64,000 bases of DNA, from NCBI GenBank assembly GCA_030264375.1, contig JASCQW010000119.1, forward strand, positions 8,606,137 to 8,670,136, in the 5' to 3' direction. This DNA is from Carcharhinus longimanus. Taxonomy: Eukaryota. How positions within the stretch are numbered: position 1 is the stretch's first letter; each line of letters starts with the position of its first letter. A model generated the notes under the pieces. That model was not told the DNA's origin. It did no database searches and saw only the letters and a list, made by a program, of their open reading frames with translations. This document shows, piece by piece, positions 1 through 64,000 of the stretch. Both the position numbers and the translations under genes were made by a program.

Positions 1-74
1 ACGTATAGGGAGACGTTTAGAGAAACACAAACCTGGATAACAATAGCTGCAAGAACCCTAAATTCGGATATGTG

Positions 75-190
75 CTCCTGACACAAAATGTCGTCTCAAT
101 TCCCGCTTCACGAATTCTGTTTGATCTTTTGACATTTCGCAGCATTTTCTCTTCCTGTTTCAGATTCCACCACAAATACTATTTTGCTTT
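75..190 (+). mobile_element. Decayed Penelope-type terminal-repeat fragment
   Basis: cagcattttctcttcctgtttcagattcca...tattttgcttt resembles the end of the Penelope copy at ~17880-17930. Confidence 0.45.
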
Positions 191-1386
191 ATTTCCTCCC
201 ACATTAGCTTAGCATGTTACAGAGAAGCAAAATGAACAGTAGAAAGACAACAACAAACAGCTGCAATGTGGTAAGAATAGAAATGAGTCATCAAAGGAAG
301 CAGATTGGGACACTGCTGCTCCCATTTCGTTTTCTTCTGTGCATACCTAATGCATTGCATAAATTGCTCAGAAGGATTTTTAAATAAGAGTAAACTCATA
401 AATAAAATACAACGGCAGGCATTGAAATCCACTGATGGGGCACTGCTATCAAACTTTATTATTAACAGAAACTTAACTCATTAAATCAAAATGACATGAG
501 TTGTTTTCAGGTGCACTCCAGCCCCGTGGCACACATGAGTGTGGAAGGCCAGTAGCAAAACAAATGCAAAAGACATATTCCCATTCAAGGCTGCCTTGAA
601 AAACGGACAGACAATTCGGCTGTTAGACTCCATCGATCTGGCTTTTTACTGGACTTGTTAATGCTATACTTGGTGAAGCAGAGAACCACGCCAAAGAGAA
701 GGACTGCCACACCATCCTACTCATCGTCAGCACCTGATGTCAACTGATTTGTGTTTTCCACAGTAGATGAGCAGTAGCTTGATTTCATCGGCAATGATGC
801 AAAGCAAAGAGAAACATTATATGCTTATGACCATTCAAGTTTTACCACCCTCATGTAAACATATTTTCTGTGAATGGTCACGGTCACGCATTTCATGCTC
901 ACAGTTATTGCACGCCATCCAGTCGGAAGCGTCCTGGTTCCTTTGACATAGCCGTATTATTGCTCAAGTGGCAATACAAGCACTCAGAGTAACAATTTGG
1001 AAACGACGATTCAAACAAGCACCACAGATGATGATGTCAAATGCAAGCCTTCACTTAATGTCTCATGATGTTCTTGAAGTTATCCACTGAACTTGCTATC
1101 GATTTATTTCCTCGATGATATCAGAGAAGACATTTGATATCCTTAGCTGGCCTGCCCTACATGAGAATTAACAATATTTCAGTGGAATTTGAACAAACCA
1201 CCAGTGATGCCCCACAAAATGCACAGGAAACACCCTGGTAGAACTACAGTTCGATTTCAGAGCTTAGAATGACTCGTTTTTTTTCGAATATTTTATAATT
1301 AAGGAAAGGTACCCCAGGTTTGCATTTTCTGCAAGCGTCCCACTGTCCCAACCAAAACTCGCTCCTTCCCTGCAGACGCCGGAGCT

Positions 1387-1388
<2 letters not shown>

Positions 1389-1431
<43 letters not shown>
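1389..1431. repeat. (AC)n microsatellite
   Basis: Direct reading. Confidence 0.98.
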
Positions 1432-3039
1432 AAACACGAACGACTCGGTGCTACATCATCACTCTGCCATGTTGAACGGCATTTGGAGGAAACACATGTC
1501 TGGCAATGGCGCAAAATGTTCTATAACGGGGCGGGGGATTGGGGGGCGGGGGGTGGTGGGGTTCGTGCTCTGCTGTCAAGAGTGACGGTGGAGAATCATT
1601 GCTGATTGAAATGAAGAAGTGAAAATGCCACAAATGTTAGAGTCGTTGTGCAGTATACATTAGGTGAAGTAGCAAAGGAAAACCATAATCTAACTCATGC
1701 AAGTAGGCATGGGCTACGAAAACCATTAAGCATCCATTTTCCAGACTGACCAGCAGGCACTAGTTTTGATCTGATATTCTGTACTTATATTGAGAGAAAA
1801 AAAACCCCTCCATAGCATCATTTCCTATGAACGTGGTGCTACATTGGATATATTTTGACCAGTTTTATGAACTCACCCTTTTACAACAATAAGGCATTCG
1901 CTGCCACGAGCTGAATTAGAATTGTAATTAATCGTAACATTAACGTTTATGGCACTGTATGTGCCCCTCTCGAGATATCCACTGGAATGTAATGAGGTAA
2001 GGGATGAAGTAATCGAAAGTTCATGGATGAGAGAAAAGTTATGGATGACAAGTCCACAGTATCTCGATGAACTACTGAATGTTATAGACCAACATGGTGA
2101 AAGAAGCAGGCAGCCAATTTTCACCCTAGAAAGGCCAAGCAGCATGCGAAACAAAACATTCCGCAACCAAGGGTTGAAAATGAGATCATGTGGGTCTATA
2201 ATAGTTAAGCTTGTATAAGGGTGGGCAAATGCAAAGCTCAATGGAATATCTAACACCACAACTATTCCTAGTTGTTGTAAACGGGAGACTACAAATCTAC
2301 GCAAGTGTTAAGGCTGAATCACTTACGGAAAGCAACGGCAAACTTAGTCAGATTGCATGATCCATCTTCGCCCCTCCCAAAGATTCAATACATCAAATAT
2401 GCCAGATGTTAATGAACAAGATTCAATCTGCTTGGTGTCCATAAACAGTTTTCGGTAAAGGGTATGGGCACTAATATTATTCCAACAATATTACCATTTT
2501 TCTAGCATCCAAAATTGTTAAAAACGGGCCTAAAATGGTCCGTTCCGCCAAAGACCGGGCATGCACAGGGCAATGCGGAAATTTGGGAAATATCTCAAGT
2601 GCGCTTGAAGAAAACAATGCCTGTCATTGTCGATTACTGCCATTTGTTCGTAATTTGAAGGAAACACCGATCAACAGTGATTTATCGGAATGCTGTTGTC
2701 CAATAACTTGCTCACAGATGTCAGTGCCACTTAAACACTAACATTATTACTGCAGTGGTTCAGACAAAGAATAAATGCTGAAATCCAATGGTGAAATCAT
2801 TGCAGTCATGATTTATAACTACAGAACGAATTGTCGATTGTTGCTTTACAGATTCCCAGCATAAGTGCAGTCACCAATAAACGGGCAGAGTGGGTGAGGG
2901 GCATTTGTGTGAGACGCTGGTGTGGAACTTCTGTTTGTTAGCTCGCAAAATATATTGAACTGGAAAAAAATGGTCATTGAGGAGGTCAGAAAAATCAGTT
3001 GTAAGAACACAGGGTAAACGACAAATGTCAAAGAATTAT

Positions 3040-3620
3040 GTTTAGAACAAAGAACAAAGCCACCCAGCACGGGAACAGGCCCTTCGGCCCAACGAGCCCG
3101 CGCCGCCATTTCAACAAAGCATTTTCCTACACTTACCCTGCCCCGTGTGTATGTGAATGGTACCCCTAATGTAGCCAGATCCAGGGGAGAATAGTGTAGG
3201 GTCAATTTGGNNNNNNNNNNNNNNNNNNNNNNNNNNNNNNNNNNNNNNNNNNNNNNNNNNNNNNNNNNNNNNNNNNNNNNNNNNNNNNNNNNNNNNNNNN
3301 NNNNNNNNNNACAGGCCCAAATCCATGTGTCTGCACAGCTAGCAGTGACAGTCACTGAGCTGTTGTGGTGCCCGTCTGCTGGTCTTTACACAGAATATGC
3401 AGTGCTGCATGAGGCCATTCGTCCAGTTGACTGCACAGTTTCTCCGGAATACAGCATTAAAAACGGATTCTCACCGCCGGATCCCCAAAACCTTGAAATT
3501 ATGCCTTAATGAATTTTGACCACCACATGGACTGTATAAGGAATCTGTAACACCCAGAAGGAACCATTCGCACCAAAGGCCGAATTCAAACACGGGTCGC
3601 TGGTGCTTTAAAACAAAGGC
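3040..3620 (-). mobile_element. SINE / CR1-tail fragments interrupted by an assembly gap
   Basis: agaacaaagaacaaag...gcacgggaacaggcccttcggccc tail, as at ~35180-35230; gaattcaaacacgggtcgctgg B-box remnant near 3585. Confidence 0.6.
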
Positions 3621-5139
3621 AGGAAGCGTTGTGATGTCATGAGCCCTGCTGTCTTGAGCTGCTTAACTGATGGGCTTCCGACCGTCATTATGTCAGTAGT
3701 GAATACATTCGGCGATTATTGTCCAATCTTTCAGCACTTTTCAAAACGACTGGAATACTGAAGGGGAGCATATATTAAGGCAGGCAGTTAATAGGTACCA
3801 CTAAACAACTGTGACACACAATTGGGTCTGTTTCACGAGTATCTGGCAATNNNNNNNNNNNNNNNNNNNNNNNNNNNNNNNNNNNNNNNNNNNNNNNNNN
3901 NNNNNNNNNNNNNNNNNNNNNNNNNNNNNNNNNNNNNNNNNNNNNNNNNNTCTGTTTCTTTTTGGATGAATTTTGATCAGAACATTAGTTGGGCAAGCAT
4001 ATTGATGTGCTTAAAATCGGCCAGACGTGAGACAAGTTGCAGCAAATAATTCAATACGAATGGCGACACGCCACATCCATCGGCTTCCATGACCAAGAGA
4101 GTATAATTGTGGCATTTGCAATTTGTAGTTTACCCTGTGTTCTTACAAATGATCTATCTGACATCCAATCTGCCTGAATGATGACAGATGTAAATGCATG
4201 CCAGGATTATGTCAGCCAATTTGATCGATACAATCGTGCAAGTCTTCTTGCTCACATTGTCGGAAGTCCATGTCATCTACAAGACGCATTGCAGGATCAC
4301 ATCTACACTTATCTGGGGACATTCTCCGAAAAGTTCTAATAACATATATTTTTTAATAATTGTGTGTCGCAATGCATCGACTGCATAATTTAAATGGTAA
4401 TAATGTTGATCCCGTCGCCCCTTATCCCTATACAGGTAATGGTCAATAGCTACAAATGTATGCAATGTGTTACAAAAACTATACGATTCCGTTAAAGCAT
4501 CTTTTCTCTCCCCCTTGTTAGCTGAGTTTAGGTTTAGTTCAGTAGTTCTCCATCTGAAATTTTGCAGGAAACATTGCATGGCGTGGAAAATTTCCCCTTA
4601 ATATCGCTGTACTATTATAACAGTGATAATAGTCCTTTGTGCAGGAAATGGTCAAGGACAACTTATTTCATTTGAAGTTTTGATTGGCTGAAACATCGAG
4701 AGATTTTGTGATTCTTCGCCCTACAAATAACACTTTTACTGCAAGATACACGCATAAAGGTTAAGGTTATGGCAGAGTTGCGGGGCAGAAGCACGTTACC
4801 ATTATTATTACTTGCAGGCAACTTCGGGCTTGTAAAGTAAAGAACACATAGAGGTTTAGCAAATTGACGAGATGGGGCNNNNNNNNNNATCTTAATTATG
4901 GTTTGATGAAACGATTAAATTTTAAAAGAACAAATGAAGCGGTTTTATGATGAGCTTTGAAAATATATATTTTTACATGCTTTGAAATTGTCACATGCAC
5001 AAGGCCATGAAATAAGTCATGGAAGTGACTACTTTTTTTTTTCAGCGAGCACATAATTAATAAGTCTCCACCGCGAGTTACTATTCTAAAATCAATTGTG
5101 TTAACTGATATTAAGTATACAAAAAACATTTTTTTTCAG

Positions 5140-5166
5140 AGGAGAAGCTGCGTACATGCGGAGACG
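5140..5166 (+). CDS. 27-nt micro-exon, (E)EKLRTCGD
   Basis: ttttttcag|AGGAGAAGCTGCGTACATGCGGAGACG|gtaagt. Confidence 0.85.
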
Positions 5167-5349
5167 GTAAGTAGCTCTTCACAGAACGTTACCATAGATC
5201 GTGTGAACACAATCACATAGTCATTGGTGAATGTGTGTTGCCGTACATGCATTTAGGCTGAATAATTTATGTGGTGGTTCCAACTTGGGAAGAAAAAATA
5301 ATGCGTTCATCTCAAAAATTACCTTTGCTAAAATTCATGTCGCTTTTCT

Positions 5350-8300
5350 TGACAGCCTTGGGCGCATAAAAAGGTGAATGGATAGCACGTTTTGTATATA
5401 GAAGCGGAGTCCCATATGGCACATTGCATGCAGGTTCCAGGGTGAAGGACATTTCTTCCCAGCTTGATGAATATTAGAGTGGCTGCGCAAAGATACAGCT
5501 TTTGTGGTCCATGTTGGGAAAACAACATATAAACAAACACGACTCTGAAGAAAAAAGTTTAGGGATTATTAGGAGCTGAGATCTCAATTACTGAGAACAC
5601 TTTCATGAGTTTGCGACTCACGTGCAATGTGGCAAAGATGAGAGAAAAAAAAATGGGTGAAATGTGATTAAATCGTGGTGCGGGGATAAGGAGCGATATG
5701 TAATGCTGGGCCCGTCTCCCCTGAACCGATCTGCGACCCGGGCTTCAGGAAAAAAATAATAAGGTGTGCACCAGCATTTTAAATGAGTAGATGGGGGAGA
5801 AAACAGTTAAAATACAAGATATGTAATTGTTTATGAGAAACAAAACAGCAGTTTCGCGTGTGGAGTGCAGGGATGTCAAGTGAGTGATGATTATGAACAT
5901 AGATAAACGGAAGAAGTACACAGGGGAGGCTACTAAAGTTGCTGGAACTAATAAGAAGACATTTCGCTGAGAAAAGTTTAGGAACCTCGCAAAGGAGCAA
6001 ACCAAAAGAAGGGCAAAAATGAACAGTGGGGTACTTAATGCAGAAATGTGTGCGATGTGTTGAACGTGTGCAGTTAAATACATATTTTAAAAAGCTTTTT
6101 TTTTCGTAGATTGTAGTTTTGTGAACACATGTGTTCATCTCAGACACATGTCTGCAAGGCCACCCGATCTGGTAGCGAGTTATCTAAGGATCCGCGTCAT
6201 GTTGAAAAGGCAGGGTCTTGATCAGATGGGTTGGTGTTGCCTTGTTCGGAACGATTGTACTTAAATCGTTAGTAAGAAACAAGTTGCAATTTGAAGATGT
6301 AGGATCTGTGAGGGCCAATTTGAAGAAAAGCAACGTTAAAAGTCTGTGATAGGGGTCATGCAGACGTCTTTGAAGTCGACAGGATGTGGGGTACAGGATC
6401 GCCCAGCAGATAAAAAACGTTATATAAGAAATGCAAGGTTAGAGTGTTCATGGTTGATTTAAATATGATGGTGGATTAGGGGGAAAAAAATGGTAGTGGA
6501 TGGGAAGATTCTACACTTTGTACTGTTGACGAGATGCATTTTCTGAGCCTTTTCTGATTGAGCTGACAAGGGAGCAAATGATCCGTAATTTGTTGATGCA
6601 TAATGAGATAGACATTATTTGAAAACATAAATGAAAGGTACCCTTAGGAGTTCGGGATGGAAACATGATATCATTTACCCTGAAATCGTGAGAGGGCGAA
6701 GCTAAAATTAGATATGACAGTATTTCAGGTGAGAACATGCATATAGAAAGGCATGCAGGAGGAACTCATCAGAGTTCTTTGAAAATGTGTCAAGTTCGAT
6801 TTATGGTGGAATATCTATGGCAGGAGATTCTGGAAGTATCTCGGAAGACACAGCAAAACGTCATACAAACCACAGGAAAACAAATACTCACGGGAGGACA
6901 AGACAGCCAAGGCCGATGCGGGAAGCCAGGAAGAGTGTAAAGCCAAAAAGGAAGGAAAGAGCAGCAATGATCAATGGGAAGCCAGGCGACCACAAAGCCT
7001 TAAAAAAAAACTGCAGAGGGCAACTAAAACGAATCAAGGGGGAGGGCAGAGTGGAGATAACATATCAAAATAAGAAAGACAACAATATCAATAAAACAGT
7101 TTGCAGCAACTTTTTTGATGTAGAAAGGGAAATTGAGAGACAAGAGCGGACATTTGGATGTTGGAAAATGACACTGGAAAAGTTGAAATTGGGAAGAGTA
7201 AAATTGTGGAGATATGGAAATAACGCCTTGTATCGGCCGTCACGACGGAATAAATCAGCAGCATAGCAGCAATTGAACAGTTACGAACAGGGTTGAATAT
7301 GCTGGACATTTCTGGTGAAGGAATAGGGAAGCTGAAATGTCTGAAAGTTTATAAATCACCTGGAGTAAATGGACTGCAATTCAGAGTTCCAAAGGAAACA
7401 ACTGAAGAGAGTGGAGGTGATCACTGTAGAACATTTTGTTTTAAATCACTGGACTGAGGCACGTCCAGGACGACTGGTAATTAATCAATGCAACACCATT
7501 ATTTCAGAAGGAAGATAGAAAGAGACGGGAAATTAGAAGTTTTTACTATAACTTTGGTTGCAAGCAAGATTTTAAAGTCCATTATTAACAAATGAAATTG
7601 TAGAATATGTGTAAATTGCCTGTAAAATGGCGAAGTCAGCATGTATTCGTCAAGGGGAGGTCACACCTGACATGCCTGTGAGAATAGTTTGAATAAATAA
7701 TGACCATGTTAGACAAACAAAAGCAATAGTTGTCATTTTCTTCGATTTTCAGAAGTCCATTCACAACTTATCACATAGGAGGCAGCTTGAAAGAATAAAA
7801 AAAAACACTCATCAGGTTAGAGGCAAGGCACTGCATGAATAATCAAAAAGATCTTGACTGGTCTAAGGCAGAGATTTGGCATAAAATGATCTTTCTCACT
7901 GTAGCAGCCAGTGTCCAGTTGAGTTCTGCAGTTTTTAGAGCTGGGATTACGTTTACTCACTTCATACATAAACTGTGTGCTTCATGGTACTGAAGGCCTT
8001 GTGGCAAGGTTTGCAGATGATACATAGTTTGTAAGTAGACAATCAGTATTGACTACACAGGCTGGATGCAATATACCTTCCACCGTTTCGGGCAGTGGAA
8101 ATAAAGTTTCATATGGAATACAACCAATGAAGATGTGAGCTATACACTTTGGTTGGAAGTATATAGTGGTTGTTTTTTTTTTAAATAAGGTATACAAAAC
8201 TTGAAAACATAAAATGATTTTGGAGTTCAACTTCCACATTCTCCTAAGGTTAGCTTGAATATTGAGTTGGTGCTAACGAACACAGATGCATTGAAATAAT

Positions 8301-8850
8301 TCATTTCCAGAGGATGAGAGCTCAAGAGCAGGACTGTACTACTGGAGCTTTCAAAGGCTTTTGTCAGGCCACTGTTGGAATGCTCAGAACAATTTCAGGC
8401 TACATTTCTGAGAAAAAGATATTCTGGCCTTTGAGATTGTACAGAACAAGTTAACAATAAAGATCCCAACAATGAAAAGGTTGATGTATGACGAGCGTAT
8501 GAAGGGTTCGGATCTTTATTCAGTGGACTTCGGAAGGATGAGGGCTGATATAATTGCAACTTGCAGAAATCTGCATGGCCAGGATAGAGTGGATGTAGGG
8601 AAGAAGTTTGTATTACTGGAAAAGACTAGACTAGTTGGACACAGATTCAGATTGCTCAAGCCGCTCTTTCGAACCAAAATGATGATAAATTTATTCAGCA
8701 ACTGTGTGCCCAATGTATGAAGTTCATTTCCACAGCAGGCTGTGAAGGCAGGGCCTTCGAGTTAATTTATGACACAGACGTATGAGTTCTTGGTTGGTAA
8801 GGGAACAAAAGTTATGGGAAAAAAAGGCGGGAGAATAGGATTCCATTGTA
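5350..8850 (+). mobile_element. Long, heavily decayed CR1 LINE (ORF1 SGNH-esterase remnant, endonuclease, RT)
   Basis: ccagggtgaaggacat...gtggtccatgttggga (VVHVG of CR1 ORF1) ~5440-5520; tttgcagatgatac (FADD) ~8010; C-terminal ORF2 remnant in ORF 8472-8720; many stops and frameshifts. Confidence 0.9.
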
Positions 8851-11479
8851 GTGTATATTTGCTGGACAGAAGTTGGTAATTTTATTCTGGCATGTTTTTT
8901 TTTTGCGCACAATGCTGCGGATGCAGCCAAATGGTGAACGACCAGGGCTTTCTGGGGGTAAGCGTTTTTTTTCCACTTGGAACCTCTGCAACGAGATTGT
9001 TTCCATTATCTCCACATTAACGTTATCAACAATTATCCGTAAACGTTACTCACTGATTCAGCATAGAGAGAGAAACATGATGAACATTGCCTCAGCGACG
9101 AAGATGAAATCCCCCCAAATTGGCATGTATGCTTGAATAAGATGACGTCTCGCAGAGTTTGATCCTCTAGAAGTATGGGGAGTGGAGCACATATTACAAA
9201 GGTCTTTGTGATGTTCCTGCGCACTTCAAAATAAATGGGTTTTAAAATCTGCATCGTTTTATTTGTTGGCTTTTGTCTTAATGAGACCTGAGCTACTACA
9301 TGAAAAGTGTTGGTGAGCAGAGATTTGCAATGCAAGAAATATAGTACAATGCTGGTGTACATAATTGCATAATGTATTGTTTCATTATTCTCTGTCTGTT
9401 GGCTTCCTGCTGCCCAATTTCTCCAGCAAGAATTCAGGGACAAATGTTATTTCAAATATGTTGGACAGGCACTAAAACATTAAGAGAAATGTGGCTGCAA
9501 TTCAGTAAATAATTGGAAATTGGTATCACGACGTTTGAACAGCATCTCAATACAGCTCGGAATCTCATTGCGTTCACTATGAGAGCAGGCGAGCAGTGGG
9601 CCATTTTTGTTAATTAAGTAATCAAACTGCCCAGTGAGTTCGGAAACACTTAAGTTCAAATTGTGAAGGAGAGCTATGCCATTGACGAGACAAGTACATG
9701 TCCAAACGATGACACATCTTTCGACATAATTGCGCGGAAGTTAGCTGAGTTGCTGAAAACTTTGCATTCATATATTTCTGGCTCCGCGACAGACAGTGCC
9801 TTATTTTTGCAATGCGAAATGGAACACCTCCAACACGCTCATTCGAAGGCCACTTAGAACATCTCTAAGTCTAGCAGCTGGAGATAGAAGCGCATTGAGG
9901 TCTCCAACGACTAAAATTTATCATCAGAGCAACAAATTATAATGAAATTGAACTATATTTTGATCAGCGATGGGCGATGGAACAAATGCTGGGAATTCAC
10001 ATTAGAACAGTGCTCTTCGAAGAACGACGTTCCCCACCAGCTACTTGGTTGAAATAAGCATAGTTCTTTTTTTAAGCTTTGAACGAGGGACCGAGAGGCA
10101 TCTTTATACAAAGGGACGATAAAACAAATATATTTCCATATGTGTTCGGGCTCTATTACAATTAGTGTGCCTCCCCTTCCTCGAATTCGCATTTACTAAT
10201 TCAATAAGTATCTGTGAAGCAGAAGATGAATTTAATTATCGGTAGCCCTTTTTCATCCGCAGCAAGAAGGCTTTCAGTGCCCCACTGCACTCTTGCTTCG
10301 TTGATTATCAAAATCGCTCGTGAAAACTGATGAGTGTATTATGCAAGCACAACTTATCACTTTACGATTTATGGTCAAAAAGTGGTTCAAAGTGATGGCT
10401 ATTTCAATTCTGATCATGCCAGTAACTTCCCGAGAAGTACATTTACCATGAATTCAACGAATTATGCGTTCATATCATGACAAACGTGTTCCTGTCCATA
10501 TGTTGCTATCCTTAAAAATGAAGAAATAAGATGTACTGGAAATTATTTCTGCCTGTCGTTTCTGGTCACTGGTTATGATCCTTTGGAGAAGGTGCCATAT
10601 TTCTTAAATGACGGTCGTGAGAGCCCATTTTTTTCTCTTTCCAGTCAGGTCATCATGTGCCTTGATGGCACACACTTACTTTGCGATAAGCTCCCAAAGG
10701 TTCTGCGACAATATTAGGACACGGTATTGAATGTTTTGATTTCCAGATTACTCTGAAAGGTACGTTTTACCGTCGTGCTGTGACAGTGCTGCAGGAGTCG
10801 GTCATTGAGGAAATACAGATGATGTATCCGTGAGTAATAGGTATTTTTGGAATACAGAATCGAATTCCATAATCATTTCGTGCATTTGCTCTCAGCTGCC
10901 CGAACATCTCAGTTGCTCAGATGTTCAGTTGCATTAAAAAAGTGTGTCTTATATATCTGGCCAGAGCTATAGAGGTTCATGTCATATTTCTCATTGCAGA
11001 ATACCAAGTATTAATTTGCTGTTTTAGCCATTCCATGTGAAATGTTGTTGCAATGTTGCGAGTGCTGATTAATTGTTGGCATGATGAAAATGTCTTCAAG
11101 GTTTCAAAAATGGCGAAATGTCAAGTGGCTTTTTACAAGAGTCTAATAGCAGGCTTTGTTTTTGCCTTCGAAATAATGCACATTTTAACGTAAATTGATA
11201 CCTTAGAATTCCCAGTTGAGCTAATATGTCATGCGGATGCCTATATGTTTGCTTTGATTGTGTAATCAAAGTTGAGATCACATTAGCATCAAAATAAATC
11301 ATTGGTGCTGACAGATGTTGACGAATAAATCTGATTGCTGCAGAGGTCACCCAAAATGTGAAATGTCGTTTCCGTAGGAACGGCAAAACGAGCAAAAGTA
11401 CATTGTTGTATCGCTGCAGAAATGTATTAACATTTGTACTCTGTCAGTTCGTGAACAAAGATATGACTTCATTGCCAAT

Positions 11480-11790
11480 GACATTAAATTTTCACGAATA
11501 TATCGTGGTATCGGACCTTGTGGAGTTTTCAAATTTTCCCCATGTCTGCTTGTGTATCAGAAGGAGCTCCGGTTTCCTTCAGCAGTTCGAAAATATGAAG
11601 AATTGGTGTAATGACAATGCATTTTTTTTCCTTGCTCTCCAAATAAATATACATTAGATGGAGGAGACTTGATCAATGGGCAATGTTTCGAGGAAAACGG
11701 CGGGGCTGGGTGAATCCCTCTTTCAAAGAGTTGATGCTAAATCGATGAACCCAACGTTTCTGAGCAGTAGGACTCCATCGTTATGGCGTT
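11480..11790 (+). mobile_element. Decayed shark tRNA-derived SINE
   Basis: gtggagttt...ttccccatgtctgcttg...gctccggtttcct core shared with the better-preserved copies. Confidence 0.6.
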
Positions 11791-12051
11791 TATGTGTTGT
11801 GTGGTTGGGGAGAAAACAGTAAGTGCAGTCTGTTTCGTCGCAGCCATATCTTCATGATAGTGTTAGGCATTTCAATCAGTGCTGAACATTTTGCCTCATT
11901 TCCGTACTCAGATGTCTACTGAATAAATTCGAAACCAAAATGCCATGATGCGGACATCCATGAAAAAAATGGTTTGTGGTGAACCAGAAAATCTGTTTTG
12001 TTTGTTTTTTAATTTCATTTATTTACAAAAACAATACGAACTTTCAATTAG

Positions 12052-12078
12052 ATCAACGCACGAAAGACACCAAAGCAG
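12052..12078 (+). CDS. 27-nt micro-exon, DQRTKDTKA
   Basis: ctttcaattag|ATCAACGCACGAAAGACACCAAAGCAG|gtaaaa. Confidence 0.7.
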
Positions 12079-12362
12079 GTAAAACAATTTGAATGCCATA
12101 TGTGTAACAAAAATGAATCTAACTGGATGATTAAATAAAAATTACATTTTATGCGCAGCATCCAAATGTTGTAGTTTACCATCATGGACATTAATTCAGA
12201 ATTTACAGACCACACAACCCGATTTTAATTTCCCTACTGTATAATTGTCAAACGTCGTCTGAAATGCATCTTCGGTATTTACTTCATCAGATCAATGTTT
12301 TAGCAATCGGTTATCAGTGAGGAATCATCCCCATGTCACCTCACCATTCTTCTCTGTGTATG

Positions 12363-12398
12363 CAGAGACAGAGAGATAGGGAGAGGAAGGGAGGGAAT

Positions 12399-12429
<31 letters not shown>

Positions 12430-12472
12430 GGACAGACAGGCAAACAGACAGAAGCAGAGGGAAAGGGAGAGA
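12363..12472. repeat. (GA)n/(GACA)n simple repeat
   Basis: Direct reading. Confidence 0.9.
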
Positions 12473-12989
12473 TTGTGTGTTGGTGGCAGTATGTTGTGTT
12501 AGATAGTCGTCAAAACACCATTTGCATTTTTCACAAAATATGTTTTTTATTATTATTTTAAGACTAAAGTTCGATTCAACTGCTCGTTAAATCCCAATTA
12601 TTACTGAAAATGCTGAATATGTGCACTGTATTTGCATTATTAGTTATATTCTCACTCACAATAAAATGTAAGTTCTAGCAAATCATAATCTCGTTAGCCA
12701 AGAAATGTTTCAACCTTCGATATAAATAATGGGTAATGCAAATACATTAATGCATATGTGACGCTGACCTATAGCACTTGCACGCAAGAAAGTGTTTTTC
12801 GTTACCTTTTTCGTTTCTGAATCGCTTGCTGAGCTCCATTCGTTAAAACAGACAGCGACGGGGAGAAAACGTGCCACTTATGTGCTACAGACGGATTCTT
12901 AATGCAAAGTTCACTCATCTGGCACTATTGAGCAGATTGTAATTAAGGCAAACATTCATAATGTATTTTTTTTAACGTTCCATTATGCA

Positions 12990-14050
12990 CACTAGCATGA
13001 TTTGCCCAGAGTTGGATGAGTCCATTGTGGAACCGTCAATCCATTTCATTGGTGGCAGATGAAGCTTGAGGAGACAAGGGCAAGTTTCCAGGAGCTTATA
13101 GCCCTTATTTTTCCTGTCAACGTTTCGCATCAGCTTGCTCTCTGTGGTGGCATTCTTGGTGCTCATCCCCTGCCCTGATGCTGGTCCTCGGCTCTCGGAC
13201 ATTTTCTTTTTTTTTGTCAGTATTTCCCAGGCATGCATTCAGATGGATTTAAGGTCGGACTTGAAGAGTTGCGTCAACACTCTTGGTGCTCTCTTCCCTT
13301 ACTCAGCACCTAGTAGACGTCCAGTACAGTCGTCTAGTTTGAGACATGCTGAAAATATCATGCTTCTTGTGGTACGGATGCATTGTGGTCAACGATTCAG
13401 TGATGTGGACTTTGGCTCGAGGGAGAACAGTTACTTTGGGACCTCTACCGTGCCCATAGATATTTGAGGAGGCAGCACGACCTGTACTGCTCCAGGATAT
13501 TGACGTGCATATACAACGTCCATGAGCGAAATCTGAGGACAGGTATCATGCCTGTTCTCTAGATTATAAACTTGGGACATTTTCCAGTTCCCGGAATTCG
13601 AACAATCTATCCCTCTGTAAATGGAAAACTGATTTGGGAGTCTAAGAGGGTGCTGATAATCATTGTCGTGACTGTTCTTTTTTTGCCAGTAGGTTCCCAC
13701 CTTGTGTAATGTGGAGATGTGCGCCTGGAGCCTCGCCTTCAATTGTCATGACTGCCCGACTGCCCTCTACGGTGTCGCGATGTTAAACGTGGATTAAATC
13801 GTCTTATGAATGTTTATAGCAAGGCGCAAATGTCTTGCCGTAATCTGGGAAAATGTTGATACTATTTTCAACCGCACTTTCGCATGTGCTGAGGTCCTTG
13901 CCGAGTCCATAGACGACTGTCCAATTCGAGAGATTGTCACAAACATGAATCTCGTCTGCAGTCCCTGGTTGATGAACAGCTAACATTTTAATCTGCCATT
14001 TATCTCCACATTGGCACGGAGCTTGCGGAGTGTGAGATGAAGGTTGCAGC
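12990..14050 (-). mobile_element. Decayed RTE-clade LINE, 3' part
   Basis: Minus strand reads SWTLYMHVNILEQYRSCCL, matching the RTE motif ETWTLY...LE.FH..CLR, and an FIC zinc-knuckle remnant near 13060. Confidence 0.7.
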
Positions 14051-15199
14051 AAAATAGATGGAATAGTGCGCTTCCATGGGTCATGCCTGCCTCATACCTC
14101 TCTGATTGTAAGTTACATCTGTGGTGGTTCCCTTTTTCAGAAAAAAAAAACATCGTATAGGTACAGGTTGTTCTGCGCAATTATTTTATTTGCAAAAAAA
14201 AAGTAATATTAACCCTCACAGTTGATGGTCATGTACAAGATGTAATTCAAGAAGGGATTTTGTGAATTTCTCTGAAGTTGCACATTGCAAACATCAAGCC
14301 CACTTTGCCCCATTGTGGCAAGTGCAAACTTAGTTCAAAATGAGTTAGAAAATGTGGGTTGTTTATCATCTTTAAGGTCTTACTTGTGGCTGAAAGTTTG
14401 TTAAGTTTATATTATGTAGTCACTAGCACCAGGGCAGGAGCTTTCAAGAATAATTGATCTTAATTCATATTAAGCATTATGCAAACGATAATGAAATGAG
14501 AAACTCTATGCGGAACATCTCAAAACTATGGCGTCGATTTTGTGTGCTGTGTTGCAAGACGTTGACATATGTAGCAAAATATCTTTGGGAGCCCGGATTT
14601 TTGAGATGGAGCAGCGGATATGGTAAAATTGCTAGTGCATTTGCAAGGAATAAATGTTATGCATATTCATGTAGCCTCCAACTTCACAGGCAGTAAAGGA
14701 AGAGCGGACAGCTAGACTGATCAGGATGAATAGTCAGGCAGTGCTGGAGATCTTTGTGCCTATTTTTCACAAAATGTACATACAGCTTCGGATGGAATTG
14801 TGCGGAATGGTATCTGAATGGACAATGACAATGGCAGAATTTACTGTGTCATGATTGTCCCTATTGAACAGGGAAATAGTAAAATGTTTGGAAATGCAAC
14901 AGTTTTTTTCGGTGATAGAAAAGAAGCGGTAATAGATAAGCGTGTCTTTGTCTGCAAAATATATTCCAGGATGGTGTTGATGCCTCAATTGTCATGTGTT
15001 CATTCATGTTTGGAATGTTTTACAGGACATTGTGAAGAGTAAGGCACATTGGTTCAGATGAAATTTGCAAAACAAAAGACATTAGGTCCTAAAAGCATAA
15101 ATTAAAATGTTGATGCTGTCGAGAACAAAGACATAAAACATAATGATCTCAAAATACCAGCAAGTGGTACGTGCTAGTCAGAGTAGAAAAAATAAACCT

Positions 15200-16060
15200 C
15201 TGGGTCAGTGGGGGGTCTGGGGTTCGGGTTTAAGATTTGTGGGGCAGTGCGACTAATTCTCGGGAAGCTTGAAATAATGCAGGCTGGATTGGTTAAAGCT
15301 GGGCAGGGAATGTACTTATCTGTTACTGTGACCATGTTCATGAATGGATCCATTTTAAAAAATAAAATGGCAGGGGGAGTTTACTTACACAAGGAGTGAA
15401 AGGATGGGTCAGCAAAGAGAAGAAACAAAGTCGGTAAGGGAAATAACGATAGTGTTAGGTAGTGACATCACGGGCCAGAATCAAATGGGCCAAAAGGAAC
15501 ATGTCGTGGGAAACTGTTAGGTAATGTTTCAGATGCAAAACTTAAGGTGTTTCACCTTAATGCACGTAACATTCACAATCATGGATGACTTCATCATGTT
15601 AATATATGAAAATTGGTAGAATGTGACAGGCATTAGAAAAGTGTATCCATCGGTGGGAAATGGATTTCCGCTGATAGTCAATGATTAGGGACGACAACCA
15701 GAAAAAGAAAAGGCAGGTTTTCAACTCTGTTTAAAGTGGCATTTAAAACAACAATGAGAAATGATATTAGTTCCGAAGATCAAGAATCAATATGCATAGA
15801 TCTGCGAAACACGAAGTGGAAAAAAGTTTACTCGATTGTTAAAAAAAAATTACATTTAGTAGGGATGTTAAGAATTACAACATACAGTATAGTCAATGTG
15901 TATGCATGACGGAGCAACAATAATTTTAATCATTTTAACAGATTGAGGAAAGCAAGTTGCCACGATACCATATCAGAATATTTTCTAGAGTTTATACATT
16001 TCTGCTTCCTGAACTAATAAGTTGAAAAACAAAGTCGGAAACATGGAATCGGCGATTGAT
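15200..16060 (+). mobile_element. Decayed CR1 ORF1 end / endonuclease fragment
   Basis: cttaaggtgtttcaccttaatgcacgtaacatt (LNARSI-like start of the APE domain) at ~15541; gaatcaatatgcataga (ESIW.E-like) at ~15785. Confidence 0.65.
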
Positions 16061-16080
16061 TCATACATTACCACAGGGTT

Positions 16081-16420
16081 TCATCATAGAATCCCTACAG
16101 TGCAGAAGGAGGCCACGAGATCCATTGAGTCTGCAGTAACAATAATTCTACTCAGGGATTATCCACGTATCGTCACACATTTATCTTGCACGTCCCTGTA
16201 AGCTCCGCATCTCGGGACGCCACGGGACAATCTAGTACTGACCAATAAGTGCAACAAATGTTGTGCCTTGAGAGGAAACCGTAGCATCTGGAAAAAAATG
16301 CCAACACATTCACAAGGAGATGTTACGAACTTCACACGGACAATGACCAAATCCAGGAATCCAACCTAGTTCCTGGAGCTGTGAGGCAACAATGTTAATC
16401 CCTGCCCATTGTACCACCTG
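16081..16420 (-). mobile_element. Shark tRNA-derived SINE (HE1-like) with CR1-type tail
   Basis: tcatcatagaatccctacagtgcagaaggaggcca tail ... ggaatccaacctagttcctggagctgtgaggc head. Confidence 0.85.
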
Positions 16421-18700
16421 GTACCTTTGTTCTTGTTTCCTGATGGAAGAAGGTGGAATATAATTTATCTGTCCTTCCTTGATCCCTTCAATTTGTTGGA
16501 TGCATGCACCAAGCAGCGTTCTCTGTAGAGAGTGTCAACAGAAGGAAGAAGACAAAATTACTGTGGATGCTCTAATCTGAAAACAAAGAAGAAAAATGCA
16601 GGAAAATATCAACATATCTGGCAGAATCAGTCAGGAGAATACATAGCTGACTTTCGAATCCAGATGAAACTTTGTTCCATGGCCACATTTATTCCGATGA
16701 TGCCACTTCTCAAATTAATGCCTCTAATATGTGTTGCCTAACCTCCCCCCCGCCTCCCCCGGCAACCGCATTTCCCATCTCCAGTTGCTGACAATGATCA
16801 CAACAGCGTCCTGACCCTCACAACCTCGCTTCCCTTTCAGCACAAGGACAGAACAGCACTGGTTTTCACGTTGGACACTATTAGTCTTTGCATGCAAATC
16901 AAAATATCTCGAAATTTTCGACAACACCAGTGTGATGCCACCATTAAACACATTTTCCCTTCAGTCCCTCTGTCAGCATTCCACTGTGATCGTTCCTTAC
17001 GTTATAATTTAATCCACAACTCCATTATACTTAAGATCTCTCCCATCACTCATGACATCCGTCCATGCAATCGCAGAAGATGCAACACGTGCCTTCTTTA
17101 AATTTTCTACCCCGTTCATCCAATGTCCAAAACACTAATTCCAGGTTAAGCAACGTTGCAGTCGTACAACTTTCAATTTGATCTGTTGCATTCGCTGTCC
17201 CCAATTGTTGCAATGGTGGGCAGACGAAATGTAGGTAAGGTGATGGCTTTGTTGAGCACTATCTCTCGGCAGGCAATCATGGCCCTGAACTTCCCCTTGC
17301 TTGTCATTTTAACACAGGGTCCTGCTCATATGCCCGCATGTGAATCCTCGGCTTGCTGCAATGTTCCAGTGAAGCTCAACACAAACTGGAAGAAATGCTC
17401 ATCCTCATGTTCGGCATTTTTCAGCCTTCCGGTCTACAACGGCATTGGACATTTTGTTTTAATTTTATTTACCTTTTAACAATTTTTTTTTCATTTTATT
17501 TTTCATTGTCTTCCTTTATGTTTCCCGTTCCTGCAATGATTTCCATTTTTTTGTCTCCATCTCTTACACTTTTTCCAACTATGCTTCCGTTTTCCCTTTT
17601 ATTGCTGAATTTGAACACATCTTACTCATACCTCCAACTCCCGACATATTGTCTTTTGTCACAGCTTTCACTTTCATCTTCCCTGTCGTTTGAAAATTCA
17701 CAATTTCTATTTGCTCGATGGACAGCTATTGACACCCCGTAGCCTTTCACTAAGTTGTTGTGACTGTGACTCATCTGTGATTCACATGCCCTATACCTCA
17801 CAATTGTTTATGCCTTTTAGCTTTCAAAAAAAAAGTCATCTGGATTCGAAAACTCATTTTCTTTTTTTACACTTTACAGATGTTTCCTGACCTGCCGAGT
17901 GTTTGTAGCTTTTTTCTGCCGTTTTGATTCAACGGATGGGAACACGGTTGGTTTGATGAACTGGCCATTCGCAAGTTCTAGTTCATTTTGTTTCGGTCTT
18001 GGACAGAACACGAGTCACATCAAGGTGTGATATATCCAGAGATGATGCATTCTATGGTCTATCTCCGAACCTTCGTGAACATTGTAGCAGGCATGCCGAA
18101 TCTCCTTCAAATACTTAGAAATTAGAGACTAGGTATACGTTTGTTACCCTTCCGTCGGCATGGATTGGCAAAGACAAACTCGTGTCGATGTGACCACTAA
18201 ATACTGCAATCTCTCTCCAAGATTCGCTGCCTCCCCGTTGATGTAAAAAGTAACATTTTCTCCACTACAATTCCTGAGGTATTTGACTATCGCCTTAAGT
18301 GTCATTTAGTGACATTGCGGGAGACGTTATTGCCAACACACCAATTCGCCAGATGTTCTATATCTTTCGTCAAACCTGCTTCATAATTTGTGTTTCGGAC
18401 TGGCCCATTATGGTGATGCCATCAACAATTTTGACCGTCGATTTACTGGAGAATTTGGCCACACACTCAAAGTTGTTTCAGTTGTAGGGAAAGGGGCTGA
18501 GGAAACAGTCTTGTGGATAACCAGTTTATGGACAGTACTGGTGGAATTGTTGTTGTCTATCAATATGAATGTTGGCCAGTGGATTGTGGAGACTTTGATT
18601 CAGTTCATAGGGAATAGAAACTGTATCCACAATGTCAACACTCAGTTTGAGCATCATCTTGCACTTATCGCAATTTTACGGAAAGGCTGATGTTCCGAGC
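16420..18700 (-). mobile_element. Decayed Rex1/Babar-like LINE split by a Penelope insertion
   Basis: 16420-16550 and 17930-18700 are colinear with the better-preserved copy at 30195-31015. Confidence 0.7.
16555..17930 (+). mobile_element. Penelope-like element (GIY-YIG remnant, inverted terminal repeats)
   Basis: ttgatctgttgcattcgctgtccccaa...gggcagacgaaa (LIYCIRC..C...YIGET-like) ~17180-17230; ends are roughly reverse complements. Confidence 0.8.
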
Positions 18701-19314
18701 TGGAAAGTCTCCTGAGCAGCAATGCAAATTGAAATAATCATGGAGCCTCTACTCTCAGTGCTCATAGATGGAGATAACCACTAGTGATGATACGAGGAAT
18801 GAACAGGAGATCAAGGTGACACTAGCCTTATAGGTCGGCGCACATAATTATTTCAGGAAATTATAATCTGTAATGGAAAAGAGGATAGCATGTGTTTAGG
18901 TGATGTCAACATGTCACCTACATTTTTTTAGACCATACGAGAAAAAAAATGTCTCTACTCAAGCTTACACAATTATTAAACGAGGCGAGCCTGAATGTTA
19001 ATAAGCTCCTGAAAAGAGTGAGGCAACTAGGACTGAGATGAGGGAAAATAAAAATTGCGCTCGATAATTCTCAACCACGTTGCTCAGGTTGACAATTTGA
19101 CGTATACATTCCCGTCTGTAGCTTTACGATACTTGAGAATCACACAAAATATTGAATTATTAGGATGTTGCAGTTGATTGTTGAATGCATCAAAAAGCTG
19201 AAGGGTCTTCCTATCGTTCCGTTTCTTTTCATTTTGTGTTTTAAAGTAAGAAATGATAAAGTCAAATATGCATAGAATTCTGGCTTAACGTCATTCCATT
19301 TTAATTATTTATAG

Positions 19315-19350
19315 AGTTAAAGGGACTCAAAGAAGGAGGAGCAAAAAAAG
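19315..19350 (+). CDS. 36-nt micro-exon, ELKGLKEGGAKK
   Basis: attatttatag|AGTTAAAGGGACTCAAAGAAGGAGGAGCAAAAAAAG|gttaag; weaker donor, but fits the 27-27-36 period. Confidence 0.65.
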
Positions 19351-19979
19351 GTTAAGATGAGGTTTTGATGAATATAACTTTAATGTCGTGTCTACTGTTT
19401 CTGACCATGCAATGCATATAGTGATAGCACACCAAGGAAGGAAGTGAATGAAACATTGACGGTGAGTGTTGGTTTAGCATTCTACAACGGAAAAAAAATA
19501 TATACATATTTAACTTGGGCCGTTGCCTGTCACCCACAACCTTCTTTATGAATATAACTGTCTAAAAATCTGGAAACTCCGTTACTGCTCTGTGTCACCA
19601 TGTAGAACCCACCATTATCTTTGGCAGAAATAGATTTCACTCTCCTAACAAGTAAGGATGAACTGTTCAAAAGGCAGGGTTTTGCTGAACGAGATTTTAT
19701 CCCTTTGCGAACATTGTGCACCAGTATTTGGTTCAAATTATTTTCCCCCATGGTCAACCGACTTTGCAACAGATTTCTTACCATGTTTCTCTTTGAGTCA
19801 GAGCATCGACATCTGAGAAAACGACGGGTGTTTCTGCACGATTTTGCGAACTGTTTCCAAACATTGAACTGTTTTTTTTTTCAGAGGTAATCACTTCTGC
19901 AACTTAAGAAACTGAGAACAATTTCAGGAGTTTGTCATCCAAATAATCTCAGGTTTATTTCTTAATTATCATTAGAACC

Positions 19980-22170
19980 CTGTCGTGAAAGAGCAAATCA
20001 TGACTTTTTTTTGAGGAATAGGGCAGGCTGTGTGACTGAATTGATGTTGGGTGACAACGTTGAGACCAATGACCATAGTCCCAATAATTTTAAAGTAGTT
20101 AGCGGAAGGGTCAAAACTGGTACACTGGTGCAAATCTAAATTAGGACAAGATGAAATGTAACTAAATTATGCAGAAAATTGGAAAAGTTGCCTGACGTAG
20201 CCTGATTGACGGCAAAAGGAGGAGTTCTTAAACAGTGAAAAATCAAGAGTTCAAGGTCCATATGTTCATTTTCGCTTGAAGTGCAAGGCTCGCAGGAGTA
20301 GGGAACCATGGATGACAACATAATGAGGCTTGGGACAGGAACAAAACATAAGGTGTTATGGCTCGGGGAGCAAAAGCTGGAATCATGGGATGTTCCCTGG
20401 TGAAGGAGAGCAGACATAGGAATGCTCTCAATAAGGATTTTAGAAGGACAGCAGGGGGCACGATTTAACATTGGCTGAGACATTTATGGTGAATCAAAAG
20501 GCTAATTTAAGTAGAATAGGGGAAAAGTAAAATAACTCGAGTTGCAATCGGATCCCTCAAAGACCAGAGCTGACACATATGTTTAGCAGCAGCAGACAGG
20601 AGAGGCTTTCAATAAATGTGTCTCCACTGTGTTCATCATGAAAAAATACATGACGACATTGACACCTGGAAAAGTTAGTGATGATATATTCGGGGCAGCT
20701 CACAGTAAAATAGAGAAAATGATGGGTGTATCAACATGTATGAAGTTGGATGAATCTCCTGGTCCCGCCCAGGTACATCCAGGAACACTGCATGAGGCTA
20801 GAAAATAAATTGACTGGGACCTGACGAAGATATTTGAATCATCATTCGCCATGGATGAGAATCCAAAAAAAGTGAGGTAGCACATGTTGCGCCTTTATTT
20901 CAGAAGGCCTGCAAAGACAAACCTGGGAATTATTGACTGGTAAGCCGAACAATGTGGTGGGTAAGTAACTAGAGAGGATTCTGAGGGGTAAGGGGTACAG
21001 GCATTTGCAAAGACAGGGTTCGACTCGGACTTTGTAACAGTTAACAAATATGTTGATGAGGGAAGGGCGGTAGACAAAGTCTATACAGACTTTAGATATA
21101 GTCCTACATGGTGGCTACTCCAGAAGATCGGATCACATGAAATCTTTGGAGAACTAATAAATAGGATGTACAATTGATTGATAGTCGGAAGCTGAAGGTT
21201 ATGGTGGAAGGATGCTTGTCGGATTGGTGGCCTGTGACTCGGCGTGTGCCACAGGGGTCAGGGCTGGGTCCATTGCAGTTTGTTATCTGTGTCAACGATT
21301 TGGATGTAAATGTACAGGGCATAAACAACATGTTTGCAGATGACATAAATCGAGGTGGTACGTAAGAAAGTATGGTGTATTATCAAAGATCTTACCAATA
21401 TGTCGTTCAGCTGGGGAAGTGAACCGAAACACAGCTAATGGTTAGCAATAAAGTTAAGTGTGGGAAGTTGCATTTTGTAAATTAAAATTAGGTAGAACTT
21501 TCACAGTGAATGCCAGGCCCTGAGGGAGTATTGTGGATCAGCTGTGTGTTGGAACTCAGGTGTACAGTTCTCTAAAGGTGGAGTTTCAGGTAGATAGGAC
21601 AATGAAGTTTGCTGGTCTTCAGTAAAAGTATTGAGCATACAAGTTGGGCAATTAGGTTACAGATGTATTGGATTGTGGTGAGGCCGCACCTGGAGTATTT
21701 CTTTTTTTCAGTTTTGGTTGACTTGCAATAGGAAACATACTATAAACATGGAGAGACTGCGACAGTGATTTCCCAATACGTTACAAGGATTGAAGCAATT
21801 ATGTTACAGGGAGAAATTGGACAGGGTAGGCATTTTGCAAGATCATGAAAAGCATGAAAGGGGTGAATGCATTCAATATTTTCCTAGGATGGGATAATCA
21901 TCAATTAGGGGCCAGAGGTTTAATTTTAGAAGGTAAACTGAAGTGCAAATATTTTACGCAGATAGCGGCACGTGTGTGCAATGAGCTGCCACAGGAAATC
22001 GGGGCAGGGACATTGACAACATTTAAAAGGGATTTAGACATATACATGGAAAAGTGAGGTTTAGAAGGATATGGGCCAAATGAAGGCAACTGAGTTTAGC
22101 GTAGATGTACTTTTTGGTTGGCATGTGCCAACTTGAACCGAGTAAGCTGTCTGTGTTCTATAGGTCCTGT
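19980..22170 (+). mobile_element. Decayed CR1 LINE ORF2 and 3' UTR
   Basis: ORF 21174-21365 W.PVTRRVPQGSGLGPLQFVICVNDLD...MFADD; ORF 21845-22057 NELPQE...TFKRDLDIYM. Confidence 0.93.
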
Positions 22171-22520
22171 GATTCATAAAATTGCAACCAAATAATTATC
22201 TGCTATTTTATGCTATCTCATAATTTAAGTTCGCTGCAGGAGACTGATGTAGGAAACACAAAGTTTTACACGCAGATCCATTTACACAGCTGATATTTAT
22301 TAAGCAAGATCATCAAGGAATTTATTGTGGCAGCAATATTTACCTGCATTATCTGTGCCTGCGTGTTATTTCCAAATCTGGAGGTTATGATATTAATAAA
22401 TTGTTGCTTTCAGTTATATAATACAAATTTAAGCATTTCTTTCCAAAATTGTCATTACTTTTATTCATTAGATGTTGCATCTGAATTTTAGTCAGTTTCT
22501 CATGAAGTGATTTATTGTAG

Positions 22521-22547
22521 AGAATGAACTAACTCGTTGTGAAAAAC
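22521..22547 (+). CDS. 27-nt micro-exon, ENELTRCEK
   Basis: tttattgtag|AGAATGAACTAACTCGTTGTGAAAAAC|gtaagt; resembles 5140 exon (E-x-x-L-x-x-C). Confidence 0.85.
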
Positions 22548-22671
22548 GTAAGTATATGCCTCTACTTTACGTTTGACTTCTCATATTGCCTTGAAACATC
22601 AACATCAACATTTTTAGATTTGTTCTCCGTTTCGAGTGGATCGGTTACATTTCATTAATTATTGCCCATAG

Positions 22672-22698
22672 GCGATGACTTCGATAATAAATACAAAG
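22672..22698 (+). CDS. 27-nt micro-exon, RDDFDNKYK
   Basis: attgcccatag|GCGATGACTTCGATAATAAATACAAAG|gtgaga. Confidence 0.85.
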
Positions 22699-23291
22699 GT
22701 GAGAAAACATACTTAAAACAATAACAGGATGTTCCACCTGCATTTCTCGTTTTATTGAAAGGCTCAGACATGGTGTTCTGGGCACAATATTACATGTATT
22801 AACTCAGATGCACCGCTCCATTTCAATGTGAAAATTCGAAATGTGGATTAAAATACACGGCAGCAGGTAGCCAATCATGTGCTTATGGAAATAAATGTAG
22901 AATTTGCATTGCATTGCAGACTGGAGAATTACAGACAAATGCTTCGGTCCCCATTCGAGAGACTCCGATAATGTTATTGGTCGCAGCAAAGCGGAGGTCA
23001 ACTATTTCGGGGTTCCAAGGATGAAGGTTTGTTTGAGGAATATAAAAGTCAAAACGGTGGCACAGCGGTTAGCGCTACTGACTCAAATTGGATGTCTCTG
23101 TGTGCTGGATTTATAAACTATTGATAATGCATGCTCCTTACTCTGCACATATCAAATGAAATGTCATACACAATAAGTCAATGGACTTATGCAAAATGAA
23201 TGGATGTAGCAAGGTATTTCTTTGGGCACAACCACATGATTATTAGTGTTACAATGCTGATAAGTTCCAACTCATAATTGTTTCCTTGCAG

Positions 23292-23318
23292 AACTCGAGA
23301 ATCTTGTTGAGAAATTGA
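23292..23318 (+). CDS. 27-nt micro-exon, ELENLVEKL
   Basis: tttccttgcag|AACTCGAGAATCTTGTTGAGAAATTGA|gtaagt. Confidence 0.85.
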   Translation, partial: NSRILLRN

Positions 23319-23861
23319 GTAAGTAGCATATTGTAATTCCCTCGCAGCGGAGAGTGGTACTCTACAGTGTAAGAAAATATGTATTTGTAATCAAAATACA
23401 CCAGGAGAACTTAAGGCCCAAAAAAAATTGTTCAACTAACGCATGATTGATTGCAGGGTTAATTCTAGATAGGATATGTTCCGAAACATATTCACCATGT
23501 TGAAATATGCACTAACTCTCACTGATTGGGCTGTACGTGATCGTTTCTTTGCACATTTTATACCTTTCGAACTTATTTTGCATACTATTCCAGCCGTCGT
23601 TTTTAACCTTCGAGGAGTATGAATTTAAGTTATCATGTATAAATGTGAGGAATAAATCAGTTTCTTTCCGATGATAATACGTGAAATATAACATTTTAGA
23701 AAACAATCAGCGTCAGTAAATGCTTTAGCGTGTGGCTACAAAAATGGTGCACTGAGCCTAAAGACAAAATTAACGTAAATGATAACCAAAAAAAGGTAGA
23801 TGATGGTTGTTCCGTCTGTGCTAAATTAGATGGTTTAAACATAGGACAACATGGTAGCTCG

Positions 23862-24150
23862 AGCAGCACGGCGCAGTGTGGTTTGCGTTGCTGCCAAAGA
23901 ACACCTGTGACACAAGTCAGATTCTTTGCAGGTCTCAGTCTGTGCCGAGTCTGCACGTTCTTCCCATGCGTGTGTATGTTTCCTCTGATTCGATAGATTC
24001 ACTTCCACCGTCCAAAATGCTTTCTGGTTAGATGCATTGGATATGCTAATTCTACCAGAGAGTTTACGAAAGCTCTGGAGTGCAGAAACGAGAGGTTTTT
24101 CACAGTAACTAAAATTGAGCGCAAATGAAAGCCTGCTTGTGACGCCAATA
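23862..24150 (+). mobile_element. Decayed shark SINE
   Basis: gcagcacggcgcagtgtggtt head; gagtctgcacgttcttcccatgc core; ttttcacagtaact...cttgtgac tail. Confidence 0.8.
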
Positions 24151-26310
24151 ACGAAAGTAACATGTTGAAAACATCGAATGCACAAAAATATTTTTAATAG
24201 ATTCAATACATGAAATCACTTGCCAAGATGTCGCGGTACCCTTGGTCAGGCACACGGATTCTGACTTAGTGAATAATGCAACGTTGCAGAATAAACATGT
24301 GTGCAGTAACTGGACGACTGTCAAAAGTATAATCCCATCAGATGCTATGAGGTCTTTTTCTGAATCTTGCGAACTAAGGAGAATGCATTGTGGAAAAAAA
24401 AATAGTGGATTAATCAGTGGAGTAGTGGGAACGTGAGTAAATGTGGAATCGGTGTTGCTCCAGAGGGTAAACAATCGGAATCCATATAACCTCAAATGAG
24501 CTGCAATTATGGGCTCCACATTTCAGCACCTACTTTGCATAGTTTAAATTATTGTCCTCGAAGTTGTTGTCAGAACGCTGGTTTTGTTCCGCAAGTGGTA
24601 CGAGCTTGTGCTTCCACACAGAGCATAAGATACCCAAACTTAAAAAAAAATCATCTGTTGGTGAAATGTTCCGGAACAACACCGAGAAACTCGCGAAGAA
24701 AAAAAAAACTGCTATACATGCATCTATGATATGGAACTTCCTGTAACTTTGTCTAAGCGTGTGATACATTGACCCATAAAATAATGGGAGAGTTTGTCAG
24801 TAACAACATAAGTTTATAAATGTTAAGCGATTGCGTTGAAAACTTCAGTCTGCTTTGATTTTCCCGTAAATGAGCGGAAACCAGTCCATACAGTGCATTT
24901 TCACTTTCAGACAATCTTAACCGACGATTCCAACTCGACAGTGTAATTATGTTTGAAGTGACTGTCAAAATAGAAATTATTAGAATAAATAGTTACAGAA
25001 TATATAATTTATTCTCATCCATGCAGGCCCTGATGAAGTGCAAAGTGGAAAGATCAGTTCTTGGCCACAGATATTCACAATTTGAATCAATAATGTTGAG
25101 TTAGGGCAAAATACATTATCTCTAAACATTTTGCCGGCAACTAATTTGTTGGTGCCATGCTTTGAAGGAAAACAATGGAAAGGTTCTTAAAAGGATCTTA
25201 ACTATAAGATACTAATTGCATAGGATGTAGTGACAACACTTGACAATTTTGCCCATCCATCGTGCGTGACTAAGTTATTAGGACATGACTGAAGTTACAA
25301 AGATCTTTCGGCCTTCTGTCCATAATCAGAATTTTTCCAGTTCATAAAAGAGTCCATATCAGCCTTGTACTTGTTCGACAGCTGAATCTCCTCAGCTTGT
25401 TCGGGTTATTAAAAAAAAACAAGTGGAGACTGATCACTTTTTCAGAGAATTAGCTTTTCATTAAAACTGCAATACACGAGTGTTGTCTTATCCTCCGATG
25501 GTCCTAGACACCCCGATTAGGTGACGCCATATAATACTGGTGTTTTCAATGCAGTTCGAATTCAAAAATTCACATCATTCCCACTCAATCGTGAAAAAGC
25601 ACATTAATTTAAATCCGGAATTAAACATCTTATCGTGACCATGGGACGATTGTTAACGTTTCTAATAATATAGAACGTTCACTAATAACATTGGCCGACT
25701 TAGAAATGACACATTTACTTAGCCTGAACTACGTTGACACGAGGTTCACAACAATGTGTCTGTCCTTTATGTTCCCTCGGAAATGGTCTGACAAAGCTTT
25801 TGGTTGGAGAGGAAATGGGAATGGGAATTATGTAGTATGGCATCTACTGGCACTCCCGTCCCACGAAAACGAAAAACAAAATCCCTCAAAATTTGTCTAT
25901 ACATACTCCGAAAAACACTTCCCAAGAATAATTTCTCTGATATTTCTGAATTCCCAGCCGAAAACAAAATGCAGATTTTTCCCCCAATTTTTCAAACTCT
26001 CTAAAACGCGCTTATTTGATTGTTTGACTATTCACTGTGGTTGACCAGCAGGGTAAGTATAATGCTTTAAGCAATTAGGTTATGGTTAACGCCACTATTG
26101 GTGCAGGCTTGAAAGCAATAACATTCTGCAATTTAGGGATGATACTTTTCAATGATACATGTTGATTGGATTTGTATCCGAGTGTTGGAAAATAATGTGG
26201 AATTAATTGGGGGTGCAGGTGGGGAGTGGGGGGTGAGGGGGAAACGGTGATAGGGACAACTGGTTGCCGGGCAAGCAGACCGCCCGGGGGGGGGGGGGTT
26301 TCTAATGCAG

Positions 26311-26336
26311 AAAATGCATCCGCGCACAAGAAATTG
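26311..26336 (+). CDS. 26-nt micro-exon candidate, one base short of 27; KKCIRAQEI if an A is missing from the leading A-run
   Basis: tttctaatgcag|AAAATGCATCCGCGCACAAGAAATTG|gtaagt; sits where a Cys-containing 27-mer is expected; frameshifting as assembled. Confidence 0.5.
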
Positions 26337-27504
26337 GTAAGTGTTGCTTTCTGATGATGTCGAGACAATTGTGTTCATGATTCAGTGTCAAGAACCGTGT
26401 TGTTCTGGCAAGTGAGAAGGAAAATACCATGATTGACTTCATTTCAGATGAAATTCAGACTAAATTAAGGAGGTTCAGCAACTGTGCAGAGACTTGGGGA
26501 CATAACAGATAAAACCATATCGGTAAATTTGCATGATATCTTCAGTAGGAAAACATTTTGCATAAATGGAAGGGCAATAAATTCTGACTGAATATGCCTG
26601 TCATGCCATCTTTGGCGCAGGGTTCAGAGGCAGGTCAATTATTCTGGCACATTTTGATAAATGAGGGAACATAATTTAGTGCCAAACCATATTTTCACTT
26701 GGCTCTGGTGATGAGTCTGTCGAATAACGCAGGCCCTGTTTGTAAATATTAGACGCATGATCCACATTATCAGATACAGAGATGTCATTTTTTTTCAATG
26801 AGAAACAGTTTGTGTTTTGTTTTCTTCGATTGGGAGGGCTGTAGGTGTTCAACCCTGGAAGCACTCAAAAGAGAGATGCGTCTCCATTTTTTTTTTAAAT
26901 GATAATAAAGACGTATCATTAGTTATATGAGCAGCAATAAACATGGCTTTGAAGGAGATCAGCCGCAAACTAGCTGAATAGTGGAACAAGTCACCCAACA
27001 GAATGGCTGACAACTGCCCATCTTTTTATATATTTTTTTTAAACAAAAGTAGCCTTTCATCAACGACAGATGAGTGTAGTTGCATGCATAAAATGTTACA
27101 ATGTAAAAAGAAAAGGTGTTACATGAAAACAATAACGATGTAGATAACAAAAATCCTATTATTATTGTTATCCTCATCATTAGTATTAATCAACAAGTCT
27201 TTACTATTTTTTTTCCACGAAATTGTTTGCAATGATTAATGGTATTGGGATGAAGACTTGATGGTGAGCACATTATAGATTGTTGGTCGATTTAACAAAA
27301 CATGAGTGTAGCACTCCCGTTTTCTGCAGAGACAAAATATACCATGTCGGCTGAATCAGTCCTATTATTGCCTCTTTTTAGTGAATAACATGTGAATAAT
27401 TCTCTAAGCCTTTGAATTATCAAAGTCCATGGGTCAGATTGACTTGGTACTAATGCATAATCAAATACTATTTTTGTTCTGAAACTGACCGAAAATAAAC
27501 ATCT

Positions 27505-27582
27505 TTCTTCTTCTTCTTCTTCTTCTTCTTCTTCTTCTTCTTCTTCTTCTTCTTCTTCTTCTTCTTCTTCTTCTTCTTCTTC
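27505..27582. repeat. Perfect (TTC)n microsatellite, ~26 units
   Basis: Direct reading; source of the poly-Lys ORF 27468-27680. Confidence 0.98.
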
Positions 27583-27662
27583 CTTCCTTTTTTGAAGAAG
27601 AATAATTCAATTTTGATGATAATTAAGATGACCATCACTTTGCTTGTGGCATTTCTTTCAAG

Positions 27663-27689
27663 CTTCATTATTACTACCAAAAGAGAAAG
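27663..27689 (+). CDS. 27-nt micro-exon, (A/T)SLLLPKEK
   Basis: atttctttcaag|CTTCATTATTACTACCAAAAGAGAAAG|gtaact; paralog of 47837 exon ASKLLAKEK. Confidence 0.8.
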
Positions 27690-28750
27690 GTAACTGAAAT
27701 ATCATATACATCCAAATCCCTGCTCCAATTCCAAAGTTACACTGATATCATTTTGTGTGTGCAAATGGTTTCTTACCAACGCTGCTCAATATATGAAACA
27801 GTGTAAATTATTTTGCGAATAAAACTAATGCATCAGCAAATGAGAATTTCAACGGAAGAAGCGGCGAAAACATTATCAATCTGTGCCCAATGAAAAGGGA
27901 TGAGTTGTATGTACTTGCTGAAACACTGGACAATAAAAAAAAATGCCATATTACTCACAAGTTAATTTGCTTAGAGTGGGCATTTTATTATCTGTTGGCG
28001 TAATGTTACAGAGAAGTGCTGTGTCCTGTCGAATCCAGATCAATAGCCGTTCCGTTAGGGATGGTATAATTCATTTTCGTTGCCCATCGATGTTTGAATT
28101 TGTTGCCTAATGCACAACCACGATTTTTTGGATACTGACATAACAAATGGGTGTATAATTTGAAGGATGCGTATTTGAACATAAGGACAAAATAATAATG
28201 TCAATACAAGTAAGAAGAATGGCTATGTGTCGCTTTAGGCATCGATAAATAATTTATTCGTTGTCTGAAGGGAATGCATTGCTGAAGTTGCATTTACGTA
28301 TAATGATGTTTTCCGAGGCATCATCACTATCGTTAGTTGTCTTTATCTGTGAACTATTTAAAGGTCACTGAATTGAGGTTTCTGTTGCATTAATGACAAC
28401 ATAAAATAAACTTCTTCCCCATTTCATTCATTTGCGAATGCTGTGAACTGGGGTTGAAATATGCGCGTGATAAAAATGTTTTTTTTTTATGGCTGTTCTG
28501 TCATTTATGTCTCACCTGTACTTGCGCGTGAAAGTGAGTTGGTATTCTACCCTTAGCGTGCAAGAGAACGATTTGTGCAGGTAGAAGTAATATGAGTTGG
28601 CTAAACAGATAGATTGAAAACTGGATATTGCTATTCTGGTCCTAAAATCCATTTCAGAATTTAACACCAGAATCGCTGATATGATACTATTTTCACTGAT
28701 ATGATATCGGATTTCACATTTGAAGATTTATTTTCTTTTTCATATTCCAG

Positions 28751-28786
28751 AAAACCGCAAATTAAAGAAAGCCTTAGAAAACAAAT
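28751..28786 (+). CDS. 36-nt micro-exon, ENRKLKKALENK
   Basis: catattccag|AAAACCGCAAATTAAAGAAAGCCTTAGAAAACAAAT|gtaaga; close paralog of 61306 exon. Confidence 0.9.
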
Positions 28787-28875
28787 GTAAGAATCGTTTC
28801 CACTGAGATTTGTTTAACATATTGCAACTTTGTTGCATTTCATGGTATCCCGTTGCAAGTTGTGAAGATACTGCT

Positions 28876-28975
28876 NNNNNNNNNNNNNNNNNNNNNNNNN
28901 NNNNNNNNNNNNNNNNNNNNNNNNNNNNNNNNNNNNNNNNNNNNNNNNNNNNNNNNNNNNNNNNNNNNNNNNNNN
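28876..28975. other. Assembly gap (100 N); other gaps at 3211-3310, 3851-3950, 4879-4888, 46441-46498, 54949-54965
   Basis: Runs of n. Confidence 1.
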
Positions 28976-28984
28976 GTCATTGTC

Positions 28985-29548
28985 ATAAACAAACCATCTG
29001 GTTCCTTAATGTCCTTGAGGGAAGGACATCGTTACCTGTCTGGCCTACATGTGATTACAGATGCACAGCAATGTGGTTTACTCTTAAAAGCCCCCTGAAA
29101 TGTTGATCAAACTATAGAAACCATAGAAACATTACAGTCCAGAAGGAGGCTATTTGGCCCATTGAGTCTGCACCAACAATAATCCCAGCCCCTATCGCCA
29201 CAACCCCACACATTTACCCCTGCTAATCCCTCTAACCTACACATCACAAAACATTATGGGCAATCTAGCATAGCCAATCAACATAACCCACACATCTTTG
29301 TACTGTGGGAGGAAACCAGAGAACCTGGAGGAAACCCACACAGACATGGGGCGAATGTGCAAACTCCATACAGACAGTGACCCAAGCTGGGAATCAAACC
29401 CAGGTCCATGGAGCTATGAGGCAGCAGTGCTAACCTGCCTCATAGCTCCATGCTATCCCATGGTGGCTACTCGATTGAAGGGCAATTAGGTATGGGCAAT
29501 AAATGCTGGCCCAGCCAGTGACACCCACATCCCATGAATGAATAAAAA
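28985..29548 (+). mobile_element. LINE-type 3' UTR repeat with a nested minus-strand SINE (~29113-29435)
   Basis: gaagggcaattaggtatgggcaataaatgctggcccagccagtgacacccacatcccatgaatgaat tail; SINE gactgtggga-like core ggaggaaaccagagaacctggaggaaacccac. Confidence 0.8.
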
Positions 29549-30194
29549 GGGCATTTTTCCTTATTTTTACAAGCTTTTGCCTGCACGCACTTTGTGCCTT
29601 CTGTTCGACATGTTGATTGACCTTGCTCATTCTTTTCCAAGGCCATCCTTTCCCCACGAATAACTGCTCTGTTTTGCTACCAAAACATGGTCTGCCATGC
29701 TATTTGTACTAACTTTGGAAGAGTTATATCTTCCCTTGTTTGCAAAAGAATTGATAGGGTTTCATCTAAGTCTCCAACTATGATACAATTGCTATTAATT
29801 CAGCTTTGAGGAGCGAGACACACTCCTCTGAGGTGGTACAGGTCATTTATGAATGACTTCATCGATTCATCCATTTTTTGTTTCTTATTAAATTTTTGCT
29901 TTCTCACTGATCATATGTTTTCTAACATCAAACTATATGCATCGAATGCCTGGAGGACTTAATTGTATGAGCTTGACACCTCAACAATTCCCTGTCTTGC
30001 TCGTACACCACCCATGCTCATAAGATCGAGGATTGGAAGTAGACCCGTTAATCCCACTCGTGACTGATCTAATGTGGTAATCCCCAAATCCATTTCCCCT
30101 CTTTATCCCCATAACCCTTGATTTCCTTACTGATAAAAAATCTCTGTCTCAGCCTTGAACATACTTAATGACCCAGCTGCTACAGGTCTCTGTG

Positions 30195-31015
30195 ATTTGA
30201 TTTATTATTGTCACATGTATTTACAGTGAAAAATATTGTTTCTTGCATGCTATACAGACAAAGCATACCATTCAGAGTGCAGGGTGTGGTGTTACAGTCA
30301 CAGCCAGGATGTAGAGAAAGATCAACTTAAAGCAAGGTAAGTCCATTCAAAAGTCTGACAGCAGCAGGGAAGAAGCTGTTCTTGAGTGAGTTGGTACGTG
30401 ACGTCAGACTTTTGTATCTTTTTCCCAAAGGAAGAAGGTGAAAGAGAGAATGTTTGGGGAACGTGGAGTCCTTAATTATGCTGGCTGCTTTGCCGAGGTA
30501 GTGGGAAGTAGAGACAAAGTCAATGGATGGGATGTTGATTTGCGTGATAGATTGGGCTACATTCACGACCTTTTGTAGTTCCTTGTGGTCTTGGGCAGAG
30601 CAGGAGCCATACTAAGCTGTGATACAACCAGGAAGAATGCTTCCCATGGTGCATCTATAAAAGTTGGTGAGAGTCGTAGCTGACACGCCAAATTTTCTTT
30701 GTCTTCTGAGAAAGTAGAGACATTGGTGGGCTTTCTTAACTATAGTGTCGGCATGGGAGGACCAGGTCAGGTTTTTGGTGATCTGGACACCTAAAAACTT
30801 GAAGCTCTTGACCCTTTCTACTTCATTCCCATTAATGTAGACAGGGGCATGTTCTCCTTCCTGAAGTCAATGACAATCTCCTTCATTTTGTTAATACTGA
30901 GGGAGAGATAATTGTTGCTGCACCAGTTCACCAGATTCTTTATCTCATTCCTATACTGTGTCTCGTCATTGTTTGAGATCTGACCCACTACAGTGGTGTC
31001 AGCAGCAAACTTGAA
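30195..31015 (-). mobile_element. Rex1/Babar-like LINE 3' fragment, well preserved
   Basis: ORF 30327-30566 ASIIKD...HSLFHLLPLGKRYKSL..RT...KNSFFPAAVRLLN; agcagcaaactt (KFADD-like on minus strand) ~31000. Confidence 0.85.
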
Positions 31016-31029
31016 ATCTAAACTTCAAA

Positions 31030-31930
31030 AACTAGGAGCAGGAATGGGCCATTCAGCTCCTTGAACCTGCTGTGTCATTTAATACGATCATGGCTGACCT
31101 CATCTCAACTCCATTTCCTTGCCCATTCACCATTGCCCTTCAAATCCTTACTAATTAAAAATCTATCTCTCCTTAAATTTACTCAAAGTCCTGGCATCCA
31201 CCGTACTCTGGGGTAGTGAATTCCACAGACTCAAGACCTTTGAGAGAAATAATATCTCCTCATCTCTGTTTTAAATCTGCCACCCCTTATTCTAAAACTA
31301 TGACTAGATTGCCCCACAACAGGAAACATCCTCTCCACATCTACTTTGTCAATCCCCTTTATTATCTTGTGCATCTCAATTAACTCTCAATCTTCTAAAC
31401 TCCAGGGAGTATGGGTCTAAACTGCCCAATCTCTCTCTGTAAGACAGGCCCCTCATCCCTGGAATCAATCCAGTGAACCTCCTCTGAACTGCCTCCAACA
31501 CCACTACATCCCTCCTGATGTAAGGCGACATAAACTGCACACAATATTCTAGTGAAGTTTCACGAATGCTTTGTACAGTATCAGCAATACTTCATTACTT
31601 TTATACTCTATTCTATTAGCAATAAATGCTACGATTACATTTGCCTTCCTTATTACCTGCTGTACCTGCACATAGTTTTCTGTGAGTCATACACAAGGAC
31701 ACTCAGATCCCTCTGCACCAAAGTACTCTGAAGTTTCTCTGCATTTAGTTAATAATTTGCTTTGTATTTTTCCTACCAAAATGGATAATATCCATGTTAA
31801 ACTTCATCTGCCAAATTTTGTCCAATTACTTAACCTTGCCATATCTATTTGTTAATTTCTTATTTTCTTATTGCAACTTACTATCTCACCTATTTTAATG
31901 TCAACTGCGAATTTGGCTATGACACCTAAA
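31030..31930 (-). mobile_element. CR1 LINE 3' fragment
   Basis: taggagcaggaatgggcccattcagctccttgaacctgc tail; gtcaactgcgaattt (KFADD-like on minus strand) ~31900. Confidence 0.88.
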
Positions 31931-32912
31931 GCCCTTTATCTCTTTCTCTCTCTCTCCTCCTCAAAGCCACCTCTGAACACAGGACTTCAGTTGAACATAG
32001 TCCCAAAGATGTTTCATCAGCTGATCTCTCTCCTCCATCATTGCTCCACCTCATGACACATGACCTTGCTGCAGCCAATAAGCAGGCAGACAAACTCTGC
32101 ATCACCTGACTGGGGGAGAGGGTGGAGATCAGGATGTTGAATTCATTGATCAGCCATGATCAAAACGAATGGTGCAGCAGGCTTGAAGGTCCGAATGGCC
32201 TCCTCCATCGAGTTTCTATGTAAAAGTAACCAATAAGCAAAAGTGTCCAAGGAAAATATGCAAGGAAATTCCCAATGAGTTTGCACCAGGTTGGTTTGAG
32301 GCAGCATTGTAGATGTTAATTCTCAATTCCTGGAGATTCCAGGGATAACCTTGGATAACCCAGCTTGTCTGACCATCCTGTCCCAGTGTCGCCTTCATTG
32401 GCTCGCTGCGCATTTACTGCTTGATGTGTCTCTGCCAATCGCCCTGGGATATTTTTTTCTCCATTAAAGACACAACATAAACAGTGAGTTGCTGTTACAG
32501 TTATTTCCTTCTGCAACACCAACTACCCCGAGGAAACGCAGTTTATTATTAACACATTTTTTTTTGCCGTGGTCTCAACCAAGAGGTTAAAAGCGTTAAG
32601 GAAAGTAAAGATTTCAATTTCCTTCTTATATTGAAAGCCCCTCTGCAGGTGGCTGATGTAATTTGTGGAGTCGTATTGGTGCAAATTATTATTTCTTTTG
32701 ACAGCATGTGTGATATTTGCATAAAATGAAGAGAGACAAACGAACCCATCGTGCTGTCACACTCCAGTCCTGAATTACATCCAAAATGAGAGGAGGGGAA
32801 ATTCAATTTGGCAACATGATCAGCATTTCATTATTGCTCTGGGTGCATGGGCCTACATGCTCAGTACCGTCTCTTTCTCCCAGTGTCCTACACCCAGCTG
32901 TCACATTACTGT

Positions 32913-33115
32913 GGCATAGTGGAACGGTGGCACACTGGTTAGCATTGCCGCCTCACAGTGGCAGTGACCTGGCTTGGCTCACTGTCTGTGTGGAGTCTGC
33001 ACATTCTCCCCGTGTCTGTGTGGGTTTCCTCCGTGTGCTCCAGTTTCCTCCCACAGCCTGTAAGATGTGCTGGTGAGGTGCATTGGCCAAGCTAAATTCT
33101 CCCTCAGTGTTCCCA
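32913..33115 (+). mobile_element. Shark tRNA-derived SINE
   Basis: acggtggcacactggttagcattgccgcctcacag...gtggagtctgcacattctccccgtgtctg. Confidence 0.9.
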
Positions 33116-33139
33116 AATTTCCGGAAGGAAATTTGGCAT

Positions 33140-33680
33140 GTCAGCTGTGTCTCTCACCAATGTTTATAGATGCACCATAGAAAGCATTCTTTCTGGTTGT
33201 ATCACAACTTGGTATGGGCTCCTGCTCTGCCCAAAACCACAAGGAACTACAAAAGGTCGTGAATGTAGCCCAATGCATCACGCAAACCAGTCTCCCATCC
33301 ATTGACTCTGTCTACACTTCCTGCTGCCTCGGCAAAACAGCCAGCATAATTAAGGATCCCACGCACCCCGGACATTCTGTTTTCCACCTTCTTTCGTCGA
33401 GAAAAAGATCCAAAAGTCTGAGGTCACTTACCAACTGACTCAAGAACAACTTTTTCCCTGCTGCTGTCAGACTTTTGAATGGACTTACCTTGTATTAAGT
33501 TGATATTTCTCTACACCCTAGCTATGACTGCAATACCACATTCTGCACTCTCTCCTTTCCTTCTCTATGAATGGTATGCTTTGTCTGTATAGTGTGCAAG
33601 AAACAATACTTTTCACTGGATACTAATACATGTGACAATAAATCAAATCAAATCAATTTAAATTAAATCAAATCAAATCA
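33140..33680 (+). mobile_element. Rex1/Babar-like LINE 3' end with (TCAAA)n tail
   Basis: ORF 33214-33438 SIIKDPTHPGHSVFHLL; aataaatcaaatcaaatc tail; reverse-complement match to 30195-30690. Confidence 0.88.
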
Positions 33681-34625
33681 ACACCAACCATCCCCTTCAT
33701 GGGCCCCCCTCTAAGAGCCCCTCACTTCATGCTCCCCTTACAACTGCTCCCTCCTGCCTCAGCCCCCTCATTAACCACCCTCTCAGGCTCCACCTGCCTC
33801 ATTCTCCTCCCCTCATGCTCCACCTCCTCATGCCTCAGCCCCCTTGGCACTGTCGCTGCCACTGGCAGTGCCCACTTGGGATGCCCACCTGGCAGTGTCA
33901 ACCTGACAACGCCCAGTTGCTAGTCAGCACTGCCAGTTGGGCAATGCCCAGCCATGATCCTGACCACCAGGGGGGCTCCAGTGGCCTCCAACTTGTGTGG
34001 CCTGGTCTCCATTTGTGGAGATCAATAGTGATTCTCACTGGGTTACTGCTGTGCCTGAGGGTCAGTAAATCCTAGGAGCAGGGAATATCTGGCCTCAAAT
34101 GGACTCTGCGTATTTAAATCTGATTTAAATATGCTGATCTGGTTCCTGCCCTTACTGAGAGTATCAGATTATGTTTGGGAGCGGAGGATGGGAAGATGCC
34201 AATAAAATTTCGCACCTATTAAACCCCTCACTCAAGTCCTGCTCTGCTCTAACAAGTTCCACAACATGGTTGGAAACTTACCCCTTGGTAAGGAATGACT
34301 TTAACATCTTCATTAATATGCTTAAGTTACTTTGTTGGGTGTGAGGGTGTGAACAGAACTGAGTGGTTTGAAATTCCTCTACACATGCCATGCTATTGAT
34401 TTCTAAATGTGGATTTGTAGATTTCACTGTATGGCTTAAGGAATTAGACATCAAATTGAGATGTCTTTACTGAGCGGCAATGTTCTTGTTTCTTCCTCCT
34501 TGACCGAACCATACCTCTGTTTGTTTGTCCTCTGTCGATTAATCATTTGTGTCATTATTTCCACTATCTCATAGATGACGTGCCAGATTAAACACTGCGA
34601 CACTGAGCCCAAAGGCTGATAACAG

Positions 34626-34896
34626 AGGCGGTATGGTGGCACAGTGGTTAGCACTGCTGCCTCACAGCACCAGGGACTCAGGTTCAATTCCTGGCTTGGG
34701 TCAGTGTCTGTGTGGAGTTTGCATGTTCTCCCCATGTCTATGGGGGTTTCCTCCCACAGTCTGAAAGGTGTGCTAGTTAGGTGCATTGACCTGGACAGGT
34801 GCCGAATCGTGGTGCCTAGGGGAATTTCACAGCAACTCCATTTCAGTGTTAATGTAAACCTTACTTGTGACTAATAAATAAATAAACTTTAACTTT
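34626..34896 (+). mobile_element. Shark tRNA-derived SINE, near complete
   Basis: ggtggcacagtggttagcactgctgcc (A-box), ggttcaattcc (B-box), cttgtgactaataaataaataaacttt tail. Confidence 0.92.
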
Positions 34897-35597
34897 ACAT
34901 TTCTCCACATCAATTGAGAGGAGGCTGGAGAAGGGGGTCACATTATAACTCAGGGGGCTGGTTTTACAAAGCTTTTAGTTGCTGGTTACAAAATAATGTT
35001 TATACAGGATCTAGTTACAGGGCTGACTGGTGGTCCAGAACACAGGGAACCATCCAGCACAAGACCACAAGAAACTATAAAAGGTTGTGAACAAAGCCCA
35101 GTCCTTCACGCAAACCAGCCTCCCATCCATTGACTCTGTCCACACTTCCTTGAAAAGCAGCCAGCATAATCAAAGAGAAACAACAAAGAACAATGCAGCA
35201 CAGGGACAGGCCCTTCGGCCCACCAAGTCTGCGCTGACACAGATGTCTTTCTAATCTAATATTTTCTTGCTTCTGTGTGGTCCATATTCCTCTATTTTCT
35301 GCCTATTCATGTATCTTTCCGCTATTTTGGTGGTGAATTTGACTTTTTTTAAGATGATGGTGGTAATACTGACACCGAAACAGAAGATTTGCTTTGATAC
35401 ATGTACCTTGCAGCATCATTTCAGGATCTCTGAGTACTGCGTCAATTTCATAACTTGCATTTATACAGCACCCTTAATGGAGCAAGAATGCCCTAAGGTG
35501 ATTCACAGGAGAAGAATCAAAAATGGATACCAAACCAAAGATAGAGACATAACAGCAAGCAACTACAAGCTTTTTCAAAAAGAGAGTTTTAAGGAGT

Positions 35598-35830
35598 GTC
35601 ACAAGTAGGCTTTAACATTGCAATGAAGTTACTGTGAAAATCCCCTTGTCGCCTCACTCTGGTAAATGCACCTAACCAGCATGATTTTTCAACAGTGGGA
35701 GGAAACTGGAGCACCCAGAGGGAACCCATACAGACATGGGGAGAATGTGCAGATTCTGCACAAGCTGTGAATTGAACCTGGGTCCCTGGCAATCTGAGGC
35801 AGCACTGCTAACCACTGTGCCACCAAGCCA
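35598..35830 (-). mobile_element. Shark tRNA-derived SINE
   Basis: Reverse complement of the 34626 family (gtcacaagtaggc...gctaaccactgtgccacc). Confidence 0.92.
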
Positions 35831-36880
35831 CCTTCTTAAAGGACAGCATTCAATACCAAAGGGGGGCTGGGGGCTGGGTGGACCAAGGACAAACTGTGAG
35901 GTCACAGGCTTGTTACATCCCCTTCAAATTGCCTGGAATTCTAGACAATCCTGATTTTCTTGACAAACTCAAATGTCAAAGTAATGCAGTCTGCCTGCCG
36001 CCTTCTGATAGTAGATTAGAAAGTCATCTTCAAGTGCTGTAGTTTCAGTAGTTTCTTTGTCTGACTGTCAAAAGAATTTTGCAACAATGTCAGTATTTTA
36101 GCCTACCTGACTGATGCATTGATCTCCCATTTAATATATTCCATTGCCGTCAGTCTCCCTTCACTTTCCATTGGGGATGGTATGTGTTGTTAGCAACAAA
36201 GATTTAAGGGTAGGCAGAGACCATTCTATTTTCTTTATTTGCAAGCTGCCTTGTGACAGGCGTGAAGTGGAAGTCAAGGATCAGTCATTTGTGTTGGAAC
36301 AATGATATCACTGCCACTTGACAAAGTGATTGCTCCATCATTATGAAGCTGAATGTATAACTAAGCACTTGTGGACTGCAGGAGCTAAAAGTGAAATGGA
36401 CAATGCTACAGTGGGACCGAAATGATTCTGAGCAAAAGATTCTGTAAAGCAATGGTACAATTTGAATACCATCTTGCTTGTAATTGATCTGCAAACATAA
36501 ACCCTTCTCGGATGCAAATAAATAAAGCATGTCATAAATATAAGAAATGTAAAGAATTTCACACATTTCTGGAAGTTATATTTGAAGATTAAATATCTAA
36601 TTCCATCCGAAAAAATACACAATTGGATAATAGATATATTTTATCGACAGATCTCGTTCAAATTATTTCAAGGAATTTAATTCCATCACGCACATATTTG
36701 AACAGGTGGCACAGTATTTTATTTTGCGTACACAGTTATATTCCGTCCAGAATACTTGCATAAAACATTGCTGTCAATGAATATCAACTTAATTATTTCT
36801 CGGAATTACATGTTCATAATTCCAAATATATTGAACCGTAGCCCGCATTCACTACATCGAGAATTTTATTCACCGATTAG

Positions 36881-36907
36881 GTCCTGGAAAATTCTTTGAC
36901 AGTTATG
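36881..36907 (+). CDS. 27-nt micro-exon, CPGKFFDSY
   Basis: ttcaccgattag|GTCCTGGAAAATTCTTTGACAGTTATG|gtgagt; junction T+GT forms Cys. Confidence 0.8.
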
Positions 36908-36969
36908 GTGAGTAATGCATACATTCCGCGGTTACAAGATCGTAGATCTAGCCTAGAGCATGGAGAACG

Positions 36970-37245
36970 TTTTTGCCTTGGAGCGCCTTGGAACAGGTTC
37001 AATTTCAATCTTGGGTGACAGTCTGTCCACAGTCTGAACGTTCTCCCTGGCTGTGGGTAGGTTTCCTCTGGCTTCTCTGGTTCCCTCCCACGATCCGAAA
37101 TACGTGTTGTGTGACGTATTTAATGAATTAATTTCCCTACCGTATGCACATGCAGGCACTGGTGTGTGATGACCAGAGATTATTTCGCAATAAATTCGTT
37201 GCAGTGTTGATGTAAGCTCACTCGTATCATTAATAAATAAACTAA
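36970..37245 (+). mobile_element. Decayed shark SINE
   Basis: agtctgaacgttctccctggctgtgggtaggtttcctctgg core; ttgcagtgttgatgtaagc...taataaataa tail. Confidence 0.75.
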
Positions 37246-37684
37246 AGAAAAAAAACTGGATCATAACAAAAGTGCCTTGGAAATCTGCAAATGAACCAAC
37301 AGTTCGGCTGTGCTTTAAGAAATAAACATCTTGGATGTGCGCACAAAACATCATGTGTTTGTGGACGTTTTCTTACGCAGTATTTCCATTTATCGATGAA
37401 GGCTCGTTTACTGAAGCGAACTCTACAGGGGCTCTGACCTGTGTTCCAACAAATCTGAGATGATCAGAACTGAATGTTGCGTCTGACTGTCGAAGTGCAA
37501 TGACACTGATACATTGCTCCCCATAATGTGACAAGCATTACTTTCAATAATAATTTAACCCGCATATTTCTAACTCTGGTTCGCAGTGTTGCACTTAGTG
37601 TAGACAATAAGAGAAATCATTTGATCTAAATTTAATTGGCATTTTACATTGTCCTACTTTGGTGCAACATTTCCCCCCTCACAG

Positions 37685-37711
37685 ACAAAGAGCTTAAGTC
37701 ACGTGAAAAAG
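37685..37711 (+). CDS. 27-nt micro-exon, DKELKSREK
   Basis: ttcccccctcacag|ACAAAGAGCTTAAGTCACGTGAAAAAG|gtacaa. Confidence 0.8.
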
Positions 37712-39341
37712 GTACAATTTCTCCTTTGAATCCTGATAAGTGAGACTGACGTTTCCATATAAAAAAATGTAAAAATGCATTTTAGTGAAATTGAATTGAC
37801 GAGGAATGAAACCCTTCAGAACATGAAAAAAAAATGCTGAAATTGAGCATCAAGGAGGCCTAAGGTATGCGCTTACAAAATGAATAAAGAGACTAGCTCA
37901 GGACAAGAAACAAGGATAGGCACTTGGACAATTTGGCTCAGGTATAACTTTGATACTATGTGCAGGTCAGGGATTGTCGTCCTATTTGCATAATTTAGTT
38001 CTTTTTTTAAGTATAGTTAAAGTATTTAGGTAATACATAAATTATTGCAGGTTTACGTCCAGCAGGAAAATATGTATTTGACCTTTATGAAGACTAGTTA
38101 CTCTTTTGCTTTATGCTTCAAACGTATTATTTTGTTTCCTGTGAAAATGATGATGCAAAGAAAAAACGTTTAGTAAAACTAAAATATGGATATCAATTCA
38201 GCCAGGTGCTTCTGGCATATTCGCAAAAGTGGGGACTCACTGAAAAAAAAACAACGAATACCCACGTCTGTATCAACCCATATCAATTGGAACGCCGATG
38301 TAGTAACTACTGGGATCGATTTTCTGTACGCCCAATTTCGCCATTGCGATATGCAGTCAGTGAAGTGCAATACGTCTCTTGGAATATGGGAAACAAGGTA
38401 GCCAATTTGCACGTCTTGCAAGCAGCACGATGAGTAATAACAGATGTTATTTACTTAGTGATATCGATTGTATGACCAAAATATTTTATGCATCATGAGT
38501 CATTCATCTGCATCATTGCAACAGATTGAATTCATATATTTTGAATGAACATTGGAGAGGGGGTTCTCATTGCCTCTTTTGCTGTTTCATTAGCAGCACT
38601 GAGCTTGAGAGTTATCATTAGTACCACAGAATGTGATAGACCCTGATGAGATTCTGATTTTCTTCAACTCAGCGTTTTGTTTGCACATCGGTGCCGTCTC
38701 TGCGCGTTGTCCAGCCGATCCAATTTCACTGCACAGTCAAAAGTTCTGCTGTTTACCTGCACTTATCCGAGGAACAAATGTTTTCATCTGCAACGTTGTG
38801 TAGTCTTGGATTTATTATGGTAAATGTTTGGGCTTAAGGGGATATGCCGGAAGGCAGGGCTGGGTGCAATGCCCGTTCTGCGTTTCGACGCAGACGTAAT
38901 GGACCGGGTGTGGTGGTGCATTGCCAACTTCCCAAAACATGCAAAGTCAACGTATTGCCTCGCATTTCAAACAGAGTTTAACATTTTATTTTCAAGTAAT
39001 ATGCTTCGACAGTGTTAACATTTAGATATATCATTTGATTCGCCATATTGGTCCCAGTCTCTAATGGTACTGCAAAAAAAAAAGGATCCTCGCAAAGAAA
39101 CTCACCATGCCCTTGCGATTTCTTTGAAGGATACGATTTGGAATCAGGTGGTGAATTCCATTTTTTTTTCACATTCTGCGTTTGGAGGAAGCTTTATTTA
39201 AAGGGGCACAATGTAATAATAATTAAGCGTGCAAATAGAGGAAGAATATGTTACCCCTTACTTCGGCTGATCTTTCAAGATGTAACTTTCGTTTCTAACC
39301 TTCGCAAGTTCATGTAAGCCAACTTTTATTTCTGTATTCAG

Positions 39342-39377
39342 AGCTAAACGACACGAAAAATACTCTCAAGGAAACAG
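39342..39377 (+). CDS. 36-nt micro-exon, ELNDTKNTLKET
   Basis: tttctgtattcag|AGCTAAACGACACGAAAAATACTCTCAAGGAAACAG|gtgaac. Confidence 0.8.
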
Positions 39378-41490
39378 GTGAACAATAAGGTCATTCTGGG
39401 CCATGTATTTCGAAGCGAGAACATAACATATAACATTTATGTTTCGGCAAATTACCATAAAAGTATGTTGTTGGCCTACAGAGCGTATAACAGCGGCCAG
39501 CATTACACTTCCTCAGAATGAAATTCAAAATAAAAGTGCTGCTGAACTGGTGCCACAGTCATTTTTCTTTTTGTTTTTTTGGAAAGTAAATACGAACAGA
39601 AATTACCCGGATAACACGGAGTAATGATTCAACTGACTCTGAATGACGGGATGACGAAACGGCGCCAGTTATGGGCCGAAGGGCCTGTTTGTGCTGTAGT
39701 GTTCTATATTCTACAAAACACGAATTTTAGAAATGATTCACGACTGTGCTTTCATGCATAAGTAACATTTGTTACTTAGTTTGATTGGAGACTTCGAGGC
39801 TTGTTGAACATTTTAATTGCGTAAGATGTGGTTGTTAGATTCGACAAAATAAACAAAAACATTCAAAAGAAAATATGTTTAGTTCAGAGAATTAGTTCAG
39901 ATGTGTACGCTTATGATGCAGAATCAAAATCAGAAACAACAATAAAAATAAAGAAGCGAGGTTAAATGTCTTAAAGCAGCGCCCAATGGTTACTGCAATG
40001 TACAGACCTATATTTTAGGGAATACGAGTTTATTTGAATTACTTACAGTAACCTGCAATTATATTTAAAAAAAATACACCTTCCTTGGAGACATGTGTCA
40101 TGGTGTTAGTTATTCTGGAGGGCTGGAAACGATTCTGTTATTCGAATTCTTCTTTCCGAGATTTGGCTATTAAATTACCCGCACATTGCTCTGGCAATTC
40201 TGTTGGTTGCGCGTCTCTATATAAATGCTTCCAATGTCATTTCTCTCCAGTAAATCCGGATTCGATGACAGTTTTAAACATATTAACAAGAGTGCAGAAG
40301 ATCTTTACATTACGTTCTGGCTCATGTGTATATTCTCCTGAAACTAATATCATACTTGACCTCTGTAAATTGTAAGCATTGCGCATTGCCTCTGCTGATT
40401 TATTACAACAAATGTGTCGTTCATTAAAGCTGATAAAATGTCAGAGGAAAAGAAAATAGAATAACATCATCTAAATTTGGATTTGCACAAAAGGTCAAAT
40501 GGTTCCTGGGATGCTAGTCATCGCTTTCTGCCAGTGAGGTGTCACGCTTTATATGGTGGTTGCAAAATCTCTGATTATGCGTGCGCTATTCAGAAAATGC
40601 TGTGGAAATAACTGACAATGGAGGCGAAATATTAACTGTGCAGTAGACAATCCCTTTCGTTTCGCTGCTTACTTGTTCTGCAATTTGAAGATTACCTGTC
40701 TATTGTTAGCACACCATATGCCAAAGATGCAACTATTGTCAAAGCTGCTAAATATGCATTAATTATATTTGCAGATGATAAGTTGAATCGGTGTTTGAAA
40801 GGTGATTTTGTTTCGAATAATAAGTTCAGTTTTCTGTTCAGCAATCGTTCACCTGTTTTGATTGAAGTCTCACCTTGACATATTAACATTGATGATCAAA
40901 ATGAATTTACATAATTTATGTGGCAAGTCATATCATTTTGAATATCATTGGCTGATTAGCCAAATTCGGCAACGATTTGAACATGAATCAAATCTATCTG
41001 TTTTGACAGTAATTGATGATCAGAACAAATTGCAACGTGTGATGAAAATATATATTTTTCCAACAAAATGCCTCTGACCAATAGTGTAAGGAGGAAAAAT
41101 CAGACTCTACTCTTCCAAACGTGCCGTTGGTAGAAAACTGCTGATGCTCAGGCGAATTGATGCAGTGCCAATACAATTTGTAACAGAAAACAATCGATTT
41201 AAATACATTATAGTGTTAGGAAATGGAATGTGTGGCCACCGGTGTCATTGAAGTCAGATCTAAGCAAGCCTTCTGGAAAGTGCCCTTGATAGTCATAAGA
41301 ATATGAATAATGCATGTTGCGCATATAAGAAATGTGATGTGTGTCATTGCCTGCATTAGCATTGCAATTGGAAAATCACGCAGTTGGAAAAGTTGTCTAC
41401 TTCTGTCTTTTTATAAACATGTCTATGATTTTACGGTTGCCATTTCATTCTCATTCTAACTGATAGATTGTGTATATCGCATCTTTGCAG

Positions 41491-41517
41491 CACTGAGCAA
41501 AAGATGCAAAAGCGATG
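41491..41517 (+). CDS. 27-nt micro-exon, ALSKRCKSD
   Basis: atctttgcag|CACTGAGCAAAAGATGCAAAAGCGATG|gtacgt. Confidence 0.85.
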
Positions 41518-42158
41518 GTACGTTTTTTTTTCAAATTGACCAGTCTTGGTGTACTTTCCTTTCAGGTTAACTTAAACATTTGAAGTGAGTGAATAAGTGA
41601 TTAGATCAAAATGTTCAATCAAAAGAGCCCTTACTCTTCCAACCCCCAATAGGTGAACGACGAACAAGAGAGAAGAGTGAATAATTAACTGAAAAAAAAT
41701 CATATCGCAAATACTCTGTATGTTAGAATGGATGAAAGTGGCTCTGATAGCAAAAAATGCCATGACGTTGTTATGACACGAGAAGCAAACTGCATTTTGG
41801 ACAGTGCATTCATCTATCGAAATGGGAATGAGGGATTGTGGCATTTCATGTTCTCAATCATAATTATGATGTATTTTTTTTTCCCCAGTAGAGGTGCCGC
41901 GGTTTTTCCTAAAATATAGCAGTTTCAAGCTTCTGGAAGGCGTTTCCTAAATATAAACAAAAGATTGATATAACGCTGAGGTCCGGAAGAATCACATGAA
42001 TGTTATTTTCTTCCTGTTTTGATAAGTGATTTGTAAATTGGCGCTTGAACATATTTTTTTCTAAATGGAAACATACGTCAGGTATTGAATACTATTTATA
42101 GGAAAGCAATTCCACATCGAAAAAAAAATCGTAATATGTCATTACATCTTCATTCGAG

Positions 42159-42185
42159 ATGAAAGGTTGCTTGATGCACAAGATG
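42159..42185 (+). CDS. 27-nt micro-exon, DERLLDAQD
   Basis: atcttcattcgag|ATGAAAGGTTGCTTGATGCACAAGATG|gtaagg; GAG acceptor is suboptimal. Confidence 0.75.
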
Positions 42186-43415
42186 GTAAGGAATTTGTTT
42201 GAAACATATATTATAAAAAAATAGAGATTTAGAAAGCTTTCTTGCAAGATCACTATATTTTGTCACATATTGATCAGATGTAGTTTTTTTATACTTTCAA
42301 CGATACAGTCTGTTGATTCCAATTCATACTTAAATATTGCTAGAATTTGAACACGCATAAGCGTCACTGAAGTTATTCACACAGCAGTGAAGGAATTTTG
42401 CATTGGAAGAATATAAATCGAAGCCATTAACATAACTCAGATTTCAGGAGAAATGAAAAATGAAAGGACAAGTGCCTCAGATGTGCATCACTAATCGTTT
42501 AACTGAGGATTCTGCGTCACTGGACTGAGTGTCTACGGCTTCTAGGAAGTTATGCCCTGGTAGGTTTTATGAATCCGATTAATAACTCAAACGGTTTAAT
42601 TTTTGAGTGACGATGGAAACAACACTCACTTTTTACAATTGGTAGCTTGGCTCAGTTTCATAAAAGCGTTTTGTTAACTGCTCCCAATGTACAGCTCATT
42701 TGGCAGTATATTGTGATTTACGTTTCGGGGGTCGGGGGCGGTGTTCGGGGGCGGTGATACAACAGTTGAAGTGCAAACGTGTCCTCCTAAATTCTTGCAT
42801 TCGGCATGTGGCAAACAAATGCAAGCATATTTGATTTCTAGTTTTTTTTTTGGGGGGGGGGGCGTGCATGATGATTTGATAATTAATGATTGCGTTATAT
42901 GTGAATTATATCTTTTTGGGCATTTGTTTCAGGGACAATTTCAACTTAGCTAATTCAACTAAGGCGACAGTGCTGCACGAAATATTTACCTGCCCTCAAC
43001 ATTTGGTGGTTTAGTGGAACATTTTAATCGGTAGCACGTGTAACCTTGACGTGGTATGTTATCTTGTTTTGACGTTGTTGAATTCATACAAAATTTTATT
43101 ATCAAGATAGCATTTAATTTTCCCGCCAAAATCCTCCTAGCCAAACAAGTTAGAATGTGAACTAAATTGTTCAAATTAGAACAAGTCTCTGGCAAGAGAA
43201 AATCCACAGAATAATATTATTTTATTTCTGTTTCTCCCATCGTCTTACAATGATCGTCGCATGCATCATTTAAACAATCTCTCCTTTCCTGTCATCTCAG
43301 GTCCTTGCATGCTTTCAAGTTATATATTTTACCTCAGTCCAAGCATGGACAAAAATCATTTACGACTGAAGTCGACTATCAAAATAACAACACAAACAAT
43401 ATATATCCTGTCCAG

Positions 43416-43451
43416 AAATTTCAAAGCTGAAAAACAATTTGAAAGATAAAG
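43416..43451 (+). CDS. 36-nt micro-exon with GC donor, EISKLKNNLKDK
   Basis: atcctgtccag|AAATTTCAAAGCTGAAAAACAATTTGAAAGATAAAG|gcaagg; paralog of the 28751 and 61306 exons. Confidence 0.75.
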
Positions 43452-43745
43452 GCAAGGACAACAATTATTAACAAAAATAATTATTCTTTACATTATGTCA
43501 TTTTAATTTTTATGTCATCAACAAAATTCTAGTTTAAATGAACTTAGGTTTCCAGTGGAATGTTAACATCAGCAATCTCATCATCATGACAGAGGGAAAA
43601 AAAAACAGGTTATTGCATTTTCTGTCGATGTTTGTAACGCCCATTCAGCAGACTCTGGAAGCTCAGATCCAGCAAATCAAATAAAACCAAAACAATTGTA
43701 GGCGAACTGCATTCACGGATAATATCTGTCAGAAATGTCTTACAT

Positions 43746-44075
43746 GTAGAATCCTAGAAGCCTACAGTGCAGAAGGGGGCCGTTCGAGTCTGCACAGAGC
43801 ACAATCGCACCAGGCCCGACCCGAATATCCCTGCATATTATACCCAATAATCCCTCTAACCTACGCTACCCTGGACAGTAAGGGGCAATTTCTTAGCATG
43901 GCCAATCAACCTAACCCGCGCACCTTTGGAGTGTGGGAGAAAAATGGAGTACCCAGAGGAAACCCACGCAGACACGAGGAGAATGTACAAACTAAATACA
44001 GACAATGACCCGAACCGGGATTCCAACCCAGGATCCTGGAGCTGTGTAGCAACAGTGCTAACCACTGTGCTACTA
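43746..44075 (-). mobile_element. Shark SINE (HE1-like) with CR1-type tail
   Basis: tagaagcctacagtgcagaaggggg tail...gaggaaacccacgcagacacg...gtgctaaccactgtgc head. Confidence 0.9.
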
Positions 44076-44520
44076 TTCACCCACTGTGTTGGATGCCTAA
44101 TCCAAGAATCTCTATCGTTAAGAGCCATTGAAGCTTGCACATCTGAATATTAACATTTTCCGAGTTTTTTTTTCCTCCAAGGGGCATTTTATTTGGGAGC
44201 GGAGGTTGGAGAATATGTCCTTGCAGTGATGAGACCTGATGAAATTGAAAAGGGTCATCTCCAATGGTCTGATCGAATTGTGCCAGTTTAACTGTTCCTG
44301 AAAATGGCCGCTAGTCTGCGTTACTGTAGCTATAGAATTGAAGTTTTTTTTCCCCCCTTTTTTACCTGGAATTTTAGTTTGCCACGTCATTCAGTATGAT
44401 TAAGAGGAAAAAATCAAATTATTTGCGTTATCTGAGTAGTTAAAGTTAGGAAACAAATTCTTACTGTAAAACAAAGATTGTTAAACCGATACATTTTTGT
44501 TAACGGAATTGAATTCTCAG

Positions 44521-44547
44521 ATGAGGAAAGTCAGCGTGCATGTGAAA
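44521..44547 (+). CDS. 27-nt micro-exon, DEESQRACE
   Basis: gaattctcag|ATGAGGAAAGTCAGCGTGCATGTGAAA|gtgagt. Confidence 0.8.
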
Positions 44548-44922
44548 GTGAGTAAATAACAACGACATTTTATCACACATATTTTGTGCATTTAATTTGC
44601 CTTCAACTCATGTGGATAACCAACAGTGTTAAAGACGCGGGAAAAAATTGAGCCATGCTTTTATTGTACTAAATTATTCCATAGCATCACAATTTAGTCT
44701 TACCAGAATCAGTTTGTAACTAACCAAATATCCAATTCCACTTAATGAAATATAATTGTTTATTAATGGCACAGTGGAGCAGGGGATGAAATTGATAACT
44801 ATAAGTAAATTTTCTACCGCGCATCCTATTTATTCACTGTGAACAGCTAAATGCACGTGCAGTCTTACTTTTGTGTCACCCTAAACTTTTCTGCATTTTG
44901 CATTTTTTTTATTATTTTGAAG

Positions 44923-44949
44923 AAATCGAAGATTTGCTTGAAAACACAG
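44923..44949 (+). CDS. 27-nt micro-exon, KIEDLLENT
   Basis: tttttattattttgaag|AAATCGAAGATTTGCTTGAAAACACAG|gtaagg. Confidence 0.85.
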
Positions 44950-47836
44950 GTAAGGACATTTCCATTAAAAAGCGTGTCTAATCTAACTTTTGCTTTGTCA
45001 TAACAATTTATCAAAAGCTTTCTGCCAACAACAGCAGCGAATATAAATTACTTAGAGCTAAATCTATGTTGCAGATTCAAAAATGCGACTGAATTATATT
45101 CAAATTCCCAAACATACTGCATGTTTGTCCCAGGTCTTGGGAATATGTGGAGCGGAAGTGACGACTTATGCTTCATGCTACTGCATTATTCGTAATTAAG
45201 AGAGGGTGGTCTCATAGACACTGAAAGTAATTGTTTTTAGCTACAAACTGAGCCACTTGCAGGAAAAAAAATATTTGCTGTCTGATCATAATACACACCA
45301 TCACATTAGACGTTCAATCACTTAAATCCGAATTTTTGGGGAAAATAAACGAAGCAAGTCCATTAACTCAACTCAAAATAGACACTTGAAGGGATGGAAC
45401 AAATGTTTCGCACATTAGATCGCCATGCCCCAGGGCAAGCAAGTGATTATTATGCAATCTTCTGCTGGCCTCAAGTGTGATATAAGTAAGGTCATGCCAT
45501 AACGATTTCCTTATTTCTAAATGGATATCAGGGATGGGCTGAAAATTTCAGACCATGCGACCGCTTCCACAAAGAGCGTTGCTCGCACACCACACTTACA
45601 AAATATCGATTTTTTTTTGTTTGGATACCTCCGCTGCTTTATTTCGATTGCAGTTATGGTCTCTGAGTCGTTAGTGTTACCGAGCAAACAGCATAAACAA
45701 CAAAAATAAAGTAGTCACCCCCCGTTGCGTCCTCATCTTCATTAAGTACTTCCGTTGCTGATCTTCTGCATCATAAAACCTGATGGTGCACGAGTTATTC
45801 TTTATTTTTTGAATTAAACAAAGACTCAAATGATGCCCCTGAAAATTTCAAAGCTGCATCTCTAATAACCTCTGGATTAGAGAAAAAAAAAATCGTTACC
45901 CTGTGGCTTAAGCAATTTCTGGACTCTTGTGTTGTCGGCAAGCCGAAGCCAATAGATGACATGTACAAGAAGGTTAATTGCCCATCAATTTCACATCCCG
46001 ATTCAGTGTGAAAATGTAACGTGCACAAATTAATTAAGTGTAACGAAGCATATTAATTAATTGCAAGAACAAATGTGAGCATTCACATTTGATGGAAAAC
46101 ACTTATTTTGTTTCGCTTAATGATCGTAAGAATATGGAAAATTACAATGAATAATGAGAGACAAAAGGGGAAGACGTTGCTCAAGATTCGAAAGTTAACG
46201 AACATGAATTCGGATATAGTTGATAAAATGGCAAACACACGTGTTTGCCTGGATAAGATCACAAATTGAACACAAACTGCTCATCTCCATTCACAAATTA
46301 AATACCAGTAAATTGAAATCAATTCAACTCACATTTTCTACGAATCCAAATCAAAACATGTGCTGTTTGATTCATTCAATGAAAACTTCCTGATTGGAAG
46401 AACTGTCACGCTTCGTTGCAATGGCAGTTTTGCATCATTTNNNNNNNNNNNNNNNNNNNNNNNNNNNNNNNNNNNNNNNNNNNNNNNNNNNNNNNNNNTA
46501 TTTTTCTTTTAAATAAAAATTATAAATAACAAAAAAAAAAAAAAAACACGACTGGGAAGAGGCATAACATTGACAAATAGCTGACCAAAAAAAAAACAAT
46601 TATATCAGAAAGAAAACACATTTATTCGTGAGCGTCCCATTAGCAGCAATCTGTTCAAAGTTGAGACAACTGAAGGTTTTGTGATGCAGTTGGAATCTTC
46701 TGCTATCATGAACGAAACGAGAATCCTGAGTGTTGTGGGTCCATGTTGATTTATTGATTAGAATTATATATAGCAATGTTAATCACCTTCTGCGGGAGAG
46801 GCAACACATTCAGCCGAACAGCTGAGCATGAATGCCCGGGATGATATTGTGATTCCAACAACCAACAATCCGTAAAACAAAGGCAACTGAAGACAAAAAA
46901 GTGACAGGGAAATTGTTCATCTAAGTAGGGAAGTGAAATCAAAATAATTGGATTTTTTGTTCTGCAGAGGTAGCAATGTCATATGTGTTGTTAATCTTTT
47001 CAACTGTACGCTAAGATTCAAAGTGGACATGTCCACTTCAAAATATTTAACACGCAAATTAATTAAAATAAATGCACCTATCAGGATGAGTAACTGTTCG
47101 GTCGAATAAGTTAGAGAGAAAATTGAACTTCTCAAAGCAAACACGTGGAAGACGTCCGTATTTCACTCTTGGAATACACTAGCGAAAAAGACAAATCAAT
47201 TTTCAGAGTGATACAGGCTGAAAAAAAGAGGAAACGTTGCATTCAATCATTACTTCCTCCGAGTGCCATACTCTGCTATGCATTTTGTTACATTTAAAAT
47301 AGTTATTTGCAAAAATTGAAACAAATGAATTATTTTGGAGGGAGTTTGCATGATATGTGATCATTGAAATTCTGGCTTGGCGGATCAGCCTTCTCTTCAT
47401 TGAAATGGCAATTCAAATGTGGTAAAAATTCCAGGCCAAAACAAAAACAATGTGAGGTGAGGATGAAACATCAGGCACTATCTATCTGAGTTTTCCAACA
47501 TCATTAAAGTATGGGAGTATATCGAACTCGATCTAGCATTTCCAGCTTACGTGGAGTTTTGCAAATGCTTACTTATTTTAGCTTCTTCATCTTTGATCAG
47601 CTGGTTAAACGAGAATGCATTATGTTGTCACATCACAGTGCATATTGATGTCTTTTGCTTTTATAATTCAACTGACATCACGTTGCATGACAAAATATTT
47701 AAAATAAAAAAAAATACACTTGATCGTTCCCTTCCGCGGATCGGCCTTTGGTTTCACAGAATGTGTAGATTCTTGCAAGTATGAGCGCAGTTGTTTCCCA
47801 ATACAAACCTGGAATTGTTCTCTTTATCATTCGCAG

Positions 47837-47863
47837 CAAGCAAGTTGCTAGCAAAAGAAAAAG
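47837..47863 (+). CDS. 27-nt micro-exon, ASKLLAKEK
   Basis: ttatcattcgcag|CAAGCAAGTTGCTAGCAAAAGAAAAAG|gtaaac. Confidence 0.85.
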
Positions 47864-50479
47864 GTAAACGTATAACCGGCTTTATGTAGGTCTGTTTTAA
47901 ATGCTAGTCAACATTTTTGAAGGAAGGGGCTTTGTGATCACTTTTGAAATCTACTGCTACCTGTGATTGTGATGGTCATACAAATGCTCAATTGTTTCCT
48001 CAGTTGCTCTTTATGCGTCTCACTTCAGGTTATTACACATGTTCGAGTTCTCGTTATTATTAGTGATTAGGATCTGAGGGTCCCTATCTCACTCACAGTA
48101 AACTTCATACCCATTAGTATGGATGGAGACGTTTGCCTCAGCTACCTTCTTGAAACTTTGTACTCCAGGTGGTGCTTTAGGGACTGTTGTCCAGGATTTA
48201 GGTCGTATTAAATTTACAAGACATCCAACATGCTCTCAGTTCCGAGATATATCAAACATAGTTGATTCTGAAAATTCTGCTGTAATCACAACAGCTTCTC
48301 ACAAGTATATATTAACATAATTTCGGTACCTCATTTTGCCAAAAAAAAAACAGAAATGTGATTGAGGGATTCTAATGAGAACAGGCATTGCCATTTCAGT
48401 ATTTCCATTCCACGTGCGCCATCTTCTGAATATATAAAAGCATATTGACATATTAGTCGTTTAAACTTCGGCTAAGAATGCCCCGAGTGTGTTAAGTTTA
48501 AACTTGGATCTTTTTTTTATGAATGGAACCGGGAAAAAAAGAGTGAAAAGTTACTTTTTGTATGAACGAGTAGGAGATATATGGAGCACATCTGTTACAT
48601 TTTTAATGTTTGACATTGAACTTTACAATGTAAGTGTTGATGGCAAAATAAGCATGTTTGCAGTTTTTTTTGGGGGGGAAATATCTTCCATGTTTGGCTC
48701 ATTAAAACACTCCATTGAGCATTAGAATAGGTGATAGCATTATTACAGCAATTTGGACGCAATTCAGAGACATCCACCTCGCTGTTTGTCGGGATTGGCC
48801 AAAATTTTTTGGAAAGAAATGTTATTCCCAAAATATTTTTGTTGAGAATGTTGTTATACCTTGAACAATTACTGTTTTTTTTTTCCTTTTTGTGCACCCA
48901 GAACCGAATGCGTCTTTCAATGAACCGAATGCGTCTTTACTTTTCAACCACATGACGCAACATTGGAACATTTGGACATTTGGGTCCAGCTTCCTAGTCC
49001 ATGCCGCACCTATCCAAAATAAACAAAAAAAAAATCATTGTGTGTCCTTTGTATACCAAATGTAGCGTCACAACTCGATGACACTTATTAAAATTGCCTC
49101 GTCCCTCGAAGGACAAATATCAGATCCATCAAGTGTTATGAAGCCACACCATGCAGAGGAAATGCACATTATGTAATGGCTGTGCACGATCCTTATGGAC
49201 ATGGTTAACGAAAAGCAACACAATAATAATGTATAGAGTTAGCAGAATTGACAAAGAATTTGGGTCTAACGCCGAAAAACAAAAGTTATTTAATTTGTCA
49301 TCACCAAACACCCTAGAGAAAATGAGTGTGAGAATTACAGTCTTACTCGACATGATTACTATGCAAAACTGTATAGTATACATCAGGAAGATAGTTTAAA
49401 AACATAAACAACATTACAGTACAGGGGAACGATCTTCTGCAAACGGGGCTGCACCAACAATTGGAGCCTTTTGAAACATTTTATTTTACTAACCGGATCT
49501 ATCCGTACACCTCTTGCCTATTCAACTGTATGCATCGATTATATCATTCAAGTTGTTGTCTGGAAATTCAATCAATCGGATAGATGTGGAAACATTTGCG
49601 TAATTTAAAACTAGCGAACCGTAAGTCCCTGCGGGCCACGATGAGCAGTAGCATATTAAACAACCACAATATGCAATCTTCTGTAATGACACATTCTTCG
49701 CTATGCCATACAAACAAGCCTTGGTATCCGACCTGTTTTAAAGAAGTGTTTTGAAGTACATGCCAGGAGCTGCGTCAATGTGGCTTACAATGGGCTTTCA
49801 AACTGGTGGAACTACTGCCAATAACTTGAAGCTTGTCAATCACCAGACAAAACAGGTATTAGTGTGAAGTGTAAATCTAAATTCAGCAGTTCGGATTTAA
49901 GTGTTGCTCCCCTATTGCATCCAGTATTGATTGCTAATCAATTAGAAAACCCAAATATAGAAGTTTCCAGAAATATCTGAACGTCATTAAAATAAAAAGA
50001 CATCATGCGTCGGTGCAGGTTTTGTGTGTCAAAAGAACGTGTCCTGTTTTGTATTATTATTTGTCTCTTCCTTAGACCGCCAAAGTTATACACGTACAAC
50101 AGAGATATCTGTTTCTACAGAGGTTTTTTTTTACAAGGAACGGCTGAAATAATGGAATACCGCAGAATCTATCATCGATATTGATTATCCTTTTTGGTGC
50201 ACTGTTCATAAGGCCAGCCTTTTCTACGCTGCTGAAGTTCATTTTAATCAACGTCGTCCACGAGCTAAGGCTGGCAAAAAAACGGTGGATCTCTGCGGTG
50301 AGAATGTCTGCGAAATTGATCCGGAATAAATACCATCACACGAATAAATTGGTGATTATGAGCAAAGTGATGATATATGTCTTTGAGAATGCTAGAACAT
50401 ATTGCTTAATCAGGAACCGTTAATAAATGTTACAGAGTTCCGCATTCACCACAGTCAGTATAAGCATAGATCATTAGCA

Positions 50480-50670
50480 CAACATGGTGGCACCACGTCT
50501 GCACTGTTTGGTGACAAATCCATGGGCACAAGGTCAATCCCCGATTTGGATGACTGCTTATTTGAACTTTGCATTTTCTCCTCGCGTCTGTTTCGGTTCC
50601 CCCTGCGTTCTCCGTTTTCAGCCCAGTCTAAATATTGAAGTTTCGGTGGATTAACCAAGCTAAACTGGAA
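50480..50670 (+). mobile_element. Highly decayed SINE
   Basis: catggtggcac head, ggtcaatcccc B-box remnant, tttgcattttctcctcgcgtctg core. Confidence 0.6.
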
Positions 50671-50869
50671 TTCATTTCCAAAAATTTGTAAATTCAGCAG
50701 ATTGTTTTTTTTTTCTGTCAATATGTCCGGTTGCGATGGGAAGACCTGGCTGTGATGCTCTGCCTGATAGTTTCGAGTAGCATCCCTTTGATCTTTATGA
50801 ATTCTAAGGTGATTTGTGCGCAGAGTCGTTCCAAATGAATACAAGTATTGAACAGAAGGGATATGGTGT

Positions 50870-51620
50870 ACCTGAGTCTACATCATTGAAATGATACTAC
50901 TTTTGATAGCTGATGGCAGAACAGCATGTTTGCAAAATGGAATCAAGAGAAATTAACACCTTTCAATTACATAATTAGCACCGATAAATTCATTCAGATA
51001 GATAACATCATCCTATTCATTCAAAGCACTCCAGAGTACTATATGGTCTTGTCCTTGGCCGATTTTTCTTTTCAATGCTTTCATCAACGAAATTCCTAAA
51101 ATGTTATTTTCAGTTCTGGAGCCATGTGCTGTTCAGCAAAATCTTGGCTCATCAGATAATGAACCACTCAGAAGCCAAGCCTGGGCAACATTAAGGTTTG
51201 GGTCGAAAGGCATAAAGCTATATTCAGCCGACCCTAGTGTCAATGATGTCCCAACTCCAACGAGAAGGAAATTAACCATCACTCCTTGAAATTCAATAAT
51301 GTCACCTCAATTGTTCTGTGCTCACTCAACGCATTTGAGTGTGCATTGAGGAAAAACTGTCCTGGCTGGATCAAGCAGGTAACTATTGTTCCTACAAAAC
51401 AGATCAGAGACTGGATATTCTGCAGCTATTAGTTTATCTGCTGACCACCATTCCACCGATAACACTACTCGAAGTGCATGTTCGAAGTGAAAATCTGAAA
51501 ATCACGACGGCAACAAGATGATGTGATTCCACTTCTATGCCCTTATATTAAACACATTTAGAAGACAAACCCTCCACAAGTGACATGAAATGGTAGCAAA
51601 GTGCATCATCCATAATATGC
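50870..51620 (+). mobile_element. Decayed L2/CR1-clade LINE RT fragment
   Basis: ggtcttgtccttggccga...tgctttcatcaacga (GSVLGP..F..FIND-like) ~51045-51090. Confidence 0.5.
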
Positions 51621-51714
51621 ATGTGACCAAGGCTCATTTGCCAGTAAAATGCACCTTAACACATATTACACGGTTCACACCAAAGAACAGCGGTTTGGTT
51701 TGGCCGTCAGCAGT

Positions 51715-52500
51715 TTGATTTGTTTTGTTTTATTGTCATTCCATTCATTGGAAAACAATGATTATTATTGTTTCCTGTTTGTTCTACAGACAAAGCATAC
51801 CGTTCATGAGGAAGTAGGGAGGGACTGCAGAATGTAGTGCGACAACCATAGCTAAGGTTCAGAGAAATAGCAACTGAACATTTGGTTGGTCAATTGGAAA
51901 CTATGATGGCAACATTTAAGGCGCTGTTCTATTGTCAGTTGGTAAGCGATTTCGGACATTTGTATTTTCTACTCCATTGAAGAAGGGAGAAGAAAGTATT
52001 TCCGTTGTGCGTGGTGTTCTTGATTGTACGAGTTACTTGTTTGAGTTAGGAGGAAATAATAAAAAAATCAATGGATTGGAGACTGCTGTGCCTGATGAAC
52101 TGAACATATTTCATAACATTTTATGGCTGTCTGCCGTACTGATCATTGCAGAAGACATGACAATCTGTGATATGTTTTATAAATAATGCTTTCCAAAGTG
52201 CATTTGTAGAAGTGGTGAGAGCCGCAGCAGTTGCACCGAATTACCATCGCCTCCTCAGGAAATAGGCAATGTTTTGCTATCTTGATTGTAACATTCACGT
52301 GGAGGGTCCATGGCAGTCGGCTGGTCATCTGGACACCTAGATTCTTGAAGTGCTCAAACATTTTCACTTCATTCCCGCTGATGTAGACAAAGGCACGCCT
52401 CCACGACTCTTCCTGCCGATAATTATCCATTTCGTTTTCGTGACAATGAGTATGAACTTATTACCGTCACACAAATTCATCATAGTATCTATTGTCAATT
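51715..52500 (-). mobile_element. Decayed Rex1/Babar-like LINE
   Basis: Colinear with 30195-31015 (tacagacaaagcataccgttca; atctggacacctaga...ttgaag). Confidence 0.8.
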
Positions 52501-52559
52501 CCCCTTCAATCCATCTGTAGACATATTAAGTAAAATCAATGTTTAAGTACCAAATAATG

Positions 52560-52760
52560 CTTAAATTAAAACTTCAATTAAGTTACTGCGAATTTCCCAT
52601 TCGCCACACTCCGGCACCTGTTCGGATCATTGCACCTAACCAGCACATTTTTTCAAACTGTGGGAGGAAACCGGAAAACCCATAGGAAACCCATGCAGAC
52701 ATGGGGAGAACATGAAAACACTACACAGACAGATCCCCAAGCCGAGACTCGATATGTATG
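52560..52760 (-). mobile_element. Shark SINE fragment
   Basis: gcacctaaccagcaca...ctgtgggaggaaaccgga...gaaacccatgcagacatggggagaa. Confidence 0.85.
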
Positions 52761-54399
52761 TGTTGCAGGAAGTTTTTTTTGTAAATGGGAAATCAATGCT
52801 TGCCAACAGTTCGCTGCATGAAACGGCAGAACCACAAGTGCAGGGTATTTTGCAGATGGACTATAAATAGTGGCTAAACAGCGACAGTCAGATCTTCTCA
52901 ATTGTGCAGATGTCTTCCAAAATGAAACGGAGAGCAGAACGTTTGATTTTGAAATTCATTTATATCACGAGGCAGGTTGTCTTACCAGTATACATGGGAT
53001 TTCGCAATATTTACCCATTCAATTCAAACTGACTGAAGACTAGCTACATTGACTTTCAATCCCAAAAAAAGCCATGTATAATTTGCCATAAATTTGCAAA
53101 AAGATGCAAAAGAAACTCACAAACAGTCCACTATCTTTCTTCACTGGCAATTTATTTCAAATGCATTTCTTGGGGCAAAAGAATATTACACTCATACGCG
53201 TATCAGCACCGCAAAAGAGGCTCATCAGTCGTGTAAGAAAATGCATTTAATATTGTTTAAAGTCGGATGACTTTCATTGTAATTTCAGCAGGAGACAGCA
53301 ATTCAATATCACGTTCTGTCCAATGTGTTGCCTATAATTGCTTGAAATTCTACTTTTTCAGCTTTCAAGATTATTGTCTTCTTTTTTTGTGGAACAAATT
53401 TACGTATGTTTAACCTTATTATGTCTTGGGACTTTGTGCATGTATGTCAATAATATTTTGCATCATTATGTCACTTTTGTAGACTTGACATGGTTTATAA
53501 AGAGACTTTACATTTTCTATCATAGGAAATATACACATATTTGCAAAAACATGCCTGCCGTTGACTGCAAGTATTCTTTTTCAAATACTTGTTAAGATGC
53601 ATTTAGTCATTAATATTTACAACACACATTCATAAGAAGAGATACTCAAAACAAACAATATTAGAGGCTCATTCTGTGCTGTCACATCGATACAAATTTG
53701 GTGGTACAGTCGTCATATTACATATGCTGGGTTCGATGTGCGAATAGAATCAAGAGCCATAATAAAGCGTCGGTTTTCAGTGTACATTTTTTGGGTGCCT
53801 TCGCTCCCGAATTCCTGGATTGTACCGACATGGACGATAATTTTTGAATTAGCAGTGATTAGCATAATTTTTCATATATGAATTGAATTCATACCATGAA
53901 CAAAAAACATTGTATCTCCTTTTTTGTGAGTTGTGTGTTCAGATGAGAGCATTTGAAACATCACCACCTTTCTGTGCAATCTTGCCAATAATAAAAGAAA
54001 CATTTCCTCCGTATTTGATGACCGGGCCCTGCATGGCAGCTATTGGTTAGCTATTTTCCAATACTATTTCAGTATCAAATCTCTGTATTCTTCTTGGCAT
54101 TTTCTCGCGATCTAATCACGACCGTAAGGATAGAACTTCTCAGTTTTCTTTTCGAGCTGTCACTTCTTTTCTTTGTGAAATTATTTGTTCCCTGTTGCGC
54201 ATTTCATATAGTTGATATGATTTGACCAGTGGACAAGCTGTCCCTCTGCATCTCCAAATAGCCCAACAAAGAGAATATAAAATGTCCAAGCGCAGATTCC
54301 TAGGCCTGTACATGAACCGTCTGTTACTCGAATAAACATTTAAGAACTGTGGCGTGGATCTTCTAGCTATCCAAATGGCCTGTCATGTGGAGGGAACAA

Positions 54400-57310
54400 T
54401 AAATGAAACGTTCTTGTAGCGCCTTTGATTAACAAAGGGACAGCAAAGTTGCTAGAAGTTTATAAAAAAAATCCCTAGATTGTCAGCGGGACATTGCAGA
54501 GAAAATATGTGTGCAATTCGCAGAATGGTATAAAAATAATAAGATGACATTTTTATTAGGTGATTTCAACTATCCCAACATTAACTGGATTAACGAACAT
54601 ATTAAGGTCTTAGATGGAGGAGGTTTCGTAAAATGTATGCCGGAAAATGTATTAGATCAATAGCTAGATGATGCAACAAACATCGGAGCTGTGTTGGATC
54701 AAATTCTTGGGAATGAAGATGGGCAGGTGGTTACTTTGTTGGTGGTGGTGGTGGAGGGGGACATTTTGATTTTAGTGACCTCAACATGTTTCAATTCGAA
54801 TTTGTTATCGACAAATAAATTGTGAAGTTGCAGAAAAAAAAAATGTTTTGGGGAGAGCAGATTTTAAGGAAATTAGACCAGATCTGGCCAAGTTAAACAA
54901 GAACGAATTACTTGTGGTGATATCAAAGGACAGTGTCCCAAGTACAGTNNNNNNNNNNNNNNNNNGGACTTTTACAAAGATGAAATGTGGAAGATAAAAG
55001 CCCAACATATTCCCTTAGGATAATAGGACGTTCGAACAAATACAGAGATCCATGGAAGACCAGTGACATTCAGGACACAATTGTGTGAAAAACAGAGGCT
55101 GTTCAGAAGTATTAGGGATTGAAGTCTGCGGAGACATTAGTGAATGGAAGTGCAGGATATAACTTAGTAAATCAATTAGTAGAGCAAACGTGGAACTGAG
55201 AAATTCCTTACTGGTTAAAGTAAAGGAGATGTTAATGTATTTTGCAAGTATTTCAATGGGAAGAGGATAACCAAGGAACGAGTAGGGCACTTTGGGGATC
55301 CAGGGGGAAATCAGTGGGTGCAGCCAGAGTGCATTCGACGCGTGTTAAATGCATGTTTCACATCTGTCTTCACTCATGGGAATGGGGAGGGAATGTGAGG
55401 CTTTAGAGTAAACTGTCATCGGGCGTGACAAAGTACTGGAGGTATTGGTGGGCTGAAAAGTGGACACATCTCCAGATCAGGATTAATTGTGTCCCAGGCT
55501 GATGTGTGTGGAAAGTAAAGAAATTGCAAGGGCTCTGAACCAGTTTTTTTTTTAATTCTCTCTGATGAGTAGGTTGATGCGAGAGGAAAGGAAGAACATT
55601 TAATGTAGTTCCACTGTTTAAAAAAATTGAAGGAAAAAAAAAACACAGGGAACTACAGGCCAGCGAACCTCACGTCAGTGTTTGGGAAACCACTGGAGAA
55701 GGCTCTGAGGGGAGTATCTACCTCCATTCGGAATGAAAGTGTCGTCCAGGGATTGTCAGCATGGTTTTGTCAAAAATTGCTAACTTTTTTTTGAACTTGT
55801 AATCGACTGTGTGGATGAAGGCAGTGTGGCTGATGTAGTTTACATGGATTTCGTCAAATCCTTTGAAAAAGCCTCGAATGGGACAATTTTTTTAAGGAAA
55901 GCAAATTGCATGTCTTTGACACAAGAAAGGCTTACATTAACTCTGCGTTTATTTAGTGTGAAACTCACCTAGTCCACACAATCAGGCGATTGTTCTGGAC
56001 AGTGCATCAGCCAGCATATGTTTTTTTTTCAGAACGTGGGAGTAAACTGGAGCAAAAGGAGGAAACCCACGCAGAGACGGGGAAAATATGCAAACTCCAC
56101 ACAGATAGCGACTAAAGCCGGGAATTGATCCTGAGTCCCTGGAGCTGTGATGCAACAGTGTCAGTCACTGCGCCACTGTGCCGTCCACGAAAGCAAATGC
56201 AAAGGGGATACAGGCTGATATGATAAATTGGATTCATAACTGGCTTTGTGGTAAGAAGACAAAGGTTGGCGGCAGATTGCTGCTTTATTAAACAGTGACC
56301 AGAGGCGTGCCTCGGGGATCAATAGTTGGCTCCTTTGGTGCTTCATTTATATAAACGGCATAAACCGTTGTCTGAGGCGCTAGGTCAGTAAGTGTGCCGA
56401 TGGCTCAAAGCTTGGCCGGTTGGTTAGCAATAAGTTTGAATGTCTTGTTGTACACGGAAACATAGACGAAATGATCCAATGGTCAAATAAGTGGCAGATG
56501 GAAACTGACCGAATAAGATGTGAATCGGTGCACTTTGGACAGAGTATTTTGACAAGGCAACATACTATGATAGATCTGACACTAGGAAGTCCTGGAACAA
56601 ATAGACGTTGGCATGTTGTTCATGGAACTATGAAGGCGGGAAGGCAGATTAACATGGTAGTGTAAAATACATGTGACATTCACAACTTCATCAACTGGAG
56701 TACAGGCCACAAAGACAGAGACGTCATGGTAGAGCTGCACAGAGCTCTGATGAGGCGCCAACTAGAGCATTTTGTGCAGTTCTGTTCGCCACATAACAGG
56801 AAGGACATGAAATCAGTGGAGAAGGTGCAGAAGAGATTCATAGGGTTGTCTGGGACAGAAGTTTTCCGTCATGCTGATAGTTTGGAGAGGCTTGATTTTT
56901 TTGTTGGCAGGAGTAGAGAATATAGAGGGGCGACCTGATTGAAGTGTTTAAGATTTTGAGAGGCAAAAGCAGCGTGAATAGAATGCAATTGTTCCCTTTA
57001 GTTGGAGCCTCCGTTTCGAGAGTTAAATGAGTGGGGTCGGAGATTTAAAGGGAATTTCAATAAAATCTATCGTCTCAGAGTGAGGCGATCGCCTGTAATG
57101 GATTGTCAGGGAGGCGGATGGAGGCGTGATGTGTACATTATTTCAAAAGTATCTGGATGATTAAGTGCGCGCCATAATATTCATGGGTTTGGGCCTAGTG
57201 TTGGCAAGTGGGATCACGTGGGCAGGTCAGGGAATTCGGGCACCTTCGCAGACTCGATCGTTAAAGGTTTTTTTTTGCATTGTATTGTATTGTACTTCTG
57301 CGATTCTGTG
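54400..57310 (+). mobile_element. Decayed CR1 LINE ORF2 and 3' UTR
   Basis: ggtgatttcaactatccc (GDFNYP) ~54560; aactacaggccagcgaacctcacgtcagtg (NYRP..LTSV) ~55650; gatgtagtttacatggatttc (DVVYMDF) ~55832; ORF 56726-56938. Confidence 0.93.
55907..56188 (-). mobile_element. SINE inserted into CR1, with target-site duplication
   Basis: gaaagcaaat at 55897-55906 and 56189-56198 flank the SINE body (gaggaaacccacgcagagacggggaaaa). Confidence 0.88.
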
Positions 57311-57467
57311 ATTCGAGTGGGATTTCTTTGTTTTATCCTGAATCACCCAGGAAAAGGAGACATGGGTTCAATCGCTGCATGTGAATGCTATCTGACTTTT
57401 GATCCATACATTTTTTTTCTGTCTAATTAATTTCTTATGTAACCGTCCCTTTGCCATTTTATTTTCA

Positions 57468-58470
57468 GTAAGAAGTCTCACAACACCAGTGTAAATTCCA
57501 ACGGGTTAATTTGTTAGCACGAGCTTCGGGAGAGCTGTCCCTTCATCAGTTGAGTGTCGAGTACAGATCACAAAGAGGGCATATTTGACACATACTCAAT
57601 TACAAGATGATGGTTGGGATGCTAATCTTCATAGCGAAACAAGTGTTTACATTTGCAGACAAAGCGAGTGGAGAGAGGGTTAAGCACAGCTTAAAGATGT
57701 TTATATTATCTCAAGCCAGGAGAGTGAGTAAGATTTTTCAATCCGAGGCAACTCGTGGGGGTTATAAGTCGTGTGACATGAACCCAAGATACCGGTTGAG
57801 GCCGTCTTCCTGCGTGCAGAAACTGGCTATCAGTTTCTGCATGGCGATTTTGCTTTGTCATGTACCTTGACGACCGCCTTGCCGCACGCTTACTGGAAGC
57901 TCAGATGACGTATGCCCTAGGTTGTGAAAGTGTTCTGCGGCAGAAAGGGAGTACTCCTGCCTGAAGAACACTTCTGCCTGGTGAATACTTTAACGTCGAG
58001 GACAATCAGCCTCTGATGTTCGGGCAAGTGTTCTCCAAAACACACAACAACATAGAATCGCCAAACAGAAACTGGTAGACAAGTTTCGCATAGAGGACGA
58101 CGGCCTCAAATGTATCTTCGGTACACGCTACACTATCTGTAACCCCGAGGACTTTGCCGCGGTTTGCAAAATCTTACGAACAGTCCTGACTTGAGACAAT
58201 TCATATCTCTTTATCGTGTGTTTAACCTCTCCACGAGCATTGTCTGCACCTGTAAAGAGTTGAGTGTTGTCAAGACTCGCATTCCCGCCATTATCTTGGA
58301 ACTGAGCCTCTGTCGAAAGATTCCTTATTTGAGAACAAACATCTCTATTCACCTGACGAAGGGGCAGCGTTACGAAAGCTCATGCTACAAAAAAAAATGT
58401 TGGACTTTAACTAGTGGTGTGAGAATTCTTACTGTGCCTACCCCAGTCCAACGCCGGTATCGGCACACCA
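57468..58470 (-). mobile_element. Penelope-like element with inverted terminal repeats
   Basis: 57468-57556 (gtaagaagtctcacaacaccag...cccttcatcag) is the approximate reverse complement of 58347-58433 (ctgacgaagggg...ggtgtgagaattcttac); decayed GIY-YIG ~57830-57900. Confidence 0.85.
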
Positions 58471-59027
58471 TTTTATTTTGTTCATATGAAAGTGTTTTTT
58501 CGTGTTGATTTTCATTTTATCTGTTTTTCTCTGCATGTGTATTAACATATAATTCGAGAAATATATTACTGTGCATATTTACACATTTCTTTGCTCGTCT
58601 ATTGGTCCATCGGTTTTACCACTGTTAATCTGTATTTCAGCTCCAAACATATGCCGGCAGGCGGCATTGTCCGTTCTGTTTTGTCCGTCCATATTCTAAG
58701 TTTCAAAAAAAAAGGATCTTGGAATGAGAGAGGAATTGTGCAGTTGCAGGAGGAAAAAAAAGTGCTTAGAGAAAAGAAGTTGAAAGCTATAACAAATGGT
58801 TATTTTCCAAATGTGTAGAACCATTATGGCAGATTTCCCTCTGGTTGTGGACATTTTACGTTATCGTACTATGATGCTCAGAGCAACACCTCGAGTTTAA
58901 CAAAACTTACAATAATGTAAAATGCCAATACTATTTATCAATTTGCAACTGAATTGCAAGAGCGAAATTTGATTAGCGGTGGTTTAGGAACAGTGGACGT
59001 CGCAGAGATATTTGTAAGTTATTAAAG

Positions 59028-59054
59028 ACATTGGGAAAGCTCTAAACAACCTGA
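59028..59054 (+). CDS. 27-nt micro-exon candidate, DIGKALNNL
   Basis: gttattaaag|ACATTGGGAAAGCTCTAAACAACCTGA|gtaaat; weak polypyrimidine tract. Confidence 0.55.
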
Positions 59055-61305
59055 GTAAATACCTGGAATCTGGCGCTTATATGATTTAGTACTCTAAACA
59101 TTTCAGAAGATGTTAATATTTCTGGAAGAAAGTACTTGTAATAATGTAGCTTGCCATTGAGGAATTGAACGACAGTTCAAGAAGGTTATGTTAAACTTGG
59201 AAAAGCAAGTGGTTCTGCCTTCCCTCGAATGTTGTGCACGGTGCTGGGAGAAATACTTTTGAAATGATGTGTACCCATGTGGGAGAGTGTCTTGGAGGTT
59301 CAGCCGCATGAATGCAAGGATAAGGAACTAACGTTTTAAAAGAACAATTGTAGCAGTTGTAATTGTTTCCATTAGAGAAGAACAAAAAAAAAAGGATTAG
59401 AGATTGATGGAATAGTCAATCGCCGGAATGTCACAGCTCTGCATACCACGAACTGAATCGTGTGGATTAAAAATAATTGACAGAAAATGCACAGATGATT
59501 TGGCCAACCATATGTATTAACACCAAGGAACTTTGGAATCTGGAATGGACACATTTGTCGTTGTTGGAGGTTGTTCATCCCAACAATTGAAGCTCCAACT
59601 GCATTGCAATTTCAAAATAAATCATGTGCTAGGCTCTGTTAAAAAGGAAGAGGCAGAAAATCAGAAATCCAAGAGTGGCTCGATGAGCGGAATACCACCT
59701 TTTGTTCCATGATAATTTTACTACTTTCATCAATCTTTGATTCAAACTTTACTACCAATATTGACAACAGCCACTGTGAGTTCAACCTTTTATTTCACTG
59801 TACACAAGAAGTAGCCTCTCAACTGTCCTTCAGCAATCTTCCGAGAGGAAATGTATTCCCGTGATAATCACCCATGTCCACAGAAATAAGTGCTCATATC
59901 CGTGGAATCCCCAAACAATATAATATTCTTTATCTTTGTTTTTTTTCTGCCTGCTGTTGCAAGCAACACATTTCAGAGTATGGTTTAATATGCCTCTCGT
60001 TTCATTTCATATATGATTAATTTACAACTGAACATAAGAGAGAACTGCATCACACCAAATATCTCCCTTTCCTTTGTGCATGGCTACCACCAAAGGCGTC
60101 CGTATCTGAATAGTACTAAATACCGAATTAAGCTTGTCCACAAATTAGTGATCCAAGTGATTGTACCTCCATGACGGAAGTTGTGAGATGCTGGTGCTTC
60201 AACCTTCCCAGATAACATCAACTCTGGTTGCTGTTGTTCACGTCACACTGTTTAATTGCACACTTTTCGAGATACCGATCTGCCACGCGAGGAATAGCTT
60301 TGCTAAACCTTTTGTTTGACAATCCGAGATGTCAATAATGTACGCATTTACATTATTTCTGTGCTGAAATCTTTTTGTCATGCTAATTTGCTGCCGTTAA
60401 CATCAATGTTAAATTTGCACATATTCCAGTGCAACTCATCTAATTGCGAGAAATGTCCAGTGCTGATACACGTTATTAATTAAACTTCAAAATATTTCTT
60501 AATAATCAATTGGTGGCTTATTCCAATGATGTGCTACGTCGTGCATTATGCATTTCAAGTTCCAGTACTTCATTATTATAGCTCGTTTTTCCGAAAATAA
60601 TAAAAAAAATCAAGTAATCTACTCAGCCATGTGATAATATTGCCTGACTTCCCGTCGTCCGTATTTAATTTTCCTGCCTTGCACTCTGATCCGGATCGAG
60701 CCAGTCTGTACCCTGTTCACTCCGTTGAAATCATTGTTCCGTGATTACTTCACGATGAGGTGTGATTGACTTTACTCTGGAACTTTTTGAAATAACACCT
60801 CTGTGCAAACCTTCCCTGCCATAAAAAAGACAAATTAAAGAAAAAATCTGAATAATCGCTCGGACGTAAGTAGCATGATGCCAGCAATGGAAATACTTGT
60901 TTCATCGGACTCTTTTTTTTTCAGAACGATGCCACTGTTGCAGCTATTGATTCATAAGCATATACAAACGTTTCCCCATCTATTGTTCAATTGTCAGTGC
61001 GTTGATGTCCATCCTCGCCTTCCATGTCGTAAAAGTAAATGAGATAACGATATAATAAGTTGACTGTTCGTATTTTCCTTCGATTGGTACTTCTTTCGTA
61101 GCTCTGATTTTTTTTTTTCAACGAACTGCCAAATTCACCATGTATTTGCGAACAACACGGCTGTCTCACAACTTGGACATTGTACAATGGCGATGTATGT
61201 TGGAACTTGTGAGAGTATCAATGATGAATTACTGCAGATGCGTTATGCAGAACAGGAGAACGTACATGGCATTTTTTTTCGTAATAATTGATATCTGTTT
61301 TACAG

Positions 61306-61341
61306 AAATTCGTAAATTAAAGGAAGCGTTGGAGAACAAAT
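61306..61341 (+). CDS. 36-nt micro-exon, (K/E)IRKLKEALENK
   Basis: atctgttttacag|AAATTCGTAAATTAAAGGAAGCGTTGGAGAACAAAT|gtaagg. Confidence 0.9.
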
Positions 61342-63269
61342 GTAAGGACAATCATAAGGCTGGTCCAACTTATGGCATGCACAATTACTGTTCAAAATTG
61401 CAAAATTGAACGAATGCCACATCTAGCAATCAGAAGAATGCAGGAACATTACGTAAAATAACTCTAGCTAAGGCAGACTGAGCAAATTGTATCCGGTTCA
61501 TTTAAAAAAATTCTAAATCTGTGACGAACAGTAACTATCCGTATTTGCATGCTGTCCAAGTATCACTAAAATTCATTAGCTCCTTATCTGAAATCTATTT
61601 GCAAGACAGTGAACATAATAGTCAAATGTAATAAACTCTGGTTGGATGCAACGTATTTCATCAAGGAAATAGTGGAGGAATGAGAAAATAACTTCAGAAG
61701 TTAGTAGTGCAAATCCGCCTCATTGAAGAAGCCCTACTATGCCATTTTTTTTTCAATAGAACTGTAGAAGCTGAGTTGGGAAGGAGCACAGACTTATTTG
61801 GATAACAAGGAATGCTGAACATTAGCACAAAATGATCGCTGCATCATTGCATAGGAATAGGCTGCAATACATACGCGAGAGATATTAACCTACTGTAGTC
61901 TTCACTTCAGCTTAACAAACAAACTTCTATTCATATGTATTTATTGACTAAGAATTCAAGTATTGTTATGTTAAATATGTCTGTTCTAAGATGGAAGTGT
62001 AGCAAAGACTGGTGATGGAAACACTCAAGAATCCCTGATGATTTTGTGCAAACTTTCCCCCGATTTATTTCAAAATGAACTTTTGCTTGTGTTGTGCATA
62101 CAAAAATTCCTTTACCCAAAATAGAAACATCATCGCCTTTGTGACGAGTTTGGCAGACGCATTTCAAGTGTAGTCCCAATAAATATTTGCCCCACTCCTT
62201 TGCTCTTCCAAACATCTAAAATGTCAGTTGCATTTGTTTTTATTCATTCCCTTTCATCAAATTGCAACACAGTCTCTCTTAATTATAACATTTGCACGTT
62301 TCATGGTTGATAAGATGTATATTGTCTTTATAAACTTAGGATCGCAATTATGGACTTCATAAATCCAAATATTACCTTATGGTGCCAACATTTTTGTTCA
62401 TACATGAAAGTACTCATTTTTTTGTTCGTTTATTTTTATTGTCCAGGTATCTCTTGTTATCAAATAACTGCAATTATATTTACAGTCATGAATATACAGT
62501 AAAAAAAAACTTTTCGCCTGTCATGAATATACGGTGTAAAAAAATGTGACCCTGTCACTAATACTTAAGACACATCATTTGCTGATAGCTGCCAACTTGA
62601 AAGTTAAACATTTTCCCTCAGACATTCTTCGTGGTCTAAAACATCAGTTTTCCCGTGTTGCTGGAGCCAACAAATTCCATGAACATGCACGTAAGATATT
62701 GTTCACTCTGTGTTATCTCATTGATCGTGACTTGGAAATCAGAATTTGGTGCCGATTTTCCTTCCCTTTAAACTGGATCTGGAGTACATTTTTTGAAAGA
62801 AAATTACATGGTGCACACAGTTGTGTATCCATAAAAGCATGTTGAAATTATTGGATCACATTGGGAATTTGAAAGACAATTATATAATTTATTCGATTAA
62901 ATATTTTCGAATGTTGTGTACCCGGCTCAAAGACAAGACGTTTTTTTTTCTGCTGAGTTTTCCTCGCACGTTTTAGCGAAAGTGTTTAGATTGTTTTCCA
63001 CGAGTCCAGGTGAACATATTATGCACGGAAGCTTGCTGGACACGCGAGATTTTGGTGGGTTGAAATTTTGCTGCTACTGAATACATGTATGACTTATATT
63101 AAGAGTTATTGTGTTACATTTGCATAACCTTAATGGAACGAATCTGTACTACTTCGTAGCAGCCATAAATCCGGTTTCGATCGGATATTCTCGCCCTCCA
63201 GTTCTTGCGGGGGGTTTCTGATGTGGTTTATTTACTATTATCGTTTTTTTTAATATTCATTCGTGGAAA

Positions 63270-63450
63270 ATGGGTTTCGCTGGTTTGCCATCATTTATTC
63301 CCCGACCCTATTACGTTGCTGTGGGTCTGGAGTCACATGCACTCCAGGCTAGGTAAGGACGGCAGATTTCCTTGCCCAGATGACATTAGTGAAACGGTTG
63401 TTCTCTTTCGAGAGTCGGCAATGGTTGCGTGGTCATTAGTAGATCATGTG
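63270..63450 (-). mobile_element. LINE-type 3' UTR repeat fragment
   Basis: ggtctggagtcacatg...ggtaaggacggcagatttcctt is the reverse complement of the family at 28990-29100. Confidence 0.7.
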
Positions 63451-63876
63451 TTCCAGATAAGTGTGTGTGTGAGAGAGAGATCGAACTCCAATCTTATAAA
63501 GTATTCAGAGTTATCGCCCATAAAATTATTTTTTCACGTTCAACTTAACCAATTTGGATGACTCTTCCTTCACCGTGAGGTCATCAACCATCGTATTTCT
63601 GTCAAGTTGTGGGCATCCTGCAGTAGCAGCTCTGTGCACCATGCAATCTGAAAGGGCAAATTGCAGCATTTTCAATATACGTTTTGACACACATCACTGT
63701 CAAATAATTGTTCAGTGAATGTTTCATGAAAAAAAAAAGGCTACAAAGATCCAATAACGATCGGACAGAACACATCAAATTGTATGTTTGAAGTATACCT
63801 TTCAAAAACAAAACAATTTATTTATTTATTGATTGATTATTTCCAGTAATTGGACGCTTATTTCTCGCTCAATTAG

Positions 63877-63885
63877 GTAAATCTG
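63877..63885 (+). CDS. 9-nt micro-exon candidate, CKS (positional paralog of the 36881 exon)
   Basis: tttctcgctcaattag|GTAAATCTG|gtaagt; flanks resemble those of the 36881 exon; an alternative acceptor (ttccag, exon start 63847) is also possible. Confidence 0.4.
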
Positions 63886-64000
63886 GTAAGTAAATGGTGG
63901 TGAGTAGAATGCAACATCCGTCCTGCTGTCGTGGCTCTACAGATAAGAGCACAATTCCACACAGGAATCCTTTGCTGTCCAGTTACGAGTACAAATCTTC

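Follow-up and report, generated by a model that had tools for sequence, protein, structure and literature searches.

Micro-exons of the window

The window, the whole stretch of 64,000 nucleotides of Carcharhinus longimanus DNA analysed here, carries a non-random array of micro-exons on one strand and in one phase, which confirms the observation made in a preliminary description of the locus. As shown in Table 1, the curated set holds 19 exons, 14 of 27 nt and 5 of 36 nt, which occupy 558 nt (0.87% of the window, in line with the earlier figure of less than 1% coding DNA) and join in phase 1 into 185 full codons without a stop. The earlier 19 symmetric, phase-1-open segments of 27 or 36 nt, joined into 186 aa, are matched by this set; few coordinates were given for them, and one or two exons may not be common to both sets. 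A splice-plus-residue exon model, trained on 92 exons all outside the window and applied at a threshold of 12 bits, scores 16 phase-1 hits of 27 or 36 nt on the plus strand and 0 on the minus strand, against a mean of 0.7 and a maximum of 2 hits in 20 dinucleotide shuffles of the window. With generic splice matrices, AG..GT/GC pairs of 15–60 nt and a combined score of at least 14 bits are 27 or 36 nt long in 9/39 cases on the plus strand and 0/33 on the minus strand; the comparison of length spectra that had been proposed places the excess on the plus strand, with no equal enrichment on the minus strand or in shuffled sequence. None of the 17 open reading frames of at least 120 aa examined in the window is related to the array. 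The four sequencing runs compared with the locus are DNA contigs that cover its introns evenly and show no spliced read, which speaks neither for nor against expression.

The synonymous differences claimed between the exons at 28751 and 61306 are borne out: at 81% identity, the two differ synonymously in 4 codons and non-synonymously in 2. Two details did not survive. The 27-27-36 order does not hold as a strict pattern: the window has one 36-nt exon per one to four 27-nt exons, and 3′ of it the lengths mostly alternate (51 of 78 exon transitions). Similarly, position 63885 does not end a 27- or 36-nt exon, since the AG..GT pair ending there is 39 nt long (alternatives of 30 and 9 nt).

Table 1. 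Micro-exons of the window and the terminal exon of gene F. Bits are those of the model trained outside the window; coordinates of the paralogue U are in window numbering (negative, upstream).
Feature	Position	Strand	Score	U counterpart and remarks
27 nt, phase 1	5140..5166	+	22.7 bits	matching U region outside the stretch compared
36 nt, less sure	19315..19350	+	17.6 bits	possible weak counterpart -408402
36-nt candidate	20904-20939	+	14.0 bits	alternative or additional to 19315
27 nt, with Cys	22521..22547	+	14.9 bits	-407116, 6/8 residues identical
27 nt	22672..22698	+	16.5 bits	-406961, positional pair, same short intron before both
27 nt	23292..23318	+	20.3 bits	-401921
27 nt	27663..27689	+	11.6 bits	-393525
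36 nt, ends in T	28751..28786	+	29.6 bits	-377807, likewise ends in T
27 nt, Cys-Pro-Gly start, predicted helix break	36881..36907	+	strong splice sites, low residue score	-377223
27 nt	37685..37711	+	22.9 bits	not found
36 nt	39342..39377	+	29.3 bits	-373604
27 nt, Cys conserved in U	40775..40801	+	22.1 bits	-369181
27 nt, weaker	41010..41036	+	12.1 bits	no clear counterpart
27 nt, Cys conserved in U	41491..41517	+	11.9 bits	-368411
27 nt	42159..42185	+	17.7 bits	-366922, 6/8 residues identical
36 nt, GC donor	43416..43451	+	27.7 bits	-362674, with GT donor
27 nt	44521..44547	+	9.6 bits	-361802, positional pair
27 nt	44923..44949	+	24.3 bits	-361449
27 nt	47837..47863	+	26.2 bits	-359251, 7/8 residues identical
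36 nt, ends in T, last confident in window	61306..61341	+	26.7 bits	-351265
39 nt, doubtful	63847..63885	+	acceptor 4.0, donor 10.3 bits	none
Terminal B30.2/PRY-SPRY exon of F	G000:C119:9018199-9018719 (412063-412583, window numbering continued)	+		

The proposed gene F, its paralogue and its relatives

The array runs past the window, with 105 predicted micro-exons followed by a B30.2 (PRY-SPRY) exon 348 kb beyond it, and the window is likely the 5′ fifth of one gene of ~420 kb, here called F, with at least 105 predicted micro-exons and a terminal B30.2 exon. Over the 624 kb scanned, the model gives 138 hits on the plus strand versus 5 on the minus strand, a count that includes the training exons; the introns of F have a median of 2 kb, and no stop arises at the in-order junctions of 108 exons, which were themselves picked stop-free. 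The span of F holds 41,113 N, and the 68 kb leading up to the array are interrupted by several assembly gaps, so that exons may be missing or a gene boundary hidden. The last exon belongs to the B30.2/PRY-SPRY domains both by sequence (Pfam SPRY, E 4e-11; best PDB match in a profile search, BTN3A1 structures, E 9e-30) and by modelled fold, the top fold matches of the predicted structure (pLDDT 63) being the PRY-SPRY domains of TRIM58 and TRIM7. It is intact, and in two related organisms its divergence is 3.0% versus 6.7% for introns, about half.

A neighbouring paralogue, U, lies 400 kb upstream and has in-order counterparts for 15 of the 19 window exons. The colinear score of U and F is 745, compared with 491 ± 22 (maximum 556) in 100 order shuffles, and the colinearity spans the window block through the last exons preceding the B30.2 exon. 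In the 15 exon pairs, 300/441 nt and 72/132 residues are identical, with dN 0.33, dS 0.83 and dN/dS ~0.4, dN being biased downwards because similarity and position guided the choice of pairs; the exon flanks score 0.39 versus 0.32 ± 0.03 for random pairs. These comparisons indicate that the exons and the B30.2 domain are under purifying selection and that old paralogues have kept the order of their exons. The earlier phrase 'fast-evolving chondrichthyan gene' is therefore kept in its second half, while for its first half the B30.2 identity of 36–59% between paralogues speaks in favour and the dN/dS and low B30.2 divergence speak against. It is extremely improbable that the segments are chance AG..GT pairs or remnants of a dead gene: a few weak candidates (e.g., 20904, 12052 and 63847) may be false, but the strand, shuffle, colinearity, dN/dS and register controls argue against it, as do the stop-free junctions (of exons selected stop-free) and the intact, conserved B30.2 exon.

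In a B30.2 tree of 62 rows, 17 rows form a clade separate from TRIMs and from butyrophilins and other Ig-bearing rows (support 100/100); its members are seven genes of this genome, to be read as at least seven, and models from sharks, skate, ray and chimaera. Among the sequences compared, all members of the clade come from cartilaginous fish, with chimaera, sharks and rays all represented. The same array precedes each of five further B30.2 exons of the clade that were examined (sense/antisense 10/0, 10/1, 14/0, 13/2 and 4/0), catshark RefSeq models hold matching exons in order (4/4 for gene C and 4/5 for a gene on contig C81), and the 1,697-aa chimaera model P0055 divides into 9- and 12-residue units (264 vs 126 ± 19). 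One clade member sits within a TRIM/butyrophilin cluster on C81. Most of the database models found for the clade are short and incomplete and bear the names of other proteins, such as TRIM39-like, A33-like and nuclear-pore anchor-like, the RefSeq names being TRIM39, TRIM58, TRIM69 and A33/XNF7; the greater part of the protein would consequently escape shark immune and proteomic studies. A 'Zinc-binding protein A33-like' entry that may or may not belong to the clade has been reported in shark skin (PMC10707392), and a supplement search found no clade accession. Weak word-index searches (0 matches; 11 matches, 2 of them in the clade; 3 matches) did not return an elasmobranch orthologue of F at full length, and this argues only weakly that there is none. 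No paper on this micro-exon B30.2 family was found in the literature covered, outside which lie most subscription journals and bioRxiv supplements.

Predicted rod, exon skipping and cell location

A pair of 27 and 36 nt encodes 21 residues, that is, three heptads, and in the 21-residue (36+27 nt) unit, heptad positions 1, 4, 8, 11 and 15 are hydrophobic. Stacking 40 such units gives a heptad profile with a spectral peak at 3.5, the local heptad power of the real sequence exceeds all residue shuffles (0/300 and 0/100 reach it), and the genomic exon order holds the heptad register better than shuffled orders (5/300 and 1/100 reach it); the proposal of a coiled-coil repeat protein is upheld by these results. 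Cysteines in the F and U exons fall at core heptad positions in 28/35 cases, several of them conserved between paralogues, a placement that also fits disulfide-linked extracellular dimers. Sequons are not enriched, with 6 in F versus 5.2 expected and 1 in P0055 versus 4.0.

A coiled coil rises 0.15 nm per residue. If all F exons are spliced into one mRNA, the product would be a coiled-coil rod of ~1,100 residues with B30.2 at its end, and two chains may form a parallel coiled coil of ~160 nm, dimer and orientation both being predicted. The paired B30.2 heads would recognise a conserved partner in the host, which the rod would keep at a fixed distance; alternatively the rod would lie along a filament, as has been reported for the tail of the chicken BG 'zipper protein'. 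Rod length may be tuned mainly through exon duplication and loss among paralogues, with skipping confined to places that tolerate a change of register or to the joint loss of a 27+36 pair. That F is one ~420-kb gene encoding such a rod and head, acting as a cytoplasmic spacer or tether, is put forward with about even confidence.

The preliminary description had suggested that the rod is varied by exon skipping, and this stands in part. Within RefSeq isoform sets, related genes show variants that gain or lose one block of 6, 7, 9 or 18 residues, so some skipping exists in the annotations of the family; on the other side, leaving out a single 27- or 36-nt exon puts the heptad two residues out of step, the genomic exon order keeps the register, and 4/171 skip junctions in the window create a stop. 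Some skip junctions of the 28751 exon would give a stop because it ends in T. An immune diversification device, in which symmetric exons are skipped in combination to give a large set of rods, after the manner of schistosome MEG genes, is for these reasons unlikely. All exons are symmetric, 167/171 junctions stay open, and an Atlas cluster of 1,802-aa SPRY proteins auto-named 'isoform X51' provides a lead only, besides the isoform blocks; however, the register, the purifying selection and the conserved exon order argue against such a device, and skipping would change rod length rather than the binding head. MEG-like free skipping in F is accordingly doubtful.

For the start of the gene, an inspection of flanking DNA for signal-peptide, Ig, transmembrane, B30.2 or lectin exons had been proposed; it brought the terminal B30.2 exon, whereas the 68 kb upstream of the array, a stretch containing assembly gaps, gave no convincing signal-peptide exon and 0 transmembrane-like exons on the plus strand. 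The 17 Ig-motif proteins gave no tblastn match in the 624 kb, and 0/125 upstream open frames match an Ig family. No RING pattern was seen at the locus, RING-bearing proteins gave no tblastn match, and no RING/B-box Pfam match occurred in the 125 frames; six clade proteins scanned lack Ig, RING and B-box. A CpG scan for the 5′ end gave no island that stands out. The Ig, transmembrane and signal-peptide results do not support the earlier idea of a surface protein, while the analogy with butyrophilin and BG heptad exons pointed in the right direction, as the last exon of F encodes a B30.2 domain.

A membrane receptor of butyrophilin or BG type, with a very large cytoplasmic tail and with its Ig and transmembrane exons lying in assembly gaps, is less likely still than the diversification device. 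In its favour, BTN3A1 structures are the best solved relatives of the B30.2 domain, heptad micro-exons with split codons are typical of BG genes (PMC5938342), one clade member neighbours butyrophilins on C81, and there are gaps upstream of the array. Against this stand the Ig and transmembrane searches, the Ig-less clade proteins and the separation of the clade from Ig-bearing rows; a BTN-like query found matching Ig exons on C81 and other contigs, none being on C119, the contig of F, among the 88 of 168 candidates scored. The BTN-like Ig exons of this genome lie mostly on C81.

Secreted B30.2 proteins exist, e.g., snake vespryns. The same gene structure could encode a secreted coiled-coil fibre that is disulfide-linked, carries B30.2 heads and serves in multivalent recognition or in the matrix, and this, although the strongest of the alternatives, is still rather unlikely. 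The core cysteines kept between paralogues favour it, as do a Leu-x-x-Cys pattern that recurs in the chimaera model, the hydrophobic stretches that open the relatives' models P0151, P0055 and P0082, and a weak ATG-hydrophobic-donor candidate at -17639. However, ATG scans in this genome gave similar hydrophobic starts by reading through polypyrimidine tracts; these RefSeq starts were set aside as signal peptides, being probable intron read-through, and at least two of the three are probably annotation artefacts. Furthermore, the P0151 start as query has no match in this genome, three RefSeq isoform sets of relatives begin without a signal peptide, and sequons are unenriched. B30.2 domains of butyrophilins and TRIMs are established to be intracellular. 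The F protein is likely cytoplasmic, a reading based on these intracellular domains, the signal-less isoform starts, the unenriched sequons and the lack of an Ig, RING, B-box or transmembrane exon.

Beyond the cytoplasmic spacer or tether, it can be suggested tentatively, a little short of even confidence, that F belongs to an old, undescribed cartilaginous-fish family of molecular rulers, with genes of up to 400 kb composed almost entirely of 27/36-nt exons in three-heptad units, whose products place B30.2 heads on rods of 100–200 nm, the length being set by exon duplication and coordinated 27+36 skipping. If so, a single gene with more than 100 micro-exons would stand at the extreme of vertebrate micro-exon splicing, and the B30.2 class would be distinct from TRIMs and butyrophilins, adding beside them an architecture of rod and head with no RING and no Ig. 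F would also be a natural test of how the vertebrate spliceosome includes serial micro-exons and of skipping versus coiled-coil register, and the clade member within the TRIM/butyrophilin cluster bears on the origin of butyrophilin and BG heptad-exon tails.

Comparison with known systems

Schistosome MEGs are small secreted proteins without a known conserved domain. F resembles them in its arrays of symmetric micro-exons; unlike in MEGs, the heptad register of F constrains exon order and a B30.2 domain closes the protein. PRY-SPRY TRIMs share coiled coil and B30.2 with F, and TRIM58 and TRIM7 give its top fold matches, whereas F is without RING and B-box and its rod is about ten times as long as a TRIM coiled coil. 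Guinea pig enterophilins are cytoplasmic proteins with many heptads (up to ~45) and B30.2. They are the closest functional analogue, as F also combines a long heptad rod and B30.2 with no Ig or RING, a likeness of architecture only; enterophilins are mammalian and lie outside the B30.2 tree, and orthology to a clade found only in cartilaginous fish is unlikely. A role involving SNX1/EGFR has been reported for enterophilin (PMC13749957).

Butyrophilins (BTN3A1 and BTN2A1) and ERMAP-type proteins, like F, have a region of heptad micro-exons and then a single terminal B30.2 exon. Unlike F, they carry IgV/IgC domains, a transmembrane segment and few heptads; at F, whose upstream region has gaps, neither IgV/IgC exons nor a transmembrane exon before the heptads were found, and its clade stands apart from theirs in the tree. 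In chicken BG genes, it has been reported that 13–37 exons of 21 nt (sometimes 18 or 24 nt) follow signal, IgV and transmembrane exons (PMC5938342 and PMC4046983), that split codons mark the heptad micro-exons of BG (PMC5938342), and that a soluble BG 'zipper protein' tail acts on actin-myosin in the brush border (PMC5938342, PMC4046983). The F locus shows no excess of 21-nt exons (10 on the plus strand versus 11 on the minus strand) and, unlike BG, which lacks B30.2, F has 27- and 36-nt units, more than 100 exons and a terminal B30.2, with no Ig or transmembrane exon found; in both, a long coiled coil is made from a string of tiny split-codon exons whose number varies between paralogues.

Micro-exons of the window and the distant B30.2 exon

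The window was placed at 8606137-8670136 of contig JASCQW010000119.1 (C119) in the 2.68-Gb genome. With generic splice matrices, 9 of the 39 high-scoring AG..GT/GC pairs of 15–60 nt measured 27 or 36 nt on the forward strand and 0 of 33 on the reverse strand. Because hand-picking of exons was to be avoided, a model combining splice sites with a residue profile was trained on 92 exons, all outside the window, selected by splice score and charged-residue content. At ≥12 bits, the score of this model, the window contained 16 exons on the forward strand and 0 on the reverse strand, while 20 shuffles gave a mean of 0.7 (maximum 2). An artefact is extremely improbable. The final set comprises 19 exons (558 nt, stop-free when joined): candidate 20904, named like the others by its start, was dropped, and four lower-scoring exons, each with a paralogue counterpart, were added. 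The pair 28751/61306, cited earlier for synonymous differences, has four of them and two non-synonymous ones; the candidate ending at 63885 measures 39 nt, not 27 or 36 nt, and is doubtful. A (TTC)26 microsatellite at 27505-27582, 80 nt 5' of the acceptor of exon 27663, could be an additional pyrimidine tract for that exon.

The array is real as a feature and extends beyond what was first reported, and the micro-exon gene structure as such is held with high confidence. Over the 624 kb surrounding the window, charged symmetric exons of 27 nt numbered 65 on the forward versus 7 on the reverse strand, and those of 36 nt 41 versus 4; other lengths gave no clear excess. These counts are lower bounds because symmetric exons of 15, 21 and 39 nt also occur in family arrays, as does a 24-nt class with a conserved Val-Asp/Asn start, which is located a few exons 5' of B30.2 in the further family genes A, C and E. 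The predicted gene F, whose 5' part occupies the window, has an array from about -8570 to 407276 (window numbering, negative upstream) with 105 predicted exons at ≥12 bits, 3,249 coding nt, a median intron of 2,071 nt and 41,113 N within the span. Its terminal exon was identified as B30.2/PRY-SPRY by Pfam, by profiles against solved structures (best, BTN3A1) and by fold comparison; a second such exon, at -77460, ends the upstream gene U.

Terminal exon of gene F and two other members of its family
Feature	Position	Strand	Remark
F terminal exon	412063-412583 (window numbering); C119:9018199-9018719	+	B30.2/PRY-SPRY; phase 1, with stop codon
Gene C	C119:9085615-9086109	-	tail to tail with F, 67 kb downstream
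Family member on contig C81	C81:94266582-94267043	-	lies among Ig exons and TRIM/butyrophilin B30.2 exons clustered at 85-102 Mb

Paralogue U and the upstream region

U, the neighbouring paralogue, has an array of at least 66 exons across more than 310 kb. An order-preserving exon alignment of U and F scored 745 against 491 ± 22 (maximum 556) in 100 order shuffles, and it reaches from the window block to the final exons 5' of B30.2. Counterparts in the same order were found for 15 of the 19 window exons, three of them paired more by position than by sequence. The 15 pairs share 300 of 441 nucleotides and 72 of 132 residues (dN 0.33, dS 0.83), giving a dN/dS of about 0.4 that is only rough because the pairing prefers similar exons; their intron flanks reached 0.39, versus 0.32 ± 0.03 for random pairs. 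The most plausible reading of U and F is an ancient duplication of the whole gene. This reading connects the window with the remote B30.2 exon, and a single transcript joining window exons and B30.2 is quite likely. Compared with DNA runs of two related organisms, the F B30.2 exon shows a divergence of 3.0% (2 pieces); for introns the value is 6.7% (11 pieces, drawn from X2 and X4). Exon 43416 has a GC donor (43452-43453) where U has GT, and intron 22548-22671 (124 nt; 128 nt in U) is among the shortest of F.

In the 68 kb between the U stop and the first confident F exon, no Ig, RING or B-box was detected by pattern, by tblastn of the whole protein collection, in which 17 entries bear Ig, or by Pfam in 125 open frames, nor was any transmembrane-like exon. 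BTN-like Ig exons of this genome lie mostly on C81. The first exon of F was searched for and not found, and assembly gaps remain; a butyrophilin-like receptor with its exons concealed in those gaps is very unlikely.

Family distribution and the predicted rod

C119 carries six B30.2 exons of the F type and C81 a seventh; the cluster around the latter is probably the MHC-linked region. The same array precedes B30.2 in all five other family exons examined. In a 62-row tree, excluding ten isoform duplicates and lower-ranked matches, the F type forms a 17-row clade (support 100/100) separate from RING- and Ig-bearing rows. Besides this genome, it includes two catsharks, basking shark, epaulette shark, skate, electric ray, chimaera and one unnamed assembly protein; no named member outside cartilaginous fish was among the best 150 of 1,697 library matches, and a literature search found no paper on this family. 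Catshark models hold the exon peptides of this genome in order (4/4 and 4/5), and the 1,697-aa chimaera model P0055 segments into 9/12-residue units far beyond shuffles. In XP_038668997.1, the catshark orthologue of gene C, residues 63-118 correspond to remnants of dispersed repeats and probably reflect misannotation. ESM Atlas queries with P0055 and P0151, another relative's model, returned clusters of 1,277-1,802-aa chordate SPRY proteins, auto-named, e.g., 'putative leucine-rich repeat-containing protein DDB_G0290503' or 'nucleoprotein TPR isoform X51', which may be full-length family members or look-alikes from other lineages.

Since hydrophobic residues occupy positions 1, 4, 8 and 11 of 36-nt exons and position 3 of 27-nt exons, a 36+27-nt pair encodes 21 residues, or three heptads, with mostly Lys at the sixth core position. 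A strictly alternating stretch has a spectral peak at period 3.5. Local heptad power exceeds every residue shuffle and is matched by only 5/300 exon-order shuffles in the window and 1/100 in the 3' part, so exon order matters. Between isoforms of the related predicted models, the difference is a single block of 6, 7, 9 or 18 residues. Diversification through exon skipping is unlikely. The window block is richer in 27-nt exons, some carrying Cys, Pro and Gly, which would split the coil into segments. Cysteine accounts for 27 of the 1,082 F residues and sits at core positions in 28 of 35 cases across F and U exons, and N-glycosylation sequons remain at chance level; a secreted, disulfide-linked fibre is unlikely.

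A cytoplasmic product is the most likely reading, at even confidence: predicted F chains would pair in parallel into a coiled-coil rod roughly 160 nm long, whose two B30.2 heads would bind a conserved partner. The first confident exon (-8570) carries in frame Met-Gly-x-x-x-Ser, the N-myristoylation pattern, and the rod could be lipid-anchored if this Met-Gly were the start; an out-of-frame ATG lies 5' of it. Trp-Asn, Arg and a C-terminal Trp are invariant in the B30.2 clade; together with purifying selection, this is more consistent with a fixed partner than with an arms race.

Comparison with known heptad-exon genes

By analogy, the rod would act in the manner of the soluble BG 'zipper protein' or enterophilin. 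PMC5938342 and PMC4046983 describe BG tails with 13-37 exons of 21 nt in each gene, located 3' of IgV and transmembrane exons, and butyrophilins with few heptads 5' of B30.2. In contrast, F has 105 predicted exons, of 27/36 nt, and neither IgV nor transmembrane exons detected in the upstream 68 kb, where assembly gaps remain; the best solved-structure match of its B30.2 is a butyrophilin, BTN3A1. By the tests run, the F family is not TRIM, butyrophilin or BG; it is a new variant of the design that combines heptad exons with B30.2.

Follow-up and report, generated by a model that had tools for sequence, protein, structure and literature searches.

Microexons of a likely giant gene in Carcharhinus longimanus and the coiled-coil rod with a terminal B30.2 domain that they may encode

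What kind of protein is encoded by a gene cut into exons of 27 and 36 nucleotides, and by what unit did such a gene grow? The question is raised by a 64-kb stretch of Carcharhinus longimanus DNA, here called the window, which likely lies near the 5′ end of gene B, a cartilaginous-fish gene of about 421 kb (421,154 bases) clustered with genes A, C and D. A preliminary description of the window proposed that a triplet of 27-, 27- and 36-nt exons, giving a unit of about 30 aa with one cysteine, had been tandemly duplicated to encode a segmented coiled coil. The analysis reported here retains the coiled coil and replaces the unit. On balance, gene B is probably a gene of about 421 kb in which phase-1 exons 27 or 36 nt long, numbering at least 100, encode a coiled-coil rod followed by a B30.2/SPRY domain, the product likely being a membrane-less cytosolic parallel dimer with core-facing cysteines.

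The window contains 19 likely exons of gene B, all on the plus strand. Most of those first listed survive inspection: 14 of 15 starts are bounded by AG, run for 27 or 36 nt to a GT (GC for the exon at 43416) and are free of stops in phase 1, the exception being 26311. A splice model trained on neighbouring genes gave scores of at least 8 to 16 of the 484 plus-strand 27/36-nt candidates in the window versus none of the 357 on the minus strand, while over 1.06 Mb the candidates scoring at least 9 numbered 174 sense versus 3 antisense. The array is collinear with that of the neighbouring paralogue, gene A, with a score of 880 where 15 shuffles of the exon order gave 325 ± 33. It is also constrained by codon position, identity over 21 exon pairs being 141/207, 151/207 and 113/207 at the three positions (Fisher p 1.2e-4), although the pairs were picked partly by protein similarity, a choice which favours this result.

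The first of these exons (5140–5166, 27 nt, phase 1) carries Leu at position 4, a heptad a site, and Cys at position 7, a d site; its collinear gene A paralogue is identical at 17/27 nt. The 27-nt phase-1 exon at 12052–12078 is retained provisionally, its splice sites being weak (score 0.2) and its match to a candidate in the corresponding gene A interval being 14/27 nt (p about 0.07). It is followed by a 36-nt phase-1 exon with hydrophobic positions a2/d5/a9/d12 (19315–19350; paralogue 20/36 nt), a 27-nt exon with Leu4 and Cys7 at d (22521–22547; 20/27 nt), a linker-like 27-nt exon whose paralogue has an equal short intron spacing (22672–22698; 14/27 nt) and a 27-nt exon of hendecad type, hydrophobic at 2/5/6/9 (23292–23318; 17/27 nt). 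Next come a 27-nt exon with Leu4 and Lys7 (27663–27689; 19/27 nt) and the 36-nt exon it precedes, which ends in T (28751–28786; 24/36 nt).

The exon at 36881–36907 (27 nt; 17/27 nt in the matching gene A interval) encodes Pro-Gly, a predicted helix break, and its Cys codon is split with exon 28751. The Leu4-type 27-nt exon at 37685–37711 scores 12.7, and no paralogue was found in the matching gene A interval, which includes a 100-N gap. A 36-nt exon (39342–39377; paralogue 24/36 nt) is followed by 27-nt exons with Leu4 and Cys7 at d (40775–40801; 18/27 nt), with Leu2 and Cys6 in the hendecad type (41491–41517; 18/27 nt) and with Leu4 (42159–42185; 20/27 nt), and then by the 36-nt exon with the GC donor (43416–43451; 30/36 nt). 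Three more 27-nt exons carry Cys8 (44521–44547; a candidate in the gene A interval has its Cys in the same place, the same donor and 12/27 nt), the hendecad pattern 2/5/6 (44923–44949; 20/27 nt) and Leu4 with Lys7 (47837–47863; 22/27 nt). The last is a 36-nt exon ending in T (61306–61341; 25/36 nt), which had been noted solely as the end of a span. The exons at 40775, 44521, 44923 and 47837 are absent from the proposed triplets, and each has a collinear paralogue exon in gene A.

Several candidates were rejected. At 26311, only 26 nt lie between AG and GT, the phase-1 frame has no Cys and no 27-nt counterpart is present among the well-scoring candidates of the matching gene A interval. Contigs from run X1, which is not on record as RNA, are identical to the window at 25900–28860 where aligned; one shows no indel at 26311, but begins just 26 bases before it. 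A 36-nt candidate at 20904 has a good splice score, but another of its frames matches a dispersed repeat, which we take to be a CR1 LINE, with nine tblastn hits (one of them itself) on both strands of 1.36 Mb. Candidates at 41010, 23348 and 54524 have weak scores and no paralogue.

Measured from one 36-nt exon to the next, the units of the window are 30, 48, 30, 39 and 39 aa long, so that two of five are 27–27–36. Over the four genes (n = 115), 47 units are of 21 aa, 28 of 12 aa, 15 of 39 aa and 14 of 30 aa, the commonest being 36 + 27 nt, or three heptads; exons missed in the N stretches of gene B (41,113 of 421,154 bases) distort these counts. The one-Cys triplet draws support from the two 30-aa units, each with a single Cys in its first 27-nt exon, and from a mean Cys spacing near 30 aa. 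Against it, four of the 115 units fit, exon similarity at a lag of three exons is at background (0.32 identity) and is highest at lag 11 (0.50), and the extra exons with paralogue support contradict it; one listed triplet includes the 26-nt non-exon and another omits 40775. Nor do the cysteines fall at equivalent places: 26311 has none, the six of the window stand at exon positions 7, 7, 1 (the split codon), 7, 6 and 8, which are not homologous, and the gaps between them are 30, 42, 36, 8 and 32 aa. The triplet is therefore hardly credible as the duplicated module. Growth by duplication of exons is supported, as is the hydrophobic pattern at positions 2, 5 and 9 of the 36-nt exons (fractions of 0.72, 0.59 and 0.79 in gene B).

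The geometry of the rod would instead be set by three exon types: 36 nt with a2/d5/a9/d12, 27 nt with a4/d7, and 27 nt of hendecad type with 2/5/6/9. Consistent with this, position 2 is hydrophobic in 16 of 21 middle 27-nt exons, and position 4 in 86 of 111 that come first, last or alone. In the 39-aa units, hydrophobicity peaks at positions 2, 5, 9, 16, 23, 26, 30 and 34, a pattern that reads as heptads plus one hendecad. In PMC4786415, coiled-coil insertions of 4 residues are described as tolerated stutters and those of 2 or 6 as breaking helices, in work on beta-layers that concerned trimers, whereas the gene B rod is a putative dimer. By this reckoning 36 + 27 nt would give three heptads, an extra pair of 27-nt exons (39 aa) a tolerated stutter and a single extra one (30 aa, +2) a break.

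At a higher level, the window likely holds two copies of a repeat of about 11 exons. The first (1–28786, plus strand) begins about 3.9 kb before the window and ends with the exon at 28751; the second (36881–61341, plus strand) ends with that at 61306, and these two final exons are 83% identical over 47 nt. An unbiased test of the repeat is borderline (p 0.057 in gene B, 0.082 in gene A), while a slot test gave p 0.0002 with slots assigned by eye. The block duplication is presumably ancient, predating the split of genes A and B. A self dot-plot of the introns aligns the exon pair 28751/61306 and otherwise just dispersed repeats, so the introns cannot date the duplication.

The proposal of a segmented coiled coil is supported. 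The peptide of the window region has a power of 31.0 at period 3.5, against 15.1 ± 6.0 when exons are shuffled (p 0.023) and 7.6 when residues are shuffled; heptad periodicity thus depends on exon order, and the Pro-Gly exon at 36881 would supply a segment boundary. Genes A, C and D follow this trend, as does the remainder of B. Cys makes up 2.4–2.7% of the rods and occupies heptad d in 57 of 76 cases (expected share 0.154), in an a/d register read from the same exons, and in just 3 of 6 cases in the window. According to PMC6423718, a d-position Cys gives an interchain disulfide in a parallel zipper. Judged by sequence, the d preference is more in keeping with Cys residues paired face to face across a parallel dimer than with exposed sites of acylation, the lipidated form having been one of two that the preliminary description envisaged. 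The predicted structure is a parallel dimer with its cysteines facing each other in the rod core. In the reduced cytosol they may just fill this core as small residues, and oxidation could make them lock the dimer through disulfides. Myristoylation at a Met-Gly in an exon 8.6 kb before the window was considered and dropped because gene D, too, has an exon of this type in its interior (17/27 nt).

Taken as a whole, gene B has 100 microexon calls (27 or 36 nt) left after removal of known false ones, together encoding 1,016 aa, and its terminal exon, about 350 kb downstream of the window, matches Pfam SPRY at 4e-11. Pfam SPRY is above cut-off in genes A, B, C and D, and the contig carries six B30.2 copies of the gene B type, each at E 1e-37 or better. 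The exons of gene B are presumably joined in genomic order into one transcript in which those of the window are spliced to the terminal B30.2 exon. Heptads followed by this exon give the TRIM/BTN-type order of a coiled coil before a C-terminal domain, and the protein is likely a long helical rod with B30.2 at its C-terminus. An AlphaFold2 model of the skate relative P0153 likewise has long helices and then a B30.2 fold.

Where such a protein would reside depends on what precedes the rod. No Ig, RING or B-box match was obtained in 150 of the 154 plus-strand ORFs of at least 62 aa upstream of gene B (ORFs being cut where they cross 10-kb locus borders), and in the gap before gene B a hydrophobic 18-mer was found in none of the splice-bounded phase-1 exons. 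These results weakly favour a cytosolic rod. Secretion would turn the core cysteines into a permanent interchain disulfide ladder within an extracellular fibre of mucus, gel or matrix. The high Cys content concentrated at d would suit such a fibre, as would the hydrophobic, signal-like N-termini of the RefSeq relatives P0153 (skate) and P0034 (chimaera), the signal-like starts of teleost long-coil B30.2 proteins and a weak Met-plus-hydrophobic candidate 17.6 kb before the window. That candidate, however, is equalled by one hit in a control of equal length; the N-termini of the relatives may be intron read-through; signal-like starts also arise here from polypyrimidine tracts read through into known microexons; and the teleost proteins fall outside the cartilaginous-fish B30.2 clade. 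With a hydrophilic candidate first coding exon in gene A and solved B30.2 relatives that are intracellular domains, secretion seems unlikely, though it deserves consideration.

Alternatively, the rod could form the cytoplasmic tail of a butyrophilin- or BG-like membrane receptor, with Ig and membrane exons that escaped detection. In favour of this, the best solved (PDB) match of the B30.2 exon is BTN3A1 (E 1e-17). Gene D has, in its 5′ part, candidate exons of 21 nt resembling the BG tails described in PMC4046983, and several V-set exons lie 3–5 Mb away on the same contig (150 of 928 genome-wide candidates scored, so that Ig exons within the cluster may have gone unnoticed). Yet Ig domains, the BG-type IgV included, matched none of the 150 ORFs scanned upstream of B and none of the 150 scanned out of 184 in the D–A interval, and no convincing membrane exon was found; the gap before B, 68,379 bases including 1,451 N, is 98% sequenced, while long N runs between D and A make the absence less secure for genes A and D. 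Such a tail is improbable. Genes A and B share a strand and are separated by 68 kb. The start of B is abrupt and corresponds to mid-A, scans of the gap revealed no first coding exon, and the candidate first exon of gene A has no detectable counterpart before B or D. Gene B might then serve gene A as a second possible 3′ half, used when A's own B30.2 exon is skipped; the rod would be longer still and could end in either of two heads. Against this, the B30.2 exon of A is intact with a normal acceptor and stop, and the scans would miss a first exon of B that is short or non-coding; a single A–B gene is thus quite improbable. For the cytosolic dimer, the rod may act as a spacer or scaffold that carries a pair of B30.2 heads for ligand binding, resembling a butyrophilin or BG inner tail minus the membrane part.

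No published description of a microexon rod–B30.2 gene was found in the literature searched, but parts of the plan are familiar. According to PMC4046983 and PMC5938342, chicken BG and a soluble ‘zipper protein’ likewise have a long heptad coiled coil from many tiny exons, in a tandem gene family with variable exon number and alternative splicing of the tail. BG proteins form disulfide-linked dimers; their genes have signal, IgV and membrane exons, 13–36 exons that measure 21 and sometimes 24 nt, and 3′UTR as the last exon. The present genes, of 0.4–1.25 Mb, differ in their 27- and 36-nt exons, at least 100 in number, and in their terminal B30.2 exon; candidates of 21 nt are seen chiefly where gene D begins (5′) and close to the ends of genes. 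Butyrophilins (BTN3A1, BTN2A1) also place heptads before a C-terminal B30.2/PRY-SPRY, but they have just a few, and their Ig domains and membrane helix were not found here. In a quick tree, the B30.2 domains of the cartilaginous-fish family form a long-branch clade of their own. TRIM proteins with B30.2 (TRIM7, TRIM21, TRIM58, pyrin) share the coiled coil, the B30.2 and the fold, and RefSeq gives relatives TRIM-like names, but no RING or B-box appeared by motif or Pfam upstream of B, A or D, or by motif in database proteins of the clade.

Enterophilins are leucine-zipper B30.2 proteins. Like the present genes, schistosome micro-exon genes (MEGs) have coding regions mostly of short symmetric exons, but their products are small and secreted and are not known to contain a heptad rod or B30.2, and homology is not expected. 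Teleost B30.2 proteins named ‘DDB_G0290503’ or ‘nucleoprotein TPR’ combine a rod of more than 1,000 aa with SPRY in many isoforms under generic names; unlike the present family, they lie outside its clade, begin signal-like and have fewer Cys (0.9%), and two pairs of their isoforms differ by 28 and 321 aa.

Provided that the genes are expressed in this form, sharks, rays and chimaeras hold clustered giant genes that range in size from 0.4 to about 1.25 Mb, with 100 to several hundred microexons each, of which databases have just short, misnamed fragments. Such genes would offer a natural test of exon length versus coiled-coil register and a possible link to the evolution of butyrophilin/BG heptad tails. 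The window contributes the exon grammar, the core-facing cysteines and the old duplication of about 11 exons predating the A/B split; the triplet would not matter alone. A bolder and rather doubtful reading is that the exon types form a splice-level code for coiled-coil geometry, in which 36 + 27 nt would give three heptads, a further 27-nt pair a stutter and a lone 27-nt exon a hinge. Skipping would then tune the length or bending of a B30.2-tipped rod of at least 150 nm, encoded by megabase-scale genes, with a core-Cys ladder that locks on oxidation.

Long database orthologues (302–2000 aa or 518–2000 aa) were absent from sets of 400 and 210 candidates, and 7,995 scored proteins in these ranges yielded just 14 distant BTN/TRIM-type proteins. 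A catshark RefSeq protein matches three gene C exons in order, and isoforms in three cartilaginous fishes differ by blocks of 9 aa.

Of the 15 exon starts that the preliminary description named in this window, which covers G000:C119:8606137-8670136 in a 2.68-Gb genome, 14 hold as microexons: each is bounded by AG and GT (GC at 43416), is 27 or 36 nt long and is free of stops in phase 1. The triplet period read into them and the start at 26311 do not stand. A splice-plus-peptide model, with the neighbouring genes as its training set, gave a score of at least 8 to 16 of the 484 plus-strand candidates in the window, against 0 of the 357 on the minus strand. The sequence at 26311, taken for a 27-nt Cys exon, has 26 nt and no in-frame Cys, and the paralogue, gene A, lacks a well-scoring 27-nt counterpart; the stretch (26311–26336, +) is bounded by AG and GT, lies right after a poly-G run and would shift the frame if included. 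The exon at 12052 is weak and is accepted provisionally. Those at 40775, 44521, 44923 and 47837 fall outside every proposed triplet, and each has a collinear counterpart. The introns of the window have nothing but dispersed repeats in common. At 20904–20939 (+) a dispersed-repeat remnant flanked by good splice sites looks like a phase-1 exon of 36 nt, and gene A holds a similar mimic; such remnants may give rise to false exon calls or to exonisation. A perfect (TTC)26 microsatellite (27505–27582) lies 80 bases 5' of the exon at 27663.

The exons belong to gene B. Its array spans ~−8.6 kb to +407 kb, with the window's first base as the origin for all outside positions other than stated contig coordinates. 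After it comes a terminal exon of 172 codons, which matches Pfam SPRY and BTN3A1 (E 1e-17). The 100 exons called would encode 1,016 aa, a lower bound, since N makes up 41,113 of the gene's 421,154 bases. For this count five false calls in genes A and B together were dropped, and three paralogue-supported exons were added to each. With a coiled-coil rise of ~0.15 nm per residue, the predicted rod would extend over at least 150 nm. The same contig (C119) carries six B30.2 exons of this type at 6.3–11.3 Mb, and the analysis covers four of these genes, each partly: A, B, C and D, the remaining two being at 10.7 and 11.3 Mb. Gene A lies upstream of B on the same strand (~1.25 Mb, G000:C119:7.28-8.53 Mb, +), with 128 exons in 620 kb of contiguous sequence and the remainder sampled only, while C and D are on the minus strand. 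Over 1.06 Mb, candidates scoring at least 9 number 174 in sense and 3 in antisense. Genes B and A are collinear (score 880 versus 325 ± 33 in 15 shuffles), and across 21 exon pairs, picked partly by protein similarity, identity at the successive codon positions is 141/207, 151/207 and 113/207 (p 1.2e-4). A fragment at L174:3825-4196 (−) matches a retroviral env family (Pfam TLV_coat, E 2e-9).

In place of the proposed 27-27-36 module with one Cys, the exons are read here as parts of a giant B30.2 gene built from 36+27 heptad units, to which a stutter pair may be added, with a block of ~11 exons that was probably duplicated long ago. Between successive 36-nt exons the window's 19 exons give units of 30, 48, 30, 39 and 39 aa; in the four genes, 4 of 115 units are 30 aa long with a single Cys that lies in the first 27-nt exon. 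The commonest unit (47 of 115) is a 36+27 pair of 21 aa, that is, three heptads in register; units of 12 aa (n=28), 39 aa (n=15) and 30 aa (n=14) follow, counts which are blurred by missed exons. The 36-nt exons carry hydrophobic residues at positions 2, 5, 9 and partly 12, and most 27-nt exons at position 4. That position is hydrophobic in 86 of 111 first, last or only 27-nt exons, and position 2 in 16 of 21 middle ones. The period depends on exon order: for the 22 exons from −3911 to 61306, power at 3.5 residues is 31.0 versus 15.1 ± 6.0 with exons shuffled (p 0.023, 300 shuffles), and the dependence is stronger in larger exon sets. The 39-aa units show hydrophobic peaks at 2, 5, 9, 16, 23, 26, 30 and 34, of which 23 and 34 stand a hendecad apart. 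In the 30-aa units the pattern is smeared past position 19, and some of them may be 39-aa units short of one missed exon. One study of trimers describes four-residue insertions as tolerated stutters, and insertions of two or six as breaking helices (PMC4786415). An extra pair of 27-nt exons would continue the coil and a single extra one would break it, as the Pro-Gly exon at 36881 may exemplify.

Above this unit there is probably a longer repeat, a block of ~11 exons that occurs twice here (−3911 to 28786; 36881 to 61341); gene A has both copies as well. Matching copies in A and B are 61% and 69% identical, while the two copies within one gene are 51% and 53% identical, so the block was likely duplicated before A and B split. 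Exon similarity in B peaks at lag 11 (0.50 versus 0.32 at lag 3) and in A at lag 10–11. Among 119 36-nt exons four end in T, each closing an ~11-exon block; a fifth, unpaired candidate was removed as a false call. Weighing against the repeat, unguided self-alignment recovered the same offset only at p 0.057 in B and 0.082 in A (1,000 permutations), and a much smaller p relies on slots assigned by eye.

The window's six Cys, at exon positions 7, 7, 1, 7, 6 and 8, are separated by 30, 42, 36, 8 and 32 aa; the average spacing of ~30 aa is real, a fixed period is not. Excluding split codons, 57 of 76 Cys fall at predicted d, where a share of 0.154 was expected, and 5 fall at a; in the window 3 of 6 are at d, with one further in a hendecad exon. 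Position a is mainly Leu or Ile, and d mainly Leu, Cys or Lys. Cores with long polar side chains are best tolerated in dimers, according to one report (PMC13580157), and another describes an interchain disulfide formed by Cys at d of a parallel zipper (PMC6423718). Core placement would argue against lipidation as a general role, and disulfide formation would depend on the protein's cellular location.

On location, a cytosolic rod is favoured, at modest odds. Two RefSeq relatives (skate P0153 and chimaera P0034) start with hydrophobic stretches, as a secreted protein would, but signal-like starts also arise in this cluster by read-through of acceptor tracts, and those starts therefore carry limited weight. 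The 68,379-base gap before gene B (1,451 N) yielded one weak signal-like start, versus one control hit, no membrane exon, and no Ig, RING or B-box domain in 150 of its 154 plus-strand ORFs. Gene B differs from butyrophilins and BG in the Ig and membrane searches, and RING and B-box searches were likewise negative for it; in working, its product, predicted here from sequence, is comparable to their inner tail as portrayed in two papers (PMC4046983, PMC5938342). Between D and A, where N runs are longer, none of the 150 ORFs scanned (184 in total) held an Ig, RING or B-box-type domain. The candidate first coding exon of gene A (G000:C119:7257709-7257819, +, in L174; 111 nt, splice-bounded, Met near its start) has a hydrophilic body, a coiled-coil-like end and no signal peptide. 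Among the well-scoring 27-nt exons of gene B, the one furthest 5' (L041, ~8570 bases 5' of the window, +) contains Met-Gly in frame, with A at −3 and with G at +4. This could be a start, but exons of this type are found within gene D too. Towards its 5' end gene D (G000:C119 ~7.07-7.26 Mb, −; L195-L197, L151, L164, L167, L168) holds candidate exons of 21 and 18 nt, single heptads like the exons of BG tails, and appears to run on in this form, nearing gene A's start in head-to-head orientation. Five V-set Ig exons lie at 1.15–3.63 Mb of C119, 3–5 Mb from the B30.2 cluster, and between genes B and C, 3' of B's B30.2 exon, an ORF (L059:8685-8960, +) has a weak Ig I-set match (E 0.037, under the cut-off).

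The closest protein matches in the databases are those of skate, catshark, electric ray, basking shark, epaulette shark and chimaera. These database models lend support to splicing of the predicted exons: P0010, a RefSeq protein of catshark, has matches to three exons of gene C, ordered as in the genome, and isoforms from catshark, chimaera and electric ray differ by single 9-aa blocks. The AlphaFold2 model of skate P0153 shows long helices, then a B30.2 fold (mean pLDDT 81). A quick IQ-TREE analysis of 70 of 159 extracted domains, with isoform duplicates left out and 55 RING, B-box or Ig proteins as background, joined genes A–D and seven cartilaginous-fish proteins in one long-branch clade (SH-aLRT 99), from which teleost long-coil B30.2 proteins fall apart. 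Three teleost proteins outside it (P0054, P0120, P0090) combine a signal-like start, a long coiled coil and B30.2; the teleost design possibly originated independently. No published description of a giant microexon B30.2 family was found among titles and abstract openings, with subscription papers mostly outside scope; Atlas lists chordate clusters of long coil and SPRY under generic names. More ordinary B30.2 exons cluster densely, by the dozen, at ~86–102 Mb of another contig (G000:C81), and one of them, at 94.27 Mb, is next nearest to the cartilaginous-fish clade.
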